Source: an uncultured Ruminiclostridium sp.
GTDB taxonomy: Bacteria; Bacillota; Clostridia; Oscillospirales; Ruminococcaceae
NCBI GenBank assembly: GCA_964456025.1
Contig: CAYVZH010000010.1
Coordinates: forward strand, 349 to 64,348
Length of the DNA stretch: 64,000 nt
Direction of reading: 5' to 3'
Program-made: the position numbers and the translations under genes
The notes under the pieces: model-generated
Databases searched by the model: none
What the model saw: only the letters and a program-made list of their open reading frames with translations
Told to the model about the DNA's origin: nothing
Shown here: positions 1 through 64,000 of the stretch, in pieces
How the letters are laid out: each line of letters starts with the position of its first letter
Position numbering within the stretch: position 1 is the stretch's first letter

Positions 1-701
1 ACGATTACGAGCTTTCCCAGCTCGCGGTCAGTATCCAGCAAAACGGAATTTTACAGCCGCTCACCGTCCGCAGGCTCGAAAGCGGGATCGCCTACGAGCT
101 GATCGCGGGGGAACGGCGGCTTCGCGCCTGTAAGCTGTTAAATATGTCGTATGTCCCCTGTATCATCATCGAAACGACCAACCGGGACAGCGCCATTCTT
201 GCCGTCGTCGAAAATCTCCAGCGCTCAGAGCTGAATTACATGGAGGAAGCGTACGCGATCAAAAACCTGATCGACTATTACGGACTGACGCAGGAGGAGA
301 CCGCCGCGCGGCTCGGGATCGCGCAGTCCACCATTGCCAACAAGCTGAGGCTCTTAAAGCTCAGCGACGAGGAAAAGGCGATGTCGTTGCGCTTCGGGCT
401 GAACGAACGGCAGGCGCGGGCGCTTCTCCGGCTCGGTCCCGAAAAGCGAAAGCCCGCGATCGAGTACATCAGCGCAAACCGTCTCAATACGGCGCAGGCC
501 GACCGCTATGTGGACGAGCTTCTGAGCGAGAAGCCGAAGCCGAAGATCCGGAAGCGCTGGGGCTTCCGAGCGGTAAACCTCTACATCAACACGTTCAACA
601 AGACGATCGACGCGATGAAGGAGGCGGGGATCAACTGTGAGGCGAGCAGGAACAAGACCGAGGAATTTATGGAGTATATCGTGAAAATCCCCCTGCGGTG
701 A
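1..701 (+). CDS. ParB/Spo0J/Noc-family DNA-binding protein (5' truncated by window edge)
   Basis: The frame stays open upstream of ORF 144 to the window start (..IQQNGILQPLTVR..YELIAGERRLRAC..), giving the ParB-N motif GERRxRA plus the HTH GLTQEETAARLG. Confidence 0.85.
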   Translation, partial: DYELSQLAVSIQQNGILQPLTVRRLESGIAYELIAGERRLRACKLLNMSYVPCIIIETTNRDSAILAVVENLQRSELNYMEEAYAIKNLIDYYGLTQEETAARLGIAQSTIANKLRLLKLSDEEKAMSLRFGLNERQARALLRLGPEKRKPAIEYISANRLNTAQADRYVDELLSEKPKPKIRKRWGFRAVNLYINTFNKTIDAMKEAGINCEASRNKTEEFMEYIVKIPLR

Positions 702-831
702 GGGCTTTCTTTTGGTAACTTATCAGAAGATCTGCTTTAGAAATTCTTGATTTTATTTGTTTTTAACAAGAATTGCGGCCTGACAGCCGCAGAGTCGGAA
801 ATCAGGAAGAATTGCGATGGGAAAAAGGATT

Positions 832-895
832 CCAAAGGAAAAAGTTTCCTTTGGCGGGGGTTTGGGGGCAGAGCCCCCTCGGCATATTTTTCTTT
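832..895 (+). repeat. REP-like family B arm (solo, diverged)
   Basis: Hairpin CCAAAGGAAA..TTTCCTTTGG followed by GGGGGTTTGGGGGCAGAGCCCCC and a T-rich tail, the same architecture as the other family B arms. Confidence 0.6.
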
Positions 896-910
896 TTAAG
901 CTCTCTTTAC

Positions 911-1858
911 TTAAAAGAAAAAAGAAGCAATCATAACAAGCAGCCCGACGATCACCGCCGGCGAGCGGAGCATTTCCCCTCCCGCGCCGCGGGCGGAGAG
1001 GGATTCGCGCGAGTGAAGCGCGAAACAGCCGCGCCTTGCCGTAACGACCACCGCGATTATACCGAACGGGAACATCAGATTCAGCACCGCCGAAAACACG
1101 TCCGAAAGCTCCTGCGTTTCGGGAATGGCAGCAGGCAGATAGGTCGAAACGCAGACGAGCAGATTGTTCGCCGCGTGGAGGATTACCGTCGGGCGGATCG
1201 AATTCGCGCGGACGGCGATCACGGCATAAAAGAACCCGAGAAGCGCGGCATAGGCGAACTGGTCGAAATTCCCGTGATACAGCCCGAAGATCAGTCCGCT
1301 CGTCACGGCGGCAGCGAGATCGTGAAACCGCCGGAGCGGCTTCAGGAGGAGATCCCGGAACAGATATTCCTCCGCGAGCGGGGCAACCACGCAGATACAG
1401 AGCATGAAAATACCGAGCTGTAAAGGATTCTGCGGCTTCATTCCGCCGAACACCTCCGGGATCTCTCCCGTTCCGAAAAGCCGGTCGAGGATCCCGTTAA
1501 TCAGCTTGGTCAGGATCGTACCAAGCGAGCCCGCCGCGACGCCTGCCAAAAAAAGGGCAAAGGAGTCGCACGAAAAACGCGCGTAGGAGCCGTCCGGCAC
1601 AAACGCCGCCCGCTCACGCCGGAACATCGCGCGGATCAGCAGGATCGGGAAAACGTACGCCGAAAGCTCGTTTAAGAGCATGAGCGCGGTGTAATAGCCG
1701 TCGGTATCCTTCTCGACGCGAAGCCCGAGAAGCGAAAAAAGCAGCGAAAAAAGGATCGGCGCGGCGACATTGTTCAAAACAAGAAGCACCATGGCGATCC
1801 CGTATTTATATGCGGTTTCTTTTAGGGCAGGACTTCGCTCTTCCCTGAATTCGGTCAT
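911..1858 (-). CDS. CPBP (CAAX/Abi) family intramembrane glutamic endopeptidase
   Basis: Multi-TM protein with APLAEEYLFR, FGLYHGN and VILHAANN motifs. Start moved to ATG 1858 because the ORF extension runs into a repeat. Confidence 0.85.
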   Translation of the reverse strand: MTEFREERSPALKETAYKYGIAMVLLVLNNVAAPILFSLLFSLLGLRVEKDTDGYYTALMLLNELSAYVFPILLIRAMFRRERAAFVPDGSYARFSCDSFALFLAGVAAGSLGTILTKLINGILDRLFGTGEIPEVFGGMKPQNPLQLGIFMLCICVVAPLAEEYLFRDLLLKPLRRFHDLAAAVTSGLIFGLYHGNFDQFAYAALLGFFYAVIAVRANSIRPTVILHAANNLLVCVSTYLPAAIPETQELSDVFSAVLNLMFPFGIIAVVVTARRGCFALHSRESLSARGAGGEMLRSPAVIVGLLVMIASFFF

Positions 1859-1889
1859 CGGCGACGTTTGAATCACTCCTTTCGTGTCA

Positions 1890-1990
1890 TACTGTTTCAC
1901 GACCCGAATGTGTACAAAAATTCAAGCAAAAGCTTTGATTTATGCGGTTTTGTGCAGAATTTTTGTCTACACATTGGGAGTGAAACAGTA
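1890..1990 (+). mobile_element. Family A palindromic MITE-like element (101 bp)
   Basis: Terminal inverted repeats TACTGTTTCAC/GTGAAACAGTA, core CAAGCAAAAGCTTTGATTTATGCGGTTTTG, flanked by TCA and TTA. The TTA is the stop codon of the adjacent gene. Confidence 0.75.
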
Positions 1991-3058
1991 TTAGGAAAAG
2001 ATCATTGTACTCAGCAGGTTTGCCAGCGCCCCCGTATACGTGTCGATCATCAGAAGCACCGCGACCGCCATCGGAACCGTCAGCAGGAGCATTTTCACCT
2101 TTTTCCCGTTCCCGATCTCGTCCCAGACCTTCGGGACGCGGTAGCGGCGGATCTGCTTCAGCTTGATGAACAGGTGGACGATCCCCGCGAGCCCGAGCAG
2201 AAGCGCGCTGATCGTATAGACCGCGAAAACGACGATCATCAGCATATCCCCGTCGGGGATCTCGCCCTCCGCCGCGCCCGAAAGAAGGTAATCCTGCACC
2301 GAGGGCGTGGCGATCAGGAGGGCGATCCCGCCCGAAACGCTGTTTACCAGAATGTGGATCACCGTCGTCGGGATCAGCGAATCGGTCACGTCCGCGATAT
2401 AGCCGAGCGCGATCCCGATCGCCGCCGCGTAAAAGCACTGGCTTAAATTCCCGTGGAAAAGGCCGAAGAAGATCCCGGTAAAAAAGATCGCAAGACCGTT
2501 CCCGTAGGGCTTCAGCGTCCGAAGCAGCGTTCCGCGGAACACAAATTCCTCAAAGATCGGCGCAATGACCGCCGCGAATAGGAAAAATGCCCAGGCGGTT
2601 CCCATGTTCGGCGCAAGCATTTGCGTGATCGGATTCATGGATTCGGTCAGGTCGCTGTCCTTCGTGGCGAAATAGGTCACCGCGACCGTCAGAAGGTTCA
2701 GAAGCTGTCCAAGCCCGTATACGGCAGGGAAGTTCCCGACCGCGCGGGCGCATTTTTTCGGGACATGGTACAGCGCGCGCAGCTTTTTGCCCCGTTCGCC
2801 GAAAAACCCGAACATTCCCGCGCTGATGACGGCGGGGAGGAACTGTAAAAAAAGGAAAGAGACCGTTAAATGGAGAAGATAGAGCGCATCGGGAGAAAGA
2901 CGTTCCCCGCCGAGCCGGTAAAGCAGCTCCAGCGAAAGGCTCGCGGGAACGCGGAGAAAAATAATGACCGCCGCGAAAACGCCCACCTTATAGGCGGTCT
3001 TTTTATATTCGGGAAGCAGGGAAACCACCTCCACCGATTCGGATATTCTTTCTTCCAT
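1991..3058 (-). CDS. CPBP (CAAX/Abi) family intramembrane glutamic endopeptidase
   Basis: APIFEEFVFRG, FGLFHGN and VIHILVN motifs; multi-TM. Confidence 0.85.
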   Translation of the reverse strand: MEERISESVEVVSLLPEYKKTAYKVGVFAAVIIFLRVPASLSLELLYRLGGERLSPDALYLLHLTVSFLFLQFLPAVISAGMFGFFGERGKKLRALYHVPKKCARAVGNFPAVYGLGQLLNLLTVAVTYFATKDSDLTESMNPITQMLAPNMGTAWAFFLFAAVIAPIFEEFVFRGTLLRTLKPYGNGLAIFFTGIFFGLFHGNLSQCFYAAAIGIALGYIADVTDSLIPTTVIHILVNSVSGGIALLIATPSVQDYLLSGAAEGEIPDGDMLMIVVFAVYTISALLLGLAGIVHLFIKLKQIRRYRVPKVWDEIGNGKKVKMLLLTVPMAVAVLLMIDTYTGALANLLSTMIFS

Positions 3059-3094
3059 GCGCTTTTCCTTCCTTGTTTTTTGTTTAGACAGAAT

Positions 3095-3450
3095 TTTAAG
3101 AGAAAAAATATATTACCGGGGGACGCTGTCCCCCGAACCCCCTGCAACCCTTTGAAAAGGCTTGACCTAAACTTTAATATTGCTTTATTGGGATATAATA
3201 AAAAGGAGAAAGTTTTTTACAATTAGACAAGTTTAGGAAAAATTCGACGAATAGTTAAAAATTCCTTGCTTTTAATAAATTTGAAAAAGCGATATTGCCT
3301 TTCGCTTCCTTTCGGTGTCGAAAGGAAGTGGGGTTCGGGGCGCGACAGGAGGTCGCGAGGTAAGCGCCCAAGGCGCCGCACGGACGCGGCGCAAAACAAA
3401 GCGCTTGCCAACGAAGCTCCCCAAAATAAATATATTTTCTCTCTTTTTTC
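3095..3450. repeat. Family B bipartite REP-like element (two inverted arms around a 99-bp AT-rich spacer)
   Basis: Left arm ends AATATTGCTTT (3186) and right arm starts AAAGCGATATTGCC (3286). GGGGACGCTGTCCCC hairpin. 3155-3186 is the exact reverse complement of 63501-63532. Confidence 0.75.
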
Positions 3451-3470
3451 TCTTATAATCTCTCAAAAAC

Positions 3471-4853
3471 TTACTTTTTCTTTCTCAGTTTATTTTTTTC
3501 CCAATGCTCGATCACGCGGGTATCGGCGCGCTCGACGGCGAGACCGTCAGCGGGGACGTTTCCGGTAATGGTCGAGCCGGCGCCCGTCGTCGCGTTCGCG
3601 CCGATCTCGACCGGCGCGACGAGGTTCGTATTACAGCCGATAAAGGCATGATCGCCGATCACGGTACGGTATTTATTGATCCCGTCGTAATTTGCCGTAA
3701 CGCAGCCGCAGCCGAAGTTCACCCCGCGCCCGACGTCGCTGTCCCCGATATAGGTCAGGTGTCCCGCCGAGGTATTTTCGCCGATCTCGGAGTTCTTTAC
3801 CTCGACAAAATCGCCGATCTTGACCCCCTCGTGCAGGATCGTACCGGGACGAAGGTGGGCGAACGGGCCGACCTTTGCACGGTCACGGATCTCGGCAGAA
3901 TACGCCTGTACCGCGTTTAAAACAACGCCGTTCCCAATGCGGCAGTTCTCGATCACACAGGACGGGCCGATCACACAGCCCTCACCGATCTCGGTCGTTC
4001 CCCGAAGGATCGTATTCGGGAGGATCCTTGTATCCCGCCCGATCTTTACGTCCTTCCCGATGATGACGCCGTCCACGCTCAGGAATTCCACCCCGTTCGC
4101 GAGGTGTTCCTCAAAAACGCGGAGCCGCGCGACCTCGTTCAGCATGAGCAGCCCCTTCCGATCGTTCGCCCCGAGGACGAGATCGGGATTTTCCGCGGTA
4201 AAGCATTCCGCCCGTCCGCCCTTTTCGCGGATCAGCGCGACCGTATCGGTCAGGTAATATTCGCCCGTGATCGGGTTCGGCGAAAGCAGCGAAAGCGCGT
4301 CCGAAAGCGCCTTTCCGTTAAACCAGTAGACCCCCGCATTCACCTCGGCAATGGCTCTCTGCTCATCGGTGCAGTCCTTCTGCTCCACGATCGAGAGGAA
4401 TTCGCCGCTTTCGCCGCGGACGATCCGCCCGTAGCCTGTCGGGTCGCTCAGCTCCGACGAAACGACGGTCACGGCGTTCCCGTTCTCCTCATGAAGCCGA
4501 AGCGCGTCCGTGATCGTCCGCACATCGACGAACGGCATATCGCCGTTAAACACAAGCACGTTTTCGCTCTGTTCGATTAGCGGGAGCGCCTGCCGCACGG
4601 CGTGACCCGTGCCCTTCCGCTCGCTTTGCAGATACGTCTGTAAAAATCCGCGGCGGGAAAGGTAATCGGTGACCTCCTCCGCGCCGCTCCCGATCACGAT
4701 CCCGATCTCCTTCGGAGAAAATCCCGCGCCCGTTACGCTGTCGAGGATCCAGCCGAGCATGGGCTGCTCCAGCACCTCGCAAAGCACCTTCGGGTGAGCG
4801 GATTTCATGCGTTTTCCGTCTCCTGCCGCTAAAATGACCGCACACTGTTTCAT
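3471..4853 (-). CDS. glmU: Bifunctional UDP-GlcNAc pyrophosphorylase / GlcN-1-P acetyltransferase
   Basis: ILAAGDGKRMKS..PKVL motif, EYYLTD, C-terminal hexapeptide repeats, 460 aa. Confidence 0.97.
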   Translation of the reverse strand: MKQCAVILAAGDGKRMKSAHPKVLCEVLEQPMLGWILDSVTGAGFSPKEIGIVIGSGAEEVTDYLSRRGFLQTYLQSERKGTGHAVRQALPLIEQSENVLVFNGDMPFVDVRTITDALRLHEENGNAVTVVSSELSDPTGYGRIVRGESGEFLSIVEQKDCTDEQRAIAEVNAGVYWFNGKALSDALSLLSPNPITGEYYLTDTVALIREKGGRAECFTAENPDLVLGANDRKGLLMLNEVARLRVFEEHLANGVEFLSVDGVIIGKDVKIGRDTRILPNTILRGTTEIGEGCVIGPSCVIENCRIGNGVVLNAVQAYSAEIRDRAKVGPFAHLRPGTILHEGVKIGDFVEVKNSEIGENTSAGHLTYIGDSDVGRGVNFGCGCVTANYDGINKYRTVIGDHAFIGCNTNLVAPVEIGANATTGAGSTITGNVPADGLAVERADTRVIEHWEKNKLRKKK

Positions 4854-4989
4854 CTGATAACCGTTCCTTTCCTCTTGGGATCACGCTGTTTCCCTTTATC
4901 ATTACTATTCCCGCCGAAGGCGGAATATACGGACGTTCTTCGCCCCGTTATACGAAAAGCAACACGCGCCATGCGTATTGCTTTTGTTT

Positions 4990-5700
4990 TTATTCCCCAA
5001 GATACGCCTTTTTAATGCTCTCGTCGTTGATCAGGTCGGACGCCGCGCCCGAAAGCTTGATCGTTCCCGTTTCGAGGACATACGCGCGGTCGGCGATCGA
5101 AAGCGCCTTTTTCGCGTTCTGTTCTACCAGAAGAACCGTTGTTCCGCCCGAACGGATCTTCTGGATAATATCGAAAATCTCGTTTACATAAAGCGGCGAA
5201 AGCCCCATGGATGGCTCGTCCATCAGAATGATCGACGGCTTACTCATCAGCGCGCGCCCCATCGCGAGCATTTGCTGCTCACCGCCAGAAAGCGTTCCCG
5301 CGATCTGCGTGCGCCGTTCCTCAAGGCGGGGAAAACGCTCGTACACGTTCTTCAGCGACTCGGCGACCTCCGCCTTATCCTTCCGCGTATATGCCCCCAT
5401 CATGAGGTTTTCGTACACGGTAAGCTGCTGAAACACGCGCCGCCCCTCGGGAACGTGCGCCATACCCATGGAAACAATCTTATGCGCGGGAGTTTTGGTG
5501 AGCTCCTTCCCGTTAAAGAGAATGCTCCCGTGCTTCGCGGGGATCAGTCCCGTCACCGTATGGAGAATGGTCGTTTTTCCCGCGCCGTTCGCGCCGATCA
5601 GGGCAATGACCTCCCCCTGTCCAACCTCAAAGGAAACGCCGCGGATCGCCTTAATGACCCCGTAGTTTACCTCGAGGTCGTGTATTTCAAGCATTGCCAT
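4990..5700 (-). CDS. livF: Branched-chain amino acid ABC transporter ATP-binding protein
   Basis: GANGAGKTT, VPEGRRVF, LSGGEQQMLAMGRALM. Confidence 0.95.
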   Translation of the reverse strand: MAMLEIHDLEVNYGVIKAIRGVSFEVGQGEVIALIGANGAGKTTILHTVTGLIPAKHGSILFNGKELTKTPAHKIVSMGMAHVPEGRRVFQQLTVYENLMMGAYTRKDKAEVAESLKNVYERFPRLEERRTQIAGTLSGGEQQMLAMGRALMSKPSIILMDEPSMGLSPLYVNEIFDIIQKIRSGGTTVLLVEQNAKKALSIADRAYVLETGTIKLSGAASDLINDESIKKAYLGE

Positions 5701-5722
5701 CGCTGTTTTCAGCCCTTTCTAC

Positions 5723-6487
5723 TTACTCGCCCAGATAAGCGGTAATGACCTGCGGATCGTTTAAAACCTGCGCAGTCTCACCCTGCACCAGAACCTGTCC
5801 GAAGTTCAGTACCGTAAGCTCCTCACAGATCCCGCTTACAAGCCGCATATCGTGCTCGATCAGAAGGATCGTCATATCAAATTTATCGCGGACGAAGCGG
5901 ATCGTGCTCATCAGCTCCTCCGTCTCGTTCGGGTTCATGCCCGCCGCCGGCTCGTCAAGAAGCAGAAGCTTCGGATCGGTCGCGAGCGCCCGCGCGATCT
6001 CAAGCTTTCTCTGCTTTCCGTAGGGGAGGTTCGCGGCGGTAATATTCGCCTCTTTTTCAAGTCCCATGACCGTCAGCAGCTCCATCGCCCGCTCGTTCAT
6101 CTGCTTTTCCACTTTAAAATACCGCGGGAGCCGTAAGATCCCCTCAATCGTCGTATAGCCCATGCGGTTATGAAGCCCGACCTTTACGTTATCGAGCACG
6201 CTCAGCGCCTTAAACAGGCGGATATTCTGAAACGTGCGGGCGATCCCGGCTTTATTGATCGAGATCGTATTCATGCCGACGATATTTTTCCCGTCGAGAA
6301 GCACCGTCCCCGTATCCGCCTTATAAACGCCCGTCAGGAGGTTGAACGCCGTGGTTTTTCCCGCGCCGTTCGGTCCGATCATGCCGTAAAGCTGTCCCTT
6401 CCGGATCGTCATGTTCAGGTCGTTTACCGCCTTTAAGCCGCCGAAGGAGATCCCGAGGTGCGTTACCTCAAGCATATTTTCGCTCAT
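5723..6487 (-). CDS. livG: Branched-chain amino acid ABC transporter ATP-binding protein
   Basis: GPNGAGKTT, GIARTFQNIRLF, LPYGKQRKLEIARALA, DEPAAGMNP. Confidence 0.95.
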   Translation of the reverse strand: MSENMLEVTHLGISFGGLKAVNDLNMTIRKGQLYGMIGPNGAGKTTAFNLLTGVYKADTGTVLLDGKNIVGMNTISINKAGIARTFQNIRLFKALSVLDNVKVGLHNRMGYTTIEGILRLPRYFKVEKQMNERAMELLTVMGLEKEANITAANLPYGKQRKLEIARALATDPKLLLLDEPAAGMNPNETEELMSTIRFVRDKFDMTILLIEHDMRLVSGICEELTVLNFGQVLVQGETAQVLNDPQVITAYLGE

Positions 6488-7569
6488 GCGCCCGCGCCCC
6501 CTTCCGTCGCTTCCGTTTTCTTTTTAAACAGCTTCGCGCGGATCGTGTTTTTCAGCGACTCGCGCAGCCCGATCGCCTTCGGGCTCCAGTTAAAGAGCAT
6601 GACCGCGATCAGTACGACCGCGTACACGAGCATTCGGTAATCCCCGATAAAGCGGAGCCGCTCGGGTAAAATGTACAGGATAATCGTCGCGATGACCGAG
6701 CCGCGAATGCTCCCGATCCCGCCGAGTACGACGTATACGAGGATCATGATCGAGGCGTTATAGTTGAACTTGTCCCCCGCGGAGGTCAGCGTGGCGTAGT
6801 TATGGGAGTAAAGCGCGCCCGCCGCGCCCGCGAGCGCCGCCGAGATGGTAAAAACCATGAGCTTGTATTTCGTAATATTGATCCCGACGGATTCCGCCGC
6901 GATCCGGTTGTCGCGGATCGACATGATCGCCCTTCCGTCGCGGGAATTTACCAGATTCAGCACGATAAACAGCGTGATTATCACGAGGATAAACCCGACC
7001 GTAAAGGTCGAATCCTGCGGCGTTCCCGTAATTCCCTGCGCGCCCTTGATAATGACCTTTCCGTCGGATTCCAGCCCGAGCGCCATCGTGTTTTCAAGCG
7101 AAAAATGAAGCCCTCTCGAATCAACGCCGAGATTGATGACATTTACGACATTTTTAATGATCTCCCCGAACGCAAGCGTTACGATCGCGAGATAGTCGCC
7201 CTTTAAGCGGAGCACCGGAATTCCGATCAGGATCCCGAAGATCGCCGCCGACGCCGCGCCGATCAGGATCGCGAGCGTAAAGCGAAGCGGAACCGCCGTG
7301 ATCGTTTCCTCCATACAGCGGGAAAAGACCGCGCTCGTATACGCGCCGACGCACATGAAGCCCGCGTGTCCGAGGCTAAGCTCTCCGAGAACGCCGACCA
7401 CGAGATTCAGCGAGACCGCCATCACGATATAAATGCAAAGCGGAACGAGATAGCCGCGCATCGAGCTGGAGAGATTCCCCGTCCCCTGTAAAATCATCAT
7501 CACGGCATACGCGGCGATCACGATCCCGTAGGTGACGGATTGATTGATCAGATTCTTTCTTTTGTTCAT
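6484..7569 (-). CDS. livM: Branched-chain amino acid ABC transporter permease
   Basis: LSLGHAGF, RLKGDYLAIVTLAFGEII, GGIGSIRG. Confidence 0.93.
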   Translation of the reverse strand: MNKRKNLINQSVTYGIVIAAYAVMMILQGTGNLSSSMRGYLVPLCIYIVMAVSLNLVVGVLGELSLGHAGFMCVGAYTSAVFSRCMEETITAVPLRFTLAILIGAASAAIFGILIGIPVLRLKGDYLAIVTLAFGEIIKNVVNVINLGVDSRGLHFSLENTMALGLESDGKVIIKGAQGITGTPQDSTFTVGFILVIITLFIVLNLVNSRDGRAIMSIRDNRIAAESVGINITKYKLMVFTISAALAGAAGALYSHNYATLTSAGDKFNYNASIMILVYVVLGGIGSIRGSVIATIILYILPERLRFIGDYRMLVYAVVLIAVMLFNWSPKAIGLRESLKNTIRAKLFKKKTEATEGGAGA

Positions 7570-7649
7570 GGAACGCCCTCCGTAAAATCACGACCCCGAA
7601 AACGAACGGGAACCGCGGGATTTCACCCTGTAATAATAAATCAACCTTA

Positions 7650-7680
7650 TTTTCGGTACACTTTTCATCGAAAATCAGTA
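7650..7680 (+). mobile_element. Family A MITE right-end remnant
   Basis: TTTTCGGTACACTTTTCATCGAAAATCAGTA matches the right end of the copies at 43154-43412. It is followed by TCA, the livH stop codon on the minus strand. Confidence 0.6.
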
Positions 7681-8568
7681 TCAGACCTTTTCCTGTATGT
7701 TCTTTCCGAGAATTCCCGTCGGCTTTACAAGAAGAATCACGATCAGGATCAGGAATACGATCGCGTCCGCCATCTGCGAGGAAATATACGCCTTTCCGAG
7801 GATCTCGATGATCCCGATCAGAAGCCCGCCGATCATCGCGCCGGGGATTGAACCGATCCCGCCGAATACCGCCGCGACAAACGCCTTGATCCCGGGCATG
7901 GTTCCCGTATAGGGGGTAAGCTGAGGATATGCCGAGCACATGAGCGCGCCCGCGATCGCCGCAAGCGCGGATCCGATCGCAAAGGTAAGCGCGATCGTTC
8001 CGTTTACGTTGATCCCCATGAGCATGGCGGCGCCGCGATCCTCCGAGACCGCCTGCATAGCCTGTCCCGCCTTGGTTTTCTTAATAAAGAAGGTCAGGCC
8101 GATCATAATCACGATACAAGCCCCGATCGTCGCCAGCGCGATCGGCGTAATCGTAAGCTCGTCGCCCGCAAGCTCGATCGGCGGCGCGCTGATCACGGGG
8201 GTAAAGGTCTTTGCGTCCGCGCCGAAGATTAAGAGCGCGATATTCTGAAGAAAATAGCTGACGCCGATCGCCGTGATCAGTACCGCGAGCGACGAGGACG
8301 CGTTCCGGAGCGGGCGGTAGGCGATCCGTTCGACCACGACGCCGAGGACGGTACAGAACGCCATCGCGATCAGAAGCGCGAGAACCGCGTTCATTCCGAA
8401 ATTCGCCATACAGGTAAACACCGCGAAGCCGCCGATCATGATGACGTCTCCGTGCGCGAAGTTCAGCATTTTCGCGATCCCGTAAACCATGGTATAGCCG
8501 AGCGCGATGATCGCGTAAACGCTCCCGAGACTCAGCCCGTTAATAAAATATTTTAAAAAGCTCATCAT
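7681..8568 (-). CDS. livH: Branched-chain amino acid ABC transporter permease
   Basis: FINGLSLGSVYAIIALGYTMVYGI..LNFAHGD; start set at MMSFLK after an AGGAG RBS. Confidence 0.95.
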   Translation of the reverse strand: MMSFLKYFINGLSLGSVYAIIALGYTMVYGIAKMLNFAHGDVIMIGGFAVFTCMANFGMNAVLALLIAMAFCTVLGVVVERIAYRPLRNASSSLAVLITAIGVSYFLQNIALLIFGADAKTFTPVISAPPIELAGDELTITPIALATIGACIVIMIGLTFFIKKTKAGQAMQAVSEDRGAAMLMGINVNGTIALTFAIGSALAAIAGALMCSAYPQLTPYTGTMPGIKAFVAAVFGGIGSIPGAMIGGLLIGIIEILGKAYISSQMADAIVFLILIVILLVKPTGILGKNIQEKV

Positions 8569-8779
8569 AGGAGAAGGCTCCTTTCTGTCCCGAATTATGC
8601 CCGCGCGTCGGGAGCGGGAAAAGATCAAATCACCGGTATACCCGCGGTGAAAAGCGGCTCAAAGCGCTCCCGCGGATATACCGCTGATTAAGGCAAATTT
8701 TAAGCGTTCGCCTTAACCGCGCAAACCGCCGACGCGAAATCCGTATCGGCGGTTGACTGTTCGGTAGAAAAATCGGAAA

Positions 8780-9982
8780 TTACTGCATCGCCTTGTAAGA
8801 GCCGGTCATTTTGCCCTCCGCGTCGGGAGCGATCTCGATCACGACCGCCTTCGGCGCCTTAGAAGGCTCGCCGTCCGCGTCCCAGGTGGTGTTGTCGCCG
8901 GTCAGACCGTTAAAGGTGATCTGCGTCATCGCCTCGGAGATCTTCGAGCACATATCCGCGGTACTCATATCCGCGGTAACGCCCGCTTTTTCCGCAGCCG
9001 CCTTGATGATATACATCGCGTCATACGCGTCCGCCGCGAACTGGTTCGGGGTTTCGCCGAATTTCTCAACATACTTCTTTACAAACGCAACGGTCTTATC
9101 GTCGGTCGCGTCCGCCGCGAACGGGGTAAGGAGCATAACGCCCTCGGTCAGGGTCACGTCGAAGTTGTCGAGCGAAAGAATTCCGTCCATACCGTCTACA
9201 CCGAAGAACTTTGCGTCAAGACCCAGCGTCTTGGACTGGGACAGGATCAGGGAAGCTTCCTGATAATAGATCGGGAGGAATACGAGATCCGCGCCGCTGT
9301 CCTTCGCCTTCTGGATCTGTACCGAGAAGTCGGTCTTGGAGTCGTCGGTAAAGGCTTCCGCCGAAACGATCTCAAACGGCTGATCCGCCGCCTCTTCCGC
9401 GAACTTCTCATAAATACCGGTGGAGTAAATATCCGAGCTGTTGTAGATGACCGCTACCTTGTTCGCGAGAGCGTTCATGCCGATATAGTCCGCCGCGCCG
9501 ACGCCCTGGTTCGGGTCGGAGAAGCATACGCGGAACGCGTTACTGTACTTTACGCATTCTACCGCGGAGCCGGAAGGCGTGAGCTGGAACATATTGTCCT
9601 TGTGCGTTTCCTCAACGACCGCCTGGCAGGGCGAGGAGGTAACGGTTCCCATCAGGATCTGCATTCCCCAGTCCTTTAAGTTATTGTATGCGTTTACCGA
9701 CTTTTCGGGATCGTGAACGTCGTCCTCATACTTGAATTCAACGGTCATGCCGTTAATGCCGCCCGCCGCGTTGATCTCCTCGACCGCGATCTCCGCCGCG
9801 TTCTTAACCGCCTGCCCATAAACCGCAGCGCCGCCGGTGATCGGTCCGATTCCGCCGATCTTCAGGGTATTGCCGCCTGCCGAAGAGCCGCCGTTCGAGC
9901 CTTCGTCGGAGCAGCCCGCGAATGCCGTCAACATCGCCATGGCGCAAAGACCCGCGCCGAGCTTTTTCAGTAATGTTTTCAT
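8780..9982 (-). CDS. BCAA ABC transporter substrate-binding lipoprotein (LivJ/LivK family)
   Basis: Lipobox FAGC, KIGGIGPITGGAAVYG, EINAAGGING; first gene of the liv operon. Confidence 0.93.
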   Translation of the reverse strand: MKTLLKKLGAGLCAMAMLTAFAGCSDEGSNGGSSAGGNTLKIGGIGPITGGAAVYGQAVKNAAEIAVEEINAAGGINGMTVEFKYEDDVHDPEKSVNAYNNLKDWGMQILMGTVTSSPCQAVVEETHKDNMFQLTPSGSAVECVKYSNAFRVCFSDPNQGVGAADYIGMNALANKVAVIYNSSDIYSTGIYEKFAEEAADQPFEIVSAEAFTDDSKTDFSVQIQKAKDSGADLVFLPIYYQEASLILSQSKTLGLDAKFFGVDGMDGILSLDNFDVTLTEGVMLLTPFAADATDDKTVAFVKKYVEKFGETPNQFAADAYDAMYIIKAAAEKAGVTADMSTADMCSKISEAMTQITFNGLTGDNTTWDADGEPSKAPKAVVIEIAPDAEGKMTGSYKAMQ

Positions 9983-10221
9983 TCTGATCTTCCTTTCTTT
10001 CTTTGCTGTTTACACATGAAAAATCGAGCTTTTTCGCCCTATTTATGGTGGACTTTTTCGTTGAAATTATTTCTCCGAAAAATCTCCTGTTTTAAGAATA
10101 TAGTATTTGCATTTTTTTGTCAAGAGCAATTTAGGAGAAATGAACGCCCCCGAACCCCGTTTTTTTGGAAAAATGCCACAAAAAATGAATGAAGCAAAAG
10201 TAAAACTTGCAGAAGGGGCAT

Positions 10222-11106
10222 TTATTGCTTTACGTGAACGTCGAGCTGGTTGTACGGGATCTCGATCCCCTCCTTGATAAATTCGCGGCGGACGCGCTCG
10301 AGCGTATTGAAATAAACGTCCCAGTAATCCTCGGTTTTTACCCACAGACGGACGGTCACCGCCACGCAGCTCTCCTTACAGCTGCTCATGCGGATAAAGG
10401 GCATTTTCCCTTCCTCGCGGAGGATTGCCGCGTCGCCCTCGATCGCGGTTTCGATCGCCCGGATCGCGCGCGTATGATCCTCGTCGTAGGAGATCCCGAA
10501 CTCGAGATCGACCCTTCGGGTCGGAAGCTCGGAATAATTCACGACGACCGCGCTTGCGGCGATCCCGTTCGGGATAAAAATCGCCTTATTATCGGGCGTT
10601 AAAAGCTTTGTGTACAGGATACTGATCCCCTCGACCGTTCCCTCGTCCCCGCCGACGCGGATATAATTCCCGACGCGAAACGGCTTCGCGAACAGGATCA
10701 AAAAGCCGCCCGCGAGATTGGAAAGACTGTTCTGAAGCGCGAGACCGATCGCCACGCCCGCCGTACCGATCACGGTAATGATCGAGGTCATCGGCACGCC
10801 GAGAACGGTCAGCGCGACGGTAACCACAAGCACGTACAAAGCGATCTTCACCGCCGAGCGGATAAACCGGTTCACCGTAAGGTCGAGCCGGGAGCGATCC
10901 ATCGCCTTTCCCATCAGCTTTACCGTAATGCGCGAGGCAATAATCCCGATGATCAGGATCACGACCGCGATCAGAATGGTCGGGACGCTTGAAACAAAGC
11001 GGTTCCAGATATTTTCGAGGAACTGCTCAAAACGGCTCAGGCTTTCCGCCGGCTCGGGAATGGTGAGGAGCTCCGTTTCCTCGGCAAGAAGCAATAAAAA
11101 ATTCAT
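10222..11106 (-). CDS. mscS: Small-conductance mechanosensitive channel (MscS family)
   Basis: AIGLALQNSLSNLAGG, KPFRVGNYI, IFIPNG, IPYNQLDVH; start uncertain (11106 or 11118). Confidence 0.9.
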   Translation of the reverse strand: MNFLLLLAEETELLTIPEPAESLSRFEQFLENIWNRFVSSVPTILIAVVILIIGIIASRITVKLMGKAMDRSRLDLTVNRFIRSAVKIALYVLVVTVALTVLGVPMTSIITVIGTAGVAIGLALQNSLSNLAGGFLILFAKPFRVGNYIRVGGDEGTVEGISILYTKLLTPDNKAIFIPNGIAASAVVVNYSELPTRRVDLEFGISYDEDHTRAIRAIETAIEGDAAILREEGKMPFIRMSSCKESCVAVTVRLWVKTEDYWDVYFNTLERVRREFIKEGIEIPYNQLDVHVKQ

Positions 11107-11166
11107 ATTTATGACCATTCCTTTCTTTCCTTTGGGTGCAGTTCTGCGAAAACCGCAGTCCTGCAA

Positions 11167-11856
11167 TTAAAAAATCAACTCATAAAGCACCGGAACAAGC
11201 AGCGCGGGCAGCAGGTTCCCCGTTTTAAACTTTTTCCCGAACGCGAGGTTCACGCCGACGCAGAAGATCAGCGACGAGCCGACGAACGAGAGATTCGCGA
11301 TCAGCCGCTCGCTCATCAGCGGCTCAAGCAGCTTCGCGAACAGGGTCAGAGCCCCCTGATACACAAACAGCGGGGCGGCGGAAAACAAGACCCCCAGTCC
11401 GAGCGTCGAGGCGAACACCATCACGATCACAAGGTCGAGGATCGCCTTCGCCGCGAGGATCGAATAATCCCCCCGAAGCCCGTCTTCCAGCGCGCCGAGT
11501 ACTGCCATCGCTCCGACGCAGATCACAAGCGAGCTTGTCACAAAGCCCTCGACAAAAGTGCTGTCGTTTTCGCGCTTGGTCTTCCGCTTGATCCATTCGC
11601 CGAGCGCGTCGAGCCGATCCTCGATCCGAAGCGCCTCTCCCGCGAGCGCGCCGAGGACGAGCGAGAAGATCAGGAGCAGGGTCGCGTTTTCCTCCGCCGA
11701 AAATCCGCTGATCGTCCCCGAAGCCCCGATAAACATCGTCGAAACGCCGAGCGCCGACATCAGAATTTCGCGAAAGCGCGGCTTGATCCCCTTTTTGAGC
11801 AGCATTCCGAGCAGTGCGCCCGCAATGACCGCCGCCGTGTTGATGAGTGTTCCCAT
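11167..11856 (-). CDS. DUF554 family membrane protein
   Basis: MGTLINTAAVIAG, FVTSSLVICVGAMAVLGAL, KAILD, NLLPAL pattern. Confidence 0.85.
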   Translation of the reverse strand: MGTLINTAAVIAGALLGMLLKKGIKPRFREILMSALGVSTMFIGASGTISGFSAEENATLLLIFSLVLGALAGEALRIEDRLDALGEWIKRKTKRENDSTFVEGFVTSSLVICVGAMAVLGALEDGLRGDYSILAAKAILDLVIVMVFASTLGLGVLFSAAPLFVYQGALTLFAKLLEPLMSERLIANLSFVGSSLIFCVGVNLAFGKKFKTGNLLPALLVPVLYELIF

Positions 11857-11900
11857 GACCGTTCCACCTATTATATGTATGATACTGATTTTTGATAAGC

Positions 11901-11932
11901 TTTACGGCGGGAACACCGGTTCCCGCCGTAAA
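11901..11932 (-). terminator. Intrinsic terminator downstream of gdhA
   Basis: Perfect stem TTTACGGCGGGAAC/GTTCCCGCCGTAAA. Confidence 0.7.
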
Positions 11933-11958
11933 CGCCGTTTTCTTGAATGATACGTGAA

Positions 11959-13335
<1,377 letters not shown>

Positions 13336-13580
13336 TTAACGGTCTGCCTTTTTTCTTCGCCCTCCGGCGCCGTTGTCGGGAGAGCGCTGTTTTCTTACTT
13401 TACTATTTTACCACATTCTTCCGAATTTTGCAATATTTTTTTTAAAAAATTTCGTTTTTATTTTTGGGGCAGGACTGCCGCTTCGGGCGTTCTTGTGAAA
13501 TAAGGAGAAATTTGACAAAACAGCGCTTTTCGTGTTATATTGATACCAACGAAAAGAACCGTTCTGGAAAGGAGCTTCCT

Positions 13581-14588
13581 ATGGCATTCGGATCTTTGGT
13601 CTTTGCGGGAATCGTATTGCTCGTGCTGTTCCTCGGCTTTTTATTCCTCGTCGGTTTGATCCTTTTGATCGTCGGGATCGTCCGGAAGAGAAAACCGAAA
13701 AACGCGGGGAAAAAATCGCCGGTCGTCTGCATCGTTTCGGGCGCGGTTTGTCTGCTCGCGCCGATCGGTACGGCGATTTGCCTTGTAATCAGTCTCGTCG
13801 TTTCCCTTTTCTCCGGTCGCTTTGGAGGTTCGGATTTCCGGAACGTCACCGAGGGTTGGCGAAAGGGCGGATACGTTTCGGATACGAAGGCGAAGTGGGA
13901 AGCGATCAACGGGCTTCTGACCGCCGCCGACGCGGGCGACCGCGATTCGTTTGAACGAATGTTTACGCCGCGGCTTCAAAAGAAAGGGAATTTCCGGGAA
14001 GCGATCGACGCTTTTTTTGAGTCCTATCCGAACGGGCTGTCTCTTTGCGAGCTGGACGGCGGGTACGGTATGACCACGGGGTGGCAGGTAGAAACGGCAA
14101 GCACCTCGTACACCTGTTTTCTCGACGGGGAATGGTATTATATGGGGCTTGAGATCTGTTTCAGAAATCCGGAGTCTCCCGACGACGTCGGCGTGACGTT
14201 TTTCTGTATCGAAAATCTCGAGGCATACGCGCTTGACCGCGATTACGGCAAGGACGAATTTGTCGCCTGTGAGATCAAGAACGAAAGCGAGGTGACCGCG
14301 CGTCTGATCAACAGGAGGGGATATCTGTTTACCCCGACGCCCGACCGCTCGATCACGGTCGAGCAAATGAAGAGCTATCTGGAAAAATACGATGATCTCG
14401 ACGATTTAGCCGCGCGGATCGGAAAGCCGAATGCTTCTAAACAATACAGCAACAGCAGAGGCGCCGATTATTGCTACGAGCTTGTCCCCGAAAACGGCGA
14501 GCCTAGATACGCGTGTATCGACGCGGATTATATTGGAGGGGAAAATTATTGGTATCATATCTGTTCGGACGTCGAAAAGCTGGATTGA
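13581..14588 (+). CDS. Hypothetical membrane-anchored protein (two N-terminal TM helices, DUF5104-like ectodomain possible)
   Basis: AAGGAG RBS before ATG 13581; two hydrophobic segments, then a soluble domain. TTGACA..TATATT promoter at 13512-13541. Confidence 0.6.
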   Translation: MAFGSLVFAGIVLLVLFLGFLFLVGLILLIVGIVRKRKPKNAGKKSPVVCIVSGAVCLLAPIGTAICLVISLVVSLFSGRFGGSDFRNVTEGWRKGGYVSDTKAKWEAINGLLTAADAGDRDSFERMFTPRLQKKGNFREAIDAFFESYPNGLSLCELDGGYGMTTGWQVETASTSYTCFLDGEWYYMGLEICFRNPESPDDVGVTFFCIENLEAYALDRDYGKDEFVACEIKNESEVTARLINRRGYLFTPTPDRSITVEQMKSYLEKYDDLDDLAARIGKPNASKQYSNSRGADYCYELVPENGEPRYACIDADYIGGENYWYHICSDVEKLD

Positions 14589-14675
14589 TACTCGCAATGA
14601 AAACCGCAGACAAGACCCCGTGAACAATTTTTCAGCAGCAATTCGGGCATTTTCCCGATCGGAAAGGACGATCTT

Positions 14676-15605
14676 ATGAAAAAAATGATTCCCCTGCTCC
14701 TCTCGGCATTTTTATGTTTTTCTGTTTTCACCGTTTTCGCAAGCGCGGAGTACGCGGAGGACGAGATGATCCGAAGCTGGCATATCTGTAATTCGGTAGA
14801 AACGGCTTATTGGCATGGAATTCTGACAACCGCTGTTTTGAAGACCGCCACGGTAAAGGATCAGACGGTCGCGGTCGGCAGAAACGAATCGCTGATCGTT
14901 CCGAAAAATGTGACCTTAGTCTTAAAGCGCGGCGCCCGGATCGACGGAACGGTCTATATCCATAAAGGCGGAAAGCTTCGGATCACGGATGGGAATCTTT
15001 CCGTTTCCCCTTCGGGCGCGGTGATCTCGGACGGGACTCTTTCGATCGGGAAAAAGGCGGAATTTACTGTTGAAAACGGCGGGGAGGTCTTTATCGGAAA
15101 AACGGGAAGGTTCATTCTTACGAGCGAGGAAAACCTGCGATTCGCGGATATGGCGACCGTTGTCTGCGTCGGGAAAACAAACGCGAAAAACGAAAAGATC
15201 GGAAAAAATCTGATCGCCGTTTATGTAACAAAAAACGGAGAAACGACCCTGTCGGAAGACCCCGAAGCGGAGCTTCCGAATGCGGAAATGTACGATTTGG
15301 ATTTTTATATTTCAGACCCGTCAACGATCAATTATTTTTTCGATAACGGGGTATGCTTCAGAGCGATCAGAGACCCTTGGTATGACTATATCGGAAAGGT
15401 TCGTATCTGTACGGCAGTCGGCTATACCTTTGATTATCTGTTGGAGAAAAATCGGGACTTAAATCCCCCGGGCGTAGGCACGCATTATTGCGAGGTGGAG
15501 ATCGTCGAGATCGACGGAGAGGACTGCTGGCTGGGAGACGACGGTTATGAACCCGTCCCCATTCTGCCCGTTTCGTCCGAGCTTGTCGATCCGTATGCCG
15601 CCTAA
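14676..15605 (+). CDS. Hypothetical secreted protein
   Basis: Signal peptide MKKMIPLLLS..ASA; Gly/Val-rich beta-strand repeats; followed by a terminator. Confidence 0.65.
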   Translation: MKKMIPLLLSAFLCFSVFTVFASAEYAEDEMIRSWHICNSVETAYWHGILTTAVLKTATVKDQTVAVGRNESLIVPKNVTLVLKRGARIDGTVYIHKGGKLRITDGNLSVSPSGAVISDGTLSIGKKAEFTVENGGEVFIGKTGRFILTSEENLRFADMATVVCVGKTNAKNEKIGKNLIAVYVTKNGETTLSEDPEAELPNAEMYDLDFYISDPSTINYFFDNGVCFRAIRDPWYDYIGKVRICTAVGYTFDYLLEKNRDLNPPGVGTHYCEVEIVEIDGEDCWLGDDGYEPVPILPVSSELVDPYAA

Positions 15606-15634
15606 ACCAAAATCTTCCATAATATAAGAAATTG

Positions 15635-15668
15635 CCCCCGAAGTCCGTAAGACTTCGGGGCCTTTCTT
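15635..15668 (+). terminator. Intrinsic terminator
   Basis: CCCCGAAGTC/GACTTCGGGG stem plus T-rich tail. Confidence 0.7.
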
Positions 15669-15819
15669 CTGCAATAAATGAAAAGCAAATTCTCCCCATT
15701 TCTGTGGAATCCGCCGATTTTAACCGCCGCGCCGCCAAAAAAGCCCGAAAGCTCTTGACGTACCCTCTTTTTTCATGTATTATTAAGATGTATGCCATAC
15801 TTACTAAAGGAGCATTTTC

Positions 15820-16470
15820 ATGTCTTCTGTTAAAATTGCCGCTTCCGTGCTGAATTCCGACCTTTCCGCGCTCGGAAAAACGGCGGAGCGGATCGCCGAA
15901 AGCGGGATCGAATACCTGCATTTCGACGTCATGGACGGCGAATTCGTCGAAAATATCACCTACGGGAGCGCCGTGCAGGCTTGTATCGGGAAAAGCTGCC
16001 CCGTCGCGATCGATACCCATTTAATGGTACAACACCCCGCGCGGCAGATCCCGCTTTTCGCGGCGGCGGGCTCGAAGATCATTACTTTTCACCTCGAAAG
16101 CGAGGGAGAACCCGCCGAGCTGATCGAAATGATCCGTTCCCGCGGGATCCGCGCGGGAGCCGCCCTCAAGCCGAATACCCCCGCCGAAGCGGTCTTCCCC
16201 TATCTGACCCGGCTCGATCTCGTGCTGGTCATGACGGTCGAGCCGGGCTACGGCGGACAGGGCTTTCTCCCCGAAATGCTCGGGAAGATCCAAGCGATCC
16301 GGGAGGAGGCAGACCGCCTCGGGAAAGAGCTCGACATCGAGGTGGACGGCGGGATCAACGAGAGAACCGCCCCCCTCGTGCGGGAGGCGGGCGCGAACCT
16401 CCTCGTCGCGGGAACGTATCTGTTCCGCGCGGATTCCCTTCGCGCGGCGGCGGATCGGCTCCGCGGATAG
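15820..16470 (+). CDS. rpe: Ribulose-phosphate 3-epimerase
   Basis: LHFDVMDGEFVENIT, DTHLMV, VMTVEPGYGGQ, IEVDGGIN. Confidence 0.96.
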   Translation: MSSVKIAASVLNSDLSALGKTAERIAESGIEYLHFDVMDGEFVENITYGSAVQACIGKSCPVAIDTHLMVQHPARQIPLFAAAGSKIITFHLESEGEPAELIEMIRSRGIRAGAALKPNTPAEAVFPYLTRLDLVLVMTVEPGYGGQGFLPEMLGKIQAIREEADRLGKELDIEVDGGINERTAPLVREAGANLLVAGTYLFRADSLRAAADRLRG

Positions 16471-16482
16471 TGTCAACAAGCT

Positions 16483-17058
16483 CTAAAACAGCCCCCCGAT
16501 CTTTTCCGCGGCGCTTTCCCCGCAGATCAGCCGGCCCCGTTCCGCCGCCGCGCGGATCCCGAGGTCGTCGGTAACGGTTTCTCCGTATTCGCCGATCAGG
16601 TGCTTCGCCGCCTCGGTCTCGCGCCGATCCCCCGAAAGGATCAGGCGGTAGCTTCCGTCCTCATAGGCGTAGACCCTTGTTTCGGCATTCCCGCAAAAGC
16701 GACAGAGCCCTGCGCAAAGGCGCACCAGAAGCGAAAAGCTCTCTACCCGTCCCATGACCTCGTACCGCGTATCGGGCGCTTCGCTGATCTCCCTTCCGGG
16801 GACGGTCTCTCCGATATTCGCCCCGAGGCTCGACACATACAGGATACAGCCGCCGTCCGCGCGGGGGAACGCCTCGAGAAAGAGCCGCTCCGCCTTATAG
16901 CCCGAAAAAAGCTTCATGCGCTTTAACAGGCGCGCAAGTCCCCGCTTTGTTTCGGCCGTCCTCGCGCAGAGCGTTTCGGCGCAGAGGGAATATTCCCGAA
17001 GCTCTTCTTCCGAAAGCGTGATTTTTACCGTGTTCCGGCTCAGTGAATCGTACCTCAT
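16483..17058 (-). CDS. MecA-like ClpC adaptor protein
   Basis: True start MRYDSLSRNTVKITLSEEEL after a GAGGAGG RBS; LFLEAFPRADGGCILYVS and LIGEYGE resemble MecA N- and C-domains. Confidence 0.7.
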   Translation of the reverse strand: MRYDSLSRNTVKITLSEEELREYSLCAETLCARTAETKRGLARLLKRMKLFSGYKAERLFLEAFPRADGGCILYVSSLGANIGETVPGREISEAPDTRYEVMGRVESFSLLVRLCAGLCRFCGNAETRVYAYEDGSYRLILSGDRRETEAAKHLIGEYGETVTDDLGIRAAAERGRLICGESAAEKIGGLF

Positions 17059-17223
17059 AAAAACCTCCTCTTCCCGTCTCCGGAAAACCGGAGAACGGGG
17101 AAAGCTATCATAAAAACAAAGGAAAATAGTTTGAAAAATCTGCGATTTTTCAAACCCGTCGTTTGTGCCTCGGCAAATCCTCTCGGCGCAAACTTCCTCC
17201 ATAGGAATGGAGTGATCATAATT

Positions 17224-18483
17224 ATGTCCGAATCGAAAAACGAGCTGCTCGACAAGTTCGACAGCAATACTCATGCGCCCGTTATCGCACCGAAGCGGAC
17301 GAGAAAGCAGAAATCCGTCTACGCGGATCAACTTCTCTGCCTGCTCCCCCTGCTCGGGCTCGGGATCTGGAGAAGCGGGGCGCGCGCGCTTGTGATCGCC
17401 GCGGTTTCCGTCCTCGTCTGTATGCTTTCCGACCTTCTCTTCTGCCGCATGACGAAAAAGACCTATAACCCGAAGGATCTTTCGACCTTCGCGTCGGGGC
17501 TTTGCATCGCGCTGATGATGCCCGCTTCGGTAGGCTATGGGATCGTCGTCTGCGGCGCGTGTCTCGCGATGGGGATCAAGCATATTTTCGGCGGAAAGGA
17601 TAATTACATCTTTAACCCGACCGCCGCCGCGATTGCCTTTCTCATTATCTGCTTCCCGCAGGAAATGCTGCTCTATCCTGCGAACGGCGTCCGCCCCGAT
17701 GTTTTCGCGGGGGCGGATACGACCGCGCTTGTGTCCGGAATCGAAAGCTATCTCATGAAGATCGGAACGGCGCCTACCGTTTCATTCCGCGATCTTCTGA
17801 TCGGGAATTACGTCGGGCCGCTCGGTACGACGCAGTTCCTTGTTCTCGCGGTCTGCGGCGTGTGCCTGATCGCGCGGCGCTCGGCGTCGCTTCTTGTGAC
17901 GGTTTCGGGGCTTGGCTCTTACTGCGCGCTGACCGCGCTGTTCCCGATTTATAACAGTATCGGGGACACCGTCCTGCTTGAGCTTACCGGCGGGTATCTC
18001 CTTTTCGGCTTTATCTTCCTCGCGAGCGACCCGCAGACGCTCCCGAAAACCGCCGCCGCGAAGATCCCTTACGGGATCCTGATCGGGGTGCTCGGCTGTC
18101 TGTTCCGCCATTTCGGAAAGGTCGAAGGCTCGTTCCTGTTCGTGCTCCTGATCGCGAACGCGCTTTCGCTGAATCTCGATACGCTCTGTGCCTCTGCACT
18201 TCTGAAGCTTAAAAACGCTGCCGCCTATCTGCTCCGGAACATGGGGCGGTACGAAAAGCTCCGCGAAACGGCGGGAGACGATTCCGCCCGAAAGCACCTT
18301 TCCGATACGATGGAAATTATTGTTCCACCGACAAACTATAATATGCCGCCCATCGACGGGAAAGTTACGAAAATTAAGCGCAGAAAATCGAACCCCCTGG
18401 CGCGTCTGGTCAGCTTATGCAGAATCCGGCTGAAAAAAGAGCTGAGTGTGCGGAAAAGCAGGAAAAACGGCGAACGAAAGTAA
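17224..18483 (+). CDS. RnfD/NqrB-like membrane protein (degenerate)
   Basis: GLCIALMMP, KHIFGGKDNYIFNP, IGNYVGPLG, FIFLASDPQTLP; the FMN-attachment (S/T)GAT motif is absent. Confidence 0.8.
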   Translation: MSESKNELLDKFDSNTHAPVIAPKRTRKQKSVYADQLLCLLPLLGLGIWRSGARALVIAAVSVLVCMLSDLLFCRMTKKTYNPKDLSTFASGLCIALMMPASVGYGIVVCGACLAMGIKHIFGGKDNYIFNPTAAAIAFLIICFPQEMLLYPANGVRPDVFAGADTTALVSGIESYLMKIGTAPTVSFRDLLIGNYVGPLGTTQFLVLAVCGVCLIARRSASLLVTVSGLGSYCALTALFPIYNSIGDTVLLELTGGYLLFGFIFLASDPQTLPKTAAAKIPYGILIGVLGCLFRHFGKVEGSFLFVLLIANALSLNLDTLCASALLKLKNAAAYLLRNMGRYEKLRETAGDDSARKHLSDTMEIIVPPTNYNMPPIDGKVTKIKRRKSNPLARLVSLCRIRLKKELSVRKSRKNGERK

Positions 18484-18495
18484 AGGATAGAACCA

Positions 18496-19431
18496 ATGGA
18501 AAAGAAAATCAGCCTGAAGGACGGGCTTTTTAAACAGAATATCGTTTTCATGAGCGGGCTTCTGACCGCTCCCGTGATCGCCTGTACGACGACGCTCCCG
18601 AAAAGCCTCGCGGTCTGCCTGGTTTTTTCGCTCGTTTCGTTCTTAACGATCACGGTCTGCCGCGCCGTTCCGCGGAAGATCGCCTATACCCTGCGCGTGA
18701 TCCTGTATTCGTTCGCGGCTTCGGCGTTTTATATCCCCGTTTACTTTTTTACGCTCGCCCTGTTCGGAAAGGCGGTCGTCGGCTCGGCGGGCGTTTATCT
18801 CCCGATCCTTGTCACGAACGGACTGATCCTCTCCAAGACCGAGACACGCTTTTACGGCGAGCCGATTCCCGATATGATCCTCGATACGGCGGTGTTTATC
18901 CTCGGCTTCGACGGGGCGTGTATCCTCGTCGGCGCACTTCGGGAAATTCTTTCGGCGGGGACGCTCGGGGGGAACTATCTCCCGCTCCCGTTTACGATCC
19001 CGGCGCTTGAAACGACCTTCGGCGGATTCCTTTTTGTGGGAATCCTCGCGGGGCTTTTCCGGGGAATCTACAATCACCGGAAGGCGCAGCTTCTCGCGCC
19101 CGAACCGGAGGACGGCGAGGAATCCCTCGCGGAATACGCCGAGGATATGGGCGAATTCCTCGCCGGAGGACTTACGGGGCGGAAGACGGACGCGGATAAG
19201 CCCGAGAAGATCAGGATCTATCACTCCGGAAAAAAGAAAAAACGTCCGCCCGCGAACCTGCTTGAGGTGGAATTTAAGGATAACAGCTCCGTTGTAGAAG
19301 AATTTGCCGCGATCGTCGCGGGGGCGGCAGAGCTTGAGGCAGCGGCGGACTCGGAAGGGGAGAACCCTGCACCGCAAGAAGAAACGGAAGAACAAGCGGA
19401 AAACAGCGAAAGGGAGGGCGAGGACAAATGA
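18496..19431 (+). CDS. RnfE/NqrD-like membrane protein (degenerate) with acidic C-terminal tail
   Basis: GLFKQNIVF, LPILVTNGLIL, ILVGALREILSAG; conserved Cys residues are replaced. Confidence 0.8.
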   Translation: MEKKISLKDGLFKQNIVFMSGLLTAPVIACTTTLPKSLAVCLVFSLVSFLTITVCRAVPRKIAYTLRVILYSFAASAFYIPVYFFTLALFGKAVVGSAGVYLPILVTNGLILSKTETRFYGEPIPDMILDTAVFILGFDGACILVGALREILSAGTLGGNYLPLPFTIPALETTFGGFLFVGILAGLFRGIYNHRKAQLLAPEPEDGEESLAEYAEDMGEFLAGGLTGRKTDADKPEKIRIYHSGKKKKRPPANLLEVEFKDNSSVVEEFAAIVAGAAELEAAADSEGENPAPQEETEEQAENSEREGEDK

Positions 19432-20024
19432 ACGTATTTTTAAGCTTCGTATCCGCCGCGCTCCTCGCGGTCTTTGTCCAGAACTCGGTTCTGGAGCGCG
19501 CTCTCGGCGTCAACGTCCTTTTATACGCCTCGCGGAAAAAGGAACACCTCCCCGGCTTCTTCTTCGCGATCACCTATGTCACGACGATCTCCTCCGCGAT
19601 CGTCTGCGGGCTTGACAGGCTTCTGAGCGGGTGGGAATATTACGCCGCCGTTATGCCGATTCTATATATAACGGTCGTAAGCATGGTCTATATCCTGACG
19701 CTCGTGGTGATCTGGTGGTTTTTCCCCCGTCTCTTCCGCTCGCTCAAAAAATACGTTCATCTTTCGGTTTTCAACTGCTCGGTCATCGGCGCGCTCTTTC
19801 TGGGCGGACAGCTCGGCGGCGATCTCCCCTCCTATCTCGGCTACGGCTTCGGGACGGGGGTCGGCTTTCTCGTCGCGGCGTATCTTCTCTATATCGCGCG
19901 CGACCGCCTTTACTCGCCGCTTGTGCCCGCGGCGTTCCGCGGATTTCCGATCATGACGGTCTATGTCGGGATCCTTTCCCTCGCACTGTACGCGTTTACG
20001 GGGTATTCGACGGCGGCGAGGTGA
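19428..20024 (+). CDS. RnfA/NqrE-like membrane protein (degenerate)
   Basis: FVQNSVLERALG, FNCSVIG, GTGVGF, AAFRGFPI..VGILSLA; overlaps the upstream stop (ATGA). Confidence 0.8.
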   Translation: MNVFLSFVSAALLAVFVQNSVLERALGVNVLLYASRKKEHLPGFFFAITYVTTISSAIVCGLDRLLSGWEYYAAVMPILYITVVSMVYILTLVVIWWFFPRLFRSLKKYVHLSVFNCSVIGALFLGGQLGGDLPSYLGYGFGTGVGFLVAAYLLYIARDRLYSPLVPAAFRGFPIMTVYVGILSLALYAFTGYSTAAR

Positions 20025-20028
20025 CCAA

Positions 20029-20128
20029 TACTATTTCACTTCCAATGTGTAGACAAAAATTCTGCACAAAATCCATTTATCCAAGATTTTGTTTGAATTT
20101 TTGTACACATTTAGGTCGTGAAATAGTC
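20029..20128 (-). mobile_element. Family A palindromic MITE-like element (reverse orientation)
   Basis: TACTATTTCAC..GTGAAATAGT termini; the interior is the reverse complement of 1890-1990; begins 5 bp after the rnfA-like stop. Confidence 0.7.
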
Positions 20129-20261
20129 AACTTCCTTTTGCGAAACGAAAACTTTTTTGCAGGGTATTTTCGTTCCCTTTCTCTATGCTTCTTCGTTTTA
20201 AATAAGGTTTGTGCATTTTTTGTTCCTTTGGCTGACCAAAGGAACCGAAAGTTCACCTCGG

Positions 20262-20335
20262 CAAAAGCTTTGCTTGCGCCGCGTCCGTGCGGCGCCTTGG
20301 GCTTTTGCCTGCAAGCCTCCTGCTTGCCCTCTGCG
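20262..20335 (-). repeat. Family B sub-module (reverse)
   Basis: Reverse complement CAGGAGG..CCCAAGGCGCCGCACGGACGCGGCGCAA matches 3345-3400 and 63560-63615. Confidence 0.65.
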
Positions 20336-20732
20336 CTGTTCTCAACCCGTTTGTACAAAGAAGAAAGGTAAGAGAAAAGAACAAGGCTCGTTTCTTTTTA
20401 AATCCTATCTTAATTTCTCCAAGCTTCCCCCATTGTACAATCAAGTTTGAACTGTGCAGTCCTCAATTGTACTGCACAAAGACACAGAACACCCCCCTTG
20501 CAGTCAATCAAGAGCGACGGAGGTATTCGGTTCCGGCAGAGATCGGTAAAAAATAACAGGAAATTGCCGCTGTACGGATTTTCTTCCCCGGGTTTATTAT
20601 AACTCCTCTCGGCGCTTACTCTGACCGCTTTTTTCGTCCCGCAAGTTTAAAAGATGAAAAAAGAGTTGAGGAGAAGCGACGAGAGGCGACTTTCCGCCGC
20701 TTTGGTCGGTCAAAGCGGCAAAAATAAACAAG

Positions 20733-20815
20733 CTTTCGCTTCCTTTCGCCGCCGAAAGGAGGCAGGGGTGTGGGGACGGCGTCCCCACAATAAAATAATT
20801 TTTCTCTTATTATCT
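20733..20815 (+). repeat. Family B arm (solo)
   Basis: TTTCGCTTCCTTTCG..CGAAAGGAGGCAGGGGTGTGGGGACGGCGTCCCCAC plus T-rich tail. Confidence 0.65.
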
Positions 20816-20847
20816 CTCTTATTTCCCACAAAAAGAAGGTGAATCCC

Positions 20848-22017
20848 ATGAAAAACCGCAGGCGCTACGGACGGAAGATCAAGCGCAGCAAGACCAATCT
20901 CTACAAGCGAAAGAAAACGCCGGCGCAGAAGGCGTTCGGTACCGTGCTGCTCATTATCGGGGTCTGCGCGGCGGTTTTTCTCGGCTACTGTCTCGGGAAG
21001 CCGCTTCTCGAATTCCTTGAGAAAGCCGCTGAAAGGGAACAGCCGGAATGGACGCCGCCCGTGACGTCCACGACCCCCGCGGAGACCGAGCCGGACGGAA
21101 CCGACGCGCCGGACGCAGCCGAAACGGAGGAAACGAAGCCTGCGGCGGAAGAAAAAACCAAAGCGATCACCGCCCCGAGCACCGCGCTTTTAAACTCCTC
21201 GTCTCTCTCGGCGTTCGCGGTGCGGGCGAAAAACGACGGCTACAACACCGTGCTTTTCGAGCTGAAGGACGAAGGCGGCTGCCTGCATTACGCTTCGCCG
21301 ACCGCCGCCGCGATGAGCGAGGAGCTGATCCTCTCGCCGCTTACCGCCGCGGAAATTTCCGAAACCGTCCTGAACGCGGGACTGACGCCGATCGCCGCCG
21401 TTTCCGTACTCTCGGACGACGCGGGCTGCCGCGCGAACCCCGATCTGAGCTATAAGATCGTGGGCGAGAACGTTTCCTGGCTCGATTACAGCGGCGATAT
21501 GCCCATTCGCCACGTCAACCCCGAAAGCAAGGCGGCCGCGGAGTATCTGAACGCGATCGTCGGCGAGCTGAACGACGCGGGGATCACGGTTCTCCTGAAA
21601 GACCTCGCTTTCCCCGATTTTCAGCCGTATGACCGCAGATATATCGCGGAAAAATATTTTGAGGAGAGCCGAAGCGCCCTTCTCGCCGCGCTCGTCCCCG
21701 AGAATGTTCCCGTCGAAATGCTTGCGGAGGACGTTTTAGCGGAAAATTACGGACGGACGGCGGAGCTTCTGCGCGAGCGAAGCTTTACCAGCCGTGAAAA
21801 CGCAAGTATCGCGGTACGGATCCGCCGCGAAAGCTTCCCGACCTCCGAAGGCTATCCCGCCGACGCGGCGGGGCTGATCGAGGATCTTCTCGCGCGGATC
21901 CGCTTAAAAACCGGCGCGGTCACGGTCATTCCCGTGATCGAAAGCGGCGGCTTCTCGGCGGCGGAGCTTTCCTCGATCCAGAAGCTTCTGACGGATCGGA
22001 GCTATATTATCGCATAA
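20848..22017 (+). CDS. Membrane-anchored putative glycoside-hydrolase-like (DUF4015-like TIM barrel) protein
   Basis: Basic N-tail, one TM helix, Pro/Thr linker, NTVLFELKDEGG resembling xxDxKDxxG of DUF4015-type proteins. Confidence 0.55.
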   Translation: MKNRRRYGRKIKRSKTNLYKRKKTPAQKAFGTVLLIIGVCAAVFLGYCLGKPLLEFLEKAAEREQPEWTPPVTSTTPAETEPDGTDAPDAAETEETKPAAEEKTKAITAPSTALLNSSSLSAFAVRAKNDGYNTVLFELKDEGGCLHYASPTAAAMSEELILSPLTAAEISETVLNAGLTPIAAVSVLSDDAGCRANPDLSYKIVGENVSWLDYSGDMPIRHVNPESKAAAEYLNAIVGELNDAGITVLLKDLAFPDFQPYDRRYIAEKYFEESRSALLAALVPENVPVEMLAEDVLAENYGRTAELLRERSFTSRENASIAVRIRRESFPTSEGYPADAAGLIEDLLARIRLKTGAVTVIPVIESGGFSAAELSSIQKLLTDRSYIIA

Positions 22018-22082
22018 ATTTAATTTTCGGAAATATTCCGAGATCTTTCGACAAGCTGTCACCGGAGAAACAGAAAAACCGC

Positions 22083-22111
22083 TTGATTTTTTCCGGAAAA
22101 TATAGTATACT
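22083..22111 (+). promoter_or_regulatory. Sigma-A promoter of the RNHCP-yajC unit
   Basis: TTGATT-17-TATACT; the spacer contains the palindrome TTTTCCGGAAAA. Confidence 0.6.
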
Positions 22112-22351
22112 AAGAACATGTCTTCACAAGAGAATTGCACATCTTTTCGGAAAAATTGCCGCAGACTTTGTCAAATTTCCTTGAAATCCGAAAGGATTCC
22201 CGCAAAAATTTTCCGCGTCTGCAACAATTTTTCTCCGAAAATCCGCACAATCCTCTTATGAAGACAAGTTCCAAGACGATCTCATATCCAGAGATTTTTC
22301 GGGCGGCACGCCTGCCCTAAAAATAAAACCCGAAGAAAGGAGTAATGATTC

Positions 22352-22399
22352 ATGATGAAAAATGCGATTGCGGCGGTGCGGGAGGACTGCGCCGGTTAA
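22352..22399 (+). CDS. Putative leader peptide MMKNAIAAVREDCAG
   Basis: AAGGAG RBS 9 nt upstream; its 3' end overlaps a stem competing with the anti-SD of the downstream gene. Confidence 0.6.
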   Translation: MMKNAIAAVREDCAG

Positions 22400-22451
22400 T
22401 CCCGCGTTCCTCCCGAAGAATGAAGAAAAAACCGCTTCATTTCAGGAGGAA
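22379..22451 (+). promoter_or_regulatory. Putative translational attenuator (anti-anti-SD / anti-SD / SD)
   Basis: CGGGAGGA (22379-86) pairs with TCCTCCCG (22408-15); TTCCTCC (22407-13) alternatively pairs with the RNHCP SD GGAGGAA (22445-51). Confidence 0.6.
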
Positions 22452-22453
22452 AC

Positions 22454-22912
22454 ATGAAAAATCAAAATGATTACGGAAACAGGCGGCTGAATCTGCCCTT
22501 TTCCTGTAAAAACTGCGGTTATCCCGTAACGCCCGAGGGGGCGGGAAGCGGACACCGCAACCACTGTCCGAACTGTCTGTACAGCCTTCATCTCGACGAG
22601 CTTCCCGGCGACCGCGCTTCCGACTGCGGCGGGCTGATGGAGCCGATCACGGTGTGGGTAAGGAAAGGCGGCGAATGGGCGATTCTGCACCGCTGCAAGC
22701 GCTGCGGAAGGATCGTCTCGAACCGGATCGCGGCGGACGACAGCCCGGTAAAGCTGATGAGCATCGCGCTGAAGCCCCTTTGCGAACCGCCGTTCCCGAT
22801 CGAACGGATCCGGGAACTGACCGAAACGGAGGACACGTCCGAAACAGACAAAATCACAAAAACCGAAGAACATACGCGCCCGACAGGCGCAAAAGAAAGG
22901 AACAAGACATGA
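22454..22912 (+). CDS. RNHCP domain-containing zinc-binding protein
   Basis: CKNC..HRNHCPNCLYSLHLD..GDRASDCGGLMEP..HRCKRCG..NRIAADD. Confidence 0.92.
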   Translation: MKNQNDYGNRRLNLPFSCKNCGYPVTPEGAGSGHRNHCPNCLYSLHLDELPGDRASDCGGLMEPITVWVRKGGEWAILHRCKRCGRIVSNRIAADDSPVKLMSIALKPLCEPPFPIERIRELTETEDTSETDKITKTEEHTRPTGAKERNKT

Positions 22913-23268
22913 CCGAAGCAATGACATTTTTAGCGGCAACCGCAGAGGATTCGACCGCGGCGGCAAGCGGCACCTCCATGCTGATGACCTTTATCCCGCT
23001 TGTGCTGATGCTGGTAGTTTTTTATTTCCTGCTGATCCGTCCCGAGAAAAAGCGGGCGAAGAAGATGAAGGAAATGCTCGATAATTTACAGGTCGCGGAC
23101 GAGGTCGTGACGACGGGCGGCATTATCGGACGGGTTCTGAGCGTAAAGGACGATACCGTCCTGATCGAGACGGGCGGCGACCGTACCCGGATCCGGATCC
23201 TCAGAAGCTCGATCGCCGAGAACCGCACTACGCATGACGATGTGGAATCGGTAACGATTAAGAAGTAA
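22909..23268 (+). CDS. yajC: Preprotein translocase subunit YajC
   Basis: FYFLLIRPEKKR..DNLQVADEVVTTGGIIG; start overlaps the upstream stop (ATGA). Confidence 0.92.
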   Translation: MTEAMTFLAATAEDSTAAASGTSMLMTFIPLVLMLVVFYFLLIRPEKKRAKKMKEMLDNLQVADEVVTTGGIIGRVLSVKDDTVLIETGGDRTRIRILRSSIAENRTTHDDVESVTIKK

Positions 23269-23294
23269 CCCCCGAAGAACAATCGGGGAGCGGT

Positions 23295-23332
23295 AAAAAA
23301 CCGCACGGAAGCCTGCGCGGTTTTTCCTTTTT
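23295..23332 (+). terminator. Intrinsic terminator after yajC
   Basis: AAAAACCGC..GCGGTTTTT stem with T tail. Confidence 0.65.
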
Positions 23333-23376
23333 TCGTTATCTCCTTCCAAAGATTTTTAAGCACAAAGGGGCTGTCT

Positions 23377-23913
23377 ATGACTGTTGATGATCTGCAAATC
23401 GTGAATTACTGCCACCATAGCTGTACTCCGCTGCTGAATATTATGCGTCTGCCGAAAAAGGAAGCCTTTGCGCTCGCGCGTGAAATGGCAGTACAAAACA
23501 AGGAAACTACCGCGTTTTACAGATTTGCCGATTTTGAAAATTATTATCCCGAACGCCTGAAAACGGACAGGCTGTTATACGACCGCTTTATAAAGCTCGG
23601 AGGGAAGCCTTTACAGGAGCACCCGCTTTCGTTTGTGCTGCAGGGAAGTGATTTTCTGAACGGCTGGTTTGACCGCGGAATCGTCACAACAATACCATTG
23701 AACCGTATTGATTCAGATTATATCAGCTTTACCTATGGAGACAGCATGACTACACTCAAAATAAACGGTGAATTTACGATGCTTACCAAAGATATGCTTT
23801 TAAAGGCAATATCTGATTATGACGGCACGCCGGAGGATTTTTTGACGAATGCTGATCATCAGTACCGTTATATAGAAGCGCAAGTTTGGAACGACGATTG
23901 TTTGAAAGTATAA
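23377..23913 (+). CDS. Hypothetical protein (accessory, lower GC)
   Basis: 178-aa ORF with a GGGG RBS; AT-richer codons than the flanks; no motif recognised. Confidence 0.65.
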   Translation: MTVDDLQIVNYCHHSCTPLLNIMRLPKKEAFALAREMAVQNKETTAFYRFADFENYYPERLKTDRLLYDRFIKLGGKPLQEHPLSFVLQGSDFLNGWFDRGIVTTIPLNRIDSDYISFTYGDSMTTLKINGEFTMLTKDMLLKAISDYDGTPEDFLTNADHQYRYIEAQVWNDDCLKV

Positions 23914-23928
23914 TCGGGCAGTGATAGC

Positions 23929-24495
23929 ATGAACGATCTGATTTTGACAATTCCCGCAAAGGAGCACGAGGCGCAAGTAATGGCATTTCGCGAGGAAATG
24001 CAAAGAAACCGAGAGGGCTTTTACGGGTGTTCCGGGCTGAATAATACGTCCAATTATGATGATTGGCTTGATTTTGAAGGACGATTTATGCGCTTTGGCT
24101 GGACACCGTCAACGACATATCTCGGCATTCGTGTCTCTGACGGTCTGCTTATCGGAATGATTGACCTCAGACATGAACTCTCCGGTTTTTTGCTAAAATA
24201 TAACGGTCAAATCGGATATAGCGTTCGACCCTCGGAGCGTGGAAAGGGGTACGCCGCTCTTATGCTGTCGCTTGTACTCAAAGAAGCAGAAAGTTTTGGA
24301 TATAAAAGAGTTCTTGTATGCTGCAACAAGGCAAATTCCCGATCTGCCAGAGTGATACAAAAGTGCGGCGGCATACTTGAAAATGAAGTTATTCACGAGT
24401 ACAGTCCTGTGGATAGACCTGATATTATCCAAAGATACTGGATTGACATAGACAGCGGTCGGAAAACGAATATTGTTCCGGAAAAAATTGAATGA
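23929..24495 (+). CDS. GNAT family N-acetyltransferase
   Basis: LIGMIDLRH..GQIGYSVRPSERGKGYA..CNKANSRSARVI. Confidence 0.9.
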   Translation: MNDLILTIPAKEHEAQVMAFREEMQRNREGFYGCSGLNNTSNYDDWLDFEGRFMRFGWTPSTTYLGIRVSDGLLIGMIDLRHELSGFLLKYNGQIGYSVRPSERGKGYAALMLSLVLKEAESFGYKRVLVCCNKANSRSARVIQKCGGILENEVIHEYSPVDRPDIIQRYWIDIDSGRKTNIVPEKIE

Positions 24496-24533
24496 TAAAA
24501 ACCGTCATATATTGGACGGAATGAAATTAGAAA

Positions 24534-24566
24534 ACAACCCCCGAAGCACAAGCTTCGGGGGTTTCA
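24534..24566. terminator. Bidirectional intrinsic terminator
   Basis: AACCCCCGAAGC/GCTTCGGGGGTT between convergent genes. Confidence 0.7.
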
Positions 24567-24581
24567 CTATTGCAATTCAAA

Positions 24582-27500
24582 TCAATACTTTCGGAAGCTC
24601 TGCACCAACAGCACGGGCAGAATCCAGAAAAGCTGATACGCCATGATGACCGTCGGGGAAAAGACAAGCGTTTTCGTCGAAATCGCGAAGATCACGCCGA
24701 GTACCGCGGCGAGGAATACCCCCGCAAGCATGACCGTCTGGGAAAGATTTACGTCACGGATCAGCTTTTTCGCCGCGCAGATCGCCCGCGCGAAGCCGCC
24801 GAAGCTCCCGTTTCCGGAAAACGCGCCGCAGCCGCTCGAGGTATACCGGGTGCACTCGTTAAAGTGCTCGTGGAGATTGCTTCCGATGATCTTGATGGAT
24901 TCCGGCTCAAGATCGAACAGGTCGGCGATCTTTCCGACCGTAATGATCGAATCGACCGATTTCAGCACGAGCGAAACGCCCTGTCCCGTAAGCTCTCGAA
25001 GGCTCGCGCGGATCGACTCGTTCGCCGTCAGGCGGATAAAGAAGATGATCGTAAGCTCGCCGCCGACCGCGAGATAAACCGCGTCCGAGCCGTTCCGGCA
25101 GTATTTCGCGATCGCGCTCAGCTCGGGGACCTTGATCCCGTGGTGCTTCATTTGTTCGCGGTTCCCCATGATGAGCCGCTTATTTCCGTACCAGCCGAGC
25201 ACGCCCATATTGTCCTCACAGACGCAGCCCTCGATCTCCTCGAGAAGCTCCTCCTTCCCGCCGATCATCTCGAAAAACAGGCGGGAGAAGATCGAGCCGG
25301 TCTTGATCGAAAGGCTCGCGGCGAGAATGATCGCCTGATCGAGCGAGATGTTATTGACGGAATTTTGCAGGCGGCAGGGCTTCAGGTTCGTACATTCCAC
25401 GCTCGAAGCGGGGAAGATGGACGAAACGTCCGTCATGACCGCGTTCGTGTGACTGAATTCCTCCGCCGTCCCATAGCCGAGAATGGTGCTCCCGCTTTTT
25501 AAAAGCGACTTTGTCGCGCGGCTCAGCGGGCGGTTTACGATCAGCATGATCGAGAGGGGGGAGAAAATGCACAAAAAGGCGTTCAATACCGTAACTGTCC
25601 AATAAATGTTGTTCTGCATTCCTTCGTCCGCGTTCGGGATCAGGAATACGAGCAGCGAGGTGATCACCCCAAGCACCAGCGAGAGGAACACCAGCACACG
25701 GGAGATCCGATCCGCCTTATCCTCGCCGTAGCTTTTTTTCAGGAAATCGGTTAAGTACTCGGTCTTCCGCATGACCGCCAGGACGGGAAGCTCGCTCACC
25801 ACGCCCTTTGTAAACGCGCCGACCGCCGTTTCATCTTCACAGAGCTCGGCGTAATACCGGCTCCCCTCCGCGCAGGTAAACCGGAAATTTTTCCGCGCGC
25901 GGGAGATCATTTCAAGCTTTCCCAAGGTGTTAAAGAGCAAGCCGAGCAATGCGGCGGGGATCATAAGATAGGCGCGGCTTCGCTGGAGATAATCGGTATT
26001 GACGAGGTTCAGAACGCCCGCCAGCAGGGAGACCGTCGAGGCGACCGCGCAAAGGCTGTCGCAGTCCGCTTTTTTCTTGAAAAGCTTTACGATCCCGCTC
26101 CGAACCGCCGCCGCGCAAAGGAGAATCCCGAGCACGCCGCCGATCAGGTTGAAATAAATAAATCCGTCGGTGTTATACCGCTTATCGAGAAAGTCGATCT
26201 CGGTACCGAAAAGGTTAAAGACGAGCGTCGCGCCAAGCTCCTGCGCGACCGTCACGCCGCAAACGATCACCGAGAGGATCAGGAGTAGGATAAACCGCGT
26301 CCGGAGGCTTTTCTGCGTTTCCTCCAGGTCATAGCGGATCTGCTCGCTGTTCTCGTCCTCTTCCTCCGGCTCCGTGTCGTCGTCGAAATCGTAATCGTCG
26401 GAATCGTCGTCGCCGATGTCCTCAAGGACGAAATCGGAAATTTTCCGCTTTCGCTTCGACGAAAGGTATTTCATTTTCTGCTCCGAGATCACGGGGTTTT
26501 CGGTCGGGATCTCGCCCGTCTGCGGCATTGCCGCGAGGGACGGGTCAAATCCGACGGGCGCGGTCGTCGGCTGCACCTGTTCAAGCTGCGCCGTGACCGA
26601 AACGGGAGACTGAGTCTGACGGTCGTCGAGCCGTTTCCGCTCGATCGTTTTATTGATGGATTCGACGATCGGGTCGGGACGAACTGCCCCGCCCAACTCG
26701 ACCGTGCTTTTTTCAAAGACCGAATCCTTTAAGACAAAGGTTTTTTCGAGGTCGACCGAGGGCCGCTCGCGAAGCGCCGTCCCCGGCATGATTACGGTTT
26801 CCCCGCTGATGATCTGGGTGACGGACTGATCCGAAGCTTTCGCGTTTTCCCGCGCGATCCGCTTCAGATCCGTCCCCGCGACCCCGACGGTATCTCCCGA
26901 AAGCTGCTGTGCCGGGATCGTGTCAATGATCTGTGAAAGATCACGCACCCCGTCGTCGTAGGGATTGATCGCCGCGAGAAAATCGTCGGGATCCTCCATT
27001 ACGCTTTCCCGCTCGAGAAGCTTCTGCGCGTTCTCCCGCACCTTCCGATCCCGGATCGAACGCTCCAGCTCGAGTTCCGCCGTCGTCGGCGGGGCGGGCT
27101 TTTTCTCCGCCGGCTCCTCGATCTTCGGAAGCTCGATCGGAACCTCCTCAAATACGATGTTCTTCGTCGCGAACTGCCGCTCGGATTCCTCCTCCTGCTT
27201 CTGCTTTTCCGCCGCTTCCTTTTCAAGCGCCGCGCGCTCCTCCTCGTCGGACGCGGCAATCTTTGCCGCTTCCTCCTCCTTGCGCTGCCGCGCTTCTTCC
27301 TCGAGGCGCTTCCGCTCGGCTTCAAGCTCTTCCTCACGGCGGCGCTTCGTTTCGGCGCGGCGCTCCTTCTCGGCGATCAGCTCCCGCCGCGCGCGCTCCT
27401 GTTCCTCGAGGAATTTCTGCCGCTGCTCGCGTTTTTCGCGTTCCGCCTGTTCTTGCTTCAGGCGCCGCGCTTCCTCGCGCTTGCGCTCCTCTTCCGCCAT

Positions 27501-27782
27501 GCGTTTCCGCTCTTCCTCGATGCGCTTCTGCTCCGCGGCGGCTTCGAGCCGCTTTTTCTCGGCAAGATCGGCGCGCTCCTTTTCCTTTTGAGACTTCGCG
27601 CGGTCTTTCGGCTCTGCTTTTTTTATTTTGTCACGCGGCGGGAGGATCCCCGCCTCGCTTAAAATCTCGTCTACGCTTAAAGTCCGCGTGTTGCCCGTGC
27701 TTTTTTTCGGCGGACCGCCCGCGGTGTTTTTCTGCTTTTCTTCCAGCTCGGCGAGAATATCGTCTAAGTCAAATTCCGGCAT
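24582..27782 (-). CDS. Large membrane protein: charged coiled-coil N-terminus plus degenerate P1B-type ATPase-like C-terminus
   Basis: Glu/Arg/Lys-rich helix, acidic patch and several TM helices. LCIFSP..AEEFSHTNAVMTDVSSIF aligns to ACPC..LETLAKVDTVVFDKTGT; also LIMGNREQMKHHGI and VYLAVGGEL. Confidence 0.7.
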   Translation of the reverse strand: MPEFDLDDILAELEEKQKNTAGGPPKKSTGNTRTLSVDEILSEAGILPPRDKIKKAEPKDRAKSQKEKERADLAEKKRLEAAAEQKRIEEERKRMAEEERKREEARRLKQEQAEREKREQRQKFLEEQERARRELIAEKERRAETKRRREEELEAERKRLEEEARQRKEEEAAKIAASDEEERAALEKEAAEKQKQEEESERQFATKNIVFEEVPIELPKIEEPAEKKPAPPTTAELELERSIRDRKVRENAQKLLERESVMEDPDDFLAAINPYDDGVRDLSQIIDTIPAQQLSGDTVGVAGTDLKRIARENAKASDQSVTQIISGETVIMPGTALRERPSVDLEKTFVLKDSVFEKSTVELGGAVRPDPIVESINKTIERKRLDDRQTQSPVSVTAQLEQVQPTTAPVGFDPSLAAMPQTGEIPTENPVISEQKMKYLSSKRKRKISDFVLEDIGDDDSDDYDFDDDTEPEEEDENSEQIRYDLEETQKSLRTRFILLLILSVIVCGVTVAQELGATLVFNLFGTEIDFLDKRYNTDGFIYFNLIGGVLGILLCAAAVRSGIVKLFKKKADCDSLCAVASTVSLLAGVLNLVNTDYLQRSRAYLMIPAALLGLLFNTLGKLEMISRARKNFRFTCAEGSRYYAELCEDETAVGAFTKGVVSELPVLAVMRKTEYLTDFLKKSYGEDKADRISRVLVFLSLVLGVITSLLVFLIPNADEGMQNNIYWTVTVLNAFLCIFSPLSIMLIVNRPLSRATKSLLKSGSTILGYGTAEEFSHTNAVMTDVSSIFPASSVECTNLKPCRLQNSVNNISLDQAIILAASLSIKTGSIFSRLFFEMIGGKEELLEEIEGCVCEDNMGVLGWYGNKRLIMGNREQMKHHGIKVPELSAIAKYCRNGSDAVYLAVGGELTIIFFIRLTANESIRASLRELTGQGVSLVLKSVDSIITVGKIADLFDLEPESIKIIGSNLHEHFNECTRYTSSGCGAFSGNGSFGGFARAICAAKKLIRDVNLSQTVMLAGVFLAAVLGVIFAISTKTLVFSPTVIMAYQLFWILPVLLVQSFRKY

Positions 27783-27797
27783 ATTACCGACCTTTCC

Positions 27798-28547
27798 TTA
27801 CCCGCAAGGGCTTTGCTTTCTTCTGTGGCGTACGATCTCGTACATCAAGATCCCGGCGCTGACCGAAGCGTTCAGGGAGTTGATCCTCCCGTACATATCA
27901 ATGGAGAGGATCGCGTCACAGCTTTCCCGGACGAGCCGCCCGAGCCCGTTCCCCTCCGAGCCGATCACGAGCGCGATCGGGCCGCTCAGCTCCGCTTCGT
28001 AAAAGGGCGTTCCGTCCGCCTCCGCGCCGTAGACCCAGACCCCGCGCTTTTTCAGCATTTTGATCGTATCGGTGAGGTTCGCGACCCGCGCGACCCTGAT
28101 CCAGCTTGCCGCGCCGGCGGAAGTCTTGAATACCGCCGCCGTCAGTCCCGCGCTCCGCCGCTTCGGGATAATGACGCCGTGCGCGCCCGCCGCTTCGGCG
28201 GTGCGGAGGATCGCGCCGAGGTTATGGGGATCCTGTATTTCGTCGGCGAGGATCAGGAACGGAGGTTCGCCGCGCTCCTCGGCGATCCGGAACAGCTCCT
28301 CCGGCTCGACATATTCCGCGGCGCATAGGACCGCCGCCACGCCGCCGTGCTTTTCCGTCCCCGTAAGGGTACGGAGCTTTTCCTCGCCCGTATCCTTCAC
28401 GACCGCGCCGTTTTCCTTCGCGAGCGCGGCGATCCCGCCGAGCTTCGCGCCCTTTAAGAGATAGACGGTGTCGGCCGCTTTCCCCGCGCGGAGCGCTTCG
28501 GTCACGGCGTTCCGCCCGTAAATGATCTGTTCTTCCATATTGCTCAC
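27798..28547 (-). CDS. rlmB: 23S rRNA (Gm2251) 2'-O-methyltransferase, SpoU/TrmH family
   Basis: IYGRNAVTEAL, DEIQDPHNLGAILRTA, IGSEGNGL, SLNASVSAGILMYE. Confidence 0.93.
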   Translation of the reverse strand: MSNMEEQIIYGRNAVTEALRAGKAADTVYLLKGAKLGGIAALAKENGAVVKDTGEEKLRTLTGTEKHGGVAAVLCAAEYVEPEELFRIAEERGEPPFLILADEIQDPHNLGAILRTAEAAGAHGVIIPKRRSAGLTAAVFKTSAGAASWIRVARVANLTDTIKMLKKRGVWVYGAEADGTPFYEAELSGPIALVIGSEGNGLGRLVRESCDAILSIDMYGRINSLNASVSAGILMYEIVRHRRKQSPCG

Positions 28548-28838
28548 CTAAGTAAATCCTGAATTTTTTGCTTGCCCCTTTGCCGAAATACTGCGTCATA
28601 AAACCTTGAAATATGCGCATATTCCTACGGTTTTATTCCTTGTCTTTCAACAAAGGCTCTGCGCAAAATTCTTCAAGATTTACTTAGGAGAGCAATAAAT
28701 TCCTCTGAAAAATTCATTCTAAAATTCATTATACCATATTTCGGGGGTAAATTACAATAGTTTTGAAAAATTTCCCTGATTTTGGCAGGGGGCGGGTTTT
28801 CCGCGTCCACTCCCTTTTGCGGGAAAGATGTTATTAGC

Positions 28839-28867
28839 TTGACAAATAGAATAAATCCTGTTATAAT
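28839..28867 (+). promoter_or_regulatory. Consensus sigma-A promoter
   Basis: TTGACA-17-TATAAT with TG extension. Confidence 0.8.
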
Positions 28868-28904
28868 GAATTCGGCGCAGCACAAGAAAAGAGAGGGCGG
28901 TCTT

Positions 28905-30167
28905 ATGACAAAAAGGAAAAAAATACTCATCGTCACGTTATCGGCGATCGGAATCGCGATCATAGCAACGATAACCGCTTTTTACTGCTCGGTAACCAAT
29001 CAGCCCGCGGAGCCGATTGAAACGATTTCTGCCCGAAGCAAGGCCGCTGCCTATATCAAGGAAAAATACGGCGACAGCCCCTTTATTCTGTCCGCCGATC
29101 CGGTGTATTCGGGCGGCTTTCTGTTTGACAGGGGGAGACTCCTCGGCGCGGTCGTTCACTTTAACGGCTTTGACGCGCTAGTCGCCGAGGATCAGATCAC
29201 CGACAACCGACAGTACGGCGAGATCGTCGCCGCCTTCACCGAAAAATACCTCTCCGGAAACGAGATATACTCCGAGGTTACGGAATGTACCGTATCGTTC
29301 GACTTCGGCGTAAGAGCCTCCTCCATGAATTACAACGATTTCAACAGCCGTTATTTTGACAGCGATATTTCGGAATTTCTCGGCTTAACGAATCCCAAGC
29401 TCATCGTCACGCTTGAAGGGCGGGGATTTCACGAAAAGAGAGCGGAAACGCCCGCGCTGCTTTATGAAACGCTTGAACGGATCTATCGCTCAACGGGGGG
29501 AGAGATCCGCGTTTACGCATATGTTTACGACCCGGAGGCAGACCTGCCCGATATGCTGCTGGAATATAACCCGAACAGCGCTCTGCGGTATCCCCCGAAA
29601 AGATACGATGATTATATGGAGCTGATCGCGGCGGGAAGCATCGACAGACACGAGCTGACCGACGAGATCGTCGTGCAGCGGCCGTCGTTTTACGAGATTG
29701 ACGCGTTTACCGCGATCTCGGACAACGACATTACCTCACACATTACCTCGGAGCAGGATTTTTTCTTTGCCCCCGCGGATTTTTCCGAGAACACGACGGT
29801 TTACCGCGGAAGATACAAATATGACGACCACGCCGAGGAGAACGTGCTCACCATAAGGGAAAACGGACTTTACTGCGGGATCAACACAAGACTGCACGAT
29901 TTTATTCTTCGCCTTGACAGAGAGCATTATGACATAACAGACAATACGATCGCCCTCAGAGTAACTTCTCCCGCAACAGCCGAAAAATGGGTTGGAAAAC
30001 GACTGTATATATCCTTTGGTTACGACGGCTACGACAGCGACGAATACCATTGGTACTATATGGACGACAAATACCTCTACCTCTATGTGCCGTATCTCTG
30101 TCCGGACCTCTCTGAGTTTAACGACGGGCGCGGGGTGTATATTGCCTTTGCGGAGATTGACGAATGA
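28905..30167 (+). CDS. Hypothetical membrane-anchored/secreted protein
   Basis: MTKRKKILIVTLSAIGIAII signal-anchor after a GAGGG RBS; Tyr/Asp-rich ectodomain. Confidence 0.65.
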   Translation: MTKRKKILIVTLSAIGIAIIATITAFYCSVTNQPAEPIETISARSKAAAYIKEKYGDSPFILSADPVYSGGFLFDRGRLLGAVVHFNGFDALVAEDQITDNRQYGEIVAAFTEKYLSGNEIYSEVTECTVSFDFGVRASSMNYNDFNSRYFDSDISEFLGLTNPKLIVTLEGRGFHEKRAETPALLYETLERIYRSTGGEIRVYAYVYDPEADLPDMLLEYNPNSALRYPPKRYDDYMELIAAGSIDRHELTDEIVVQRPSFYEIDAFTAISDNDITSHITSEQDFFFAPADFSENTTVYRGRYKYDDHAEENVLTIRENGLYCGINTRLHDFILRLDREHYDITDNTIALRVTSPATAEKWVGKRLYISFGYDGYDSDEYHWYYMDDKYLYLYVPYLCPDLSEFNDGRGVYIAFAEIDE

Positions 30168-30381
30168 AACGCCGCCCCCTGCACCTTTGGGAAAAACGAA
30201 AAGGCGGATCTGCCGCGCAAAATCGAAAAATGCCACGCAAAGCAGCAAAATTCTCCGAAATGCCACGGCTGCTTTCTTGTAAAGTAAGGCTCGGTTTGCT
30301 ATAATGAAGCCATCAAAGGAAGAAGGCGCACACTTCCCGCGGGAAGCGAAGTCCTCCTTTAAGAAAGGAAAGGTGGCAAAT

Positions 30382-31263
30382 ATGACATTTGCAGAAAAAT
30401 TAAAAAATATCCGCAAGCATGCGGGAATCTCACAGGAGCAATTGGCCGAAAAGATCGGCGTGTCGAGACAGGCGGTCACAAAATGGGAAACGGGAACGGG
30501 GATCCCGGACATTGAAAATATCATGGCGATCTCCGCGCTGTTTGACGTGTCGATCGACGAGCTTCTTTCCAATGAAAAAACACAAAAGGAGCAGGCGGAT
30601 TTCCTGTTCGAGAGCATTACGGAATATGACATTGACGAGCCGAAGCGCTATGATATGAAGTTCGGCGGCGCAAGCCGGCTTGTGATCCGGGGATATGACG
30701 GAGAAAAGCTCCGTGTGCGTCTTGCCTCGAATACCCTGTCCACCGTTCAGAATGACTTTAAGGTCAAGATCGACGACGTACGGAATCGGATCGATGTGGA
30801 CGTGATCCGCAAAAACGACGTGACGGAAGCGGCGGCAAAGGAGGCTGTCACGATTTTTGTCAGCCTGCCGAGCCCCTACCTCGGAAAGATCGAGGCGGCG
30901 GTCAACGCCGAAACCGTTGAGATCGGTTCGCTGGAATGCGAGAGCATTGAGCTGGACGCAAAGATCGGGCACCTGATTTTAGACGGCGTGGTCGGTACGG
31001 TCGAAATAAACTGCAATCTGGATATGAATATCGAATGCCGCACCCTCAGCGGCGCGGTGGAGGTCAACCAGCTTTCGGCGACCTCAAGAATCTCCGTGCC
31101 AGAGGACGCCGCCTTTACCGCGCTTGTCAAAGGGGTCGGCACCAGCATTTCTTACGAGAGAAACGGAAAGTCCGCCGAGCCCTTCTGTACGCCCGATGCG
31201 GACAATGTGATCGAGCTGAACGGAATGAAAAGCGAGCTGATCATCTGTACGGATCGGAAATAA
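30382..31263 (+). CDS. XRE-family HTH regulator with C-terminal DUF4097-like beta-helix
   Basis: FAEKLKNIRK..SQEQLAEKIGVSRQAVTKWETG..PDIENI; repetitive beta-strand C-terminus. Confidence 0.8.
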   Translation: MTFAEKLKNIRKHAGISQEQLAEKIGVSRQAVTKWETGTGIPDIENIMAISALFDVSIDELLSNEKTQKEQADFLFESITEYDIDEPKRYDMKFGGASRLVIRGYDGEKLRVRLASNTLSTVQNDFKVKIDDVRNRIDVDVIRKNDVTEAAAKEAVTIFVSLPSPYLGKIEAAVNAETVEIGSLECESIELDAKIGHLILDGVVGTVEINCNLDMNIECRTLSGAVEVNQLSATSRISVPEDAAFTALVKGVGTSISYERNGKSAEPFCTPDADNVIELNGMKSELIICTDRK

Positions 31264-31297
31264 GCGCCGCTGTCTTCCCGACAGGGAACGCGGCGTA

Positions 31298-32287
31298 TTA
31301 CCGCGATCCTGCTTCATCGTCAAATTCGACCGTCCGCACCCATTCGCCGCCGATCTTTTCGATCGTATACCGCGCGCCGATCTCCGAGTTTTCAAAAATA
31401 AGATTGCCGACCTGTGTTTTGAATTCCAGCCTGTCGGGCGATTCGGAAACAAGATACACGGGATAAAATTGATACCAGTCATCATGGCGAAGCGGTATTG
31501 TGATTTCCTCGCCTTCATACTCAATATTGGATTCACGCTCAATATCGATCAGCAGTTCAAGGTCAATGCCGTAATCCCGCGACATTTCATAAAGCTTATA
31601 AATGCTTAGGAAATTCTCTTCGGGCTCGTTCGGCGGAGCGTCGGTTTTTGTAAGAACGGGGGTTTCGTGGTTTTTACGATCACCCGCATATAACAGCCCG
31701 TTCGTACTCCCCACCAGCCATTCCGCATACATTTGATCGGGATCGTTGATATCCAGCCAAAAAAGCTCTGCTCCGGCCTGCCCGCTTATCTTGAAAGCAA
31801 GCACGTTTTCGCTGACTCTGTAAAACCCGGTGAACCGCCAATTCGCGTCATTCATCAGAAACGCTTTTTCCGAATCGTCTATAATAAACAGAGGAAAGCT
31901 TCCTCCGAAAATAGCTTCACCGTCCCATGTCCCGAAAAAATATTCTCTGAAAAGGTCAAAATCATCGGATTCCTGCCATTGATCCATATCGACGCAAATT
32001 TCCCCGTCGTCAATTTGATAACCGATCAGTTCAAGCGCCGAGAAATCCGTTTCTTCGGAGGGTTCCGCCATGGTGTCCGCCGCGGTGGTCGTTGTGACAG
32101 GCGGTTCGTCCGCCGATGTTGACGGAGAAGTTTCCGCCGCCGCGGTCGTTGTGACAGGCTGCTCGTCCGCCGATATTGACGAAGAGGTGTCGATCGTGGT
32201 TGTTTGTTCCGTGCTGTCATTGCTGCCGCAGGCGGCAACGGAAAAAAGCATGGCTATGGCAGTCAGAAGCACAGGAAATCGTTTCAC
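31298..32287 (-). CDS. Hypothetical lipoprotein with Thr-rich linker
   Basis: Lipobox VAAC; duplicated SADE(Q/P)PVTTT linker. Confidence 0.7.
   Translation of the reverse strand: MKRFPVLLTAIAMLFSVAACGSNDSTEQTTTIDTSSSISADEQPVTTTAAAETSPSTSADEPPVTTTTAADTMAEPSEETDFSALELIGYQIDDGEICVDMDQWQESDDFDLFREYFFGTWDGEAIFGGSFPLFIIDDSEKAFLMNDANWRFTGFYRVSENVLAFKISGQAGAELFWLDINDPDQMYAEWLVGSTNGLLYAGDRKNHETPVLTKTDAPPNEPEENFLSIYKLYEMSRDYGIDLELLIDIERESNIEYEGEEITIPLRHDDWYQFYPVYLVSESPDRLEFKTQVGNLIFENSEIGARYTIEKIGGEWVRTVEFDDEAGSR
32087..32174. repeat. 57-bp-spaced tandem duplication in the lipoprotein linker
   Basis: GGTCGTTGTGACAGGC(G/T)G(T/C)TCGTCCGCCGAT at 32087 and 32144. Confidence 0.75.
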
Positions 32288-32385
32288 GGCAAGCTCCTTT
32301 CATATAAGTGCAAATTTCCAAAACCCGCGCGGTGCGGACGTTCCGCCAAAAACGGAACGCCCGCCGAACCTCGCGGGTTTTTCCG

Positions 32386-34527
32386 TTATTCCGCGTCGGC
32401 GGACTTCACCGCCTGCACCAAAATAAAGTCGATCTGCCCCGCCGAAACGTCCGCCCTCACGCACTTTACACGCACCCGATCGCCGACCGTGTAGACGGTA
32501 TTCGAGAGCGTTTCCGCAAGCATGACCCCGCCGCGAAGCTCATATGCCCCCGCGGGGAGCGAGAGGGTATCGACCTTCCCCTCGACCGTATTTTCCAGCT
32601 CGACGAAAAACCCGCTCGCGATCACGCCCGAAATGAATCCCTCGTATTCCTCGCCGACGTGTCCGCGCATATATTCCGCCATATAAAATTTATCGCAGTC
32701 ACGCTCCGCCGAGACCGCGACCAGCTCGGTCATGCTTGCCCGATAGGCGGCTTCGTGCGCGAATTTCTTATATTTCCGCTGTACCTTCTCGATCGGCGCG
32801 CCCGAAACCACGTCACTTAAAATGCGGTGGATCGAAAGATCGGCATAGCGGCGGATCGGGGAGGTGAAGTGGCTGTATTCCTTCATCACAAGCCCGAAAT
32901 GCCCGAGCGGCTCCTCGCTGTACTTCGCCTTCATCATGGTGCGCAGGACGAGGTTCCCGATCACCTGCGCGCGCGGGCTTTCCGCCGTCCGCCGGAGAAG
33001 TCCCGCGAGATCGGCGGCGGTGCTTTTTTCGGAGATCCCTTTCGGATCCTCGCCGAGATTGACGAGCGTCTGCTGAAGCTGTAAAAGCTTATCCCCGTCG
33101 GGCGCTTCGTGGACGCGGTAAACGAACGGGAAGCCCTTCTCCATGGCAAGCTTCGCCGCGCAGTTATTCGCGCAGAGCATAAATTCCTCGATCATTTCCT
33201 CGGAAAAGCCGCGCGTGCGCTCCTTGATGTCCACGCAAACGCCATCCGGGTTGCAGATGATCTTGCTTTCGCGGGAATTGATCTCCGGCGCGCCGCGCCC
33301 GATCCTGTTATTCTTTAAAATTTCGGTCAGCTCGCAGAAAATCGGGATCGCACCGCTTACCTCGGCATATTTTTGGCGGATCGCCTCGTCCGCCGTCCCG
33401 TCGATGAGCCGGTTCACCTCGCTGTAAACGCCCTGTACCCGCGAGCGGATCACGCTTTTCACAAAGCGGAAGGAGACGATCTCCCCGCTTTTGCTCAGCT
33501 CCATTAAGCAGGAGAATGCGAGCCGCTCGGTATTCGGGTTGAGCGAGCAGATCCCGTTGGAAAGCTGCTTCGGGAGCATGGGGATCACGCGGTCGGCGAT
33601 ATAAATGCTTGTCCCGCGGCGGAACGCCTCTTCGTCGAGCGGGCTTCCTTTTTTGACATAATATGATACGTCCGCGATGTGTACGCCGAGGGCATAGCCC
33701 GTTTTCGTCCGCGCGATATGGATCGCGTCGTCAATATCCTTCGTATCCGCGCCGTCAATGGTAAAGATCGGAAGCTCGCGAAGATCCTCACGCGCGGCAA
33801 TTTCCTTCGCCTTGATCCCGTTCGCCTCGATCTTTTCCGCTTCGCCGACCGCTTCATCGGGAAACGCGAGCGAGACCGCCTTTTCCTCCAGATACGCGTC
33901 CACCGAAACCCGCGCAAAATCGGAGCTTCCGTACACCGATTCGATGTCTGCCGTGATGTCGCCGTGATGCTCGGCACGCTCGTGAACGGTAAATTTTACC
34001 TTATCCCCGTTATGAAGCTCGTTCCCGTTTCGCTTCACGATCCGAAGCGGCTCGGCGGAAAAGCTGTCGGGGCGGAGCCGAAGCGTCCCGTTCACGTCCG
34101 CGACCGTCCCCGTCAGAACGCCGTCTGTCTCCTGCTCGATCAGGACGACCGCCGCGCTGTCCGAGGCGTGGGTCTCGTCGCGGGTATTCGTCACGCGCGC
34201 GAGAACCGTGTCTCCCGGGATCGCGCCGAGAAGATCCCGCCCGCGCACGAACAGATCCTCGCCCGTTTTTTCGTTGCGGATAAAGCCGTGCGAGGCGGCA
34301 ACGCGAACGACCGTCCCCGTAAAATAACGCTTCAGTCCCTTCAGGCGGAGCGTCCCCTTCGCGCGGGCGACCGTTCCGTCGCGCTCAAGCGCGGACAAAA
34401 CGCCCAGTACGCGCTTTTTATCCTTTTTCGAGATCTTCATCGCCGAAAGCAGCGACCCCTCGCTCATTCCCTCTTTTTTCGCCTCCAGTAAATGACGGAC
34501 GATCTCTTCGCGATATTTGTTTTTCAT
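32386..34527 (-). CDS. rnr: Ribonuclease R
   Basis: FTIDGADTKDIDDA, VHIADVSYYV, HFTSPIRRYADL, C-terminal S1 domain. Confidence 0.95.
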   Translation of the reverse strand: MKNKYREEIVRHLLEAKKEGMSEGSLLSAMKISKKDKKRVLGVLSALERDGTVARAKGTLRLKGLKRYFTGTVVRVAASHGFIRNEKTGEDLFVRGRDLLGAIPGDTVLARVTNTRDETHASDSAAVVLIEQETDGVLTGTVADVNGTLRLRPDSFSAEPLRIVKRNGNELHNGDKVKFTVHERAEHHGDITADIESVYGSSDFARVSVDAYLEEKAVSLAFPDEAVGEAEKIEANGIKAKEIAAREDLRELPIFTIDGADTKDIDDAIHIARTKTGYALGVHIADVSYYVKKGSPLDEEAFRRGTSIYIADRVIPMLPKQLSNGICSLNPNTERLAFSCLMELSKSGEIVSFRFVKSVIRSRVQGVYSEVNRLIDGTADEAIRQKYAEVSGAIPIFCELTEILKNNRIGRGAPEINSRESKIICNPDGVCVDIKERTRGFSEEMIEEFMLCANNCAAKLAMEKGFPFVYRVHEAPDGDKLLQLQQTLVNLGEDPKGISEKSTAADLAGLLRRTAESPRAQVIGNLVLRTMMKAKYSEEPLGHFGLVMKEYSHFTSPIRRYADLSIHRILSDVVSGAPIEKVQRKYKKFAHEAAYRASMTELVAVSAERDCDKFYMAEYMRGHVGEEYEGFISGVIASGFFVELENTVEGKVDTLSLPAGAYELRGGVMLAETLSNTVYTVGDRVRVKCVRADVSAGQIDFILVQAVKSADAE

Positions 34528-35255
34528 GGACGTGACCCTTCCTTTCCGTTGTCTTCAATTTCTTTACGCCGTTCCGATTCCCCGATTGCGTCAATTGCCT
34601 CGCAGGAAAATTTCACCTCGCCAAGCAGGCTGTCGTAAAAATCCTTAGCAGCCTTTTTCCGAAGCGCGGCAAGCTCCGCGCCCTTTTTCGTATAAAACCT
34701 GTCATAAATTTTTTCAAGCTTCCATTTATATTCGCGGAAAAAAGAGGTCGTCCGAAGCTCGTTCCCGCCGCTTCCGCTCCCGTCGCAGACAGTCCCGTCC
34801 GCGTTCAGCGTATACAACGGCTCGGAAACGATCCCTTTATACATCAGCGTGCGGGCGATCCCCATCGCGCCCGCGGCGTCGAGCTTATCCGCGTCGAACA
34901 GGATCTTTTCCTCGGCCGTTTGCGGCTCGTTCCCGCTCCGATAGCGGTGGGTCAGGATACAGCGCGCCACTTTTCGGGCAAAATCCGCGCCGAAGCCGCT
35001 TTCCGTCAGGAACCGCTCCGCCTTTTCCGCGCCGACGCGGGCGTGGCAGAGCGAAGGATCGCGGTATTGCTCCTCCCGTCCGATGTCGTGGAGCAGGCAG
35101 GCGCAGATCAGCACGTCGTAATCGACCCCTTCCTCCTCCCGCGCGATCCGAAGCGCATTATTCAGCACGCGGTAAACGTGCTCGCGGTCGTGCGCGCTGT
35201 CCTTCATGCAGGAGAGCATAAACTGCTCGATCTTCTCGTAAACCTCTTTTGTCAT
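34524..35255 (-). CDS. HD-domain phosphohydrolase
   Basis: AHDREHVYRV, CLLHDIG, ILFDADKLDA. Confidence 0.88.
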   Translation of the reverse strand: MTKEVYEKIEQFMLSCMKDSAHDREHVYRVLNNALRIAREEEGVDYDVLICACLLHDIGREEQYRDPSLCHARVGAEKAERFLTESGFGADFARKVARCILTHRYRSGNEPQTAEEKILFDADKLDAAGAMGIARTLMYKGIVSEPLYTLNADGTVCDGSGSGGNELRTTSFFREYKWKLEKIYDRFYTKKGAELAALRKKAAKDFYDSLLGEVKFSCEAIDAIGESERRKEIEDNGKEGSRP

Positions 35256-35297
35256 TTAGTTCTCCCTATGTTTTTTTGTACAGGCTTCCCGCCGATT

Positions 35298-36704
35298 TTA
35301 TTTATTCGGACGATAAAGCTTCGTTCCCGCCGACCGCCGCACCAGCGCCCGTCCCTCCGCGACGCTTTTCAGCTCTCCCGCCCCGACAAAGGCGCAGAGC
35401 GCGTTCCCGATCGCGGTCGCCTCGCTCGGCCCCGCAACGACAATTCTCCCCGTCTTATTCGCGGTCAATTGGCAAAGCAGCGCGTCCTTCGATCCGCCGC
35501 CGAACAGATACAGCTTCTCATAGCGGCGGTCGGTGATCCCTTCGAGATCGGTGAGCGTTTGCGCAAACGCCGCCGCAAGCCCGTCATACACCGCGCGGAG
35601 CAGTCCCGCCGTCTCTGTCGGAACGGGCTGTCCGGTTTTTTTCAGGTGCTCGGTAATTTTTTGAAGCATTTCTCCCGGCGCGGCGAAGCTTTCGTCGTTC
35701 GGGTCGATTTTTCCGCCCTCATGCGTGCCTGCCGCAAGCGATTCCATTTCCGCGAAGCTCATCGGCGTTCCTTTTTCGGCAAGGTCGCGGCGGCATTCCT
35801 GCAAAAGCCACATTCCCATGATATTTTTCAGCAGCGTCACGGTTTCCCCGTGTCCGCGCTCGTTCGTAAGCCCCGCGCGAAACGCCTCCCCACTGATGAC
35901 CGGGCGGGAAAGCTCCGTCCCGAACAATGCCCATGTGCCCGTACTGATAAAAATGAACTCGTCCTCCTCCGCGGGGACTGCCGCGACGGCGGCGGCGGTA
36001 TCGTGGCTCGGGACGGCGATCACGGGGATCGCCATTTTCCGCCGTGTAAATCCGGGCTTTAAAAAGCCGTACCGCCCGCCCGTCCGAAGGAGCGGACAAA
36101 AAATTTCGGAGGAGATCCCGAGCGTGTCGAGAATCTCCCTGTCCCAGCTTTGCTCCGCTGGGTTCAGCAGGGAAGTGGTGGACGCTTCGGCGATCTCGTT
36201 GTGAAACTCCCCCGTCAGGAAATGCGCGATCAGGTCGGGCATCATCAAGAAGCGGACATTCCCCGAAAGGCTTTCGGGACGGGCTTTTTTGAGGGCGTAA
36301 AGCTGGTAGATCGTGTTGAACCATTCGGGCTGGATCCCCGTTTTTTGGTACAGCTTTTCCGCTCCGCCGAACAGCGCGTTGACCTCGTCGTAGACCGCCG
36401 CCGTCCGGCGGTCGCGGTAATGAGCGGGCTTTTCAACAAAATTCCCCGCCTCGTCCAGAATTGCGAAATCGACCCCCCAGGTGTCGATCGAGACCGCGCC
36501 GTAGCCGTACGGCTCCGCCTTTTCGAGAGCGATCTTTACCTCGGCGAACAGCGCGTCGATGTCCCAATAGAGGAGCGTTCCGTCCACCGTGATCGGCGTG
36601 TTCGCAAAGCGGTGTACCTCCGTCAGATCAATGCGATCGTCTTTCAGCTCTGCGATCATTGCCCGCGCGGACGACGCCCCGAAATCAAATACCAAAACCG
36701 ACAT
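35298..36704 (-). CDS. Rhamnulokinase/fuculokinase-like FGGY sugar kinase
   Basis: VFDFGASSAR, SIDTWGVDF, HYRDRRT, SHDTAAA, ISTGTWAL, NIMGMWLLQE. Confidence 0.88.
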   Translation of the reverse strand: MSVLVFDFGASSARAMIAELKDDRIDLTEVHRFANTPITVDGTLLYWDIDALFAEVKIALEKAEPYGYGAVSIDTWGVDFAILDEAGNFVEKPAHYRDRRTAAVYDEVNALFGGAEKLYQKTGIQPEWFNTIYQLYALKKARPESLSGNVRFLMMPDLIAHFLTGEFHNEIAEASTTSLLNPAEQSWDREILDTLGISSEIFCPLLRTGGRYGFLKPGFTRRKMAIPVIAVPSHDTAAAVAAVPAEEDEFIFISTGTWALFGTELSRPVISGEAFRAGLTNERGHGETVTLLKNIMGMWLLQECRRDLAEKGTPMSFAEMESLAAGTHEGGKIDPNDESFAAPGEMLQKITEHLKKTGQPVPTETAGLLRAVYDGLAAAFAQTLTDLEGITDRRYEKLYLFGGGSKDALLCQLTANKTGRIVVAGPSEATAIGNALCAFVGAGELKSVAEGRALVRRSAGTKLYRPNK

Positions 36705-36807
36705 AGTCAGCCCTCCTAAAATTTTATCGTAAGATGAACAAAAGAAACTTTTCGGCAAGCTTTTGCTTGTGGTTTTTTGGAGATCAGTATAAAATCCCCC
36801 TATTGAA

Positions 36808-36841
36808 AAAATAGCCCCGTATTCTCATACGAGGCTATTTC
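36808..36841 (-). terminator. Intrinsic terminator
   Basis: AAAATAGCC..GGCTATTTT stem after the surface-protein gene. Confidence 0.65.
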
Positions 36842-36853
36842 GATCATTTTCGC

Positions 36854-37654
36854 TTACTTTCTCTTCTTCGCTACGAGAACCGCGCCGCCCGCTACGATCG
36901 CAAGACCCGCGATCACCGCTACGTCAGCGATACCGGTTTCGGGAGAGCCCTTCGACGAGTCGGTCGCAGCCGCTACATCGCCCGCAGCGGGAGCCTGTGT
37001 CTCGGCAGGAGCCGCTTCGGTTTCCGCAGGAGTCGCATCAGCAGGAGCCGCGTCGTCTAAGCCGTATACGTCAAAAGTGATCTCAAGCTTCGACCATTCG
37101 CCGATGTCGCCCGGATCAATAACCGCTGCGCTTGCATTCGCCGGATCCTTTGTAACAATATCTTCCTTGGAAGCGTCAAAGCTTGCCCACTGGTTGTAAA
37201 GATTGGTTCTTCTTCCGTTATCCTCATCGTTCGTGAAGGTGTTTCCGCTGATCGCGATCTCCGTACCGTCCACCTTCAGCGAAGTAACATCAACGCCGAG
37301 CGTCGGATATTCGCCGTAGATCTGTACGCCGAGTACCGCAATGCCGTTACCGGTCGTAAGCTCGAGCAGATCGCCGGTATCCTCGTCTACCCAGCCGTCA
37401 ACGGTGTAGCCCGCCGAAAGATCGATCGAAACAGTGTATGTACCGTTGCCGTCGAGCTTGGCGGTCTGCTGAAGCGCGCTCGTAAGACCCTCGGGATCGC
37501 CTTCTTTTCCCCAGAAGGAAACCTTCCAGTCATTATCCGCAACACCGATAATGAATACACCCTGTTCCACGGGTTCTGCCGAAGCGCAGATCGTCGCCGC
37601 AGAAGCCGATACCGCCAGCGCAAGCGCGCCGGAAAGAATATTTCTTACCTTCAT
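36854..37654 (-). CDS. Sortase-anchored surface protein
   Basis: Signal peptide, Ala/Pro/Thr linker, SPETG motif plus hydrophobic helix plus KKRK tail. Confidence 0.8.
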   Translation of the reverse strand: MKVRNILSGALALAVSASAATICASAEPVEQGVFIIGVADNDWKVSFWGKEGDPEGLTSALQQTAKLDGNGTYTVSIDLSAGYTVDGWVDEDTGDLLELTTGNGIAVLGVQIYGEYPTLGVDVTSLKVDGTEIAISGNTFTNDEDNGRRTNLYNQWASFDASKEDIVTKDPANASAAVIDPGDIGEWSKLEITFDVYGLDDAAPADATPAETEAAPAETQAPAAGDVAAATDSSKGSPETGIADVAVIAGLAIVAGGAVLVAKKRK

Positions 37655-37838
37655 TGATTTTTCCTCCAAAAATTCGTTTCATGCTTTTTCATGGGAGCAA
37701 TCGAAAATGCTCCACTTTTATTATAACGAAAGTTCCTACCGGATTCAATTGACAAATTGCACAAAAAACAAGACTTCATTAAGGAGATAGCGCACAAAAA
37801 AGTGTCATGCAATTGCGTTTATTGTTCTTGATTTGTAC

Positions 37839-39104
37839 TTAGATTGCATTTAAACCGCGGTCGATGTCCGCCAGAATATCCCCGATCGCCTCCAGCCCGA
37901 CGGAAAAGCGGATCAGTCCGCCGTCGATCCCCGCCGCGGCAAGCTGTTCCTCGGAAAGCTGACGGTGCGTCGCGGAAGCGGGGTGAAGCACGCAGGTGCG
38001 GATATCCGCGACGTGAACCTCGTTTGAGGCGAGGTTCAGGCTGTCCATAAAGCGGACGGCGTTCTCGCGCCCGCCCTTGATCGAAACGGAGATCACACCG
38101 CTCGCCCCAAGAGGGAGGTATTTCTGCGCCAGAGAGTAATACTTATCCCCCGGAAGTCCCGGATACATCACCGCCGCGACCTTTTCCGAAGCCCGGAAGC
38201 GCTCGGCGGCTTTGACCGCGTTCCGACAGTACTGCGGCATACGGACGGCGAGCGTCTCCAGCCCGAGATTGAGCAGGAACGAGCTGTTTGCGGCGGGGTA
38301 ACAGCCGAAATCGCGCATAAGCTGCATTCTCGCCTTGGTCAGATACGGCGCGGCGGGGTAGTCACGGGTATAAACGATCCCGTGATAGCTTTCGTCCGGC
38401 TCGGTCAGGCAGGGGAACTTCCCGCCCGTCCAGTCGAACTTCCCGCTGTCCACGATCACGCCGCCGACCTGAACCGCGTGTCCGTCCATGTATTTGCTGG
38501 TCGAATGAACGACGATGTCCGCGCCCCATTCCATCGGGCGGCAGAGGATCGGTGTCGCGAAGGTGTTGTCCACAATGAGCGGAACGCCGTTCGCGTGCGC
38601 GGCGCGCGCCCATTTTTCAATATCGAGCACAGTAAGCGCGGGGTTCGCGATCGTTTCGCCGAAATAAAGCTTTGTCGTCGGCTTCGCCGCCTTGCGCAGG
38701 GTCTCCTCGTCCGCGTCCGCGTCCACGAAAATGCACTCGATCCCCATTTTTTTCAGGGTGAAGGCGAAAAGATTGACCGTCCCGCCGTAGATCGAGGAGG
38801 ACGCGACAAAGCTGTCGCCCGCCTCGCAGAGATTCAGAACGGAGAGGAGGGAAGCCGCCTGTCCGCTCGAAGTGCACATCGCCGCCGCGCCGCCCTCGAG
38901 ATCGGCAATTTTCTTTTCAACCGCGTCGGTCGTCGGATTCGCGAAGCGCGAATAGATCAGTCCCGCCGTCGGATCGTCGAAAACGTGCGCGACCGCGTCG
39001 GTCGAATCGTAAACGTAGGTCGTGCTCTGGACGATCGGGACGACGCGGGGTTCTCCGTTTTTGGGCGCATAGCCCGAATGTAGGCATTTTGTTTCGTTTT
39101 GCAT
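37839..39104 (-). CDS. metY: O-acetylhomoserine aminocarboxypropyltransferase (Cys/Met metabolism PLP enzyme)
   Basis: IYSRFANPT, TSSGQAA, DNTFATP, HSTSKYMDGH, HPASATHRQL, IRFSVGLE. Confidence 0.9.
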   Translation of the reverse strand: MQNETKCLHSGYAPKNGEPRVVPIVQSTTYVYDSTDAVAHVFDDPTAGLIYSRFANPTTDAVEKKIADLEGGAAAMCTSSGQAASLLSVLNLCEAGDSFVASSSIYGGTVNLFAFTLKKMGIECIFVDADADEETLRKAAKPTTKLYFGETIANPALTVLDIEKWARAAHANGVPLIVDNTFATPILCRPMEWGADIVVHSTSKYMDGHAVQVGGVIVDSGKFDWTGGKFPCLTEPDESYHGIVYTRDYPAAPYLTKARMQLMRDFGCYPAANSSFLLNLGLETLAVRMPQYCRNAVKAAERFRASEKVAAVMYPGLPGDKYYSLAQKYLPLGASGVISVSIKGGRENAVRFMDSLNLASNEVHVADIRTCVLHPASATHRQLSEEQLAAAGIDGGLIRFSVGLEAIGDILADIDRGLNAI

Positions 39105-39167
39105 TTTTCCTTTCCTTTCTTTAAAGAAGATTAAAGAGATATTCATCAAGCGACCTGCGCTTTACAC

Positions 39168-40283
39168 TCATTCCACCTTCGTCTTTTTCCCGACCAGAAG
39201 CGAGACTGTCCCGCCGACCGCAAACATAAGCAGACCTGCGAGCGTCGCAAGATTCAGCCCGAAGCCCGCGGGGAATACCGCGAAAACCGACCCTGCCACT
39301 AAGCCGAGGATCACGCTGAAGGTCATCAAACGGAAGCGCTTCATTAAAAACGTCACGAGCCGCGCGCCGAGAATGATCCCGCCGACCGCGCCGACCGCCA
39401 CCGGAACAAGCGTCAGAACATCAAGCTCCTTGATCGCGCCGATCACGGGCGCGTATGTCCCGAGCGTCACCATGACGAACGAGCCGGAAACGCCCGGAAT
39501 GATCATGGCGATCGCGGCGACAAACGTCGCGAGCAGGAGTTTCACAAACAACCCCGTACTCATCGCGTAGCGGGAGACCGCCTCAAATTCGCCGAGCGTT
39601 CCGCCCTCGACCGTAAAGACCGCGCTTTCGCCCGGCGCGAGCGTGGGATTTTTCGGCACGATCGTGTTCGGAACGCCCTCGCCTTCGCCAAGCCCGAAGA
39701 TCCCCTTGATCTTATCGACCGTCCCCGGCTTGTATTCGACCGTATAGTCCCCGCCCGCGACGGTAATGCCCGAAAAGTCCGTTTCCGCCTCGATCGACCA
39801 GCTTTCGACCGCGGGATTGCCGCTCGGATTAGTCACGGTCACCGTTCCGCCGGATATCATGACCTTCAGGCCGTCCTGCGCCGAACCGCTCTGGAGCAGC
39901 GTAAGCCCGACCACCGCCGCAAGCCCGATCAGAAACGGCGCAAAACAGGACGGACGGAATTTCTCCGAAACGGTCGCGTTCCGGAGAATGAGCGGGACGC
40001 TCCCGAGGATCAGCCCCATAAAGAACAAGTTCGTCTGTACAGGACAGTTCTCAAACAGCCACGAGATCACGAACGCAAAGCCGAGAATCCCGACCACCGC
40101 GCCGATCCCGAAAAAGATGAGAAAAACGATATTTTTCTTGATTTCTTTTAAATTCAGCGTGAGTGCGCCGCAGACCTTATCGTAGCAGCCGAACACAACA
40201 AGCATGGTTCCCCCGCTTACGCCGGGGATAATATTGGCGATCCCGAAGACAAGCCCGTAAAATACAGCAAATAAATTTTGCAT
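39168..40283 (-). CDS. DUF368 family membrane protein with an inserted extracytoplasmic domain
   Basis: ANIIPGVSGGT and MIIPGVSGS repeats typical of DUF368; about 110-aa soluble insert between the halves. Confidence 0.85.
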   Translation of the reverse strand: MQNLFAVFYGLVFGIANIIPGVSGGTMLVVFGCYDKVCGALTLNLKEIKKNIVFLIFFGIGAVVGILGFAFVISWLFENCPVQTNLFFMGLILGSVPLILRNATVSEKFRPSCFAPFLIGLAAVVGLTLLQSGSAQDGLKVMISGGTVTVTNPSGNPAVESWSIEAETDFSGITVAGGDYTVEYKPGTVDKIKGIFGLGEGEGVPNTIVPKNPTLAPGESAVFTVEGGTLGEFEAVSRYAMSTGLFVKLLLATFVAAIAMIIPGVSGSFVMVTLGTYAPVIGAIKELDVLTLVPVAVGAVGGIILGARLVTFLMKRFRLMTFSVILGLVAGSVFAVFPAGFGLNLATLAGLLMFAVGGTVSLLVGKKTKVE

Positions 40284-40326
40284 AGATTTTTCCTTTTTGT
40301 TTATTTTTGAGAGATTTAATAAATTT

Positions 40327-40600
40327 AAAAGAGAAAAAATTATATGACCGGGGGACGCTGTCCCCCGAACCCCCTGCTTCCTTTTGTGCCAAAAGGAAGC
40401 GAAAAGCAGCACTGCTTTATAAAGAATAAAATTAAATTGTTATTCTGCAATTTTAATCCAAGTTTTCTGCAAACCTGTTGAATCGTGCGGACTTTTCCTT
40501 TTTAGTGGCTTGTAAAAGCGATATTGCCTTTCGGTTCCTTTCGGCTACGAAAGGAACTAGGGGTTTGGGGACAACGTCCCCAAAAAAAATATATGTCTTT
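40327..40600. repeat. Family B bipartite element (96-bp spacer)
   Basis: Left arm with GGGGGACGCTGTCCCCCGAACCCCCTG identical to 3117-3144; right arm AAAGCGATATTGCCTTTCG..GGGGACAACGTCCCC. Confidence 0.75.
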
Positions 40601-40610
40601 TGTCTCAAAT

Positions 40611-43127
40611 TTATTTCTTTTTAATCAGCTCGGCGGGGATCTGAGAAACCGCCGTAATGACCAGAACGATCACGGGCATGAACGGGCTTACCGCCGCCAG
40701 TCCGAGCGCGGTATTCAGGTACGGGATATAGACCGCCAGCAGCGCCGCAAGCACCGCGATTCCCGTCGCGATTCCGGCAAAGGACTGCCCCGAGCGGACC
40801 GCGTCCCACACGCCATGCTCCGAAAGATTGATCCAGCCCGCGATCAGCAGCCCGAAAATCAGGATAAAGACGAAATTCGCCGCCGACTGCGGAGAAAGCG
40901 CCGCGACCGTTTCCGCGCTGTTCACGCCGTAACCGGACGAGATCAGGTAAAAGATCACCTCCGCCGCAGTCAGCCCGAATGCCTGCACGAGCGGGCGAAG
41001 GAAAAACCGCTTTCCAAGCTTTCCCGTCGCGGTAAAACGGGACGAGGAAAGCTCGTCCTTCTGCCGCGCGGTGTTTTCGAGAAACATCATGGAGATCCCC
41101 GGAACCGCCGCGATCCCGATCAGACCGACCAGCATGGGCGAGAGGATAAACGGCGTTCCGAGCAGGAGATTTACGACCGCGAACGCCGCGAGCGTGACCG
41201 CCGCCGTCAAATGAACCGCTGCGCAGCGCTTCGCGTTCGAGTAGGTCTGCCGCGCGGAGCGGAACAGCTCTACCACCGTCTCGAAATTATCGTCCGAAAC
41301 GGTAAGCTTTGACGCTTCTCCCGCCGCGCCCGTGCTTGTCCCCGAAAGAGCGATCCCGAAATCCGCCTGCTCGAGAAGATCGCTGTCGGGGTCGCTTCCC
41401 GCCGAGACCGCGACGACCTCGCCGCGCTCCTGTAAGAACCGCAGGATCAGGGGCTTCTGATCGGGCGTAATCCGAGCGAATAGGCCAACTCCCGTCAGAT
41501 CGGGCGCGATCCCGCTTTCCTCCGCCGCGCGAAGCTGTTCCCCCGTGAGAACGTTCATGTCCCGAAGTCCGACCTTCGCCGCGATCGCGGAAGCCGATTC
41601 CGCGCTGTCACCTGTCATCATCACGACCCGCATTCCCGATTTATAACAGCTCCGCACCGCGAAGGGGATATTGTCCCGCGTCTTATTCTCGAACGCGAGC
41701 AGCCCCATAAAGCTGTACCGAAGATCGGAAACCGCCTCGGGCGGATCGGCCTCCTCGCCAAGCGTCGCAAACGCCGCCGCGAGGACAAGATAACCCTGCT
41801 TCTCAAAGCTTACAATCTTATTCTGCACCGTATAAAGCATGTCCGTCGGAACATCGCAGAGCGGAAGGAGCCGTTCGGGCGCGCCCTTTACGCAAAGCAG
41901 CCTTGCGCCGTTTACGTTCCAGAGATTCCCCATTGCGGTTTCCGCCGAATCGAAGGGGTATTCCCGCAGAAGCTCGTTTTCCTGCAAATCCTTTACGTCC
42001 GCGCCGCGGAATGCCGCGTCGAGAATGATCGCTTTATCGACATTATCGGCTTGCTCACCCTTCGCGCAGGCAAGCACCGACACATTCGTCATCATTTCCT
42101 CATTCGCGGTCAGAACGTCCGCAAGCTCGAGGCGGTTATTTGTAACTGTCCCGGACATATCAATGCAGATACAGGTGACCGCGCTCATGTCCTCGACGCA
42201 GCGAAGCTCCTTTACCGAAGCGCCCTGCGCCGCCATCGCGCGCGTCCCGTAAATGTAATAAATACGGATCAGCGAAGCCGCCTCACACGGCACAAAGCAG
42301 AGGGCGAACGCGGTCGCGGGGTAGAAGGTGTGGTAGATCGTCTCAAGGATCGGATTTTCGGCGAAAATGTCGATCTCGGTAAAGTGAAAAAGTGCCGCGA
42401 AAATAAGCAGTACCCATGACGTCAGGCTCAGAATGCGGCTCACACGCAGAACGACCCGCTCCAGTGCGGTAAAATACTCGTCCGTCTCCTTCGGCGCGCC
42501 GAAGGTTTTAAAATGCTTGGTATCGACATTCGTCCCCGTGACCCGCGCAGCGAGACGGCCCGTCACGATCTTTGTACCTTTATAAATACAGCTTCGTTTC
42601 AGCTCCTCGTTAAGGCTTGCCGCACCCGTAATTTTTTGAACGGGGGTCTTATCGCCCGTAAAAACGCTTTCATCGACGGTCAGGTCGTAAATCTCAAGCA
42701 AATGCGCGTCGGCGGGAACGCGTTCTCCCGCCTCGAGCAGGAGAATATCGTCGGGCACCAGATGCTCGCGCCGCACGACCGACAGCTCCCCGTCCCGCAC
42801 CACGTGATAATACACGCGGGAAGCGCGTTTCAGCTCAAAAAAGTATTCGTCGCACTTTTTCCCCTTTATGATCTCGGTCACCGCGTACAGCGCAGATAAC
42901 GTGGCGAGTACCGCGCCTGTCAAAAAATCAGCATAGACAAAGGAGAGCGCCGCCGCCGCGATCAGGAGCAGAAAACGCGCGCGGAAAAAGACCCGCACCG
43001 GCGAAAAACCCTTTTCGCGCTCGTCGAGCTTCGTCTCGCTGTTAAATCCGTAAAGCTTTCGGTTCTCGGCGACCTTTTCCTCCGAGAGACCCGTATATTC
43101 GTTTTTAAAATCCCTTAGCTGTATCAC
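40611..43127 (-). CDS. Cation-transporting P-type (P2-like) ATPase with degenerate motifs
   Basis: YGFN, DAHLLE..VDESVFTGDK, CIDMSGTVT, KGAPE, MMTGD, FARITPDQK. GTG start after AAAGGA; the ORF extension is repeat sequence. Confidence 0.8.
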   Translation of the reverse strand: MIQLRDFKNEYTGLSEEKVAENRKLYGFNSETKLDEREKGFSPVRVFFRARFLLLIAAAALSFVYADFLTGAVLATLSALYAVTEIIKGKKCDEYFFELKRASRVYYHVVRDGELSVVRREHLVPDDILLLEAGERVPADAHLLEIYDLTVDESVFTGDKTPVQKITGAASLNEELKRSCIYKGTKIVTGRLAARVTGTNVDTKHFKTFGAPKETDEYFTALERVVLRVSRILSLTSWVLLIFAALFHFTEIDIFAENPILETIYHTFYPATAFALCFVPCEAASLIRIYYIYGTRAMAAQGASVKELRCVEDMSAVTCICIDMSGTVTNNRLELADVLTANEEMMTNVSVLACAKGEQADNVDKAIILDAAFRGADVKDLQENELLREYPFDSAETAMGNLWNVNGARLLCVKGAPERLLPLCDVPTDMLYTVQNKIVSFEKQGYLVLAAAFATLGEEADPPEAVSDLRYSFMGLLAFENKTRDNIPFAVRSCYKSGMRVVMMTGDSAESASAIAAKVGLRDMNVLTGEQLRAAEESGIAPDLTGVGLFARITPDQKPLILRFLQERGEVVAVSAGSDPDSDLLEQADFGIALSGTSTGAAGEASKLTVSDDNFETVVELFRSARQTYSNAKRCAAVHLTAAVTLAAFAVVNLLLGTPFILSPMLVGLIGIAAVPGISMMFLENTARQKDELSSSRFTATGKLGKRFFLRPLVQAFGLTAAEVIFYLISSGYGVNSAETVAALSPQSAANFVFILIFGLLIAGWINLSEHGVWDAVRSGQSFAGIATGIAVLAALLAVYIPYLNTALGLAAVSPFMPVIVLVITAVSQIPAELIKKK

Positions 43128-43153
43128 GAAGCGTCCTTTCCGTGAAAATTTCA

Positions 43154-43463
43154 TACTTATTTTCGCTGAAAAAGCGTCGAAAAAATCAAGCAAAAACTTG
43201 GATTTGTGCGGTTTTGCGCAGATTTTTTCGGTACGCTTTTAAGCGAAAATCAGTATCATGCTGCTTCACGACCCGAATGTGCACAAAATCCAAGCAAAGA
43301 CTTAAATTTGTACTTATTTTCAATTAAAAAGCGTCGAAAAAAACAAGCAAAAGCTCGGATTTATGCGGTTTTGCACAGATTTTTTCGGTACACTTTTAAG
43401 CGAAAATCAGTACTATGCGGCTTTGCGCAGAATTTTTGTTTACACATCGGAAGCGAAGCAGTA
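43154..43463 (+). mobile_element. Stack of three family A MITE-like copies (one tandem, one nested)
   Basis: Copy 43154-43255 flanked by TCA/TCA; a second copy (43259-43310 plus 43413-43463) is split by a third copy (43311-43412). Confidence 0.75.
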
Positions 43464-43567
43464 TCGGTCACTTTTTGTCATTTTTGACGAAGGGGCTGTC
43501 CCGTTTGATATTTCTATCTATTATATCACATTTTTTCCGAAATTGCAACACCTCGGGAAAGAATAAA

Positions 43568-43598
43568 GCGCCCATGCAGAACATGGGCGCCCATTTTT
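43568..43598 (-). terminator. Intrinsic terminator after the minor pilin
   Basis: GCGCCCATG/CATGGGCGC stem. Confidence 0.55.
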
Positions 43599-43633
43599 AT
43601 AAATTGTTGAAACTCAAATACGTTTCCTCTTTA

Positions 43634-44260
43634 TCAGCTCACCACAAACATCGTTTCTACCCTGCCTGCCGGCATACACAGCCGCGTCGGGAAAGAGCAG
43701 GCATATACGCCCGTCGCGAGAACGCAGTTATCCGTAAAGTTCTGGCTGTCCACCTCCGACCAGCTGCCGTCTGTCCAGTACGCCGCCGATACGCGGTAAT
43801 GATCGTCGATCACCGCATAAAACGTCCCGTCATACGACGTTTCGGTAAGACGCTCATTCACCAAACGCATAAAGCTTTCCACAAAGCTCCGCTGATTCGC
43901 GTCGGATATTGCCGCGAGCGTCGTCTGCGAGCCGCCCGATACGGCGATCCCGCAATCTGCGTTTGTAACCCGACCCTTTTCGCCCGCCACGACCTCGGCA
44001 TATAAGATGATGCTGTCACCCGCCGAGGCAACAATATGGTCGCCCGAAAGCGTTCCTTCACCCGTGAGATGTTTCCGGCTCGCGAAGGTCTGTGCCGTGT
44101 AATAAAAATCCTTCGCATAGCCTTTTCCCGCCGCGGGGCGATCGCTCGTCAGCAGCGTCGGCACAGCCAACGCAATCAGAACGCCAATGATCGCAATCAC
44201 AATGATCAGTTCCACTAAAGTAAAGCCTTTTTTCGCTTTCAGCTGTTGAATTTTTTTCAT
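43634..44260 (-). CDS. Type IV pilin-like protein (minor)
   Basis: Class III signal KKG/FTLVELIIVIAIIGVL. Confidence 0.9.
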   Translation of the reverse strand: MKKIQQLKAKKGFTLVELIIVIAIIGVLIALAVPTLLTSDRPAAGKGYAKDFYYTAQTFASRKHLTGEGTLSGDHIVASAGDSIILYAEVVAGEKGRVTNADCGIAVSGGSQTTLAAISDANQRSFVESFMRLVNERLTETSYDGTFYAVIDDHYRVSAAYWTDGSWSEVDSQNFTDNCVLATGVYACSFPTRLCMPAGRVETMFVVS

Positions 44261-44297
44261 AGCGCACCTCTTGATCGTTTATTTTACGGCGTCGGAA

Positions 44298-44453
44298 TCA
44301 GAATTCCTCCGTCTTTTCCTTCGGCTGATCCGGCTTGGACTTATATCGCTCCTCACCTGATTTCACATACAGCATAAAATCGTTTATCTTTTCATCGCTC
44401 CAGCCTGCCACGCACAAACCGAGAATCAGTCTCGCGGTTTGTTGCATATTCAT
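44298..44453 (-). CDS. Small hypothetical protein (51 aa), below the ORF-track cutoff
   Basis: AAGGAG RBS; MNMQQTARLILGLCVAGWSDEKINDFMLYVKSGEERYKSKPDQPKEKTEEF fills the toxin-pilin gap. Confidence 0.7.
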   Translation of the reverse strand: MNMQQTARLILGLCVAGWSDEKINDFMLYVKSGEERYKSKPDQPKEKTEEF

Positions 44454-44477
44454 TATGAAGCTTCTCCTTTTTACTCT

Positions 44478-44753
44478 TTAAAACAAATCCGAATGTGTTC
44501 CCGTATCAATCAACGTCAAAGTTAATATGTCGTTTTCTATAAGATATACTAAAAGCCAATCCGGACGAATATGACATTCTCTAAAACCGTCCCATTTTCC
44601 TTTTAACGCGTGATCCCGGTATTTCGGTTCAAGCGGAATCCCATTCAATAGCTTTTCGATCACGGGATCGATTGAGGAAACATCAATGCCCCGCTTTTTT
44701 GCAAGCACGATACTTTTCGTATATTTTTTGGAAACGACCAACTTATATTTCAT
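44478..44753 (-). CDS. Type II TA toxin, YafQ/RelE family mRNA interferase
   Basis: KYRDHALKGKWDGFRECHIRPDWLLVY..DTGTHSDLF. Confidence 0.93.
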   Translation of the reverse strand: MKYKLVVSKKYTKSIVLAKKRGIDVSSIDPVIEKLLNGIPLEPKYRDHALKGKWDGFRECHIRPDWLLVYLIENDILTLTLIDTGTHSDLF

Positions 44754-45016
44754 ATTCCCAAATCCTTGCGGGCTTCTTCATAGCTGTCATACTTTTTTGT
44801 GTTCGGATCGCGGCTTAGTTGTTTCGCCTCTTTCATTGCTTCGATCATCTCTTCATTATATAAACAGTTTCTGATCGGAAACGGAATGCCGTCGTACAAA
44901 AGAACTTGTTTTAAGAATATATTCACCGCAGTAGATATATCCATTCCCAAAGCCTCTAAAAGCTCGGTCGCTTCTTCCTTCGTGGTTTTGTCTACGTTGA
45001 TTTGAATTGTTTCCAT
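44750..45016 (-). CDS. Type II TA antitoxin, RelB/DinJ family
   Basis: IQINVDKTTKEEA..LGMDISTAVNIFLKQ..GIPFPI; overlaps the toxin start by 4 nt. Confidence 0.92.
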   Translation of the reverse strand: METIQINVDKTTKEEATELLEALGMDISTAVNIFLKQVLLYDGIPFPIRNCLYNEEMIEAMKEAKQLSRDPNTKKYDSYEEARKDLGI

Positions 45017-45095
45017 GTCTATATAAACACCCCCTTATCTCCCGAACCCTTCGGAATAAGGAAAACCCGTTTCCTCATTCCGAAACGCTCCTTCA

Positions 45096-45157
45096 AGCAT
45101 TTCATAAATAACCGCCTATTTCCCCCGCAGTCGCCCGCGGGGGAAATTCGGTTATTT
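45096..45157 (-). terminator. Long hairpin terminator after the major pilin
   Basis: AAATAACCG..TTTCCCCCGC/GCGGGGGAAA..CGGTTATTT nested stems. Confidence 0.65.
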
Positions 45158-45188
45158 GGGTTTTAAGCGTTTTTCTAAGCCTTACGGA

Positions 45189-45866
45189 TTAGATGATGGT
45201 GAGCTTCGGAGAAGTACCAACGATGTCGCCCGCAGCGGTAACACCCGCCGTATTGCCGTCCCAGCCAGCAACGTGAACCTTGTTGTTCAGAACCGCAGGA
45301 GTGGTGGGAGTAGCAGCAGTCATGTCGAAGTGGTTGGTGATTACTAAGGGAGTTGCCGTGTCAGCAGTGTACGCACAAGCGATAACGTGACCGCCGGAAA
45401 CCGCCGCAGCAACCTGACCCGCCTGGATATCCGGGAATAAGCCCGCCAGCTGGATCGCCATCAAATCGGTAACATTAGTGGCCGCGCTCTTCAGCGTGGT
45501 GGTCGTACCGGTACCGGAAGCCGCCCAAGAAAGAGTACCTACGTTGAACGCGGTCGTATCGTTAGTAACGGCAGCGGTCCAAGTGGTAGTACCACCGGTG
45601 GTAGAAATCGTGAACGTGAAATCAGAGTACGCAACACCCTTCTTCATGCCATAACCGTTGGTATCGCAATCGGTAAGGAACGCGTCGATCTCCTTCGCGA
45701 ACGAAGCAGCGGTGGAGTCCGCGCTGGTAACACGGGAGTTCGTTACGTAACCTAACATCGTAGGTACGAGGATTGCGGCAAGTACACCGATGATCGCAAT
45801 AACTACGATTAACTCAACGAGTGTAAAGCCTTTTTTTGCCTTGAGCTTCTGGAAAAACTTAATCAT
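45189..45866 (-). CDS. Type IV pilin (probable major pilin)
   Basis: KKG/FTLVELIVVIAIIGVLAAILVP; strong AAGGAGG RBS; Thr/Ala-rich. Confidence 0.92.
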   Translation of the reverse strand: MIKFFQKLKAKKGFTLVELIVVIAIIGVLAAILVPTMLGYVTNSRVTSADSTAASFAKEIDAFLTDCDTNGYGMKKGVAYSDFTFTISTTGGTTTWTAAVTNDTTAFNVGTLSWAASGTGTTTTLKSAATNVTDLMAIQLAGLFPDIQAGQVAAAVSGGHVIACAYTADTATPLVITNHFDMTAATPTTPAVLNNKVHVAGWDGNTAGVTAAGDIVGTSPKLTII

Positions 45867-46006
45867 TGGTTTTTTCCTCCTTGTAAAAATTTTTTATGTA
45901 TAACCCTCTCGAGGTTATATCCATGTTCATTTGCAAGGAAATCGTTTTCATCGACCCGTTACCGAAATGTAACTTTGTGAAGATTGGTTTCCTTTGCTGT
46001 AATTAC

Positions 46007-46035
46007 AGTATACACCGAGACGGACGGTTTTGCAA
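46007..46035 (-). promoter_or_regulatory. Sigma-A promoter of the pilin gene
   Basis: Minus strand TTGCAA-17-TATACT. Confidence 0.7.
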
Positions 46036-46390
46036 GCCCTTTTTTAAAAAAAATGACCCGATGGGTAAAACTTTATTGAAGTTTTACAAGTTGTCGGAAT
46101 ACTTTTGGCGATTTTTAACACTTGAAGGTGACACTTCGCGGGGAGGACGCAAAAGGCGGGAGGGAATTTTTGGTAAAAAAGGTGAGATTGTAACTATCGG
46201 GAGTATACCATATATAATAAGCACGCTGCGGTAATATCATCAAAATCATTATAATGGATTTTCAGAAATTTTTCGTTGACTTTTCTTTTATTTTAGGGTA
46301 TAATAACGAAAACGAAGTCCCGCGGCAAAAGAAAGGATCGCCCCCGATTTCGGCACAAAACTTCCTCCATAAGAAAGGAATGACCAAAAA

Positions 46391-47380
46391 ATGAAGAAAA
46401 AAATACTTTCTGTCTTATTGATATGCAGTCTGTTTTTGTCCGCCTGCGACGCGGAGCCGTCGGAAACCTCCGCGGACGGAACGGGTGCGCCCGATTCCGC
46501 CGTTTCCGACCAGGCGTCGGTCGAGATCGGGGGCATGTCTTACCCGATCGACAGCACGGAACTGCGGCTGACCTCCGGCGCGCTTCAAGCGGAGGAGCTT
46601 TCAAAGCTCTCCGAATTTCCGAACCTTGCCATTCTCGACCTGAGCGATAACGGCTTTACCGATCTTTCCGCACTCAGCGGACTTCAAAGCCTTTACATTC
46701 TTTATATAAACGGGAATCCGATTTCCGACTTTTCGTTTCTGGAGGAGCTTCCGTACCTGGAAGAGCTGCACGCGGACAACTGCGGACTGAGCGATCTTTC
46801 CGCGCTCCCGATACTTTTGAATCTGGAGGAGTTAAGCGTACGCGGGAACGAAATCGCCGATCTTTCGCCGCTGACCGAATTTCTGAGCCTGATCCGCCTT
46901 GTCGTCAATAATAACCCGATCTCCGATTTCTCACCCTTGTCGGAAATGACCGACCTCGAGAGCCTGGAGGCGGATAACTGCGGGATCGACGATCTTTCCT
47001 TTGCGTCGGGGCTTGTGAACCTCTACACCCTGAGCGCCTGCGAAAACCAAATCAGCGACCTTTCGCCGATCGCGGGACTTACGGCAATGGAAAACCTGTA
47101 CCTCGACGGAAACGAGATCAGCGATCTTTCCCCGATCGCGGGAATGGAACTTCTCGAATGGCTCTATCTCGCGGAAAACAACGTTTCGGATCTCTCTCCG
47201 ATTAGGGGGCTTACCGCACTCGATCTGATCGACCTCGAGGCGAACCGGGTGTCCGACATTTCGATTTTTTACGAAATGGAGTGGATGAGCACGATCTACC
47301 TTTTTGAAAATCCCGTTTCCGAAGAGGATCTTGATGCGCTCGACAAGACGCTGAAGGAAACGACTATCGGATACGATTAA
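46391..47380 (+). CDS. Leucine-rich repeat lipoprotein (internalin-type LRR)
   Basis: Lipobox LSAC; about ten 22-aa repeats LxxLxLxxNxIxDLSxL. Confidence 0.92.
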   Translation: MKKKILSVLLICSLFLSACDAEPSETSADGTGAPDSAVSDQASVEIGGMSYPIDSTELRLTSGALQAEELSKLSEFPNLAILDLSDNGFTDLSALSGLQSLYILYINGNPISDFSFLEELPYLEELHADNCGLSDLSALPILLNLEELSVRGNEIADLSPLTEFLSLIRLVVNNNPISDFSPLSEMTDLESLEADNCGIDDLSFASGLVNLYTLSACENQISDLSPIAGLTAMENLYLDGNEISDLSPIAGMELLEWLYLAENNVSDLSPIRGLTALDLIDLEANRVSDISIFYEMEWMSTIYLFENPVSEEDLDALDKTLKETTIGYD

Positions 47381-47738
47381 AAAATAATGCCGAACCCGAA
47401 AAGACCGGGTTCGGCAAAGCGGCGCAAGGCACCGCGAAAAGGGCAAAGGGGAGCCCCCGGCGCGGCGATTCAAGAACGGTTCGTCCGACCCCCTGCCCGT
47501 GAGCGCTTCGACGTTTGCGGCTTTCCGACCGTTACCGCGCTTTCCCCCGCCCTTTATCAGTGTATGCCGACCGAAAAAATAAGTGCGGCGGCGTGCCGCC
47601 GTTCGCAATTCCGAAGAAGTCCTCCGAATGGGGGAAGTAACTGCGCGTGCGGCGGGATTTCCTGTTTCGCACACTTGTCGGAGCGTGCCGCCGTTCGCCT
47701 ATTTAGAACAATTTGAATGCTGAAAGCGAGGTTTTTTG

Positions 47739-48161
47739 ATGAAAATTTGTAAATCCTGCGGTGCGTCCAATCGGGACGACAGCCGATTCTGCTGCAACTG
47801 CGGCTTTGCCGAGCTTGAACAGGCTCCCGATCCCGTTCCCGCTCCCACACCCGCTCCGCCGCCCGTGGTCGTACATACCCCGCCGATTTTCCCGCCCCCG
47901 AAGCCCGAATTTACGCGCTATGACCTCTCGACGATTTTCGGCTTTGTCGCGGCGATCGTCGGGCTGTTCCAGATTTCGCTGATCCTAGAGCCGCTCGCGC
48001 TCCTTACCGCGATCTTCGGCTTTGCGCGCGGAAAGCGCTACCGCGGACTTGCGGTAGCCGGGATCGTGATCGCCGGGATCGGGCTTCTGCTCCGCCTGTT
48101 CTGGACGCTGTACCACAACGGCGTAGTTCCGCAGTGGGTCATTACCGGGACGTTTAATTGA
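47739..48161 (+). CDS. Zinc-ribbon membrane protein
   Basis: CKSCG..FCCNCG, Pro-rich linker, 2-3 TM helices. Confidence 0.8.
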   Translation: MKICKSCGASNRDDSRFCCNCGFAELEQAPDPVPAPTPAPPPVVVHTPPIFPPPKPEFTRYDLSTIFGFVAAIVGLFQISLILEPLALLTAIFGFARGKRYRGLAVAGIVIAGIGLLLRLFWTLYHNGVVPQWVITGTFN

Positions 48162-48270
48162 GGCTTGCCGACGTCGTTCAAAAATTAAGCGCTTTGATCT
48201 GTTTCTTTTTGAACATCGCGTTCCTGCTGCCGTCCGTGGACGATACAGTAAAAACAAGAGTCTTAAATGA

Positions 48271-48325
48271 AAAATCTGTAATATTCGACAAGTTCGTTGA
48301 AAAATCGTCGAATATTACAGATTTT
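48271..48325. terminator. Perfect 19-bp inverted repeat between convergent genes
   Basis: AAAATCTGTAATATTCGAC / GTCGAATATTACAGATTTT with a 17-nt loop. Confidence 0.55.
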
Positions 48326-48346
48326 CGTTTTTTCAAAACATGACAG

Positions 48347-48440
48347 AAAGCAATATTGCTTTTCGCTTCCTTTTGGCTACAAAAGGAAGCAGGGGGTATG
48401 GGGGACAGGGTCCCCCAAAAACATATACTTCTCTCTTATA
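48347..48440 (+). repeat. Family B arm
   Basis: AAAGCAATATTGCTTTTCGCTTCCTTTTG..CAAAAGGAAGCAGGGGGTATGGGGGACAGGGTCCCCCA. Confidence 0.7.
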
Positions 48441-48445
48441 ATCTC

Positions 48446-51400
48446 TCACTCAACCGCACGAAACTCCGTTTTTTCGCCCGTGGCGAGATCGACGGTCATG
48501 ATCATGTGATCGGTCACGGCGTAAAGGATCCCGTCCCGGATCGCGGCAACCCGATCCTTCGACTGAATGTCATAAAAAGACAGCTCCGCCGCTTTTTCGA
48601 GAAATGAGCCGTTATCGGCAAAGCAGACAAAGCGCTCAATCTCGGAAATCCCGTCAAAGGCGACATACGAGACCGCCGCGTATTTTCCGTCCTCGCTTAC
48701 GGCGATCCGCTCGCTGTTTTCTTCGGCGTCGCCCGAGAGATAGCGCGCGTATTCGGGCGCGGTTTTTTCATCAACCCCGATCCGCGCCGAACGCAGAACC
48801 GAAAGCCCGTTCTCCTTGTCATAGCCGTAAACCGAGAGCAGGAGCGCGGTTCGTTTCCCGTCCGCGTCCGACTCGGCGGAAAGCCCGATCAGGTTTTCGC
48901 CGAAGCCCGAAAGCTTTTCATAATAAACCGCGTTCGGGTTCGCTTCCGCCGCCATAGGCTCCTCCCCCGTAAAATCAACACAGTAGAGCTTTGTCTCACT
49001 CTCCGTTTCGGTCACAATATACGCGATTCCGTCGAGATAGCTCACCCCGCTCAGCCGTTCGCCCGCCGCGAAGCCTTCAAGCCGCACGTAGCCCTCCTCG
49101 GTCTTTTTTTGTGCAATAAGCGTGCCCTCCGCGCTGTTGTACGAAACAATACAGTTCTCCTCCGCGCTCAGGCAGTCCGCGCCGTAGCATTCTCCCCGAA
49201 CCGTTTCCTGCGAGAGAAGCTCGGTACCCGTCCCGATCCGCCGGAGCCGGATCAAATGCGTCGTGTTCCAGTCGGGGAGAAGGAGCGTGATCCGATCCCC
49301 GTCAAACACCGCGTACGTATCATAGCCGCCGAGAACGGCACTTACGCGGGGTTCCCCGCCGCTCACCGTTCCGATCACGGAAAATCCGCCGCATACCGCG
49401 CCGTCGGCGAGCAGGATCTCCTCATACCCGAGCGCTTGCTCCGTTTCCCCGATCCCATAGCGCGGGAAAACCGTATGTCCGCCCGCGGGAGTGACCGACG
49501 TAACGAGGGTAAAAATCCCGTCGCCGATCCAAAGCGCGGAATACCGCCCGTCCTGCCGATATGTTTCGATCGGGGAAAGCGCCTTATCGTACACCTCGAC
49601 CCGTACCGAAGCGCCCTCCTCGTCATAAACGAGGTAGACCCGATCTTCCCGCGCGGTAAAGCCGATGAGACCGCCGTCCGCGCTCAGGGGAAGCTCCGCC
49701 GAAACGCGCGGAGCCTCGGGCGAGAGGGAAACGGCGCGAAGCGCACCCTGCCGCAAAAAATAAAGCGAATCGCCCGCCGCCCGAAAGTCGTCGGTCAGCG
49801 GCTCAGAATACGGCTGTGCGCCCGTCCGATAGGGCAGGAGGATGTTTTTCTGCACGCGGGATTTCATTTCCGACGCCGCGGCGAGCACGTCCGCGTCCGA
49901 CTCGATCGTAACCGTCGGAGATGACGGCACGGGCGCGTCAATTATCTCCTTCTCGGTCGGGAGCACCGTCCCCGTCATCAGGAAGCGGATCCCGAAGCTC
50001 CCCGCGATCAGAAGCACCGCGCATACCGCGCAAAACGCGAGTTTTCCATTATTGACGCCGCGATAATAGACGTCGTCGTCAATGAAAAACTCCTTACCCT
50101 TGTATTTTTCGCGGCGAGGCTTTTCGGCTTCCTCGTCGTCGCCGAGGTCGGGAACCGTCGGGCGGAACACCTCCGGAGCAGGCGCGTCCGGCTTTTTCCG
50201 CGGCGCGGGCTTTTCCTCCTCGCCCGAAAGCTGCCCAAGTACCGCCGTATTGACGGGCGGCGTAAAGGCTCCCGTATTTTCGGGACGGACGACTTTTTTC
50301 TTTTTTGCGGGCTTTTCCTCTTCCTCGCCCGAAAGCCGCCCGATCACCGCCGTATTGACGGGCGGCGTAAAGGCTCCCGTATTTTCGGGACGGGCGCCTT
50401 TTTTATTTTTCGCGGGCTTTTCCTCTTCCTCGCCCGAAAGCCGCCCGATCACCGCCGTATTGACGGGCGGGGTAAAAGGCCCCGTGTTTTCGGGACGGGT
50501 CTCTTTTTTATTTTGTGCAGGCGCGGACTTTTCCGCGTTTTTCTTTGCGGGGAGGGGCTTTTCCGCCGCGGAGGGCTTTTTCCGCTCCACGGTAAAAAGA
50601 CCCGCCTGTTCCGTCTGCCGGCGCTGTTCTTCCTTTTTCTCTTTCCATTCGAGAAGCTCGTTTCTCCGCTTTACGGCGGAAAGAAGCTTATAATAATCCT
50701 CCGAGGTGAGCGGCGAGCTTTCGAGAAGCTCGATCAGCCGTCCCTTCGTCAGATTCGGATTTTCCTGAATCTCGCGGTAAACGTCGTTGCTGATCCGGGT
50801 GTTTCCGATCAGCTGTAAAAATTCCTTCCCCTTGATCCGCTGCGCGCTTATCACGCCGATAAACGTCCTCGCGTCAAGCGGCTTCCCGCCGGAAGCGGAT
50901 TCCGTTTCCGCTGCGGGCTTCGTCTCGTCCGATTTCCCGTCGGGCGCTTCCTTTTCGAGAAGATGTCTGTCTTCGGGGAGCGGCTTTTCTTCGGGGGGCA
51001 GATCCCTTTCGGGCATGGGCGGCTCCGTACGATTCGGTCGGACCTCCGCAGGGACGGGAACGGCAAGCTTTTTCTGTTTTTCCTCCGGGAAACGGATCCC
51101 CTCGATCTCCCGAAGAACCGCCGCCTTCTCCTCGCCGAGCTTTTTCTCCGAATCAATCAGCTTCCGCTCGACCGTTTCGTCCTTCAAGCCCGTAATGACC
51201 GAAATTTCGTGAATATTATAATGGAAGGCATACGACATGGCGCAGACGATCCGATCGAGGCTCGGGAGCTCTGAAAACCGACCTTCTCCGCGCGGCTCGA
51301 CCCCCTCCGCGCGGTATTCCTTGATCCGCGCGACAAGGTGCTTGGTAAGCTCGCGGGAAAGCCACGCCTGTAAATGCGCGCCGTCCCGCATCTGCGCGAT

Positions 51401-51571
51401 CCGGGCATACCCGTCCCGAAAAGCGTTTTTTACCGCTTCCCGCGCGTCCTCGGAACGTCCGAGCGACAGAACGGCAGCCGCGTAAAGCCTGTCCGCCGAA
51501 TCGGCGCAAAGCAGATCATAAGCGGAGCGGTCGCCGTTTTTCGCACACTCCAGTTTTTCCGCAGCCGTCAT
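48446..51571 (-). CDS. Fusion: degenerate ECF sigma-like N-terminus, repeat linker, TM helix, extracellular beta-propeller
   Basis: Sigma2-like DRLYAAA..EDAREAV..AWL and sigma4-like LPSLDRIV..HEISVITG..TVERKL; TM LAFCAVCAVLLIAGSFGI; GERLSGVSYLDGIAYIVT resembles Beta_propel family repeats. Confidence 0.7.
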   Translation of the reverse strand: MTAAEKLECAKNGDRSAYDLLCADSADRLYAAAVLSLGRSEDAREAVKNAFRDGYARIAQMRDGAHLQAWLSRELTKHLVARIKEYRAEGVEPRGEGRFSELPSLDRIVCAMSYAFHYNIHEISVITGLKDETVERKLIDSEKKLGEEKAAVLREIEGIRFPEEKQKKLAVPVPAEVRPNRTEPPMPERDLPPEEKPLPEDRHLLEKEAPDGKSDETKPAAETESASGGKPLDARTFIGVISAQRIKGKEFLQLIGNTRISNDVYREIQENPNLTKGRLIELLESSPLTSEDYYKLLSAVKRRNELLEWKEKKEEQRRQTEQAGLFTVERKKPSAAEKPLPAKKNAEKSAPAQNKKETRPENTGPFTPPVNTAVIGRLSGEEEEKPAKNKKGARPENTGAFTPPVNTAVIGRLSGEEEEKPAKKKKVVRPENTGAFTPPVNTAVLGQLSGEEEKPAPRKKPDAPAPEVFRPTVPDLGDDEEAEKPRREKYKGKEFFIDDDVYYRGVNNGKLAFCAVCAVLLIAGSFGIRFLMTGTVLPTEKEIIDAPVPSSPTVTIESDADVLAAASEMKSRVQKNILLPYRTGAQPYSEPLTDDFRAAGDSLYFLRQGALRAVSLSPEAPRVSAELPLSADGGLIGFTAREDRVYLVYDEEGASVRVEVYDKALSPIETYRQDGRYSALWIGDGIFTLVTSVTPAGGHTVFPRYGIGETEQALGYEEILLADGAVCGGFSVIGTVSGGEPRVSAVLGGYDTYAVFDGDRITLLLPDWNTTHLIRLRRIGTGTELLSQETVRGECYGADCLSAEENCIVSYNSAEGTLIAQKKTEEGYVRLEGFAAGERLSGVSYLDGIAYIVTETESETKLYCVDFTGEEPMAAEANPNAVYYEKLSGFGENLIGLSAESDADGKRTALLLSVYGYDKENGLSVLRSARIGVDEKTAPEYARYLSGDAEENSERIAVSEDGKYAAVSYVAFDGISEIERFVCFADNGSFLEKAAELSFYDIQSKDRVAAIRDGILYAVTDHMIMTVDLATGEKTEFRAVE
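50212..50498 (-). repeat. Three 105-bp coding tandem repeats
   Basis: CGGGACGG anchors at 50281, 50386 and 50491; encodes RPENTG(P/A)FTPPVNTAV(I/L)G(R/Q)LSGEEE. Confidence 0.9.
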
Positions 51572-51752
51572 GCCGTCACTTCCTTTCTTGAATATTACTA
51601 ACATATTATTATAGCATAAATTCGCGAAAAAGGGAAGGTTTTTTTGAATTTTTGTTTCTTTTCGAAAAGGAAAACAGATTTTGGGGAAGGTTATCTTTTG
51701 AGAATAGATTTGTTCCGTTCTCCCAACCGCAAAAGAACCGTCGGAAAAACGC

Positions 51753-51781
51753 TTGACAAAAAAACAAAATCATAGTACAAT
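51753..51781 (+). promoter_or_regulatory. Sigma-A promoter
   Basis: TTGACA-17-TACAAT. Confidence 0.75.
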
Positions 51782-51846
51782 GACTGCGAAAAGAGCTTTA
51801 ATGATAGCATTTGCCATTTACAAACCCGGATCGGAGGCCGCCTTTT

Positions 51847-52731
51847 ATGAAAAAATATCGAATCGCTTCTTTATGCACCTGCCTTTGCCTGCTTCTTTGC
51901 TCCTGTAACGGGGATTCCGGAACGGCTTCTCAACCGTCGGAAACGACTGCCCCAAGCGAAAGCAGTATCACAAGCCTTACAACGGCATCGGAAACGACCG
52001 TCCCGAGCGAAAGCAGTATCACAAGCCTTACCGCCACGGCCGCTCCGACGGACACAAAACCCGTTTCCACAACAGAGGTCCCGTTCTTCTTGGTGGATCA
52101 GACCGTTAAGGAATGCGACCCCATCGACAAAAGCCTGAACTGTGAGGAGATCCTGCTGGATCGGGCGGAAAGCCTGCAAATTCTGATGTGCGATTATTTG
52201 AGCTACGACCGGGAAAGCGTTGTCTATGAGATCGGCGAATGGGACGGGATCGGCTATCCGGTTCTTTCCGATTGGCTCCAAACCTACGACGATTTCAAAA
52301 GCCTGTTTTCCGACAAGATTTACGGGGACTATCTCGACCTGCTCTGTACCTGGAATTGGCGGCTGTCCGAGATCGACGGCAGGCTGTATCGCATCGAACC
52401 GGTAGGCGTTGGCGCCTATATCGGCACCTTTGAAACATGGTATCTGGGGTGTGAGGTCACCGACGAAAAAATCATCGGGCATTTCGCCCGGCTCGGCGGA
52501 GTGGAGGATATTGGCTTGGACGACCCCGAATACCTGAACGACGAAAGCAATTACAGCTTTTACGACATCACTGTTCAGAATATTGACGGGCAGTATGTTC
52601 TGACCGACTGTAAAGGAGACGATCCGAGAGATTATTACACTCTGCACGGCTGGTGTTACAATGCGGGCAGGGCGGACAGAAGCCTGATCACAAATGAAAA
52701 AGTGAAGCCGCGGGAAGCGGTTTACGATTAA
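51847..52731 (+). CDS. Hypothetical lipoprotein with duplicated Ser/Thr linker
   Basis: Lipobox LCSC; SETT(A/V)PSESSITSLT twice (51-bp repeat at 51937 and 51988). Confidence 0.75.
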   Translation: MKKYRIASLCTCLCLLLCSCNGDSGTASQPSETTAPSESSITSLTTASETTVPSESSITSLTATAAPTDTKPVSTTEVPFFLVDQTVKECDPIDKSLNCEEILLDRAESLQILMCDYLSYDRESVVYEIGEWDGIGYPVLSDWLQTYDDFKSLFSDKIYGDYLDLLCTWNWRLSEIDGRLYRIEPVGVGAYIGTFETWYLGCEVTDEKIIGHFARLGGVEDIGLDDPEYLNDESNYSFYDITVQNIDGQYVLTDCKGDDPRDYYTLHGWCYNAGRADRSLITNEKVKPREAVYD

Positions 52732-52740
52732 AACAACCGA

Positions 52741-52769
52741 AAAAAGGGAGCCTTTCTCAAGGCTCCCTT
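52741..52769. terminator. Bidirectional terminator
   Basis: AAAGGGAGCC/GGCTCCCTTT between convergent genes. Confidence 0.75.
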
Positions 52770-52780
52770 TATTGCATTTC

Positions 52781-54640
52781 TTATTCCGTCCAGGAGTTCG
52801 TATTCTTCCGAACAACAACGACCTTTTCGGGGGTGATCTCGTTCACCGCGAAATCGCTTCCCGCTTTCTCCGGGAAAACGACCGTCCGTTCCGCCCGGTT
52901 CACGAGCGAGTTGGAGTCGATCTCATACACGGTTCCGCCGCTTTGGAAGCAGGTTCTTCCGCCGTCGGTCAGGATCGCGGTATTTTCGTCGATCACAGCG
53001 CCCGAAACAAGCATACCGAGATTCACGTCATAGATAAAGCTTCCGTTTTCGGAAATCAGCCCGAAGCTTTCCAGATCTCTGCCGCGCCGCAGCTTTACCG
53101 TCTTGTCAAACGCCGCAAGCTCGACCAGCCTTCCGTTCGTGCAGTTGAACGAAAACAGCTTTGTGCCGCTCGTAAGCTGTTCCGTCTTTGCGAGGTAGAG
53201 GAGATCGCCCTTTACACCCGCAACCGAAACCGGCCCGTCGCTTTCCACAAGCGGATGGAACTGAAGTCCCGCGCCTTTGGATACCGTGACCTCATAAACA
53301 AAGGAAGTCGTATTCAAAACGGATTTAACATAATACTTATTCGCAAGCGGGGCGTAAACAACGCCGCCAAGTCCGGCTTCGCCGATATTCGTGCTTACGT
53401 CGTAGGTTTTCGCCTCGTTACGGTCAAGATCGATCACGGAAATAATGTTGCGCACGTCGCTGCTGTTGCAGCCCGTAACAATTACCGTGTGCTCATCGCT
53501 GTACGCGATCTTGGGAGTGCCCAGCTCGATCGCCGCGCAGCACTGCGATCCGCCGAATCCGCCGAACGAATAGAGATATGCCGCGCTTTTCGTCAGAACG
53601 ACCGCATTATCCCCGCTTAAATAGGTCTCGAGCGAATTCGGAACATTCAGCTCGTAAAATTCGGTCAGGAGCGACTGTCCCGGATCGGTCACCGCCGAGG
53701 TGATCTCGTTCGCGGGCGTTACCGCTGTTGTTTCCGAAGTTCTTTCGGTTTCATCAGGATCGTCGTATTCCGGCTCGGTAACCTCGGGATCCGTTTCCTC
53801 GGGATCCTCCGGCTCATTGTCCGCAATGATCGGTTCGGGATTCGCCGTTCCAGCGGGCGGAATGAGCGTGCTCGCGCTGTCCGAACCCGATTCGCCAATC
53901 TCGGGCGGTCTCGTATCGGAAGTCGTCCCCGAAGAGGTATCAAAGGAGAAGGGCGTGGTCGTAACCGGCGCGGAAGTCTGCGGAGCCGAAGTCTCCGTAT
54001 CGTTCAGGTCGTCGCCGAGCGGGTCGGGATCCTCGACCGGGAGCGGAATAAAGGTGTCGTCATTGATTTCCGCCGAGCCAAGCTCCGCGAGATATACCTG
54101 TGAAAGATCCTGAATATCCCGATAAAGCGCCGAGGGGGCCGAGATCTTCGCGCCGATGACCGTCCTGTCGCGGTCGTGCGCCGCTTCGTATTCGCGGAGC
54201 GTTTCCTCGCGGAGAACCGCCTGATCCTCCGTATAAAGCGCGTCTACGATGACTTCACCCGTATCCGCGACGGTCGAGAGCGCAACCGCTAGCTCTCCGT
54301 AGCTGATCGGTTCGGAAAAAGTCACGTAAATATCCGAAAGCGCCGCGGCCGCCTGTAAATTGTAATAATTACGCTCCGCTTCCCAAAGCCGCTGCGACGC
54401 GGAAAGCGCGGTATCTTCCGGTACAACAACCGGAGGCCCGGACTGGAAGGAAGAGGTATAACCGACTGCCGCGGCGGTTACCGCGATCGCGGCCGCCGTC
54501 CCCAAGGCGGGCTTCCAGTAATCCGACGCGAACCGCTGCCATGCGGGCTTTTTCGCCTGTTTTAAAGCGTTCTGGCGAATTTTCTCTTCGTCAAGCGCGT
54601 ATCTTGTCATCAGTTCCTTATAAAACTCGTTTTTATTCAA
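52781..54640 (-). CDS. Putative anti-sigma factor (short cytoplasmic N-terminus, TM, large ectodomain with propeller-like C-terminus)
   Basis: Directly downstream of the ECF sigma gene; TM ALGTAAAIAVTAAAVGY; Pro/Thr/Glu linker; TTG start. Confidence 0.6.
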   Translation of the reverse strand: MNKNEFYKELMTRYALDEEKIRQNALKQAKKPAWQRFASDYWKPALGTAAAIAVTAAAVGYTSSFQSGPPVVVPEDTALSASQRLWEAERNYYNLQAAAALSDIYVTFSEPISYGELAVALSTVADTGEVIVDALYTEDQAVLREETLREYEAAHDRDRTVIGAKISAPSALYRDIQDLSQVYLAELGSAEINDDTFIPLPVEDPDPLGDDLNDTETSAPQTSAPVTTTPFSFDTSSGTTSDTRPPEIGESGSDSASTLIPPAGTANPEPIIADNEPEDPEETDPEVTEPEYDDPDETERTSETTAVTPANEITSAVTDPGQSLLTEFYELNVPNSLETYLSGDNAVVLTKSAAYLYSFGGFGGSQCCAAIELGTPKIAYSDEHTVIVTGCNSSDVRNIISVIDLDRNEAKTYDVSTNIGEAGLGGVVYAPLANKYYVKSVLNTTSFVYEVTVSKGAGLQFHPLVESDGPVSVAGVKGDLLYLAKTEQLTSGTKLFSFNCTNGRLVELAAFDKTVKLRRGRDLESFGLISENGSFIYDVNLGMLVSGAVIDENTAILTDGGRTCFQSGGTVYEIDSNSLVNRAERTVVFPEKAGSDFAVNEITPEKVVVVRKNTNSWTE

Positions 54641-54693
54641 GATTACCGACCCTCCTTCCGTGCCGTAATATGTATCCCTATATGATAATAGGT

Positions 54694-55236
54694 TTATATG
54701 TTAAATTTCTTCTTCTGGCGCTCGATCGTCCGATAGAGCTTGTTTTTCACACCCGACAGGCTCAGCCCAAGCTCCTTCGCCACCTCGTCGAGCTTCAGAT
54801 CGCAGACAAAGTGCAGGTAAAAGATCTTTCCCGTAACCGGATCGTCCTTCGCGATGTCGTCGAAGATCTGCTTCGCGAGCATGGAGTTACAGAGAACGTC
54901 CTCGAGGTTCGCCTGTTCGCGGGACATTTCCGCTTCGACGGCGACCATCTGCTCCTCGCTGAAGTCCGCGAAAGAAGAAGTGCCGCTATGCTTACGGACA
55001 AAGCCGAAGTAATTTTTGCACTCGAATTTCGCGATGTTGATCAGAAACGCCTCGGGACTTTCGATATCCTCGAACCCCTTTTTGGCGATCCGCTGATAAA
55101 AGCGGGTAAAGACATTCTGGAGAATATCCTCGGATTCCTGAACGCTGCCGCATTTGCTTACGACATAGCGGGAAACCGACGGAAACGTCTCCTTATAAAC
55201 TTGATTAAAGTAGGCGTCAAGCGTACCGCTGCCCAA
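54694..55236 (-). CDS. ECF RNA polymerase sigma factor
   Basis: SEDILQNVF..EAFLINIAKFEC and KLDEVAKELGLSLSGVKNKLYR; 180 aa. Confidence 0.88.
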   Translation of the reverse strand: MGSGTLDAYFNQVYKETFPSVSRYVVSKCGSVQESEDILQNVFTRFYQRIAKKGFEDIESPEAFLINIAKFECKNYFGFVRKHSGTSSFADFSEEQMVAVEAEMSREQANLEDVLCNSMLAKQIFDDIAKDDPVTGKIFYLHFVCDLKLDEVAKELGLSLSGVKNKLYRTIERQKKKFNI

Positions 55237-55540
55237 AGAGGTTCACCTCGCTTTGCTGCCTTACAATTAGTAGTAGGCATTTTTAGAAAAAAAGTTTCAA
55301 TTTGGCAAAAAAAGCGGGAAGAATTTTTGTGCCAATTTCTGGAAACGCGGATCTCATGCGGAAAGCCGCGTTTCAAAGCCGTCCGCATGGAACGGGTCTT
55401 ATTCCGTGCTTAGTATAGCACAGTTCCCGCGCCTTGACAAGCAAAAATTTATGGAAGAAAATCCGAATTCAACCGTGCGTTACACGCGTTAATATCAAAC
55501 TTCCGCCCCGACGCAGGAGGCGGAAGTACGCAGTAAAAAA

Positions 55541-56548
55541 TCATTCGCCGATCGTGATCGTATCGGGGAAAATGCTCTTGCTTTCTTCCTTATTTAAGAA
55601 AGTCGTGCTTACATAGCCCTGAATGATCGCGCCGTCATTTACGGTAATGGTCGAGGCGCTGATGTCTCCGAATACGACCGCGTCGCTTTTCAGCTCGGCC
55701 TTCCCCGTGATCTCGAGATTCCCCTTGATCTTCCCGTTCACGTTCGCGTATGTGGAGGAGATGTCCCCGATCAGGAGCGTATCCCGCTCCATAAATACAT
55801 TCCCCTTCATCTGAATGTTTCCCTGAACCTGAGAGGTGCGAAGCGCCGCGTTGTTGCAGGCGATGTTCCCCACGACCTTTCCGTTCAGGTTGATGTCCTT
55901 CGTCGTCTCGACGTTCCCCTTGATGTTCCCGTCGATGTTCATGTTCGCGAACGAACGGATATTTCCGTCAACGACCGTGTTCCGCGAAATGACCGTGATC
56001 TCGTTTTCGTCCACGGGCGGATAATTCGCCGTCGAGAAAGAGACGGGCGTCGGCTCGGGGGGAACCGGCTCGGTATTCATGTCCTGCCCGGATCCCGCGT
56101 TCTGCGAGAAAGAGGGATTCTGTCCGAAGCCCGCGTTCTGTCCCGCGGAAGCTTGTCCCATGGGATTCTGCGCGAAGGAAGCCTGTCCCGCGGAGGGATC
56201 CTGTCCGAAGGAGGGCTGCCCTGCGTTTTGAGAAAACGCGGCATTTTGAGAAAACGCGGCATTTTGAGAAAATGCAGTGCCCTGAGAATCGTTGGGGCGG
56301 ATCCCGTCCAGCTCGTCCTGACGACGGTTATACGCCTCCGCCGCTTCCGCCGCGCGGCGCTCGATCTCCTCGAATTCGTCCCGTTCGGGCTCGGCGGGCG
56401 GCTCCTTGATCGCGGCAAATTCGCCCGTATCCGCGGCGTCGACCGCGCTTCTCATTCCGTCTACGGTTGCCTTATCGTTCCGCCGTTCCTCTTTATCGCC
56501 TCCGGTAAGCTCTCTGATCGCTTGTGAAAAATTTTCCTTAATGCCCAT
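55541..56548 (-). CDS. Bactofilin (polymer-forming cytoskeletal) protein with long low-complexity N-terminus
   Basis: TVISRNTVVDGNI..IDGNIKGNV..GDISASTITVNDGAIIQG, apparently two bactofilin-type modules. Confidence 0.85.
   Translation of the reverse strand: MGIKENFSQAIRELTGGDKEERRNDKATVDGMRSAVDAADTGEFAAIKEPPAEPERDEFEEIERRAAEAAEAYNRRQDELDGIRPNDSQGTAFSQNAAFSQNAAFSQNAGQPSFGQDPSAGQASFAQNPMGQASAGQNAGFGQNPSFSQNAGSGQDMNTEPVPPEPTPVSFSTANYPPVDENEITVISRNTVVDGNIRSFANMNIDGNIKGNVETTKDINLNGKVVGNIACNNAALRTSQVQGNIQMKGNVFMERDTLLIGDISSTYANVNGKIKGNLEITGKAELKSDAVVFGDISASTITVNDGAIIQGYVSTTFLNKEESKSIFPDTITIGE
56226..56279. repeat. 18-bp tandem repeat (SQNAAF x3)
   Basis: TTTTGAGAAAACGCGGCA twice plus one diverged copy. 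Confidence 0.85.
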
Positions 56549-56614
56549 TTTCTCCGACCGTTCCTTTCTGATTAGGTCTTTTTTTATGACAGGGTGCGTT
56601 ATGACTTGCTCTGT

Positions 56615-57826
56615 TTAAAATTGAATCGGTTTTACATTTTTTGTAAGCCGATCGAGCTTAAAGCCCCGATCGTCGTTCAAAATCGCTTTGATCAGATCCT
56701 CCAGCACGAGTACGGTATTATAGCCGTTCGCGTGGTCGTGCATCAGGATCACCGCACGGTTCTTTCCCTCGATCTGGTTAAGTACGCCGGTATACATCTC
56801 CGTCCAGGTCGCGCCCGCGGCGTCCCCGCTGTCCACGTTCCAGTCGAAATAGATAAATCCGCGCCGCGTCATTTCGGCGATGATCTCCTTGCGCCATTTC
56901 TCGTTAAAATCGTTTATGCTTCCGCCCGGGAACCGGAACAGCTCACACTTTACGCCCGTCGCCTCATAAACGCGGTCATAGGCAATCTTAAAGTCCTCGA
57001 GGTACGCGTCTACGCTCGCGTAAATTTTCTTATATTCATGCGTCGCCGAGTGGATCCCGATCGTATGTCCCGCGTCCGCGATCTTCTTCAGGCGGGCGTT
57101 GCTCGCCTCGCTTCCGTCGGGGACGACGAAAAATGTCGCCTTGATCCCGTATTTTTCGAGATACAGCAGGATATTTTCGGTATACTTTGAGGGTCCGTCG
57201 TCAAAAGTAAAATATAAGTAATCCATATCCGCGTTATAGACGATGTCTTTCGTCGTGTCGCAGTACAGGTCCGGATAAAGCGCCGTATAGGTGGCGCTTC
57301 CCGAAACGGGGGAGTTTCCGTTATATGAAGTGGTAATAAAAGGCTTCGAGGTCGTCGCCGCGGTAGTCGCGGCGGGGGTTGTCGTTGCCGCCGGCTTCGT
57401 TGTTGCGGTCGTCGTTGTCGTCGGGGACGAAACCGGAGTGGTCGTCCCCGGCGGGGTACCGGTATTCGAGGAGGTCGCGCCGCCCGAATCCTTCGGCACC
57501 GCCATCAGTCCGCCCTCGTTCATCGTCGGGAGGGAATCCTCCTTCGCGAACGAGGCGTAAAGCGCGCCATCGTAATCGCTCACCAGCCGCAGGAACTCTT
57601 CCTTTTCCCGCGAGTCGCGGTAAAACTCGAAAAGGGTCTGCGCCGACGGATCGCCCACATCAACCGCGCCCGAAAGAATCAGCTGCTTCCGAAGCTCGAT
57701 GTTCTCCTCCTCCTTTTTCCCGTTCTCGATCCCGAAAAAGATGTTCAGCCCGATCGAAACAAGAAGGATCAGCAGAGGAACGCCGACGATCAGATGTTTA
57801 AAAAATTTTACACTACCGAAATACAA
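56615..57826 (-). CDS. Membrane-anchored polysaccharide deacetylase (CE4/NodB)
   Basis: YFTFDDGPS, HTIGIHSATH, FRFPGGS, DWNVDSGD, ILMHD. Confidence 0.93.
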   Translation of the reverse strand: MYFGSVKFFKHLIVGVPLLILLVSIGLNIFFGIENGKKEEENIELRKQLILSGAVDVGDPSAQTLFEFYRDSREKEEFLRLVSDYDGALYASFAKEDSLPTMNEGGLMAVPKDSGGATSSNTGTPPGTTTPVSSPTTTTTATTKPAATTTPAATTAATTSKPFITTSYNGNSPVSGSATYTALYPDLYCDTTKDIVYNADMDYLYFTFDDGPSKYTENILLYLEKYGIKATFFVVPDGSEASNARLKKIADAGHTIGIHSATHEYKKIYASVDAYLEDFKIAYDRVYEATGVKCELFRFPGGSINDFNEKWRKEIIAEMTRRGFIYFDWNVDSGDAAGATWTEMYTGVLNQIEGKNRAVILMHDHANGYNTVLVLEDLIKAILNDDRGFKLDRLTKNVKPIQF

Positions 57827-58028
57827 AACAGTCTCCTCCCGATCTAAAGGAGTTAATCCTCCCGCGCGAAAACGCGGGGAAGAAAACCATAGAATGAAAC
57901 CATAAAATAATTCTAAACATAAAGATACACTTTAATAATACTATAAAGCGGCGCGATTGTCAAGTAATTTTCCGAGAAAGGGTCGGATTTTCGGAATTTT
58001 TTTGCGCTTTCCGGACAGAAAATAGTGC

Positions 58029-58057
58029 TTGACAAGCCGCTTTGTGTGTGGTAAAAT
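58029..58057 (+). promoter_or_regulatory. Sigma-A promoter of eno
   Basis: TTGACA-17-TAAAAT with TG extension. Confidence 0.8.
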
Positions 58058-58121
58058 AAGGTTATGGCAATTTTTACCGATACGCAGCAGTTTAAAGAAG
58101 CTTTCTTTAAACTTTCGGTAA

Positions 58122-59480
<1,359 letters not shown>

Positions 59481-59496
59481 GCTTTTCTTAAAAGAA

Positions 59497-59532
59497 CAAA
59501 CGGCGTATCGAAAGCGGTACGCCGTTTTTGTT
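59497..59532 (+). terminator. Intrinsic terminator after eno
   Basis: AAACGGCGTA/TACGCCGTTT stem plus T run. Confidence 0.75.
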
Positions 59533-59705
59533 TTACTTTGGCAGGAGTGCGCCCCACCCTTTTCCGTGGCACGGCGGCTTTTCGGTTGAATCTCCGCCGA
59601 AATGAAACCGCGCGGTTATTGAAAACCGCGCCGGAATCAGGTATAATAGAGATAAAGAAAACGCGGCACGCCTGCCTAATACGAATCTGCGATGAAAACC
59701 GCAGA

Positions 59706-59757
59706 TAAAAATCTGCGCAAAACCGCATATATCAAAGCTTTCGCTTGATTTTTTGTA
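59706..59757 (-). mobile_element. Family A internal core remnant
   Basis: AAAAATCTGCGCAAAACCGCATATATCAAAGCTTTCGCTTGATTTTTTGTA is the reverse complement of the family A core; termini absent. Confidence 0.65.
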
Positions 59758-59800
59758 TGGTTTTCAATCGCATATTAGTATAAAAGAAAGGAAAAATATC

Positions 59801-60619
59801 ATGAAAAAGATCCTCGGAGCCAACATCGCGCGGTATCGGAAGGAGATCGGCCTGACACAGCGGGAGCTTGCCGAACGGCTGAACATTTCCTGCCAGGCGG
59901 TAAGTAAGTGGGAAAACGGTCAGACCGCGCCCGATCTGTACCTCCTGCCCTCGATCGCCGAGCTCCTTCACGTCAGCACGGATCGCCTGATGGGGTGCTT
60001 CCACCGCTTTGATCCCGTGAACGATTACGAGAGCCGCTATAACACCGACGAATATTACTGGGGTGTAAAGCCCTCGTATATGTGCCTGAAAATTCTCGAG
60101 CTTCTGCCGCCCGACCGCTCCCTGAGCGTTCTGGACATCGGCTGCGGCGAGGGGAAGGACGCCGTTTTCCTCGCGCGCTGCGGCTATCGGGTAAGCGCGT
60201 TCGACGCGACCGAGATCGGCGTGGAAAAAACCAAGCGGCTCGCGGAAAAGGCGGGCGTTTTCGTGGACGCGTTCACGGCGAATCTCCTCGATTTCCGGCT
60301 GGATCGGAATTTCGACATTTTATTTTCCAGCGGCGTGTTCCACTTTATGAAGCCCGAGCTGCGCGAGGAAATCATTGAAAATTACAAGCTTCACACCAAC
60401 CCGAACGGGATCCACGCGATCAACGTGTTTGTTGAAAAGCCGTTCGTCCCCGACCCGCCCGAAAAAGAGGTGCGCTATCGCTGGAGAAGCGGCGAGCTGT
60501 TTACGATGTACCATGACTGGTATATCGAGGACTGCTCGGAGGTGGTATTTGACTGCAATTCGAGCGGCGTTCCCCATAAACACGCGATGAATACGGTATA
60601 CGCAAGGAAGAGAACGTAA
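59801..60619 (+). CDS. XRE HTH fused to a TehB-like class I SAM methyltransferase
   Basis: LTQRELAERLNISCQAVSKWENG; VLDIGCGEGKDAVFLA; YKLHTNPNGIHAIN. Confidence 0.85.
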   Translation: MKKILGANIARYRKEIGLTQRELAERLNISCQAVSKWENGQTAPDLYLLPSIAELLHVSTDRLMGCFHRFDPVNDYESRYNTDEYYWGVKPSYMCLKILELLPPDRSLSVLDIGCGEGKDAVFLARCGYRVSAFDATEIGVEKTKRLAEKAGVFVDAFTANLLDFRLDRNFDILFSSGVFHFMKPELREEIIENYKLHTNPNGIHAINVFVEKPFVPDPPEKEVRYRWRSGELFTMYHDWYIEDCSEVVFDCNSSGVPHKHAMNTVYARKRT

Positions 60620-60642
60620 GGAGCTTTTCCGAAAGGAACCCC

Positions 60643-60671
60643 TTGACAAATCCCCCGAAATATGCTAGAAT
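60643..60671 (+). promoter_or_regulatory. Sigma-A promoter of the T-box leader
   Basis: TTGACA-17-TAGAAT with TG extension. Confidence 0.8.
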
Positions 60672-60686
60672 AACCTCAATATCCAC

Positions 60687-61030
60687 AAAGCGTTGATGGG
60701 AAAGCAGTAGGAACCGGTTTTTCCTTTCATACTGATTTTTAATCAAAAAGTGTACAAAAAATCAAGCAAAAGCTTTGATTTATGCGGTTTTGCGAAGATT
60801 TTTTGTCTACACTTTTATTAAAAATCAGTATCAGAGACCCCGCGGCAGGTGTGAGCGGGGAGGAGCCCGGTTCTCGAATTACCTCCCGGAGCGGCAGCCG
60901 GAACGGGTTTCCTTCGGATTCCCCACTACGGCGCACGGGCCCGCCCGTTACAGCGGATCATAGTAATAAACCGAGGTGGTACCGCGATCTTTCGCCCTCT
61001 TTTGGCATTACGCCAAAGGAGGTTATTTTT
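60687..61030 (+). ncRNA. T-box riboswitch, probable Tyr specifier (UAC), interrupted in Stem I
   Basis: GCGTTGATGGGA..AGTAG 5' end, AGAGA, GGTGTGA loop, GAATTAC-CTCCCGGAG specifier region, CCGTTA, antiterminator AGGTGGTACCGCG..CGCCCT, terminator CTCTTTTGGC/GCCAAAGGAG plus T run. Confidence 0.88.
60730..60830 (+). mobile_element. Family A palindromic MITE-like element inside the T-box
   Basis: TACTGATTTTTAAT/ATTAAAAATCAGTA termini, 101 bp, TCA direct repeats at 60727-29 and 60831-33. Confidence 0.85.
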
Positions 61031-61049
61031 TTAAAAGGAGACGAGAACG

Positions 61050-61937
61050 CTGAAAACGATCCCCGCAAAGACCATTCTCCAGAAAAACAAATCGACCGCC
61101 TGGTTCGGGAACGACTATAACATGAACCTTTATCGGGGCTGCTGCCACGGCTGCATTTACTGCGACAGCCGGAGCGAATGCTATCGGATCGAGGATTTCG
61201 ACGAGGTGCGGGCAAAGGAAAATGCGCTCCCGATCCTTCGGGACGAGCTTCGCCGAAAGGTTCGCGGCGGCGTGATCGGGACGGGGAGCATGAGCGACCC
61301 GTATAATCCCTTTGAGGCGACCGAGCTTCTCTCGCGCCACGCGGCGGAGCTGATCGACGCGTTCGGCTTCGGGCTTACGGTCATTACGAAAAGTACGCTC
61401 CTTACCCGCGATATTGACGTTTTTCAAGGCATTCGGGAGCATTCGCCGATCCTGCTCAAAATGACGGTCACGACGGCGGACGACGCGCTGTCCCGCCTTG
61501 TCGAGCCGAACGCCCCGCCCTCCTCGGAACGCTTCGCGGCGCTGAAAACGCTCGCGGACGCGGGACTTTTTACGGGGATCACGCTGATGCCCGTTCTCCC
61601 GTTCCTTGAGGACAGCGACGAAAATATCCGCACGATCGTAAGAACGGCAAAGCAAAGCGGCGTCCGCGTGATCTATCCCGCCTTCGGCATGACCCTCCGC
61701 GATCGGCAGCGGGATCATTATTTCGCCGCGCTCGACCGCCTTTTCCCCGAAGAGAAGCTGTCCGAGCGGTATCGGAAGCAGTTCGGGAATTACTACGAGT
61801 GCCGCTCGCCGCGGGTGAAGGCGCTCTGGCGCGTTTTTACCGAGGAATGCGAAAAGGCGGGGATCCTGTACGAAATGCGGGATATTATCCGCGCCTATCG
61901 GCAGGGATATGAGGAGCAGCAATTAACGTTTTTTTAA
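61050..61937 (+). CDS. Radical SAM protein (SplB/Rv2578c-like), probable CTG start
   Basis: CCHGCIYC = CxxxCxxC; GSMSDPY; ITKS. The in-frame extension KTIPAKTIL begins at CTG 9 nt after AAGGAG. Confidence 0.85.
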   Translation: MKTIPAKTILQKNKSTAWFGNDYNMNLYRGCCHGCIYCDSRSECYRIEDFDEVRAKENALPILRDELRRKVRGGVIGTGSMSDPYNPFEATELLSRHAAELIDAFGFGLTVITKSTLLTRDIDVFQGIREHSPILLKMTVTTADDALSRLVEPNAPPSSERFAALKTLADAGLFTGITLMPVLPFLEDSDENIRTIVRTAKQSGVRVIYPAFGMTLRDRQRDHYFAALDRLFPEEKLSERYRKQFGNYYECRSPRVKALWRVFTEECEKAGILYEMRDIIRAYRQGYEEQQLTFF

Positions 61938-62162
61938 AGTTAAAGGTATCAACCTCCCGAACCCCTTGCGCTGTAACGATTTCATAGATTCGAGTAACGA
62001 TTGGTACACAAGTACTTTATTTCAGCACAGAACGGCAAATCGAAATCCGGTAAGGCAGGATAGCATGAGGAAGCTGAAATTGCTCAAAACACCAACTGAT
62101 AACGGAATAACAGATCCGGTTATACACAGAGATAACTTTCATGTTTGCGGAGGCGTTTTAAC

Positions 62163-62653
62163 TTGGAAAAGTATTTTGAGATATTAAAAGAAAACGGGGC
62201 TGATTTAGCCATAAAGATAACGGCTGATACCATAGTGACGGCAGCCTGGACAGTCTATCGCTGCAAATACGGGTGCGATACTTATGGGAAAAGCCACTGC
62301 TGTCCGCCGAATTGTCCCACATGGAAAGAAACGCAGGAAATGATAAACTGCTTTCACTACGGGATTCTGTTCAGATGCCATGAAATGAGCATAGTGACGC
62401 CTCTTGCCGTAAAAACGGCGCGAGAGTTGTTTTTGGACGATTATTACAAAGTTATTGCTTTTGGCAGCGGACCATGCAAGAAATGCCAGACATGCAATCC
62501 GGACCGCTGTAATTTTCCGGGCAAAACCGTTCCATCTATGGAAGCGTGTGGAATTGATGTTTTGCAACGGTAAGGAACAACAATCTTGAAATCCATACAT
62601 TACGAGAAAAAGATGATATTCAGAACCACTTTGGGCTTATATTGGTTGAATGA
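62163..62653 (+). pseudogene. DUF2284-like Cys-rich metal-binding protein with a single-base frameshift
   Basis: CKYGC..CCPP, GPCKKCQTC, PSMEACGIDV. Adding one T to the run at 62560-63 gives ..GIDVFATVRNNNLEIHTL..QNHFGLILVE*. Confidence 0.75.
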
Positions 62654-62839
62654 ATTTCAAATTCCGGTTTATCGGGAGGTTTATAAAAATCAACATTTTC
62701 ACTGATACATAGCTGTATCAACAGAGGTAACGGAATACCGGAAACACTTGAAAGGTCGTGATATCCGTGAGATTTCAGAAAAATCTCATCGATTACGGAA
62801 AAGCCGAATGAAAAAATCATTTCAGAAGGAGGCTTTTCT

Positions 62840-63319
62840 ATGATAAGGCAAGCGGAAAAAACCGATCTGCCGAATCTTACGGCGCTTTTCCGACAGCTTC
62901 ATGCGCATCACGTCCGGATCAAGCCCGAATCCTTCCGAATGCCGGAGGATCAATGGTTTTCCGAACGGATCGGCGGAATTCTGGACGACGGCGAAATGAC
63001 CGTTCTCGTAAGCGTTGGAGCGGGCGGCGATCTGAACGGCTATGCGGCAGTACGGATCATGACCGTCGATTCCGCCGAAAGGATCCCACGGAAAATGTGC
63101 TATATTGAATGCTTCGCGGTGGCGGAAAGCGCGCGCCGGAAAGGGATCGGAACGGCGCTTTTCGACGCGGTGAAGATGTTCGCGAGGAAAAACGGCTGCG
63201 GGAGCGTTCAGCTCGGTGTTACCGCGGTCAATACGGACGCTGTCCGATTTTATGAAAAAATGGGGCTTGTCCCGCGAACCGTACAAATGGAAATACGGTC
63301 TGTCGAAGAAGAGAAATAA
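62840..63319 (+). CDS. GNAT family N-acetyltransferase
   Basis: YIECFAVAESARRKGIGTALF..NTDAVRFYEKMG. Confidence 0.9.
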   Translation: MIRQAEKTDLPNLTALFRQLHAHHVRIKPESFRMPEDQWFSERIGGILDDGEMTVLVSVGAGGDLNGYAAVRIMTVDSAERIPRKMCYIECFAVAESARRKGIGTALFDAVKMFARKNGCGSVQLGVTAVNTDAVRFYEKMGLVPRTVQMEIRSVEEEK

Positions 63320-63324
63320 AAGAG

Positions 63325-63660
63325 AAGTATTATTTTGCAGGGGCGCTGCCCCCGCACCCCCGCTTCCTTTTGCAGCCAAAAGGAAGCGAAAAGCAATATG
63401 GCTTTATATAGGATTATCAAGGAAGAAAGTCTTGCCAAATTCCTCAATTTATCCGAGAAAAGCCGAATCTATCAAAATTACGGTTTATAAAAAACCGTTA
63501 AAAGCAATATTAAAGTTTAGGTCAAGCCTTTTTAAAGGCTTGCGGGGTCTGGGGATGCGACAGGAGGTCGCAAGTCAAGCGCCCCAAGTGCCGCATGGAC
63601 GCGGCACAAAACAAAGCGCTTGACACAGCGTCCCTGCATCAATATATTTTTCTCTTTTTA
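63325..63660. repeat. Family B bipartite element (95-bp spacer)
   Basis: Left arm ends AATATGGCTTT (63405) and right arm starts AAAGCAATATT (63501); shares modules with 3095-3450. Confidence 0.75.
63620..63648 (+). promoter_or_regulatory. Candidate sigma-A promoter for tyrS within the repeat
   Basis: TTGACA-17-TATATT, 50 bp upstream of the tyrS ATG. Confidence 0.55.
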
Positions 63661-63697
63661 AATCTGTTTCAATAAAAAATTTCAGGAGGAATAAAAA

Positions 63698-64000
63698 ATG
63701 AAGCTTTACGAAGAACTCGTCCGCCGCGGGCTGATCGCGCAGGTAACGGACGAAAAAGAGATCAGCGAAATGATCAACGAGGGGAAGGCGACCTTTTACA
63801 TCGGCTTCGACCCCACGGCGGACAGCCTGCACGTCGGGCATTTTATGGCGCTTTGCCTCATGAAGCGGCTCCAGCAGGCGGGAAATAAGCCGATCGCCCT
63901 GCTCGGCGGCGGGACGGGCATGATCGGCGATCCGTCGGGAAAAACCGATATGCGGAAGATGATGACGAAGGAGACGATCGAGCACAATATCGCCTGCTTT
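63698..64000 (+). CDS. tyrS: Tyrosine--tRNA ligase (3' truncated by window edge)
   Basis: AGGAGG RBS; [45 protein letters not shown]. Confidence 0.96.

Follow-up and report, generated by a model that had tools for sequence, protein, structure and literature searches.

A ~101-bp hairpin MITE family of gut Clostridia with a TNA target and 3-bp duplications, probably mobilised in trans

A palindrome of about 100 bp recurs along a contig of an uncultured Ruminiclostridium sp. and raises the question of whether it is a mobile element or a hairpin kept by its host and, if mobile, what kind of enzyme moves it. The stretch analysed here, called the window, comprises 64 kb of this contig. We consider it very likely that the family is a ~101-bp non-coding hairpin MITE, which targets TNA, duplicates 3 bp upon insertion and is moved in trans by a putative DDE-type transposase, with IS5/PIF-Harbinger as the candidate group.

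Six full copies, each 100-102 bp long, lie in the window, along with a copy that a nested insertion has interrupted and one clear remnant. The individual features, including a second, shorter candidate remnant, are as follows.

1890..1990, plus strand: full copy of 101 nt, arm type I (TACTGTTTCACGACCCGAATGTGTAC...), covariance model score 100.5 bits.
7650..7680, plus strand: remnant, a 31-nt right end of type II (the 43154 type), matching those of 43225 and 43382 with 88-91% identity (family D9).
11883..11896, plus strand: possible 14-nt left-end remnant (TACTGATTTTTGAT) after a TGA, with an exact 11-mer in common with the start of copy 60730.
20029..20128, minus strand: full copy of 100 nt, arm type I, 91.9 bits.
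43154..43255, plus strand: full copy of 102 nt, arm type II (TACTTATTTTCGCTGAAAAAGCGTCG...), 105.8 bits.
43259..43310, plus strand: 5' half of a split type I copy, model positions 3-54.
43311..43412, plus strand: full copy of 102 nt, type II, 92.1 bits.
43413..43463, plus strand: 3' half of the same split copy (type I), with TCG after it; model positions 52-101 matched at E = 2.8e-9.
59680..59780, minus strand: full copy of 101 nt, arm type IV, 86.9 bits.
60730..60830, plus strand: full copy of 101 nt, arm type III, 116.9 bits.

Five of the full copies, i.e. all except the one at 59680, had been listed in the original prediction, and all five were found at the positions given there. The proposed split copy at 43259-43463 was likewise recovered as two halves, with copy 43311 nested in its central loop. 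However, a supposed remnant at 59706-59757 turned out to belong to the complete minus-strand copy at 59680-59780. The remnant at 7650-7680 is real; the one suspected at 11880-11893 has no support beyond the 11-mer and is too short for its assignment to the family to be certain. The predicted length of 101-102 bp and the conserved TACT..AGTA ends apply to the copies in general, but copy 20029 measures 100 nt and begins with a degenerate first base (GACT). A 29-nt core, searched with at most 3 mismatches, gave 5 matches in the window versus 0 in 100 shuffles, and the covariance model scored the six full copies at 87-117 bits versus 36-52 bits on the opposite strand. Coding capacity is absent, as the only ORFs overlapping the element are spurious read-throughs. 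Of the four arm types that thus occur together within 64 kb, three are polymorphic between strains.

The immediate surroundings of the copies agree with the anticipated TCA/TCA or TCA/TTA flanks and with two adjacent stop codons. Copy 1890 is flanked by TCA (1887-1889) on the left and TTA (1991-1993) on the right, the latter being the TAA stop codon of an Rce1-like protease gene (1991-3058, minus strand). The TCA at 7681-7683, directly after remnant 7650, is the TGA stop of a branched-chain amino-acid permease gene (7681-8628, minus strand). Copy 43154 has TCA on both sides, with the right TCA common to the next copy at 43259, and copy 60730, located between an HTH-methyltransferase gene and a radical SAM gene that are both on the plus strand, is likewise enclosed by TCA/TCA (60727-60729 and 60831-60833). 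Copy 59680, downstream of enolase and of its terminator, shows TAA/TAA on the plus strand (59677-59679 and 59781-59783), which corresponds to TTA/TTA in element orientation. No clean duplication was seen at copy 20029 (GTT/TTG in element orientation), which lies 4 nt past the TGA stop of an Rnf subunit gene (19428-20024). The nested copy 43311 has the flanks TTG/CTA, and metagenome contig L106 is identical across this region. Relative to the neighbouring genes, six of the seven copies in the window seemed to be oriented consistently.

The element is an almost perfect palindrome with the termini 5'-TACT...AGTA-3'. Its arms of ~45 bp each carry a conserved 2-nt bulge and an A6TC/GAT6 tract, and the hairpin is closed by an apical stem with a ~12-nt loop. 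Folding energies range from -34 to -44 kcal/mol, with z-scores of -5.5 to -9. Among 39 copies, 94.2% of the stem cells are paired and both sides have changed in 23 of 38 pairs, a level reached in none of 500 shuffles; slid controls gave ~45%. The original prediction that the arms diverge between copies and stay complementary within each copy is therefore borne out. Conservation across genera extends to the central 45 nt and is better there than at the ends, and mismatches on the canonical strand are more often G-T than A-C (39 versus 17).

Features of this kind could also be expected of a structured RNA or of a regulatory hairpin kept by the host (a terminator, an attenuator, an RNase III site or a small RNA) that is not primarily mobile. 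Strong covariation, a centre kept across genera and the excess of G-T over A-C mismatches are all in line with such a function, as is the location of several copies within operons, for instance between two Rce1-like genes or two permease genes, or directly after stop codons. In addition, RNA depth in run X13 lies far above the flanks over the element, in data that consist of contigs only, derive from numerous species and could include DNA. We nonetheless consider an RNA function very unlikely to be the primary explanation. No U-tract follows the hairpin, and promoter and terminator scans of the copies yielded nothing convincing. Rfam returned no match at gathering thresholds for the whole window; at E values up to 10, the region 43100-43520 matched only microRNA-precursor models, far below their thresholds, which represents generic hairpin noise. 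With respect to adjacent genes, the copies are found either way round: over 50 copies, a crude gene call placed 13 and 9 in the two tandem contexts, a difference that is not significant, 10 between convergent and 7 between divergent genes. Finally, exact 3-bp duplications and empty sites, described below, argue against this reading as well.

The comparison of orthologous copies bears on the same point. Between the copies L055 and L066, one orthologous pair, uncompensated changes have accumulated in the arms, which suggests that the constraint probably acts on transposing lineages and not on each locus. The predicted selection on the hairpin is thus reflected in the strong covariation of the family but is not seen in this pair. 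Decay in place is also evident at 7650, where truncated and differently deleted remnants were found; in run X2, 22 nt resembling the family core (AAAAAAGCAAAAGCTT) stand in place of 7631-7684. Covariation could equally reflect a requirement of transposition or correction between the arms.

Mobility is demonstrated directly by sites that lack the element in related genomes. In three contigs (L135, L136 and L137) that encode an identical enolase protein, the site of copy 60730 is precisely empty: one TCA stands there, as opposed to TCA[101 nt]TCA in the window. At 59680 these contigs show a single CAA or AAA, compared to TAA[101 nt]TAA in the window, and runs X2 and X4, shorter by a net 104 nt, are empty at this position. 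At 60730, exactly 104 nt are missing at the joint of run X3, where 3 letters can be assigned to either side. Copy 1890 is absent from related strains, in which the joint runs from 1884 to 1995 with 6 or 8 letters in between, which amounts to 104 or 102 nt net. Empty and filled sites thus differ by 101 + 3 bp, which indicates mobility together with a 3-bp duplication, although presence and absence could in principle reflect precise loss instead of gain. Elsewhere the comparison is less direct: in runs X2 and X7, 30 nt replace the entire stretch 20025-20739, and in the cross-species comparison with L041 coding regions are 77-83% identical and the intergenic DNA is too diverged for an empty site to be read.

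In a young subfamily of another gut bacterium, all 17 copies show perfect 3-bp duplications (TTA in 11, TAA in 5 and TCA in 1), which, together with the empty sites, upholds the proposal of a small non-coding, TNA-targeting transposon. We also considered a MITE derived from IS630/Tc1-mariner that duplicates TA, as Correia and RUP elements do, so that the element proper would be CT...AG and the terminal TA pairs would be the duplication. The arrangement TA-CT...AG-TA is read in every copy, apart from the GACT start of copy 20029, and in one host genome an IS630-family element (L053:5740-6747) has TACT...AGTA termini and is flanked by TA. However, the ends of this IS have only TACT in common with the family, and identical triplets lie outside TACT/AGTA in 17 of 17 young copies. 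The TA-duplication model was refuted by the empty site at 60727-60833, which retains a single TCA and no TA and differs by 104 nt instead of 99, rendering an IS630 origin extremely unlikely.

The same triplets define the target. In 50 non-redundant copies, an identical duplication is preserved in 28 (TTA in 15, TAA in 7, TCA in 6). On the left, 44 copies carry T at -3 and 43 carry A at -1; on the right, 44 carry T at +1 and 40 carry A at +3. The target is accordingly T-N-A, mostly TTA, TAA or TCA, frequently preceded by T-rich sequence. Surviving copies are confined to intergenic DNA, and the loops of other copies are hit as well. Insertions next to stop codons, which the original prediction had singled out, account for 8 of the 50 copies; the adjacency is real but modest, and an extended, asymmetric target preference probably explains it. 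Seven older copies count against our main explanation, as they have the flanks T-Y-G/C-N-R, often followed by TGCAGG, and no clean duplication. When these flanks were read as a 1-nt or a 2-nt duplication of a longer element, the models fitted 5 and 3 of the seven copies, respectively, which is not decisive.

The enzyme responsible was sought in the window and beyond. As originally stated, the window encodes no transposase, and a scan of its ~55 ORFs against Pfam and NCBIfam revealed no transposase domain. An IS with matching ends and TNA flanks was found neither in ~1 Mb of related DNA (~40 genomes) nor in fecal-virome scaffolds or IMG/VR. Two partner searches were performed, one for inverted repeats with TAC ends lying 150-4000 bp apart and one for 9-mer inverted repeats of any sequence, spaced by 600-3500 bp and flanked by the same TNA on both sides. 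Apart from chance pairs and other MITEs, they turned up a single IS630-family element, which duplicates TA. One genome contains elements of 158, 78 and 66 nt that have the ~26-nt ends and the TWA duplications in common with the family and are devoid of its centre, which points to the terminal repeat as the cis-acting site.

A hairpin resembling REPINs or PATEs, moved as single-stranded DNA by a structure-recognising HUH/Y1 transposase (RAYT or IS200/IS605 TnpA), would account for freely covarying arms in a preserved hairpin, for several arm types seemingly active within one genome and for the failure to find an IS with matching inverted repeats. Dispersed ~100-nt hairpins whose structure is better kept than their sequence, with no classical IS partner found, are indeed a trait common to REPIN/REP-RAYT systems and the present family. 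REPINs, however, are tied to a single-copy RAYT gene and make no target duplication, and Y1 transposases are not known to duplicate their target at all. Given that all 17 young copies as well as the empty sites show an exact 3-bp duplication, that non-palindromic 158-nt relatives with the same ends transpose and that no Y1 domain is present among the ~55 window ORFs, there is very little likelihood of such a mechanism.

A DDE-type enzyme fits these data better. Duplications of 3 bp at TWA/TNA have precedent in the IS5-related PHIS superfamily (PMC4482050, PMC12730594), and Tourist-type MITEs of the IS5/PIF-Harbinger group are similarly small and non-coding, with terminal inverted repeats and a 3-bp TWA/TNA duplication in AT-rich sequence (PMC4482050). 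High copy number and insertions that differ between strains are further common traits. The family differs in that no cognate IS5-type transposase or matching-end IS was found and in that the whole unit forms a near-perfect hairpin with arms covarying between subfamilies. Duplication length and TNA/TWA target would make IS5/PIF-Harbinger the best candidate, in agreement with this part of the original proposal; what appears not to agree, besides the missing IS, is the terminus. IS5-group ends are of the G-rich GAG/GG type and the TACT termini of the family appear unlike them. We found no open paper giving duplication lengths for the IS1031, ISL2 and IS427 groups, which would be as listed in ISfinder.

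Other small elements resemble the family in part. Correia elements (CREE/NEMIS) of Neisseria are hairpin-forming MITEs of ~100-150 bp in intergenic DNA and inside operons, often beside genes, for which we know of no autonomous partner. The family corresponds to them as a ~100-bp hairpin MITE scattered in intergenic DNA and operons, for which our searches found no such partner either, but it duplicates 3 bp instead of TA, is unrelated in sequence and resides in Clostridia. RUP of Streptococcus pneumoniae, with 107 bp, long inverted repeats and a TA duplication, is thought to be moved by IS630-Spn1, which has matching ends. Both are Firmicutes MITEs of ~100 bp with long inverted repeats; the family, in contrast, duplicates TNA and no matching IS was found for it. 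In general terms it has the properties of a MITE: less than ~300 bp, non-coding, terminal inverted repeats, a duplication of fixed length and many polymorphic copies.

We propose that the element is mobilised in trans by a DDE-type transposase making 3-nt staggered cuts, for which duplication length and target suggest IS5/PIF-Harbinger as the best candidate superfamily. The arms would remain complementary because lineages that still transpose need two matching ends or a foldable hairpin, and landed copies would then decay freely. Insertions at stop codons would be common and one-sided, since TAA and TGA are themselves T-N-A and the duplication keeps the frame closed; a target preference extending asymmetrically, with T at -5 and -4, may underlie the one-sidedness.

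It is awkward for this proposal that four coexisting arm types, three of them polymorphic, are hard to square with one transposase reading a ~26-bp arm. Alternatively, a resident DDE transposase, perhaps single-copy or domesticated, might serve the family in place of a conventional IS. It would recognise nothing beyond the TACT tip, the conserved A-tract with the core, and the shape of a hairpin or cruciform. This would be a counterpart of REP-RAYT in which cutting produces a 3-bp duplication. Such an enzyme would leave ~20 bp per arm free to covary and would explain the four polymorphic arm types, a centre better conserved than the ends and the absence of an autonomous copy from our searches. 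We regard this alternative as unlikely, and mobilisation in trans by an enzyme of the IS5/PIF-Harbinger kind as the preferred explanation.

The family was found in many Clostridia MAGs (Oscillospiraceae, Ruminococcus-like and Lachnospiraceae-labelled) and in Acetanaerobacterium elongatum. Good candidates for hosts with near-identical copies are the source of scaffolds MT835581-MT839986, strain CGMCC 1.5012 of A. elongatum and relatives of the window. A plasmid collection gave no match. In IMG/VR the core pattern had no match, and the end pattern of the young subfamily was present on 6 contigs, where all copies are MITE-sized. Matches filed under phages were rejected as a phage element, since they are UNVERIFIED fecal-virome scaffolds with housekeeping genes and thus bacterial DNA; BLAST of the element ends alone retrieved only these same scaffolds. 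The core strings occurred in no paper that we found, and Clostridia and a TNA target are both absent from a 2024 review of prokaryotic MITEs. The family is an ordinary kind of element that has apparently gone undescribed. Neither of the observations named as refuting the original prediction, fixed copies lacking empty sites or a match to a described repeat or ncRNA, was made. Gut metagenomes cover the element at 10-50 times the read depth of its flanks, and assemblies break inside it. Separately, copy L006 has its left flank from one locus and its right flank from another.

Taken together, the family looks like an abundant, still-polymorphic small transposon across gut Clostridia, and its insertions put 100-nt hairpins into operons and right onto stop codons. 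Every copy breaks short-read assemblies, and the copies provide homologous sites for rearrangement, as exemplified by L006. Gut MAGs would be better annotated and binned with a curated model, which would also supply markers for strain typing. With its kept centre, covarying arms and missing transposase, the family offers a workable case for studying how MITE ends are recognised.

Family A, the ~101-bp non-coding hairpin repeat with TACT...AGTA ends, is real, and the essential reading of the original prediction is correct. An nhmmer profile and a covariance model, the latter run unfiltered, recovered the same six full-length copies in the window, and a 29-nt core allowing up to 3 mismatches matched five times, compared with no match in 100 shuffles.

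Family A sequences in the window (full copies found with both the nhmmer profile and the covariance model).
1890-1990, plus strand, full copy, arm type I
20029-20128, minus strand, full copy, arm type I
43154-43255, plus strand, full copy, arm type II
43311-43412, plus strand, full copy, arm type II
59680-59780, minus strand, full copy, arm type IV
60730-60830, plus strand, full copy, arm type III
43259-43310 and 43413-43463, halves of a split copy, arm type I
7650-7680, remnant, 31-nt right end, arm type II
11883-11896, possible scrap, 14 nt at best

The five full copies predicted originally lie at the coordinates given and could be aligned end to end. The stretch 59706-59757, then taken for a remnant, is indeed family A sequence but belongs to a complete copy flanked by a TAA/TAA duplication. 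The split copy proposed around 43259-43463 consists of two halves of a single element, with copy 43311-43412 nested in its central loop. At 7650-7680 the expected remnant was recovered as a right end, while the possible one near 11880-11893 amounts to a scrap at best. Four arm types (I-IV) coexist among the copies of the window.

Every copy is a near-perfect palindrome with TACT...AGTA tips. The arms contain ~20 variable positions each, paired with the partner arm, as well as a paired A6TC tract opposite GAT6 and a conserved 2-nt bulge in the 3' arm (GTAC vs GTCTAC), and the hairpin is capped by an apical 7-bp stem with a loop of ~12 nt. Folding energies lie between -34 and -44 kcal/mol (z-scores -5.5 to -9). 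When 39 distinct copies are aligned, Watson-Crick or G-T pairs fill 94.2% of the stem cells and 23 of 38 stem pairs (168 cells) show changes on both sides, strongly bearing out the claim that the arms diverge yet remain complementary. These covariation values were reached by none of 500 shuffles, and sliding the partner column lowered pairing to ~45%. G-T mismatches exceed A-C mismatches (39 vs 17), but the cells are non-independent events and no weight is given to this excess.

Selection on the hairpin had been proposed as the cause. Two findings speak against host-level selection at each locus: in two orthologous copies with identical flanks (loci L055 and L066) the arm changes are uncompensated, and remnants decay by deletion too. 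Both observations argue for a constraint acting on lineages that still transpose rather than on each locus. A further observation points another way: three arm types are polymorphic among close strains of the window's lineage, which is awkward for one transposase reading variable arm positions and leaves room for shape recognition, or correction between the arms, as the source of covariation.

Mobility is shown by empty sites on three comparison contigs (L135, L136 and L137), whose encoded enolase protein is identical to that of the window. For copy 60730 they read CTT TCA GAGACC, and the window CTT TCA [101 nt] TCA GAGACC; for copy 59680 they read CCTGCC CAA AAGAAAGG, and the window CCTGCC TAA [101 nt] TAA AAGAAAGG. 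Relatives also lack copy 1890 (net difference 104 nt), and in them the adjoining gene stops with TAG, not TAA. Metagenome contigs agree: one joint omits exactly 104 nt, with 3 letters fitting either side. A duplication of TA, the element then being CT...AG, is ruled out, as no TA is present at the empty sites. In the young subfamily, whose copies come from the bacterium behind a set of fecal-virome scaffolds and are 91-100% alike, all 17 complete copies show a perfect 3-bp duplication (TTA 11, TAA 5, TCA 1). Together with the empty sites, this confirms the predicted TNA target. Among 50 non-redundant full copies pooled from all sources, left and right triplets are identical in 28; T occupies -3 in 44 and +1 in 44, A occupies -1 in 43 and +3 in 40, and positions -5 and -4 are T-rich.

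As predicted, the flanks at 1991 and 7681 are stop codons, with minus-strand genes ending there. Two neighboring paralogues, Rce1-like CPBP protease genes (911-1900 and 1991-3058), are parted only by copy 1890. For 8 of the 50 copies, a long ORF terminates exactly at the right-hand triplet, which serves as its stop codon, and 4 further copies have a stop within 6 nt on the right; on the left, no exact stop was found and one lies within 6 nt. Since TAA and TGA are both T-N-A and the duplication retains the stop, insertions of this sort do no harm. The simplest explanation for the bias to one side is an asymmetric extended target, TT-TNA, in agreement with a TAA that precedes A-rich sequence on the sense strand of the gene. 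Orientation relative to neighboring genes showed no significant bias (13 vs 9 in tandem contexts). Every copy is intergenic, consistent with selection removing insertions into genes.

Seven older copies have T-Y-G as their left flank and C-N-R as their right flank, the latter often continuing TGCAGG or TGCGGC. This class comprises copies in loci L107, L099, L095, L097, L082 (at 2312) and L020 (two copies) and the nested window copy 43311. The adjoining bases are G and C, not A and T, and are therefore still mutually paired. A shorter duplication combined with a longer element fits some of these copies, not all. The sequence to their right resembles the family A centre (TTTATGCGG / TTTTGTGCAG). 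We conjecture an insertion preference beside a centre-like motif, which is present in each copy's own loop and would explain nesting. At a further locus, the copy L006:177-277 has the left flank of L031:5474-5574, the right flank of L086:7654-7754 and mismatched triplets (TGA/TTG), and looks like the product of a rearrangement in which two copies recombined; the MAGs concerned are related.

Further elements, 158, 78 and 66 nt long and with TWA duplications, occur in the young-subfamily genome.

MITEs sharing the family A ends (158, 78 and 66 nt).
L113:6780-6937
L122:3450-3527
L111:28569-28634
L118:640-705

They have the ~26-nt ends (TACTAATCTTCAATCAACCTACAGAC) in common with family A and lack its centre, the interior being different and non-palindromic, or almost absent; the 78- and 66-nt forms seem to be 158-nt elements that have lost internal sequence. 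The ends thus suffice for movement in that genome, and the centre is therefore dispensable for it there.

The window derives from a gut bacterium of ~54% G+C and shows synteny, with 77-83% identity, to a MAG that bears the label Roseburia sp. NALB_7821b_33. A core pattern scan of one genome per species, followed by nhmmer, located this 100-nt element in numerous MAGs of Clostridia (under the labels Ruminococcus, Oscillospiraceae, Acutalibacteraceae-like, Lachnospiraceae and Bacillota) and in cultured Acetanaerobacterium elongatum. JGI metagenomes added 17 stretches, one identical to the window, and the plasmid collection gave no match. Matches in the phage collection were UNVERIFIED fecal-virome scaffolds encoding MutS2, a MatE transporter, a histidine kinase and carboxylases; such housekeeping genes mark bacterial DNA, and the matches do not point to a phage element. 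These records (GenBank MT835581-MT839986, 'Bacteriophage sp.' from human fecal samples; L110-L128), which have ~48% G+C and also carry a carboxyltransferase gene, appear to be bacterial chromosome fragments inside a virome data set. Read depth over family A in gut metagenomes is 10-50x that of the flanks, and Logan contigs end 28 nt inside the element.

Further repeats and features were observed in the window.

3076-3410, 20274-20322, 20733-20815, 40325-40418, 40495-40569, 48299-48441 and 63310-63679, second, composite repeat family
17109-17220, third repeat
22136-22247, minus strand, 112-nt palindrome
50214-50528, three tandem 105-nt units

The composite family is G+C-rich, with small hairpins (GGGGACGCTGTCCCC, GCTTCCTTTCGG...CGAAAGGAAG) plus TTGACCTAAACTTTAATATTGCTTT, and lies upstream of genes in both orientations; assemblies break inside it, and metagenome depth is 80-150 against ~10-20 in the flanks. 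The third repeat contains TTTGAAAAATCTGCGATTTTTCAAACCCGTCGTTTGTGCCTCGGC, lies directly upstream of an RnfD-like gene, matches stretches in L107, L095 and L041 at 87-92% identity, and has a metagenome depth of 127-146 vs ~10. The palindrome (TGTGCGGATTTTCGGAGAAAAATTG...CAATTTTTCCGAAAAGATGTGCAA; covariance model 23 bits, E ~0.007) represents either a separate sequence family or a very remote relative. The tandem units, 79-91% alike, lie in frame in ORF 48446-51604 (1052 aa), whose N-terminus resembles sigma-70 region 2. Two neighboring pilin-like paralogues (43634-44260 and 45189-45866) carry N-terminal methylation motifs and have a 67-nt stretch in common (76% alike; at 44178 and 45781). A ParB gene at the left edge (3-701), a cumulative GC skew declining steadily over the whole window and the location of most genes on the minus strand suggest that the window may be situated on one replichore near the origin of replication.

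As originally stated, the window holds no transposase: none of ~55 ORFs scanned has a transposase domain (Pfam; unassigned ORFs also NCBIfam). The search for an insertion sequence with matching terminal repeats was negative throughout: two structural searches of ~1 Mb of related loci gave no autonomous candidate, and BLAST with the ends alone and an end-pattern scan of IMG/VR returned MITE-sized copies only. The sole yield of the structural searches was a 1008-bp IS630-family element (L053:5740-6747) with two ORFs that contain the DDE_3-like motif HTPKHASWLNMAEIE; its inverted repeats are TACTCTGTAAAGTC, and TA is duplicated within the palindromic site TAGTACTA. It was rejected as a partner, as it shares only TACT at the ends and duplicates TA. 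The IS1031, ISL2 and IS427 groups of IS5 (ISfinder) make 3-bp TWA/TNA duplications. Such a duplication is also the defining trait of the PIF/Harbinger (PHIS) superfamily, which is related to IS5 (PMC4482050; PMC12730594). The transposase acting on family A would accordingly be sought in the IS5/PIF-Harbinger type, with the 3-bp TWA/TNA duplication as the one feature pointing there.

Family A shows every generic MITE feature other than a demonstrated autonomous partner. It behaves as Tourist-type MITEs do, duplicating 3 bp at TWA. As 100-nt intergenic hairpins, Correia and RUP elements look similar, but their defining TA duplication is absent from family A. The criteria of REPIN/RAYT and IS200/IS605 exclude family A on account of its target duplication. 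It matched no Rfam family, and no paper with the core strings was found among the searchable literature. Family A is thus a polymorphic and apparently undescribed MITE family, widespread in gut Clostridia, that duplicates 3 bp at TNA. This kind of element is well known; the notable pattern is that the centre is conserved while the arms covary.

Follow-up and report, generated by a model that had tools for sequence, protein, structure and literature searches.

Family B, a hairpin repeat of an uncultured gut Clostridia bacterium that resembles REP and BIME elements

Introduction

Knowledge of REP, BIME and REPIN systems comes mainly from Proteobacteria and links them to RAYT transposases. In Streptococcus pneumoniae, BOX elements are assembled from the modules boxA, boxB (in n copies) and boxC. 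Correia elements of Neisseria measure 100-155 bp and combine simple 26-bp inverted repeats with a TA duplication and an IHF site (reviews PMC3184786 and PMC2229807). In the BIMEs of E. coli, the REP (PU) units Y and Z alternate in orientation and are joined by set linkers; BIME-1, which corresponds to RIP/RIB, has the IHF-binding L linker (PMC2817692; PMC6006769). REPs are short, imperfect extragenic palindromes present in many copies, and a REPIN consists of two inverted copies of one REP that fold together into a long hairpin. Canonical REPs carry the tetranucleotide GT[AG]G at 0-2 nt on the 5' side of the hairpin foot (PMC6006769), and REPINs with RAYTs are known in Pseudomonas and E. coli (PMC3116915; PMC3337134).

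Here we describe family B, a set of non-coding insertions of 270-390 bp that occur in many copies in an uncultured gut Clostridia bacterium (Oscillospiraceae-like) and are built of stacked DNA hairpins on either side of an AT-rich middle. Although family B is like the REP/BIME elements of E. coli, it constitutes a family of its own. We believe, with a probability of roughly 0.6, that it belongs to the REP/BIME/REPIN kind of interspersed mosaic repeat and is non-autonomous.

Results

The window (the whole 64-kb stretch of DNA analysed, numbered from its first letter) holds seven family B loci, three complete elements and four partial ones, all intergenic. The arm pattern matched six times in the window and not once in 100 shuffles, and the nhmmer E-values of arms in the window ranged from 1e-16 to 1e-23; the arms are not due to chance. 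Rfam 15, searched over the whole window, gave no match at the gathering score (the best sub-threshold match scored 25 bits, where the gathering score is 100), and literature text searches found no publication describing the family. Both results agree with the suggestion of a first-pass annotation that the unit may be undescribed.

The usual element consists of a CT-rich tail, the GC hairpin H3, an arm of type a or b, an AT-rich core, an arm of the other type, H3 and a tail. Type a arms have the order H1-H2-H3 and type b arms the order AAAGCAATATTAAAGTTTAGGTCAAGCCTTTTnAAAGGCTTGC-H3, each hairpin module being 17-30 nt long. Among 18 complete elements, head-to-head pairs that lie in the window or on related contigs, an a arm faces an inverted b arm in 16; in such elements only the H1 half-site and H3 are common to both arms. 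Thus, modules are not freely shuffled between left and right, as had first been proposed. Element 2 of the window, which is a/a, is an exception to this pairing.

The hairpin modules themselves had been recognized correctly. The TTCCTTT..AAAGGAA hairpin lies at 3306, 20223, 20740, 40378, 40535, 48367 and 63364, and the GGGG..CCCC hairpin at 864, 3118, 20772, 40350, 40567, 48400 and 63340. The 'GCCGCA-GGAC-GCGGC' block belongs to module C, a unit of about 75 nt inside the H3 loop; GCCGCA.GGACGCGGC is found at 3375, at 63590 and, reversed, at 20278. A block that had been reported as shared near 3155 and 63532 corresponds to an inverted match of 47 nt between 3140-3186 and 63501-63547 (94% identity).

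Core length has a mode of 91-99 bp (12 of the 18 complete elements) and a range of 57-182 bp, with 57, 67, 84, 125, 132 and 182 bp outside the mode. The three window cores, measured between ..GCTTT and AAAGC.., have the lengths first reported: 99 bp in element 1 (3187-3285; 77% AT, no significant fold), 96 bp in element 2 (40419-40514; AT-rich) and 95 bp in element 3 (63406-63500; AT-rich). The constraint on spacer length that these values had suggested gives way to a length that is modal, not fixed. The first-pass annotation was also right to see a CAAGTT..GAAT trace in the spacers. This trace represents the right stem, together with the loop, of a hairpin in the ancestral core that is intact at 48275-48330, where a 19-bp AT stem lies between an A run and a T run (z -9.4). 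The spacers had been judged mostly different; compared by sequence, they seem to have diverged from a single ancestral core. The annotation had named diverged copies of one fixed core of a known MITE as evidence against its reading, and half of this describes the family, since the spacers appear to derive from one core, which is not a known MITE's.

All three complete elements lie where they had been placed, but their true extent is wider than the reported bounds, as the outer CT-rich tails reach right to the adjoining stop codon or ribosome-binding site (RBS). Element 1 (about 3073-3470) begins with an outer tail on the minus strand (3073-3117), which is CT-rich when read outward, has a TATAT motif beside H3, adjoins the RBS of an Rce1-like gene (1991-3058, minus strand) and is about 85-90% identical to its ortholog at L065, a locus of a sister species. 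The b arm (3118-3186, minus strand; alt-arm HMM E 1.5e-21) contains H3 GGGGGACGCTGTCCCCC, the b hairpin CAAGCCTTT..AAAGGCTTG and the inner half-site AAAGCAATATT. Beyond the core, on the plus strand, are the a arm (3286-3341), with H1 AAAGCGATATTGCC, H2 GCTTCCTTTCGG..CGAAAGGAAG and the 5' half of H3, then module C in the H3 loop (3342-3418; several GC hairpins), and finally the 3' half of H3 (CCCC) with an outer tail (3419-3470), whose TTCTCT boxes are about 10 bp apart and which ends at the glmU stop codon (3471).

Element 2 (about 40296-40610) has a minus-strand tail (40296-40349) that adjoins the start of the gene at 39168-40283 (minus strand), a left a arm on the minus strand (40350-40418; H3-H2-H1 read inward, E 2e-18) and, after the core, a right a arm (40515-40581; E 1.6e-21) with a tail, together 40515-40610 on the plus strand, ending at the stop codon of a P-type ATPase gene (40611). 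It folds as a single long hairpin (-98 kcal/mol, z -8.2), and with its inverted hairpin arms around a spacer it bears out the earlier description of a REPIN-like unit. In element 3 (about 63320-63685), a short tail and a arm (63320-63405, minus strand; E 6e-22) lie directly 3' of an acetyltransferase gene stop (63319). The core has the same type and orientation as that of L065 (z 11). The right part (63501-63685, plus strand) comprises a b arm (63501-63555), module C within H3 (approximately 63556-63632), the 3' half of H3 and a tail.

The solo arms annotated at 832, 20262, 20733 and 48347 are real. The first is an arm with a tail (832-910, plus strand), with a variant H2 (CCAAAGGAAA..TTTCCTTTGG) and H3, in a convergent gap of 209 bp between parB and an Rce1-like gene. 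The second locus (20222-20322, minus strand) combines a solo H2 hairpin (20222-20250) with a reversed module C (20262-20322). The third is an a arm without H1 (H2 and H3) plus a tail (20720-20830, plus strand; E 2.6e-18), upstream of the gene at 20839-22017. The fourth is a half element (48275-48447, plus strand) in which an a arm (48347-48416) comes after the intact core hairpin, with a tail that extends to the stop codon of the ORF at 48446-51604. Genes adjoining family B copies are ordinary housekeeping genes in any orientation, convergent pairs included.

Comparison between loci demonstrated that the unit was inserted as a block into very short intergenic gaps, from immediately past a stop codon to immediately ahead of the next RBS. 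The glmU-rce1 junction measures 24 bp (L245) or 15 bp (L248) in related species of the same gene order, and the genes overlap in L249, a third such species; it measures 412 bp in the window and 327 bp in L065, both of which hold a family B element. L244 has only a remnant at this junction (half of H2, H3 and the tail), and L246 a different mosaic. Similarly, the parB junction is 30-86 bp in relatives versus 209 bp in the window. One metagenome contig joins 40314 to 40587 via 13 nt, which corresponds to element 2 minus its inner part.

The existence of both insertion and absence alleles would also be expected of an IS-derived MITE, in which tails and arms would serve as long terminal inverted repeats for cut-and-paste transposition, as double-stranded DNA, by the DDE transposase of a full-length IS located elsewhere in the genome, the hairpins being incidental. 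The size of 270-390 bp, below the limit of about 500 bp for MITEs, with no ORF and with inverted repeats (arms and tails) at both ends fits this explanation. So does an AATATAT-like motif on both sides of the inner part, one copy of which is left in the shortened allele, and another family of this window, family A, behaves as a classic MITE. However, the usual element has two unlike arm types, so its ends are not simple inverted copies, and at the orthologous locus the core diverges far faster than the ends. Solo arms and the modules of other lineages keep pairing by compensatory change, which selection for transposase binding alone does not predict. No parent IS sharing the family B ends was found in the window, the related loci, plasmids or phages, and the search of plasmids and phages yielded no relative. 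Neither the comparison of the filled window junction with the empty junctions of L245 and L248 nor the shortened element 2 allele gave a clean target-site duplication; the element flanks are rich in AT and in part palindromic (the reverse complement of AATATATT is AATATATT itself), so a duplication would be indistinguishable from a terminal repeat. On balance, we consider a MITE origin unlikely and favour a REP-like repeat.

At the orthologous locus, the arms and tails of the window and L065 are about 85-90% identical, whereas the core is unalignable. The L065 core instead resembles the core of window element 3 (z 11). Recombination between family B copies is therefore plausible. Module C, nested in the H3 loop of window element 1, is absent from the L065 ortholog.

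The inverted arms could also be recombination sites at which the core of about 95 bp flips, changing the expression of neighbouring genes. Such an inverton would suit the inverted repeats that flank the cores, with their 16-bp palindrome AAAGCAATATTGCTTT, as well as the orientation of the core relative to the a arm, which differs between L087/L017 and window 48347/L001. Additionally, reversing the element 1 core improves its fit to the element 3 core (z 5.1 versus 2.5), but the orientation calls are weak because the cores are partly palindromic. Unitigs from eight metagenomes had the window orientation wherever the spacer was covered, with no strand-switch joints at the core borders, and no recombinase gene lies nearby. 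Moreover, 95 bp is very short for site-specific inversion, and many elements are flanked by convergent genes or lack a promoter-like site. We regard inversion as a very improbable function.

The hairpins of the arms, by contrast with the AT-rich core, which drifts or is swapped between copies, have been kept foldable. In sets of 54 and 146 distinct copies, 93-100% retain pairing in H2, H3 and the b hairpin, although the collection of the arm sets by sequence patterns accounts in part for how invariant the stem cores of H2 and the b hairpin are. Compensatory changes include CG/GC, TA/CG and GC/AT exchanges, and one H3 position has four pair types. On the outward-reading strand, G.T wobbles outnumber A.C mismatches by about 45 to 5, an asymmetry that may reflect few founder events instead of selection.

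The wobble excess, present in both arm types, could alternatively mean that the elements are structured RNAs or cis-regulatory leaders, with one or more promoters in the core from which each arm is transcribed outward as hairpin-rich RNA. Sigma-70-like matches were found in the b arm (TTGAAA-17-TAATAT), in core 1 (TTGTAA-16-TATTAT) and at 63620 (TTGACA-17-TATATT), where module C and the tail of element 3 form a match aimed at the downstream gene (63698); the core length would fit two back-to-back promoters. The modules are present in one metatranscriptome run, but their depth ratios there are similar to the DNA copy ratios. The positions of the promoter-like matches are not conserved, element 2 has no internal one (the sole match of the scanned stretch is in the neighbouring gene), and the cores are unconserved even between orthologs. 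In addition, some elements lie between convergent genes, the family has no Rfam match, and a T run leads into H3 while an A run, in place of a U run, comes after it, the reverse of an intrinsic terminator. We find an RNA family improbable.

In metagenomes, unitig depth over the arm modules was 18-120 times that of the flanks. Modules of both arm types recur, with other partner modules, across many MAGs of Oscillospiraceae, Ruminococcaceae and other Clostridia and in gut metagenome contigs, and two a-type modules lie in the non-coding region of NZ_CP050055.1, a phage genome of the gut Microviridae kind. Many family B matches fall at contig ends.

The first-pass annotation had envisaged a RAYT or IS200-type gene flanked by the same arms; in REP systems, a single-copy Y1 (HUH) transposase gene between its cognate repeats is termed a REPtron. 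Pfam identified no Y1/RAYT-like or IS200-type gene among nine window genes that flank elements, and no Y1/RAYT-like ORF came out of 1.6 Mb of related loci by an HUH..Y motif screen and a crude tblastn probe. The GT[AG]G tag of canonical REPs is absent from the consensus flanks, which read TTTTCG before H2 and GGGGTnn before H3; GTGG occurs in some copies only, within GGGGTGTGGGG.

Discussion

Based on these results, we propose a model for family B as a REP-like repeat. The arm hairpins would be the functional part, and a trans-acting enzyme probably recognizes them in single-stranded DNA and copies the unit. Units would then decay to solo arms through deletion, and further modules would become nested within hairpin loops, as with module C. 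When transcribed, the hairpins probably act like E. coli REPs, as stable intercistronic stem-loops that alter mRNA stability and do not terminate transcription.

A more speculative extension, to which we give little credence, is that the hairpin modules form a Clostridia-wide 'alphabet' of single-stranded DNA recognition sites for a non-RAYT enzyme, the paired arms serving as handles that swap AT-rich cores as cassettes. The enzyme may be a rolling-circle (HUH) Rep such as those carried by gut Microviridae. Cassette swapping would explain why the L065 core matches a paralogous copy over its ortholog, and why core length is near nine helical turns.

The hosts are gut Firmicutes that are abundant and for the most part uncultured. 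Should family B be borne out, it would be a marker and a cause of fragmented MAG assemblies, as the matches at contig ends imply, and a source of strain-level presence/absence variation. It would also provide a natural test of how intercistronic hairpins reshape operon expression between genes formerly 15-24 bp apart. Identification of the mover enzyme would either carry the REP/RAYT picture into a new phylum or point to another mechanism.

Among known systems, Correia/NEMIS elements and family B are alike when compared by architecture: both are small inverted-repeat elements, in which the functional centre of Correia elements has a fixed length and the core of family B a modal one. Both insert at AT-rich intergenic sites, with possible outward promoters and co-transcription with neighbours; however, the features seen in family B do not include the 100-155 bp length, 26-bp repeats, TA duplication and IHF site of Correia elements. 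The comparison with BOX is likewise one of architecture: an intergenic mosaic of named modules in Firmicutes, with partly complementary end modules, a variable middle, stable predicted folds and no known transposase. The module sequences and sizes differ, and the BOX middle varies by the copy number of one module, whereas family B has a single AT-rich core of modal length.

REPINs share with family B two inverted hairpin units around a less conserved spacer, ends that are kept while the middle drifts, a single long hairpin (element 2) and solo units through decay. In contrast, the usual family B element has unlike arms, measures 270-390 bp rather than about 100 bp, lacks the tag tetranucleotide and has no cognate single-copy Y1 transposase that we could see. 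Like BIMEs, family B is high-copy and extragenic, lies between operon genes or at operon ends, and is a mosaic of few hairpin module types that are not intrinsic terminators. In both, two different palindromic units are inverted about a linker of characteristic length (in family B, 16 of 18 elements are a/b and 12 of 18 have 91-99 bp). Family B differs in belonging to another phylum, with no sequence likeness to E. coli REPs noticed by eye, and in having no RAYT found. Its arm is two or three stacked hairpins of about 70 nt, compared with a single 35-nt unit, and an AT-rich linker of about 94 bp with poor conservation takes the place of the conserved 33-bp IHF site of BIMEs. In sum, family B follows a logic similar to that of REP systems with different parts: two stacked-hairpin arm types, phased CT-rich tails and nested modules.

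Structure of the family B elements

The first-pass annotation had described three complete family B elements, and all three were confirmed where they had been placed, although their tails carry them further out than first stated (element 1, about 3073-3470; element 2, 40296-40610; element 3, 63320-63685), with spacers of 99, 96 and 95 bp that run from ..GCTTT to AAAGC... A repeat finder recovered the arms in direct families D7, D8, D14 and D18 and in inverted families I1, I5, I6, I9, I10, I13 and I15. A degenerate arm pattern matched the window six times and gave no match in 100 shuffles. A profile built from six arms recovered every copy that had been noted (E 1e-16 to 1e-23, window search) and also detected weak copies at 834-886 and 20222-20252; the window gave no further matches. 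All family B copies in the window are intergenic, and their neighbours are ordinary genes (parB, two Rce1-like proteases, glmU, an Rnf subunit, a P-type ATPase, an acetyltransferase and others).

Each element consists of an AT-rich core, two inverted arms of type a or b, and two tails. From the centre outward, the a arm contains hairpin H1 (AAAGCnATATTGCTTT, a 16-bp palindrome), hairpin H2 (GCTTCCTTTYGG..CRAAAGGAAGC) and the outermost hairpin, H3 (GGGGTnnGGGGGACnnnGTCCCCC). In the b arm, AAAGCAATATTAAAGTTTAGGTCAAGCCTTTTnAAAGGCTTGC takes the place of H1 and H2 and is followed by H3. Outside H3, a short A run is followed by a TATAT motif and then by a CT-rich tail, which extends to the adjoining stop codon or ribosome-binding site and in which TTCTCT boxes recur every ~10 bp. 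In the window, tail-like density is found only beside arms. Elements 1 and 3 carry in an H3 loop ~75 nt of GC hairpins, module C (3342-3418 and 63556-63632), which also occurs in reverse at 20262-20322. The GCCGCA-GGAC-GCGGC hairpin, previously listed as an arm module, is present, but it is part of this larger nested module.

The window contains other repeats. Family A is a second repeat, ~110 nt long and bounded by terminal inverted repeats (ATACTGTTTCAC..GTGAAACAGTAT), with copies at 1884-1995, 20023-20127, 43144-43470, 59707-59790 and 60720-60836. The copy at 1884-1995 occupies the whole gap between two consecutive Rce1-like genes, from stop codon to start codon; exactly 110 nt are missing here in contigs from three metagenomes, and the same junction measures 13-93 bp in relatives. 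A minus-strand ORF of 1052 residues (48446-51604), which has no Pfam match, contains three tandem 105-bp repeats (50214-50528; 79-100% identity with the reference copy), and an 18-bp unit (GCRTTTTGAGAAAACGCG) is repeated in a short tandem array at 56223-56288.

Filled, empty and shortened sites

Family B units have been inserted as blocks into very short intergenic gaps. Using GlmU homologues of 88 to 70% identity, we fetched the neighbourhood of element 1 (ABC transporter, glmU, rce1, rce1, parB) from other assemblies. The glmU-rce1 junction contains an element in the window (412 bp) and in L065, the orthologous locus of a sister species (327 bp). It measures 24 bp in locus L245 and 15 bp in L248, and the two genes overlap in L249. 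Locus L244 retains a 119-bp remnant composed of half of H2, H3 and a tail, and L246 contains a different mosaic. The parB and rce1-rce1 junctions are also compact in relatives. The gene order parB, rce1, rce1, glmU, ABC transporter (window 3-4853; L246, L248, L249) is kept down to 70% GlmU identity, and the presence of parB suggests that the start of the window lies near the chromosome origin. Exact-protein look-ups for strain variants returned only identical sequence.

The tails might have been pre-existing target sites. In a metagenome contig, position 40314 is joined to 40587 via 13 nt, so that the inner part of element 2 is gone and both tails are kept. However, tail-only sites were otherwise not found in the window and loci searched, and the empty glmU-rce1 junctions of relatives do not have tails. 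We therefore rejected this possibility: the tails are part of the element and arrived with the insertion. As tail-only sites are absent elsewhere, we take the shortened allele to have lost its inner quasi-palindrome by deletion.

In metagenomes, unitig depth rises 18- to 120-fold from the flanks to the arm modules. This is compatible with a high copy number, although part of the depth comes from other species in the samples. We infer that units decay to solo arms, such as those at 832, 20262, 20733 and 48347, and gain nested modules. The loops of the hairpins appear to be targets for nested insertion, because module C lies inside an H3 loop here and is absent from the orthologous H3 loop of L065.

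Conservation of the hairpins

Comparison of copies shows that the hairpins are under constraint and that the core is not. Pairing of the predicted stems is retained in 93-100% of sequences, counted over 54 different a arms and 146 different b arms. The search patterns account for part of the sequence invariance of the stems; H3 as a whole and the positions that covary are free of this effect. Compensatory changes include CG/GC and TA/CG in H2, GC/AT in H3, where one position shows four pair types, and GC/CG and CG/TA in the b hairpin. In both arm types, G.T wobbles far exceed A.C mismatches (~45 vs ~5) on the strand that reads outward, which hints that this strand folds as a single strand, though the counts may trace to a few founder events.

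A described RNA family was rejected: Rfam gave no family at the gathering score for the window and nothing meaningful at E<=5 for two elements. H3 is not an intrinsic terminator: read outward, it is preceded by a T run and followed by an A run, whereas a terminator has the opposite order. In element 3, the end of module C and the tail together make a TTGACA-17-TATATT match directed at the downstream gene. Promoter-like consensus matches fall at non-conserved positions, and element 2 has none inside the element. The elements lie in either polarity relative to neighbouring genes and also between convergent genes. We therefore rejected a promoter or terminator role as the main explanation. The modules were found in only one metatranscriptome, as undirected contigs without transcript ends.

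Length, identity and possible exchange of the core

The window and the fetched loci contain 18 head-to-head arm pairs, 16 of them a/b, one a/a (element 2) and one b/b. Their cores measure 57, 67, 84, 91, 92, 92, 93, 93, 94, 94, 94, 96, 97, 98, 99, 125, 132 and 182 bp. Thus, the proposal of a constrained spacer length holds in that the distribution is strongly modal, near nine helical turns, but the length is not fixed (57-182 bp). AT content is 62-86%, except in one GC-rich 57-bp outlier.

Judged by similarity, the cores appear to have diverged from a single ancestral core, because many share significant mutual similarity and some retain a long AT-rich hairpin (AAAATCTGTAATATTCGACA..GTCGAATATTACAGATTTT; intact copy at 48275-48330). 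The first-pass annotation had named diverged copies of one fixed core of a known MITE as grounds against its own reading; the core here is not that of any known MITE. The faint CAAGTT..GAAT trace that it had seen in the spacers is real and corresponds to the loop and right stem of this hairpin. A conserved hairpin or bidirectional terminator was rejected as a required feature of the core, as significant folding (z <= -4) was seen in just 4 of 19 cores and in none of the three that belong to the window's complete elements. In 25 of 113 copies, at loci of other Oscillospiraceae MAGs (for example L012, L021, L039, L094 and L097), the 7-mer TGTCGAA, identical to the Spo0A-box consensus, occurs inside a-type arms at a fixed distance of 11-30 nt. 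In window cores (48290 and 3228) it is present as TTCGACA within the left stem of the core hairpin.

At the L065 locus, tails and arms are ~85-90% identical to those of element 1 and the core is unalignable. The L065 core instead resembles that of element 3 (z 11), and the cores of elements 1 and 3 match better in reverse (z 5.1 vs 2.5). These similarities are compatible with either exchange of cores between copies or inversion. Inversion polymorphism was rejected, as unitigs from eight metagenome runs showed no joints with a strand switch where the core meets the arms.

Distribution in other genomes, phages and plasmids

In a scan of one genome per species, the a module was found in at least 111 places. 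The matches listed come almost entirely from MAGs with an Oscillospiraceae, Ruminococcaceae, Ruminiclostridium or Clostridia label, and many lie near contig ends, as expected because the repeat breaks assemblies. The nearest genome among them is CAZKKZ01 (~88% identical), in which L065 is syntenic with window 1-4702 and L052 with 43043-51670. A metagenome scan placed the b module in at least 120 loci; among those listed, most are on human-gut contigs from other, lower-GC lineages, with different mosaics extending 60 to 450 nt. Hence the modules are ancient and widely distributed, and their combinations are lineage-specific. In three loci of the CAMVEM MAG (L026, L043, L053), a tandem ~25-nt unit (CTCAAGCGCAGCGAGAATCTCACCGGT) follows an a-type arm as a lineage-specific partner module.

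We found no clear phage or plasmid origin of family B in viral contig and plasmid searches. The a-arm pattern gave no match in viral contigs. Seven viral or proviral IMG/VR contigs (L237-L243) carry a single b module each, in phage sequence proper or host flank. The sole plasmid match is NZ_CP050055.1 (L236), a circular record of 6.3 kb that is catalogued as a plasmid of Pseudomonas aeruginosa. This record is a genome of Microviridae type, with a Phage_F capsid and a REP_ORF2-G2P replication protein, and has two tandem a-type H2-H3 modules in its non-coding region (4935-5067).

A model for family B and comparison with known systems

We propose that a trans-acting enzyme recognizes the hairpins, most likely as single-stranded DNA, and that ectopic recombination between conserved arms may shift cores among loci. 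REP and BIME sequences in Escherichia coli operons are exonuclease barriers that affect mRNA stability. By analogy, the stacked GC hairpins of family B are probably exonuclease barriers in transcripts, and they would then alter how stable the upstream part of a message is compared with its downstream part.

A RAYT/IS200-type HUH nuclease gene had been suggested as a candidate partner. A crude screen with an HUH..Y regular expression and an approximate tblastn probe found no credible Y1/RAYT-like ORF in the window and 1.6 Mb of loci; one candidate, at locus L037, has no Pfam match. Canonical REPs are characterized by a GT[AG]G tag (PMC6006769), which is absent from the family B arms. We therefore rejected a canonical REP; judged by the tag, family B does not belong to the REP/RAYT family. 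An IS-derived MITE is a less likely alternative: comparison of filled with empty junctions gave no clean target duplication, and no parent IS was found in the window, the loci, plasmids or phages. The earlier description of a REPIN-like unit holds for parts of the REPIN and BIME logic, but not for the tag. The suggestion that the unit may be undescribed stands: text searches (REP/RAYT in Clostridia; module sequences) found no description.

Parts of the logic of family B are common to REPINs (PMC3116915, PMC3337134), and pneumococcal BOX elements and Neisseria Correia elements are partly similar, by architecture only. By analogy of architecture, the closest counterpart is the E. coli BIME, especially BIME-1/RIP, in which two different palindromic units lie inverted with a linker of set length between them (PMC2817692, PMC6006769). 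Family B likewise usually has two unlike palindromic arms inverted around a linker.

Follow-up and report, generated by a model that had tools for sequence, protein, structure and literature searches.

Anaerobes and pathogens have Rnf, the Na+/H+-translocating ferredoxin:NAD+ oxidoreductase, and Na+-NQR as central energy converters, and the way in which these move ions is debated. Among the current proposals are a route across NqrB/RnfD and an alternating-access step at the iron-sulfur site of RnfA/E; alternating-access behaviour has been described for RnfA/E, and the residues NqrB-D397 and NqrD-D133 are important for Na+ translocation (PMC12901251). In a further group, the NQR/RNF-like systems, RnfD is fused to an NqrF-type NAD-binding domain and is found in flavinylation (ApbE/FMN_bind) clusters. 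Most of these systems come from Actinobacteria and CPR, and their electron transfer is presumed to run in one direction (PMC8238504).

The locus analyzed here, from the genome of an uncultured gut member of the Clostridia, contains homologues of only three Rnf/Nqr subunits, which we call D', E' and A'. It seems to encode a respiratory pump which has been turned into something else, the cofactor sites being lost and the residues linked to Na+ mostly kept. The literature searched held no description of such a module.

Genes and family assignment

The three genes lie in a row in the window, i.e., the whole 64 kb stretch of DNA that was analyzed:

17224..18483, + strand: D', RnfD/NqrB-like membrane protein, 419 aa, with a TM core (about residues 29-320) and a basic C-terminal tail
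18496..19431, + strand: E', RnfE/NqrD-like membrane protein, 311 aa, of which the C-terminal tail (nt 19093-19428) is acidic
19428..20024, + strand: A', RnfA/NqrE-like membrane protein, 198 aa

The gap between D' and E' is 12 nt, E' and A' share a 4-nt ATGA overlap, and the genes are translationally coupled. All three proteins pass the Pfam gathering thresholds of their superfamilies: D' scores 194.6 bits (E 3e-57) with PF03116, cutoff 27.7, and E' and A' score 71.6 and 88.1 bits with PF02508, cutoff 23.8. The best PDB matches are an RnfD chain for D', an RnfE chain for E' (9eri_E at 1.7e-10) and an RnfA chain for A' (9eri_A at 1.3e-16). The AF2 model of D' resembles RnfD 7zc6_D with a TM score of 0.67 (Foldseek), and RnfD/NqrB overall with TM 0.5-0.67. 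The family assignment is thereby far beyond chance. The identity to canonical subunits is only 25-27%, and all three proteins fall far under every NCBIfam cutoff for Rnf or Nqr: D' reaches 115 with rnfD TIGR01946 (cutoff 207), E' reaches 49-53 bits with its best model, RsxE/rnfE (cutoffs 184-213), A' reaches 76.8 with rnfA TIGR01943 (cutoff 229), and the nqrB/D/E models give 27-89 bits where 235-414 are required.

An earlier note on this DNA reported homologues of D, E and A alone, with no rnfC, G or B nearby. The searches agree with this. Pfam, run on all neighbours between 10222 and 27782, gave no RnfC, RnfG or RnfB and no FMN_bind or ApbE protein; phmmer with RnfC, RnfG and the degenerate RnfC of some relatives (C', see below) as queries gave no match in the whole window; and a scan of all its ORFs for the ferredoxin-type motif CxxCxxCxxxC gave none. 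No second D/E/A paralogue and no gene for NqrA, NqrC or NqrF was found in the window. Of the RnfCDGEAB set the window thus contains D, E and A homologues only, and what characterizes Na+-NQR (the subunits NqrA, NqrC and NqrF, FMN at T236 of NqrB and the cysteine ligands of NqrD/E) is lacking.

Cofactor sites and acidic residues

The stretches which correspond to the flavin site and to the [2Fe-2S] ligands of Rnf are:

17698..17718, + strand: D', DVFAGAD (D159-D165), probable relic of the motif for FMN attachment, with Asp in place of the Thr, from an ungapped HMMER alignment to NqrB
17731..17748, + strand: D', loop motif VSGIES (in the family L-x-S-G-[ILV]-E-S-Y-L), with G172 in 76/85, E174 in 80/85 and S175 in 74/85
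18562..18573, + strand: E', LTAP at the first of the former Fe-S ligand sites (canonical L-C-P), column A59/G23 of 84 in the alignments
18814..18825, + strand: E', TNGL at the second of the former Fe-S ligand sites (canonical N-C), Cys column P28/S28/A22, never C (n=84)
19506..19517, + strand: A', GVNV at the first of the former Fe-S ligand sites (canonical G-x-C-P), column N57/S22/C1 of 80
19770..19781, + strand: A', Fe-S ligand site 2, FNCS, with the Cys kept in this genome, C117 column C54/A20/S4/V2

The earlier note placed the lost flavin site of D' at VSGIE. The loss of the threonine stands, and the location is probably off. HMMER aligns D159-V-F-A-G-A-D165 of D' without gaps to D230-G-Y-S-G-A-T236 of V. 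cholerae NqrB, about eight residues upstream of VSGIE. MAFFT and hhalign choose other registers, in which the flavin threonine falls on G172 or S171, inside VSGIES. The AF2 model of D' has a pLDDT below 50 in this loop, so structure is unable to fix the register, which is ambiguous between D165, S171 and G172; of these we prefer the ungapped NqrB alignment. The DVFAGAD stretch itself is variable across the family, and a conserved S/T is absent. In none of the three registers, among 85 family members, did we find a Ser or Thr in the ApbE-type context D-x-x-(S/T)-G-A-(T/S), and D' does not carry the Thr/Ser motif by which RnfD holds its covalent FMN.

For E' and A' the alignments bear out the motifs which the earlier note had read from the letters. 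The canonical 'lgmCPtla' and 'vvNC' of RnfE fall on LTAP and TNGL, and 'LGiCPfLG' and 'ttNC' of RnfA fall on LGVNV and FNCS. Of the four cysteines which bind [2Fe-2S] in Rnf, two in RnfA and two in RnfE, this genome has kept one. The first position in E' is A or G in 82/84 sequences, and the first in A' is N or S in 79/80. C117 of A' is replaced by A, S or V in 26/80 sequences and is thus dispensable in the family. All four positions are lost family-wide, in about 80 genomes, at variance with the possibility that the ligands are shifted but present. As a candidate for a shifted ligand, Cys30 of E' lies nearby in only 31/84 sequences, and there is no other conserved cysteine pair at the A/E sites. 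The surroundings of the lost cluster are kept: the half-helix N and P motifs of E' and A' remain, with E' P26 in 83/84, E' N108 in 84/84, A' N116 in 80/80 and an invariant A' F115, and small residues have replaced the cluster cysteines. New conserved cysteines are found in D' (C74 in 83/85, the counterpart of Cys148 in NqrB, as well as C143 and C214) and in E' (C55 and C142, which are not conserved in the wider clade). They could have an unforeseen ligand.

NqrB-E144 and NqrB-D346 have roles in the ion path according to mutagenesis work. Their equivalents in D' are D70, conserved in 85/85 sequences, and D269, conserved in 84/84. The equivalent of NqrB-D397 is D319 (83 D and 1 E), and that of NqrD-D133 is D130 of E' (78 D and 6 E). 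The counterpart of NqrE-E95 in A' is Thr or Ser, non-acidic, so that D'E'A' departs from the current Rnf model at its A/E ion site. As judged from these alignments, most of the residues linked to Na+ transport are kept in D'E'A'.

The module in Oscillospirales

The trio is accompanied by three further genes:

15820..16470, + strand: rpe, ribulose-phosphate 3-epimerase, PF00834 at 215.8 bits, the syntenic anchor, beside the module in nearly all loci
16483..17058, - strand: MecA-like adaptor gene, divergent, PF05389 at 41.2 bits (cutoff 22.5), adjacent in 76/84 loci
20848..22017, + strand: DUF4015 protein, PF13200 at 25.8 bits here, under the cutoff of 27, and at 106 bits in the related locus L007

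The order rpe, MecA-like gene on the opposite strand, D', E', A', DUF4015 gene is found in about 80 genomes, which represent a narrow clade only, since the genome scan used alignment A1, the broader alignment A2 being too diverse for this purpose. The synteny also extends to distant members. Locus L008, to which the window is 96% identical, has the full gene order in common with it. The DUF4015 gene lies 3' of A' in most loci, here with about 800 bp extra in between, and is absent from loci L006 and L088; a few genomes have D' and E' only. In an NJ tree the ligand-less proteins cluster together, away from canonical RnfD, and the ligand motif separates the matches cleanly at about 165-176 bits. 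With its lost ligands, the absence of RnfG and RnfB, the link to rpe and the MecA-like and DUF4015 genes, the present locus belongs to this group. Basal relatives, among them the cultured Zongyangia hominis and Caproicibacter fermentans, have in addition the degenerate RnfC, C', from which the NADH/FMN motif has gone. It keeps both [4Fe-4S] motifs (CxxCxxCxxxCP), and the wider clade may thus retain redox sensing or chemistry to some extent. D'E'A' is part of a conserved Oscillospirales module. The term "stand-alone" in the earlier note is too strong in view of the MecA-like and DUF4015 neighbours and of C' in the basal relatives.

The DUF4015 protein has an N-terminal TM anchor, a disordered linker and an extracytoplasmic (beta/alpha)-barrel which is glycoside-hydrolase-like (AF2 pLDDT 84). 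Foldseek with this model leads to Cwp19, the C-domain of PgaB and GH20.

The genes are under strong purifying selection, with a dN/dS (D' 0.03-0.16, E' 0.04-0.18, A' 0.02-0.15) which does not exceed that of the flanking rpe and yajC. The loss of subunits and of cofactor ligands would fit an rnf operon in decay, its genes on the way to becoming pseudogenes. The ORFs are intact and translationally coupled, dN/dS stays within 0.02-0.18, and a clade spanning 30-96% identity carries conserved new motifs. We give the decay model practically no credence; the selection analysis rules it out, and the relaxed selection that would have spoken against the earlier note is not seen.

Long charged C-terminal tails on D and E had also been reported, and the counts agree: residues 325-419 of D' contain 25 K/R vs 9 D/E, and residues 200-311 of E' contain 31 D/E vs 13 K/R. 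The acidic tail of E' is limited to the nearest subclade. The tail of D' contains a linear motif:

18304..18372, + strand: D' tail motif DTMEIIVPPTNYNMPPIDGKVTK (residues 361-383), from alignment A1

The residues D361, T362, E364, I365, N371, Y372, M374, P375, D378, K380 and K383 are invariant in A1. The motif is present in 73/84 loci, only in the clade without C', and is probably disordered in the modelled monomer (pLDDT below 50). Its 'EIIVP' may resemble the ComS/ComK peptides recognized by MecA. As a marker of an adjacent MecA-like gene the motif fails, since six loci have the motif and no adjacent MecA.

The region between the MecA-like gene and D' is 40-100 nt in most relatives and is not conserved, and scans for sigma-70 promoters and terminators gave results near chance level. 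Rfam gave nothing at the gathering threshold in the 64 kb, with noise only at E <1, and PADLOC found no match to a defence system. The locus is present in none of the RNA runs, and even in the best DNA runs no more than 31% of the sampled words are shared. A lead to a Rex site (PMC9600882) was uninformative, the species in question having no module beside rpe.

Possible functions and comparison with known systems

The earlier note read the trio as a repurposed non-redox membrane complex, either ion channel, scaffold or sensor. The analysis supports such a reading, the non-redox character being judged from sequence, and since the acidic residues linked to Na+ are retained a role in ion handling is favoured among the three. 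D'E'A' would most likely be a non-redox, ion-conducting or ion-driven membrane module. Our best explanation, which we hold tentatively and at somewhat less than an even chance, is that it is a paralogue of the Rnf/Nqr membrane core, functional and under selection, which has lost electron transfer across the membrane and, uncoupled from redox chemistry, binds or conducts a cation (Na+ or H+); more speculatively, it is coupled to DUF4015. According to this model D', E' and A' still assemble as an Rnf-like membrane unit. The small residues at the former cluster cysteines would leave a cavity in the middle of the membrane, and the unit, binding or conducting Na+ or H+ with no redox step, would serve as a gated conduit for ions or as a conformational transducer which is driven by ions or senses them. 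The more speculative part is that the output is coupled to the co-conserved, membrane-anchored, glycosidase-like DUF4015 ecto-protein, the link between the two being gene order only. The layout of DUF4015, one TM helix and an outside domain, is that of the missing RnfG. On the cytoplasmic side coupling might go through the basic tail motif of D', which is confined to the lineage that lost C'. A bolder version, which we consider decidedly unlikely, takes D'E'A' as an engine-less pump transducing ion-motive force: Na+/H+ flux or binding along the acidic pathway would do conformational work on DUF4015 as a glycan hydrolase in the place of RnfG. If true, this would be a new class of machine for energizing or regulating the envelope, with a logic like that of ExbBD/TolQR/MotAB or FtsEX and an origin in Rnf.

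Other models have to be considered. The complex could be a pure scaffold or allosteric regulator which conducts no ions and positions or activates the DUF4015 ecto-enzyme, or recruits cytoplasmic partners through the D' and E' tails. FtsEX, which controls cell-wall hydrolases without transport, is the precedent. The operon-like linkage to a membrane-anchored barrel of the Cwp19/PgaB type, the adjoining MecA-like adaptor and the tail motif, which is conserved and probably disordered in the way typical of peptides that bind a partner, are in line with a scaffold. It leaves the invariant buried acidic residues tied to Na+ handling unexplained, and DUF4015 and MecA are each missing at some loci which have the trio; we regard a pure scaffold as possible and rather unlikely. 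A solute channel or secondary transporter, in which a small molecule in place of a coupling ion would pass through D', as in channels of the urea/ammonium type, or be carried by alternating access of the inverted E'/A' pair, is unlikely. The retained half-helix motifs with small residues at the cluster site would suit it, as would the alternating access of RnfA/E (PMC12901251), and Foldseek gave faint echoes of urea transporter and Amt/Rh at ranks 18, 29 and 39. These resemblances are weak (TM about 0.3, E about 0.3-1), and no substrate-related neighbour, riboswitch or regulator was found at the locus.

It is improbable that the unit is still a redox machine with unconventional cofactors, be it the new cysteines, a non-covalent flavin in D' or the [4Fe-4S] centres of C' in the relatives. 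The new cysteines of D' and E' and the two intact motifs of C' point in this direction. Against it, RnfG, RnfB and C' are absent from this locus, C' lacks its NADH/FMN motif, no flavinylation motif appears in any register, the E' cysteines are not kept in the wider clade, and the one remaining in A' can be dispensed with. Finally, the proteins might be alternative or dominant-negative subunits which swap into a canonical Rnf encoded elsewhere and modulate or silence it. One related species in culture carries a complete rnfCDGEAB as a separate set (PMC9600882), and the two systems may therefore coexist in the order. D'E'A' has its own conserved partners and locus, and at 25-27% identity its interfaces have probably diverged from those of canonical Rnf, which counts against a swap; we find this very improbable.

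Compared with the NQR/RNF-like systems (Meheust et al., 2021), the non-redox ion module which we prefer is likewise a partial Rnf/Nqr derivative around an RnfD/NqrB homologue. It falls outside their definition: D' matches PF03116 only, and there is no fusion, no FMN_bind/ApbE neighbour and no flavinylation motif. The closest relatives are the C'D'E'A' modules with DUF4015 in Zongyangia hominis, Caproicibacter fermentans and Caproiciproducens sp., which belong to the same clade, with the same rpe-linked locus and ligand loss, and differ in having C' and lacking the D' tail motif. These carriers are cultured, so the function can be tested by experiment. The C'-bearing relatives and others are annotated just as 'RnfABCDGE type electron transport complex subunit D', and with this label on D' an Rnf-based energy metabolism may be wrongly inferred when the metabolism of abundant Oscillospirales of gut and rumen is reconstructed.

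With Na+-NQR (NqrB/D/E of V. cholerae, 7xk3) the module shares the putative relic DxxxGAx and equivalents of E144, C148, D346, D397 and NqrD-D133; it differs in that NqrA/C/F are missing here, T236 has become Asp, the Fe ligands are gone and NqrE-E95 is Thr/Ser. With Rnf (7zc6, 9eri, 8ahx) it shares the fold of the three subunits, the D-E-A order, the half-helix N/P motifs and several membrane acidic residues. The differences are that G, B and (here) C are absent, that the clade as a whole has lost all four [2Fe-2S] cysteine positions as well as the FMN-Thr motif, that charged tails have been added to D' and E', and that DUF4015 and the MecA-like protein are new partners. D'E'A' may thus be seen as a natural dissection of redox and ion functions, in which the redox centres have been shed and residues of the NqrB-D397 and NqrD-D133 type kept. 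Should ion handling persist, the module shows which parts are sufficient for it, and if not it shows other uses of the Rnf/Nqr fold.

Assignment of the trio and selection on its genes

Three genes on the forward strand make up the trio, and we denote them with primes after the subunits that they resemble:

17224-18483, + strand, D', RnfD/NqrB-like membrane protein, ORF of 419 aa
18496-19431, + strand, E', RnfE/NqrD-like membrane protein, ORF of 311 aa
19428-20024, + strand, A', RnfA/NqrE-like membrane protein, ORF of 198 aa

For D' the start ATG at 17224 is favoured over an upstream TTG by the family N-terminus 'MS(E/D)...'. A 12-nt gap separates D' from E', and the stop of E' and the start of A' share an ATGA overlap, so the genes look translationally coupled. 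The trio belongs to the superfamilies PF03116 (NQR2_RnfD_RnfE; D', 194.6 bits) and PF02508 (Rnf-Nqr; E' and A', 71.6 and 88.1 bits), in each case far over the Pfam gathering cutoff. The subunit names proposed in an earlier note, made from the sequence alone, agree with NCBIfam, in which E' scores highest with the RsxE/rnfE models and A' with rnfA; these scores are well under the curated cutoffs (rnfD 115 versus 207, rnfE 49 versus 213, rnfA 77 versus 229), and the nqrB/D/E models score still lower. The PDB sequence matches are RnfD/NqrB, RnfE/NqrD and RnfA/NqrE chains only. The AlphaFold2 model of D' (mean pLDDT 64.5; 70-90 in the transmembrane core) superposes on NqrB and on RnfD of C. tetanomorphum, A. 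woodii and A. vinelandii with TM-scores of 0.5-0.67.

The dN/dS ratios were calculated by the Nei-Gojobori method on 11 genome pairs with dS of 0.08-1.1. The values were 0.03-0.16 for D', 0.04-0.18 for E' and 0.02-0.15 for A', similar to those of the flanking genes rpe (0.07-0.23) and yajC (0.03-0.16, one outlier pair aside). Relaxed selection, which the earlier note had named as the mark of decaying pseudogenes, is not what a range of 0.02-0.18 indicates, and decay of the trio is ruled out by these low values.

The ligand-less D' clade is deep. D' has 245 matches at E<=1e-10 in a 90%-clustered database, and an exhaustive search of a 50%-clustered one gave 163 representatives at E<=1e-30 with scores declining smoothly from 598 to 126 bits; the top canonical RnfD of known structure reaches just 92 bits. 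In a simple neighbour-joining tree (314 columns, no bootstrap) the ligand-less proteins all lie apart from canonical RnfD/RsxD. Database labels for the members of the clade are simply RnfD.

Cofactor sites and ion-path residues

Canonical Rnf carries a [2Fe-2S] cluster on cysteines of RnfA and RnfE and a covalent FMN on a threonine of RnfD. In the alignments E' has 'gLLTAPviacT' opposite canonical 'lgmCPtlavT' and 'VTNGLIL' opposite 'vvNCiil', and A' has 'LGVNVLLY' opposite 'LGiCPfLG' and 'VFNCSVIG' opposite 'ttNCaVlG'. Three of the four Fe-S cysteines are lost, as had been read from the sequence, and the window keeps A' Cys117 alone. The columns were counted in 80 named genomic loci with a D' relative and a few metagenomic loci, the 80-genome scan sampling only a narrow clade; the first cysteine position of E' is A in 59 and G in 23 of 84, the second is P (28), S (28) or A (22) and never C, the first of A' is N in 57, S in 22 and C in 1 of 80, and the position of Cys117 is C (54), A (20), S (4) or V (2). 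This family-wide replacement answers the objection that the ligands might be shifted and still present; E' Cys30, the candidate for such a ligand, is found in just 31 of 84 sequences. The residues beside the missing cysteines remain (E' P26 in 83/84, E' N108 in 84/84, A' N116 in 80/80), so the half-helix architecture round the former cluster is preserved with the metal ligands swapped for small residues.

Some cysteines which are not ligands in canonical Rnf, Cys74, Cys143 and Cys214 of D' and Cys55 and Cys142 of E', occur in 79-83 of 84-85 sequences of the narrow clade; conservation of the two in E' does not extend to the wider clade.

The earlier note also held that D' lacks the flavinylated threonine and located the site at VSGIE. 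The absence stands; the location is probably wrong, since HMMER pairs window residues D159-V-F-A-G-A-D165 without gaps with D230-G-Y-S-G-A-T236 of V. cholerae NqrB. The NqrB side of this register is backed by a T236Y mutant entry, and the alignment to C. tetanomorphum RnfD places the flavin threonine at the same D' position. MAFFT and a profile-profile comparison, unlike HMMER, place it at G172 or S171, within 'VSGIES'. The flavin loop is of low confidence in the AlphaFold2 model, residues 159-168 are variable across the family, and 'L-x-S-G-[ILV]-E-S-Y-L' is conserved. In none of the alignment registers does D' have a Ser/Thr preceded by G-A. Among the representatives listed from the 50%-clustered search the canonical flavin motif is found in 0 of 150, and among the matches to a distant clade member S/T-(G)-A-T-P appears only in proteins below ~165 bits, which, where checked, come from ordinary rnfC-D-G-E-A loci.

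Residues of the window proteins, their equivalents in V. cholerae Nqr by HMMER alignments, and residues found across the family
D' D70; NqrB-E144; D in 85/85
D' C74; NqrB-C148; C in 83/85
D' D269; NqrB-D346; D in 84/84
D' D319; NqrB-D397; D in 83, E in 1
E' D130; NqrD-D133; D in 78, E in 6
A' T91; NqrE-E95; T in 48, S in 30

We take NqrB-E144 and NqrB-D346 to belong to the same mutagenesis set as the other ion-path residues. NqrB-D397 and NqrD-D133 are important for Na+ translocation, and in the current Rnf model Na+ is captured when the RnfA/E [2Fe-2S] cluster becomes reduced, and this reduction drives an inward/outward switch (PMC12901251). All electron-transfer elements are gone, while of the three ion-path residues supported by the literature two are invariant, as are those of D' generally, so the loss is selective. 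As it lacks the defining features tested here, the trio does not count functionally as an Rnf or Na+-NQR.

The conserved neighbourhood

The description of the trio as stand-alone is correct in that no rnfC, rnfG or rnfB lies in the 64 kb window. Pfam finds nothing Rnf-related in any neighbour from 10222 to 27782 (families: MscS, DUF554, a glutamate dehydrogenase context, DUF5104-like, Rpe, MecA, DUF4015, RNHCP), phmmer with two canonical RnfC, four C' (a degenerate RnfC-like subunit of basal relatives) and two RnfG as queries matches no window ORF, and no ORF of the window has the ferredoxin motif CxxCxxCxxxC. The description fails in that the trio sits within a larger module: nearly all 80 genomes share the order rpe(+), MecA-like(-), D', E', A', DUF4015(+), usually with yajC adjacent. 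All 80 are uncultured MAGs from gut, rumen or termite, labelled Ruminiclostridium sp., Oscillospiraceae or Ruminococcaceae; locus L008, at 96% identity, is closest to the window, and the same arrangement is seen again at 30-35% D' identity. Loss of the module can occur: Caproicibacterium lactatifermentans shares the rplM-rpsI-DUF348-rpe-spoVT-rimP-nusA region, in which spoVT directly follows rpe.

C' lies between MecA and D' in Zongyangia hominis (L089:8773-9972) and in L090 (5751-7001), and directly after rpe in L007 (6800-8020) and Caproicibacter fermentans (L088:8982-10004). Both CxxCxxCxxxCP [4Fe-4S] motifs survive in it, along with a trace of SLBB, and the glycine-rich NADH/FMN motif of RnfC ('GMGGAGYP' in a canonical neighbour) reads 'D-E-x-D-G-x-x-L' in 4/4. 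To judge from these motifs C' is a degenerate RnfC, an Fe-S protein without obvious electron donor or acceptor. Since the C'-bearing lineages are basal in the tree, its loss in the window's clade appears secondary. A D' tail motif that hardly varies, DT(M/Q)EI-x(5-7)-NYNMP-x-ID-x-K-x-x-K, marks exactly this C'-less clade (73/84 loci, never in C'-bearing D'). The long charged tails noticed earlier are strongly basic in D' (net +16) and strongly acidic in E' (net -18), the latter restricted to the nearest subclade.

In the AlphaFold2 model of the DUF4015 protein (pLDDT 84, barrel >90) a disordered linker joins an N-terminal transmembrane helix (25-61) to a (beta/alpha)-barrel. By structure the protein most resembles a hypothetical protein of C. 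thermocellum (4s1a), Cwp19 of C. difficile, the C-terminal PNAG-hydrolase domain of PgaB and GH20 enzymes; Cwp19 is described as a lytic transglycosylase with a part in autolysis (PMC6016235). Predicted fold and matches point to a membrane-anchored, outward-facing, glycan-hydrolase-like protein. Its co-transcription with A' is uncertain in the window, where the gap holds ~800 bp without counterpart in L008.

Three segments are extra relative to L008: 13474-15655, an insert of 2.2 kb whose two ORFs encode a membrane protein that matches DUF5104 weakly and a secreted 309-aa protein of no family; 17076-17219, 144 nt between MecA-like and D', with an inverted repeat of 13-bp stem at 17128-17156; and 20025-20823, the AT-rich non-coding DNA before DUF4015, with no Rfam match. 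A 49-nt stretch of the A'/DUF4015 intergenic region of L008 (10861-10909) resembles window 63508-63555, 43 kb off, at 92% identity and could belong to a short repeat dispersed among intergenic regions. D' and E' occur without A' or DUF4015 in a small subclade (L035:9319-10988, L037:2450-4116, L038:2304-3964), where the gene after E' encodes a protein whose CxxC...CPxC N-terminus resembles a zinc ribbon. The ORF at 24582-27782 (-) encodes 1066 aa, very rich in K/E over the N-terminal third and with several TM segments in the C-terminal part, and matches no Pfam family at E<=0.01; by eye its C-terminal half might be a degenerate P-type ATPase, with 'MTDVSS' at the place of DKTGT.

Possible mechanism and known systems

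The trio represents a conserved and selected clade of Rnf cores without cofactor ligands and with partners of its own, and it is very probably a functional, non-canonical paralogue incapable of Rnf-type transmembrane electron transfer. D'E'A' would assemble like the Rnf membrane core and bind or conduct Na+ or H+ without redox coupling, acting as a gated conduit or an ion-dependent conformational transducer in which the conserved acidic residues and the space vacated by the cluster would do the work. The output might be coupled to the DUF4015 ecto-enzyme and, through the D' tail motif, to a binding partner in the cytoplasm. To this composite, a redox-free ion unit with both outputs, we give somewhat less than an even chance.

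Besides decay, its rivals are a pure scaffold or regulator, for which the kept ion-path residues have to be accounted for, a solute transporter, an unconventional redox complex, which would have to work with the canonical ligands gone, and a swap of these subunits into a canonical Rnf. A second D/E/A paralogue was not found in the window, and a separate rnfCDGEAB is present in a related cultured species (PMC9600882). It should be noted that Table 1 of that paper gives for 'rpe GJQ69_09515' expression values (118 to 624, log2 3.05) which its supplement (file 5) assigns to the DUF348 protein GJQ69_09525, with rpe unchanged; the mismatch affects any use of the paper's Rex-site claim.

In open-access papers and bioRxiv no description of the trio's clade was found under RnfD/E/A paralogues, Rnf and sporulation, DUF4015 or G/B-less Rnf-like clusters. 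The DUF4015 protein would share with RnfG the layout of a single transmembrane helix and an outside domain. Published 'partial Rnf/Nqr' systems were found only in the form of RnfD-NqrF fusions, which are associated with flavinylation in Actinobacteria and CPR (PMC8238504) and are different from the trio.

Follow-up and report, generated by a model that had tools for sequence, protein, structure and literature searches.

The window, by which we mean the whole 64-kb stretch of DNA that was analysed, contains a gene for a zinc-ribbon protein with an RNHCP domain, which is preceded by a leader with a short uORF and followed by an overlapping yajC gene (Table 1). The promoter proposed in the preliminary description is present and matches the consensus at 9 of 12 positions in a consensus scan; its spacer contains a perfect palindrome (TTTTCCGGAAAA, 22089–22100), and five relatives share the promoter block CGCTTGATTTTTTCCGGAAAATATAGTATACT without change, although their flanking intergenic DNA has diverged. 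The mRNA is predicted to start around 22118. The same description put the leader at about 335 nt, and a leader is indeed found there, but about half of it (~163 nt) is a MITE-like insertion. The arms of this element form a 42-nt inverted repeat with 79% complementarity. The element is missing in the close relative L203 and replaced in L200, and a related MAG (CAZKKZ01) has two copies of ~93% identity on other contigs with different flanks; contigs from the RNA run carry other flanks, and one contig skips 22111–22292. The insertion is outside the conserved switch, the core of which spans 22337–22456. The small hairpin upstream of SD1 is found at this locus and in L206, L201 and L203.

Table 1. 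Features of the RNHCP locus, in window coordinates
Feature	Position	Strand	Description and basis
Sigma-70-type promoter	22083–22111	+	-35 TTGATT 22083–22088, 17-nt spacer, -10 TATACT 22106–22111
MITE-like hairpin element, ~163 nt	22111–22274	+	Arms 22114–22155 and 22230–22271; directly after -10 box
Small hairpin ATTTTTCGGGCGGCACGCCTGCCCTAAAAAT	22294–22324	+	Inverted repeat upstream of SD1
SD1 of uORF, AAGGAG	22337–22342	+	9 nt before uORF ATG; from sequence
uORF, 15 sense codons + TAA	22352–22399	+	ATG 22352, TAA 22397–22399; peptide MMKNAIAAVREDCAG
P1 hairpin	22362–22407	+	Apical stem 22374–22381 with 22387–22394, loop GAGGA; MFE fold
Anti-anti-SD CGGGAGGA	22379–22386	+	Inside uORF codons R-E-D; perfect 8-bp complement of TCCTCCCG
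Anti-SD TTCCTCCCGAAG	22407–22418	+	Complements both anti-anti-SD and RNHCP SD
Internal hairpin ATGAAG..CTTCAT	22420–22440	+	Lengthens SD-sequestering helix P2; MFE fold
SD2 region TTCAGGAGGAA of RNHCP gene	22441–22451	+	Predicted to pair with anti-SD in OFF state
RNHCP-domain zinc-ribbon protein, 152 aa	22454–22912	+	Pfam PF12647, E = 2.9e-38
yajC, 119 aa	22909–23268	+	Pfam PF02699, E = 4.5e-30; ATG 22909, ATGA overlap with RNHCP stop
Intrinsic terminator-like hairpin + T-run	23292–23335	+	3' of yajC; RNAfold of 23265–23345

Both elements on which the preliminary description built its switch are found at this locus. The 15-codon uORF is there with its own AAGGAG and belongs to what we call class B, i.e., it reads through the anti-anti-SD. 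The two mutually exclusive pairings were both detected by an inverted-repeat search, one joining 22379–22391 with 22403–22415 (13 nt, 85%) and the other 22407–22417 with 22441–22451 (11 nt, 91%), and they are conserved in relatives. The composite pattern GGGAGG..CCTCC..GGAGG has a single match in the window compared with 0.02 expected by chance, and the fold of the leader scores z = −5.3 (whole leader) and −3.1 (core) against shuffled sequences. No terminator-like site was found on the + strand in 22112–22453, between the uORF and the RNHCP gene, and the 3' arm of the P2 helix is the SD itself, without a U-run after it.

The leader is widely distributed. Among 79 RNHCP loci from other, diverse Clostridia, 55 carry the same design, consisting of SD1 with a TTG or ATG uORF, CCGGGAGG, CCUCCC and CAGGAGGA, with order and spacing kept. 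From a sample with one genome per species we collected at least 149 distinct leaders, at least 109 before RNHCP genes and at least 40 before GNAT genes; leaders were found in Peptococcaceae and Eubacteriaceae as well. Among cultured bacteria, it is carried by Oscillibacter valericigenes Sjm18-20 (a GNAT leader), Clostridium methylpentosum DSM 5476, Bittarella massiliensis, Huintestinicola butyrica and Eubacteriaceae bacterium ES2. The uORFs are 10–19 codons long, their SD lies 6–10 nt 5' of the start in related leaders, and the start codons ATG, TTG and GTG share one alignment column, TTG being the start of 113 of the 149 uORFs collected. The SD and start are in frame with the conserved uORF stop (UGA) in 113 of 119 pattern-defined loci, compared with 9 and 1 for the other frames. 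In class A, 131 of 133 uORFs end in UGA, which invariably lies 2 nt 5' of CCGGGAGG, and UGA-C is nearly universal in this class; class-B leaders have a UAA stop, placed elsewhere. The peptides of class-B relatives share ..AI(V/A)..(N/S/G)RE(V/A)C... In its 3' half, the uORF is conserved at the nucleotide level (NNG GAG NNU GUN NGC UGA-C), and consequently no conserved arrest peptide is evident. A general pattern scan of viral contigs returned nearly exclusively chance matches and one true GNAT leader.

Covariation was scored on alignment A1 as the numbers of paired cells and double-change cells, relative to slid partners and to shuffles. In the OFF structure, 83.7% of cells are paired, compared with 37–48% when the 3' partners are slid, and double-change cells number 99, whereas shuffles give 47.8 and none of the 500 reaches 99. 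The SD-sequestering P2 helix has 88.7% of its cells paired and covaries, with changes from GC to AU in 9–12 sequences, and covariation is likewise seen in the homologous helices P1a and P1b. The GGGAGG of the anti-anti-SD does not vary across the alignment, and the CCTCC of the anti-SD is invariant as well. In the ON helix 88% of cells are paired, and L010 (CCGAGAGG/CCTCTCGG), L070 and L353 (GTGGGAGGT/ACCTCCCAC) carry compensatory changes. At the level of sequence comparison, the covariation supports both the predicted SD-sequestering helix and the predicted hairpin that holds the anti-anti-SD. A second ON-state helix suggested by the MFE folds (uORF CUGGAG with CUUCAG before SD2) was rejected, as it exhibits neither covariation nor register specificity. 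The conservation of the uORF and stems upstream of RNHCP orthologues, which the preliminary description had named as a check, is thus borne out by the 55 of 79 loci, the collection of at least 149 leaders, the covariation and the maintained reading frame. A search of Rfam 15 yielded no match at the gathering score for the window and, with three leaders as queries, no relevant one at E ≤ 10 or E ≤ 1; miRNA-like Rfam matches were rejected because they merely reflect a long hairpin. A literature search found no paper describing the element. The leader switch is real and widespread, and apparently undescribed; if confirmed, it would enlarge the small set of known translational attenuators by a leader class that is widespread and defined by its sequence.

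Ribosome position was modelled in silico by equilibrium folds in which the ribosome footprint was masked. At this locus SD2 is closed in the free RNA (probability of being unpaired 0.001), and a P-site at codon 6 alone opens it (0.30). Over the 149 leaders collected, the median probability of an open SD2 is 0.13 in the free RNA, rises to 0.43–0.52 with the P-site 12–18 nt 5' of the anti-anti-SD, and is 0.00–0.01 with the ribosome at the last codons. Early stalling had been proposed to induce the gene; a stall upstream does open the SD in these folds, but only from a narrow position (the P-site at codon 6 here), not from early stalling generally. The median duplex energies are −16.3 kcal/mol for the anti-anti-SD with the anti-SD and −12.4 kcal/mol for the anti-SD with SD2.

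The genes that follow the leader belong to families of which neither is a known resistance gene. We found 3171 RNHCP homologues; RNHCP genes adjoin genes of RsgA-paralogue GTPases in many phyla, and in Enterococcus the two are fused. This adjacency and fusion supports a ribosome-related role of RNHCP, as far as gene context can indicate one, and predicts an association with the 30S subunit. The ribosome-stress role suggested earlier gains independent support from the same observation. The leader also precedes a YhbS-like GNAT acetyltransferase, where the uORF reads MKKYNT(L/P)EIVG, and in Eubacteriaceae it precedes an RNHCP-rsgA-like operon. The neighbours of 80 Clostridial RNHCP loci are diverse, with no conserved operon partners among them. 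A plasmid search for RNHCP gave four distant matches only, and hence no sign of a mobile resistance gene. The AF2 model of RNHCP has a mean pLDDT of 65, with no PDB match at E < 0.001 by Foldseek or by sequence; NCBIfam has a family neither for RNHCP nor for the GNAT, and the RNHCP domain (PF12647) has no solved structure and no mention in the literature searched. RNHCP and the YhbS-like GNAT are orphan families, and the leader offers a first clue to the function of both.

The element is probably a translational attenuator of the erm/cat type that depends on ribosome position and in which arrest reports translation stress. Three segments would compete, namely the anti-anti-SD CGGGAGGA, the anti-SD UUCCUCCCGAAG and the RNHCP SD UUCAGGAGGAA. 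In the OFF state, P1, whose 5' arm lies within the presumably translated uORF, would lock the anti-anti-SD, leaving the anti-SD to bind the RNHCP SD. A ribosome held ~12–18 nt 5' of the anti-anti-SD would melt the P1 5' arm with the anti-anti-SD remaining outside the ribosome; the anti-anti-SD could then capture the anti-SD and free the RNHCP SD. A ribosome that has reached the final codons of the uORF, or its stop, would instead cover the anti-anti-SD and enforce the OFF state. The physiological arrest on the uORF that this model supposes would report translation stress, the likeliest source of which is an antibiotic that targets the ribosome or a defect of the ribosome itself, and RNHCP may act on the 30S subunit together with an RsgA-like GTPase.

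The design resembles the translational attenuators of ermC/ermA, cat86 and cmlA in the short SD-led uORF, the hairpin-sequestered main SD, the segment overlapping the uORF that competes for the sequestering strand so that ribosome position decides SD exposure, and the lack of a terminator. It differs from them in that the targets are RNHCP and a YhbS-like GNAT rather than known resistance genes, all three switching segments mimic an SD or anti-SD, the uORF stop (UGA-C) abuts the anti-anti-SD in most members, TTG starts dominate, and what is conserved is the RNA, no arrest peptide being evident. The leaders of the ABC-F genes vmlR, lmo0919 and msrD likewise place a short uORF before a gene that responds to ribosome-targeting drugs. 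The vmlR and lmo0919 leaders act by terminator/antiterminator transcription attenuation. Here, in contrast, no terminator lies between uORF and gene and the SD itself is sequestered, so that of the likenesses drawn in the preliminary description the one to erm, and with it cat, fits and the one to vmlR and lmo0919 does not.

Whether arrest is needed may depend on the leader. In the free RNA, the ON and OFF states of RNHCP class-A leaders are nearly iso-energetic (ddG +1.1 kcal/mol) and GNAT leaders favour ON (−4.1 kcal/mol), and there SD opening may not need arrest; what the switch senses may then be ribosome flux, or the time that ribosomes spend at the uORF stop, and not a drug-specific arrest. 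Under this alternative, which we judge unlikely, ribosomes lingering at the poor UGA-C stop would cover the anti-anti-SD and hold the switch OFF, and fewer ribosomes at the stop would turn it ON with no specific arrest; the TTG start would be weak, the ribosome possibly tethered by the conserved GGAG that lies 6 nt 5' of the P-site codon, and the trigger would be general translation inhibition, scarce functional 30S subunits or poor initiation. The prevalence of TTG starts, the UGA stops at their fixed place, the G-GAG, which is conserved as RNA and is spaced from the terminating P-site as an SD would be, the free-RNA energies, and the masking folds in which a ribosome at the last codons forces OFF are all consistent with it, and the link of RNHCP with a 30S-maturation GTPase would supply feedback logic. 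Termination-dependent leaders of the prfB and tnaC type share with the present ones a UGA-C stop closely preceded by an SD-like element, which here is the GGAG; unlike them, the present leaders lack a slippery codon for +1 frameshifting, Rho-dependent logic and a conserved peptide of any length. However, class-B leaders, including the one at this locus, favour OFF by 4–6 kcal/mol without a ribosome, which means that losing flux would not by itself induce them, and the proposed pairing of GGAG with the flank of SD2 shows no covariation.

It is quite improbable that the leader is an attenuator responding to branched-chain amino-acid starvation, with stalling at Ile, Val or Leu codons where it opens the SD. 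The codons 15–9 nt 5' of the anti-anti-SD are most often E-I-V, A-I-V or L-E-R-V, which is the SD2-opening position in silico, but the Ile position is equally often Arg, Ser, Leu or Cys and retains only the third base (U), which argues for selection at the RNA level; moreover, there is at most one codon per amino acid there, and the regulated genes are not biosynthetic. A riboswitch-like or protein-bound RNA would account for the conserved and covarying apical hairpin of P1; the P1 hairpin, with its GGGA loop, would then be the binding site of a ligand or of a protein, possibly RNHCP itself, and the presence of the uORF would be incidental. Such an RNA is nevertheless hardly to be expected, because the maintained frame and the conserved SD1 and start codon place the uORF under selection, the invariant nucleotides are the SD and anti-SD mimics alone with no complex conserved core, the sharing of the leader with the GNAT family, which is unrelated, speaks against autoregulation by RNHCP, and Rfam gives no family match. 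A stop-codon readthrough or RF2 sensor, where leaky UGA-C readthrough would move ribosomes over the anti-SD and unmask the SD, agrees with the near-universal UGA-C of class A and with stops before the anti-SD being slightly rarer in frame 0 (13 vs. 22–23 of 131), but it is scarcely credible given no overall frame-specific stop depletion (leaders open to the main start 80 vs. 78 and 71), no conservation of frame relative to the main ORF, and class-B leaders with UAA stops that lie elsewhere.

With ribosome-position-dependent attenuation as the preferred reading, the occurrence of the same leader on the YhbS-like GNAT and on the RNHCP-rsgA-like operon points to a general sensor rather than RNHCP autoregulation. 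A more far-reaching reading, possible but on balance doubtful, is that the leader is the cis sensor of an unrecognised translation-stress regulon of gut Clostridia, which would read stalling or flux on the 10–19-codon uORF and switch on a 30S-directed module of RNHCP and the RsgA-paralogue GTPase as well as the YhbS-like acetyltransferase, an analogue of the WhiB7 response built from per-gene translational switches. Resistance of Streptomyces coelicolor to translation-targeting antibiotics is mediated by the WblC regulon, which includes 16 GNATs and an RsgA paralogue that rises 68-fold on tetracycline (PMC7157823). The translation-stress-induced GNATs and RsgA paralogue of this actinobacterial WhiB7/WblC regulon (PMC7157823) mirror the GNAT and RNHCP(-RsgA-like) targets of the leader; there the regulator is a transcription factor, whereas here every gene is fitted with a translational switch in cis. 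In this comparison, SCO6149 had no RNHCP gene beside it. Since the Clostridia that carry these genes are abundant in the gut, a response inducible by antibiotics or translation stress, if true, would bear on commensal tolerance of ribosome-targeting drugs, and the near-iso-energetic SD/anti-SD/anti-anti-SD design with its abutting stop codon would constitute a compact natural riboregulator.

Co-regulation of yajC, also put forward in the preliminary description, holds for the present lineage at the level of the gene overlap, but the linkage is lineage-specific: the RNHCP-yajC arrangement recurs in L200, L201, L203 and L206 only, and none of the 80 other RNHCP loci has yajC within 3 kb. In this lineage yajC would be translationally coupled to RNHCP and would follow its expression. 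The host-labelled RNA run gave no reads on the region, and the RNA evidence consists of a few metatranscriptome contigs of relatives. One RNA contig of 1013 nt covers the leader, RNHCP and yajC, and a relative's RNA contig stops at a hairpin and T-run past 23268.

The intergenic gap upstream of the RNHCP gene holds every element named in the preliminary description, namely a promoter, an AAGGAG, a short upstream open reading frame (uORF) and an anti-SD with two alternative pairings, both recovered by a repeat search of the window. In the OFF state the anti-SD pairs with the SD of the main gene (SD2) while the anti-anti-SD is held in helix P1; in the ON state the anti-anti-SD pairs with the anti-SD and SD2 is free. 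The composite pattern matches once in 64 kb vs 0.02 matches expected by chance, and the predicted fold of the free window RNA consists of hairpin P1 with the anti-anti-SD and a long P2 helix burying the SD, P(SD unpaired) = 0.001.

Elements of the RNHCP locus in window coordinates
Feature	Position	Details
Intergenic gap, 436 nt	between DUF4015-like gene (20839-22017) and RNHCP gene	holds the elements of the preliminary description
Promoter	-35 22083-22088; -10 22106-22111	TTGATT, 17-nt spacer, TATACT; 9/12 consensus match
MITE-like element, ~163 nt	22111-22274	directly after -10 box; 42-nt imperfect terminal inverted repeats
SD1 (uORF SD)	22337-22342	AAGGAG
uORF	22352-22399	peptide MMKNAIAAVREDCAG*
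Anti-anti-SD	22379-22386	CGGGAGGA, within codons R-E-D
Anti-SD	22407-22418	TTCCTCCCGAAG
SD2 (RNHCP SD)	22441-22451	TTCAGGAGGAA
RNHCP gene	22454-22912	Pfam PF12647, E = 2.9e-38
yajC	22909-23268	ATGA overlap with RNHCP stop
Terminator-like hairpin	~23292-23335	3' of yajC

For the previously described leader of about 335 nt, the promoter and core stand; the segment between them, a hairpin of roughly 160 nt with 42-nt arms, is a MITE-like insertion. In five close relatives the gene order Rnf - DUF4015 - RNHCP - yajC is the same, and the promoter block is invariant. The segment is absent from one relative (L203, 93% protein identity) and replaced by different sequence in another (L200), whose source MAG, CAZKKZ01, carries two copies (~93% identity) with different flanks at unrelated loci (L386, L387). 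Metatranscriptome contigs also contain the element with other flanks, and the form in one contig skips it. The functional leader comprises two parts, the conserved promoter and the core at 22337-22456. The promoter spacer contains a perfect palindrome, TTTTCCGGAAAA (22089-22100), which is kept in all five close relatives, with similar half-palindromes at 22024-22034 and 22143-22154; it may be a transcription-factor operator adding a transcriptional layer of control. Farther upstream, an ORF-poor gap of ~810 nt (20025-20838) separates an Rnf-Nqr subunit gene from the DUF4015-like gene; the matching gap is ~105 nt in L200 and ~217 nt in another relative, L201, and an Rfam search of the window gap gave no match.

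Scanning for RNHCP homologues with one genome per species yielded at least 80 loci at 61-80% identity, all in Clostridia-type MAGs or isolates, and the switch design occurs within the upstream 130 nt of 55 of 79 RNHCP loci. The layout consists of AAGGAG, 6-10 nt, a TTG or ATG uORF of 10-19 codons, CCGGGAGG, then (U)UCCUCCCGAAG, then CUUCAGGAGGA, ~8 nt and the start codon. With all loci pooled, the matches listed include 149 distinct leaders, whose uORFs start with TTG (113), ATG (31) or GTG (5). Most uORFs (class A) stop with UGA-C exactly 2 nt before CCGGGAGG, the stop being UGA in 131 of 133; class B uORFs, including that of the window, read through as ..(N/S/G)-R-E-(V/A)-C.. and stop 8-20 nt further on.

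The OFF structure covaries. RNAalifold recovered the apical P1 hairpin and the anti-SD:SD helix, and in a MAFFT alignment 83.7% of cells of the three-helix structure are paired vs 37-48% with the 3' partners shifted, with 99 double-change cells vs 47.8 in shuffles (none of 500 shuffles reached 99). The ON helix is 88% paired and, being mostly invariant, is weakly testable; compensatory changes occur in two loci, L010 (CCGAGAGG/CCUCUCGG) and L070, and in one Peptococcaceae leader (GUGGGAGGU/ACCUCCCAC). Computed as duplexes on their own, anti-anti-SD:anti-SD (median -16.3 kcal/mol) is stronger than anti-SD:SD (-12.4 kcal/mol). The uORF itself is under selection: when loci were picked by RNA pattern alone with no ORF criterion, an SD and start opening a frame of 8-20 codons were found in frame with the conserved UGA at 113 of 119 loci (9 and 1 in the other two frames), and length varies by whole codons. 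In class-A uORFs the 3' half is kept as nucleotides (NNG GAG NNU GUN NGC UGA-C) and not as amino acids, which puts a GGAG resembling an SD 6 nt before the terminating ribosome's P-site codon. Pairing of this GGAG with the SD2 flank was considered and showed no covariation. In one locus with an RNHCP protein identical to that of the window (L206:2558-3009), a 1-nt deletion in the uORF A-run (ATGATG-AAAATG) shifts the frame, which would then cross the anti-SD and SD and end at a TGA that shares bases with the RNHCP ATG. The deletion is an assembly error or else marks a naturally occurring variant with constitutive, coupled expression.

To model switching, each uORF codon in the 149 leaders was taken in turn as the P-site codon, and the stretch a ribosome would cover, -12 to +13 nt relative to that codon's first base, was masked. 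The median P(SD open) is 0.13 for free RNA; it is 0.43-0.52 when the P-site lies 12-18 nt before the anti-anti-SD and 0.00-0.01 at the last two codons or the stop. For the window, opening is confined to codon 6 (Ile), where it reaches 0.30. A ribosome held mid-uORF would thus sequester the P1 5' arm and release the anti-anti-SD, following erm/cat logic, and one running to the stop would cover the anti-anti-SD. Instead of drug-specific arrest, some members may respond to the frequency or duration of ribosome occupancy at the uORF stop, since the free-RNA energy difference (ON minus OFF) depends on class, at +1.1 kcal/mol for RNHCP class A, +4.7 for RNHCP class B, -4.1 for GNAT leaders and +4 to +6 for the window. 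A readthrough model was not supported by the tests made.

In sequence and in silico folds the RNHCP leader has the structure of the erm/cat/cmlA translational attenuators. The erm comparison made in the preliminary description therefore fits and the one with vmlR/lmo0919 does not, because the window scan found no terminator between the uORF and the RNHCP gene, as that class would have, and control is thus probably translational. No Rfam family matches the leader, nor did we find a description of it in the searchable literature.

A pattern scan gave at least 120 matches; among those listed, ~75 precede an RNHCP gene (69 BLAST-confirmed and six contig-end-cut ORFs starting with the RNHCP N-terminus), ~40 precede a 208-aa GNAT and 4 are chance matches. 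This GNAT carries the motif FWNVYRPGC(S/L)EHYV, and among solved proteins E. coli YhbS (4rs2, E = 4e-9) is the nearest to it; the GNAT leaders come with a uORF of their own, typically MKKYNT(L/P)EIVG*. Eubacteriaceae ES2 has the leader in front of an RNHCP-rsgA-like operon. Because the cis element is common to unrelated genes, these matches argue for a general sensor rather than RNHCP autoregulation. The window also contains a GNAT gene 1 kb downstream of yajC (23929-24495, Acetyltransf_3), of another family and without such a leader. Seven leaderless RNHCP loci (L030, L032, L038, L039, L044, L057, L064) lie directly downstream of a small ORF, which overlaps the RNHCP gene by 4-8 nt in the four measured (L032, L038, L039, L044); in the three scanned (L032, L038, L044) it is a ~100-aa Mor-like HTH gene (PF08765, near cut-off). 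These loci represent an alternative regulatory context.

Co-regulation of yajC, suggested previously, is plausible in the window, given that the two genes overlap by ATGA and that a single RNA contig from a relative covers leader, RNHCP and yajC. It does not extend to a general link, as yajC lies within 3 kb of RNHCP in none of the 80 loci listed, and is a peculiarity of this lineage.

The original observation is thus confirmed and its interpretation partly supported. The proposed role in ribosome stress gains support, short of proof, from RsgA (annotated as a ribosome small-subunit-dependent GTPase). Outside Oscillospiraceae-type loci, the RNHCP gene lies immediately 5' of, or overlaps, an RsgA-family GTPase paralogue gene in Proteobacteria (Vibrio, Photobacterium, Pseudoalteromonas), Bacteroidota (Tenacibaculum, Bacteroidales, Carboxylicivirga), Petrotogales, Leptospirales, C. 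difficile and Eubacteriaceae (loci L328, L330-L350, L357, L363, L370, L372, L384), and in Enterococcus (L354-L361) one 446-aa protein fuses RsgA_GTPase (E = 1e-50) to RNHCP (E = 1e-36). In Streptomyces coelicolor, resistance to translation-targeting antibiotics is mediated by the WblC/WhiB7 regulon, whose members include 16 GNATs and the RsgA paralogue SCO6149, up 68-fold on tetracycline treatment (PMC7157823). For RNHCP itself, neither a solved relative nor a match to the fold of its AF2 model (mean pLDDT 65) was found, and the searchable literature yielded no paper on it. The Enterococcus fusion genes have a conserved uORF of another type, 33-35 codons long and with a strong SD (MLSEI...GEKQxYEYxxYRKxPS*; L354:1411-1512 and the equivalent stretch of L355, L356, L358, L360 and L361), which runs over the main start codon out of frame with it. 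A plasmid of Streptomyces sp. NBC_00984 (L329) carries two RNHCP genes in tandem and, after them, a gene for an FBP-domain protein and an aminoglycoside phosphotransferase fragment; the surroundings are rich in transposase and integrase genes.
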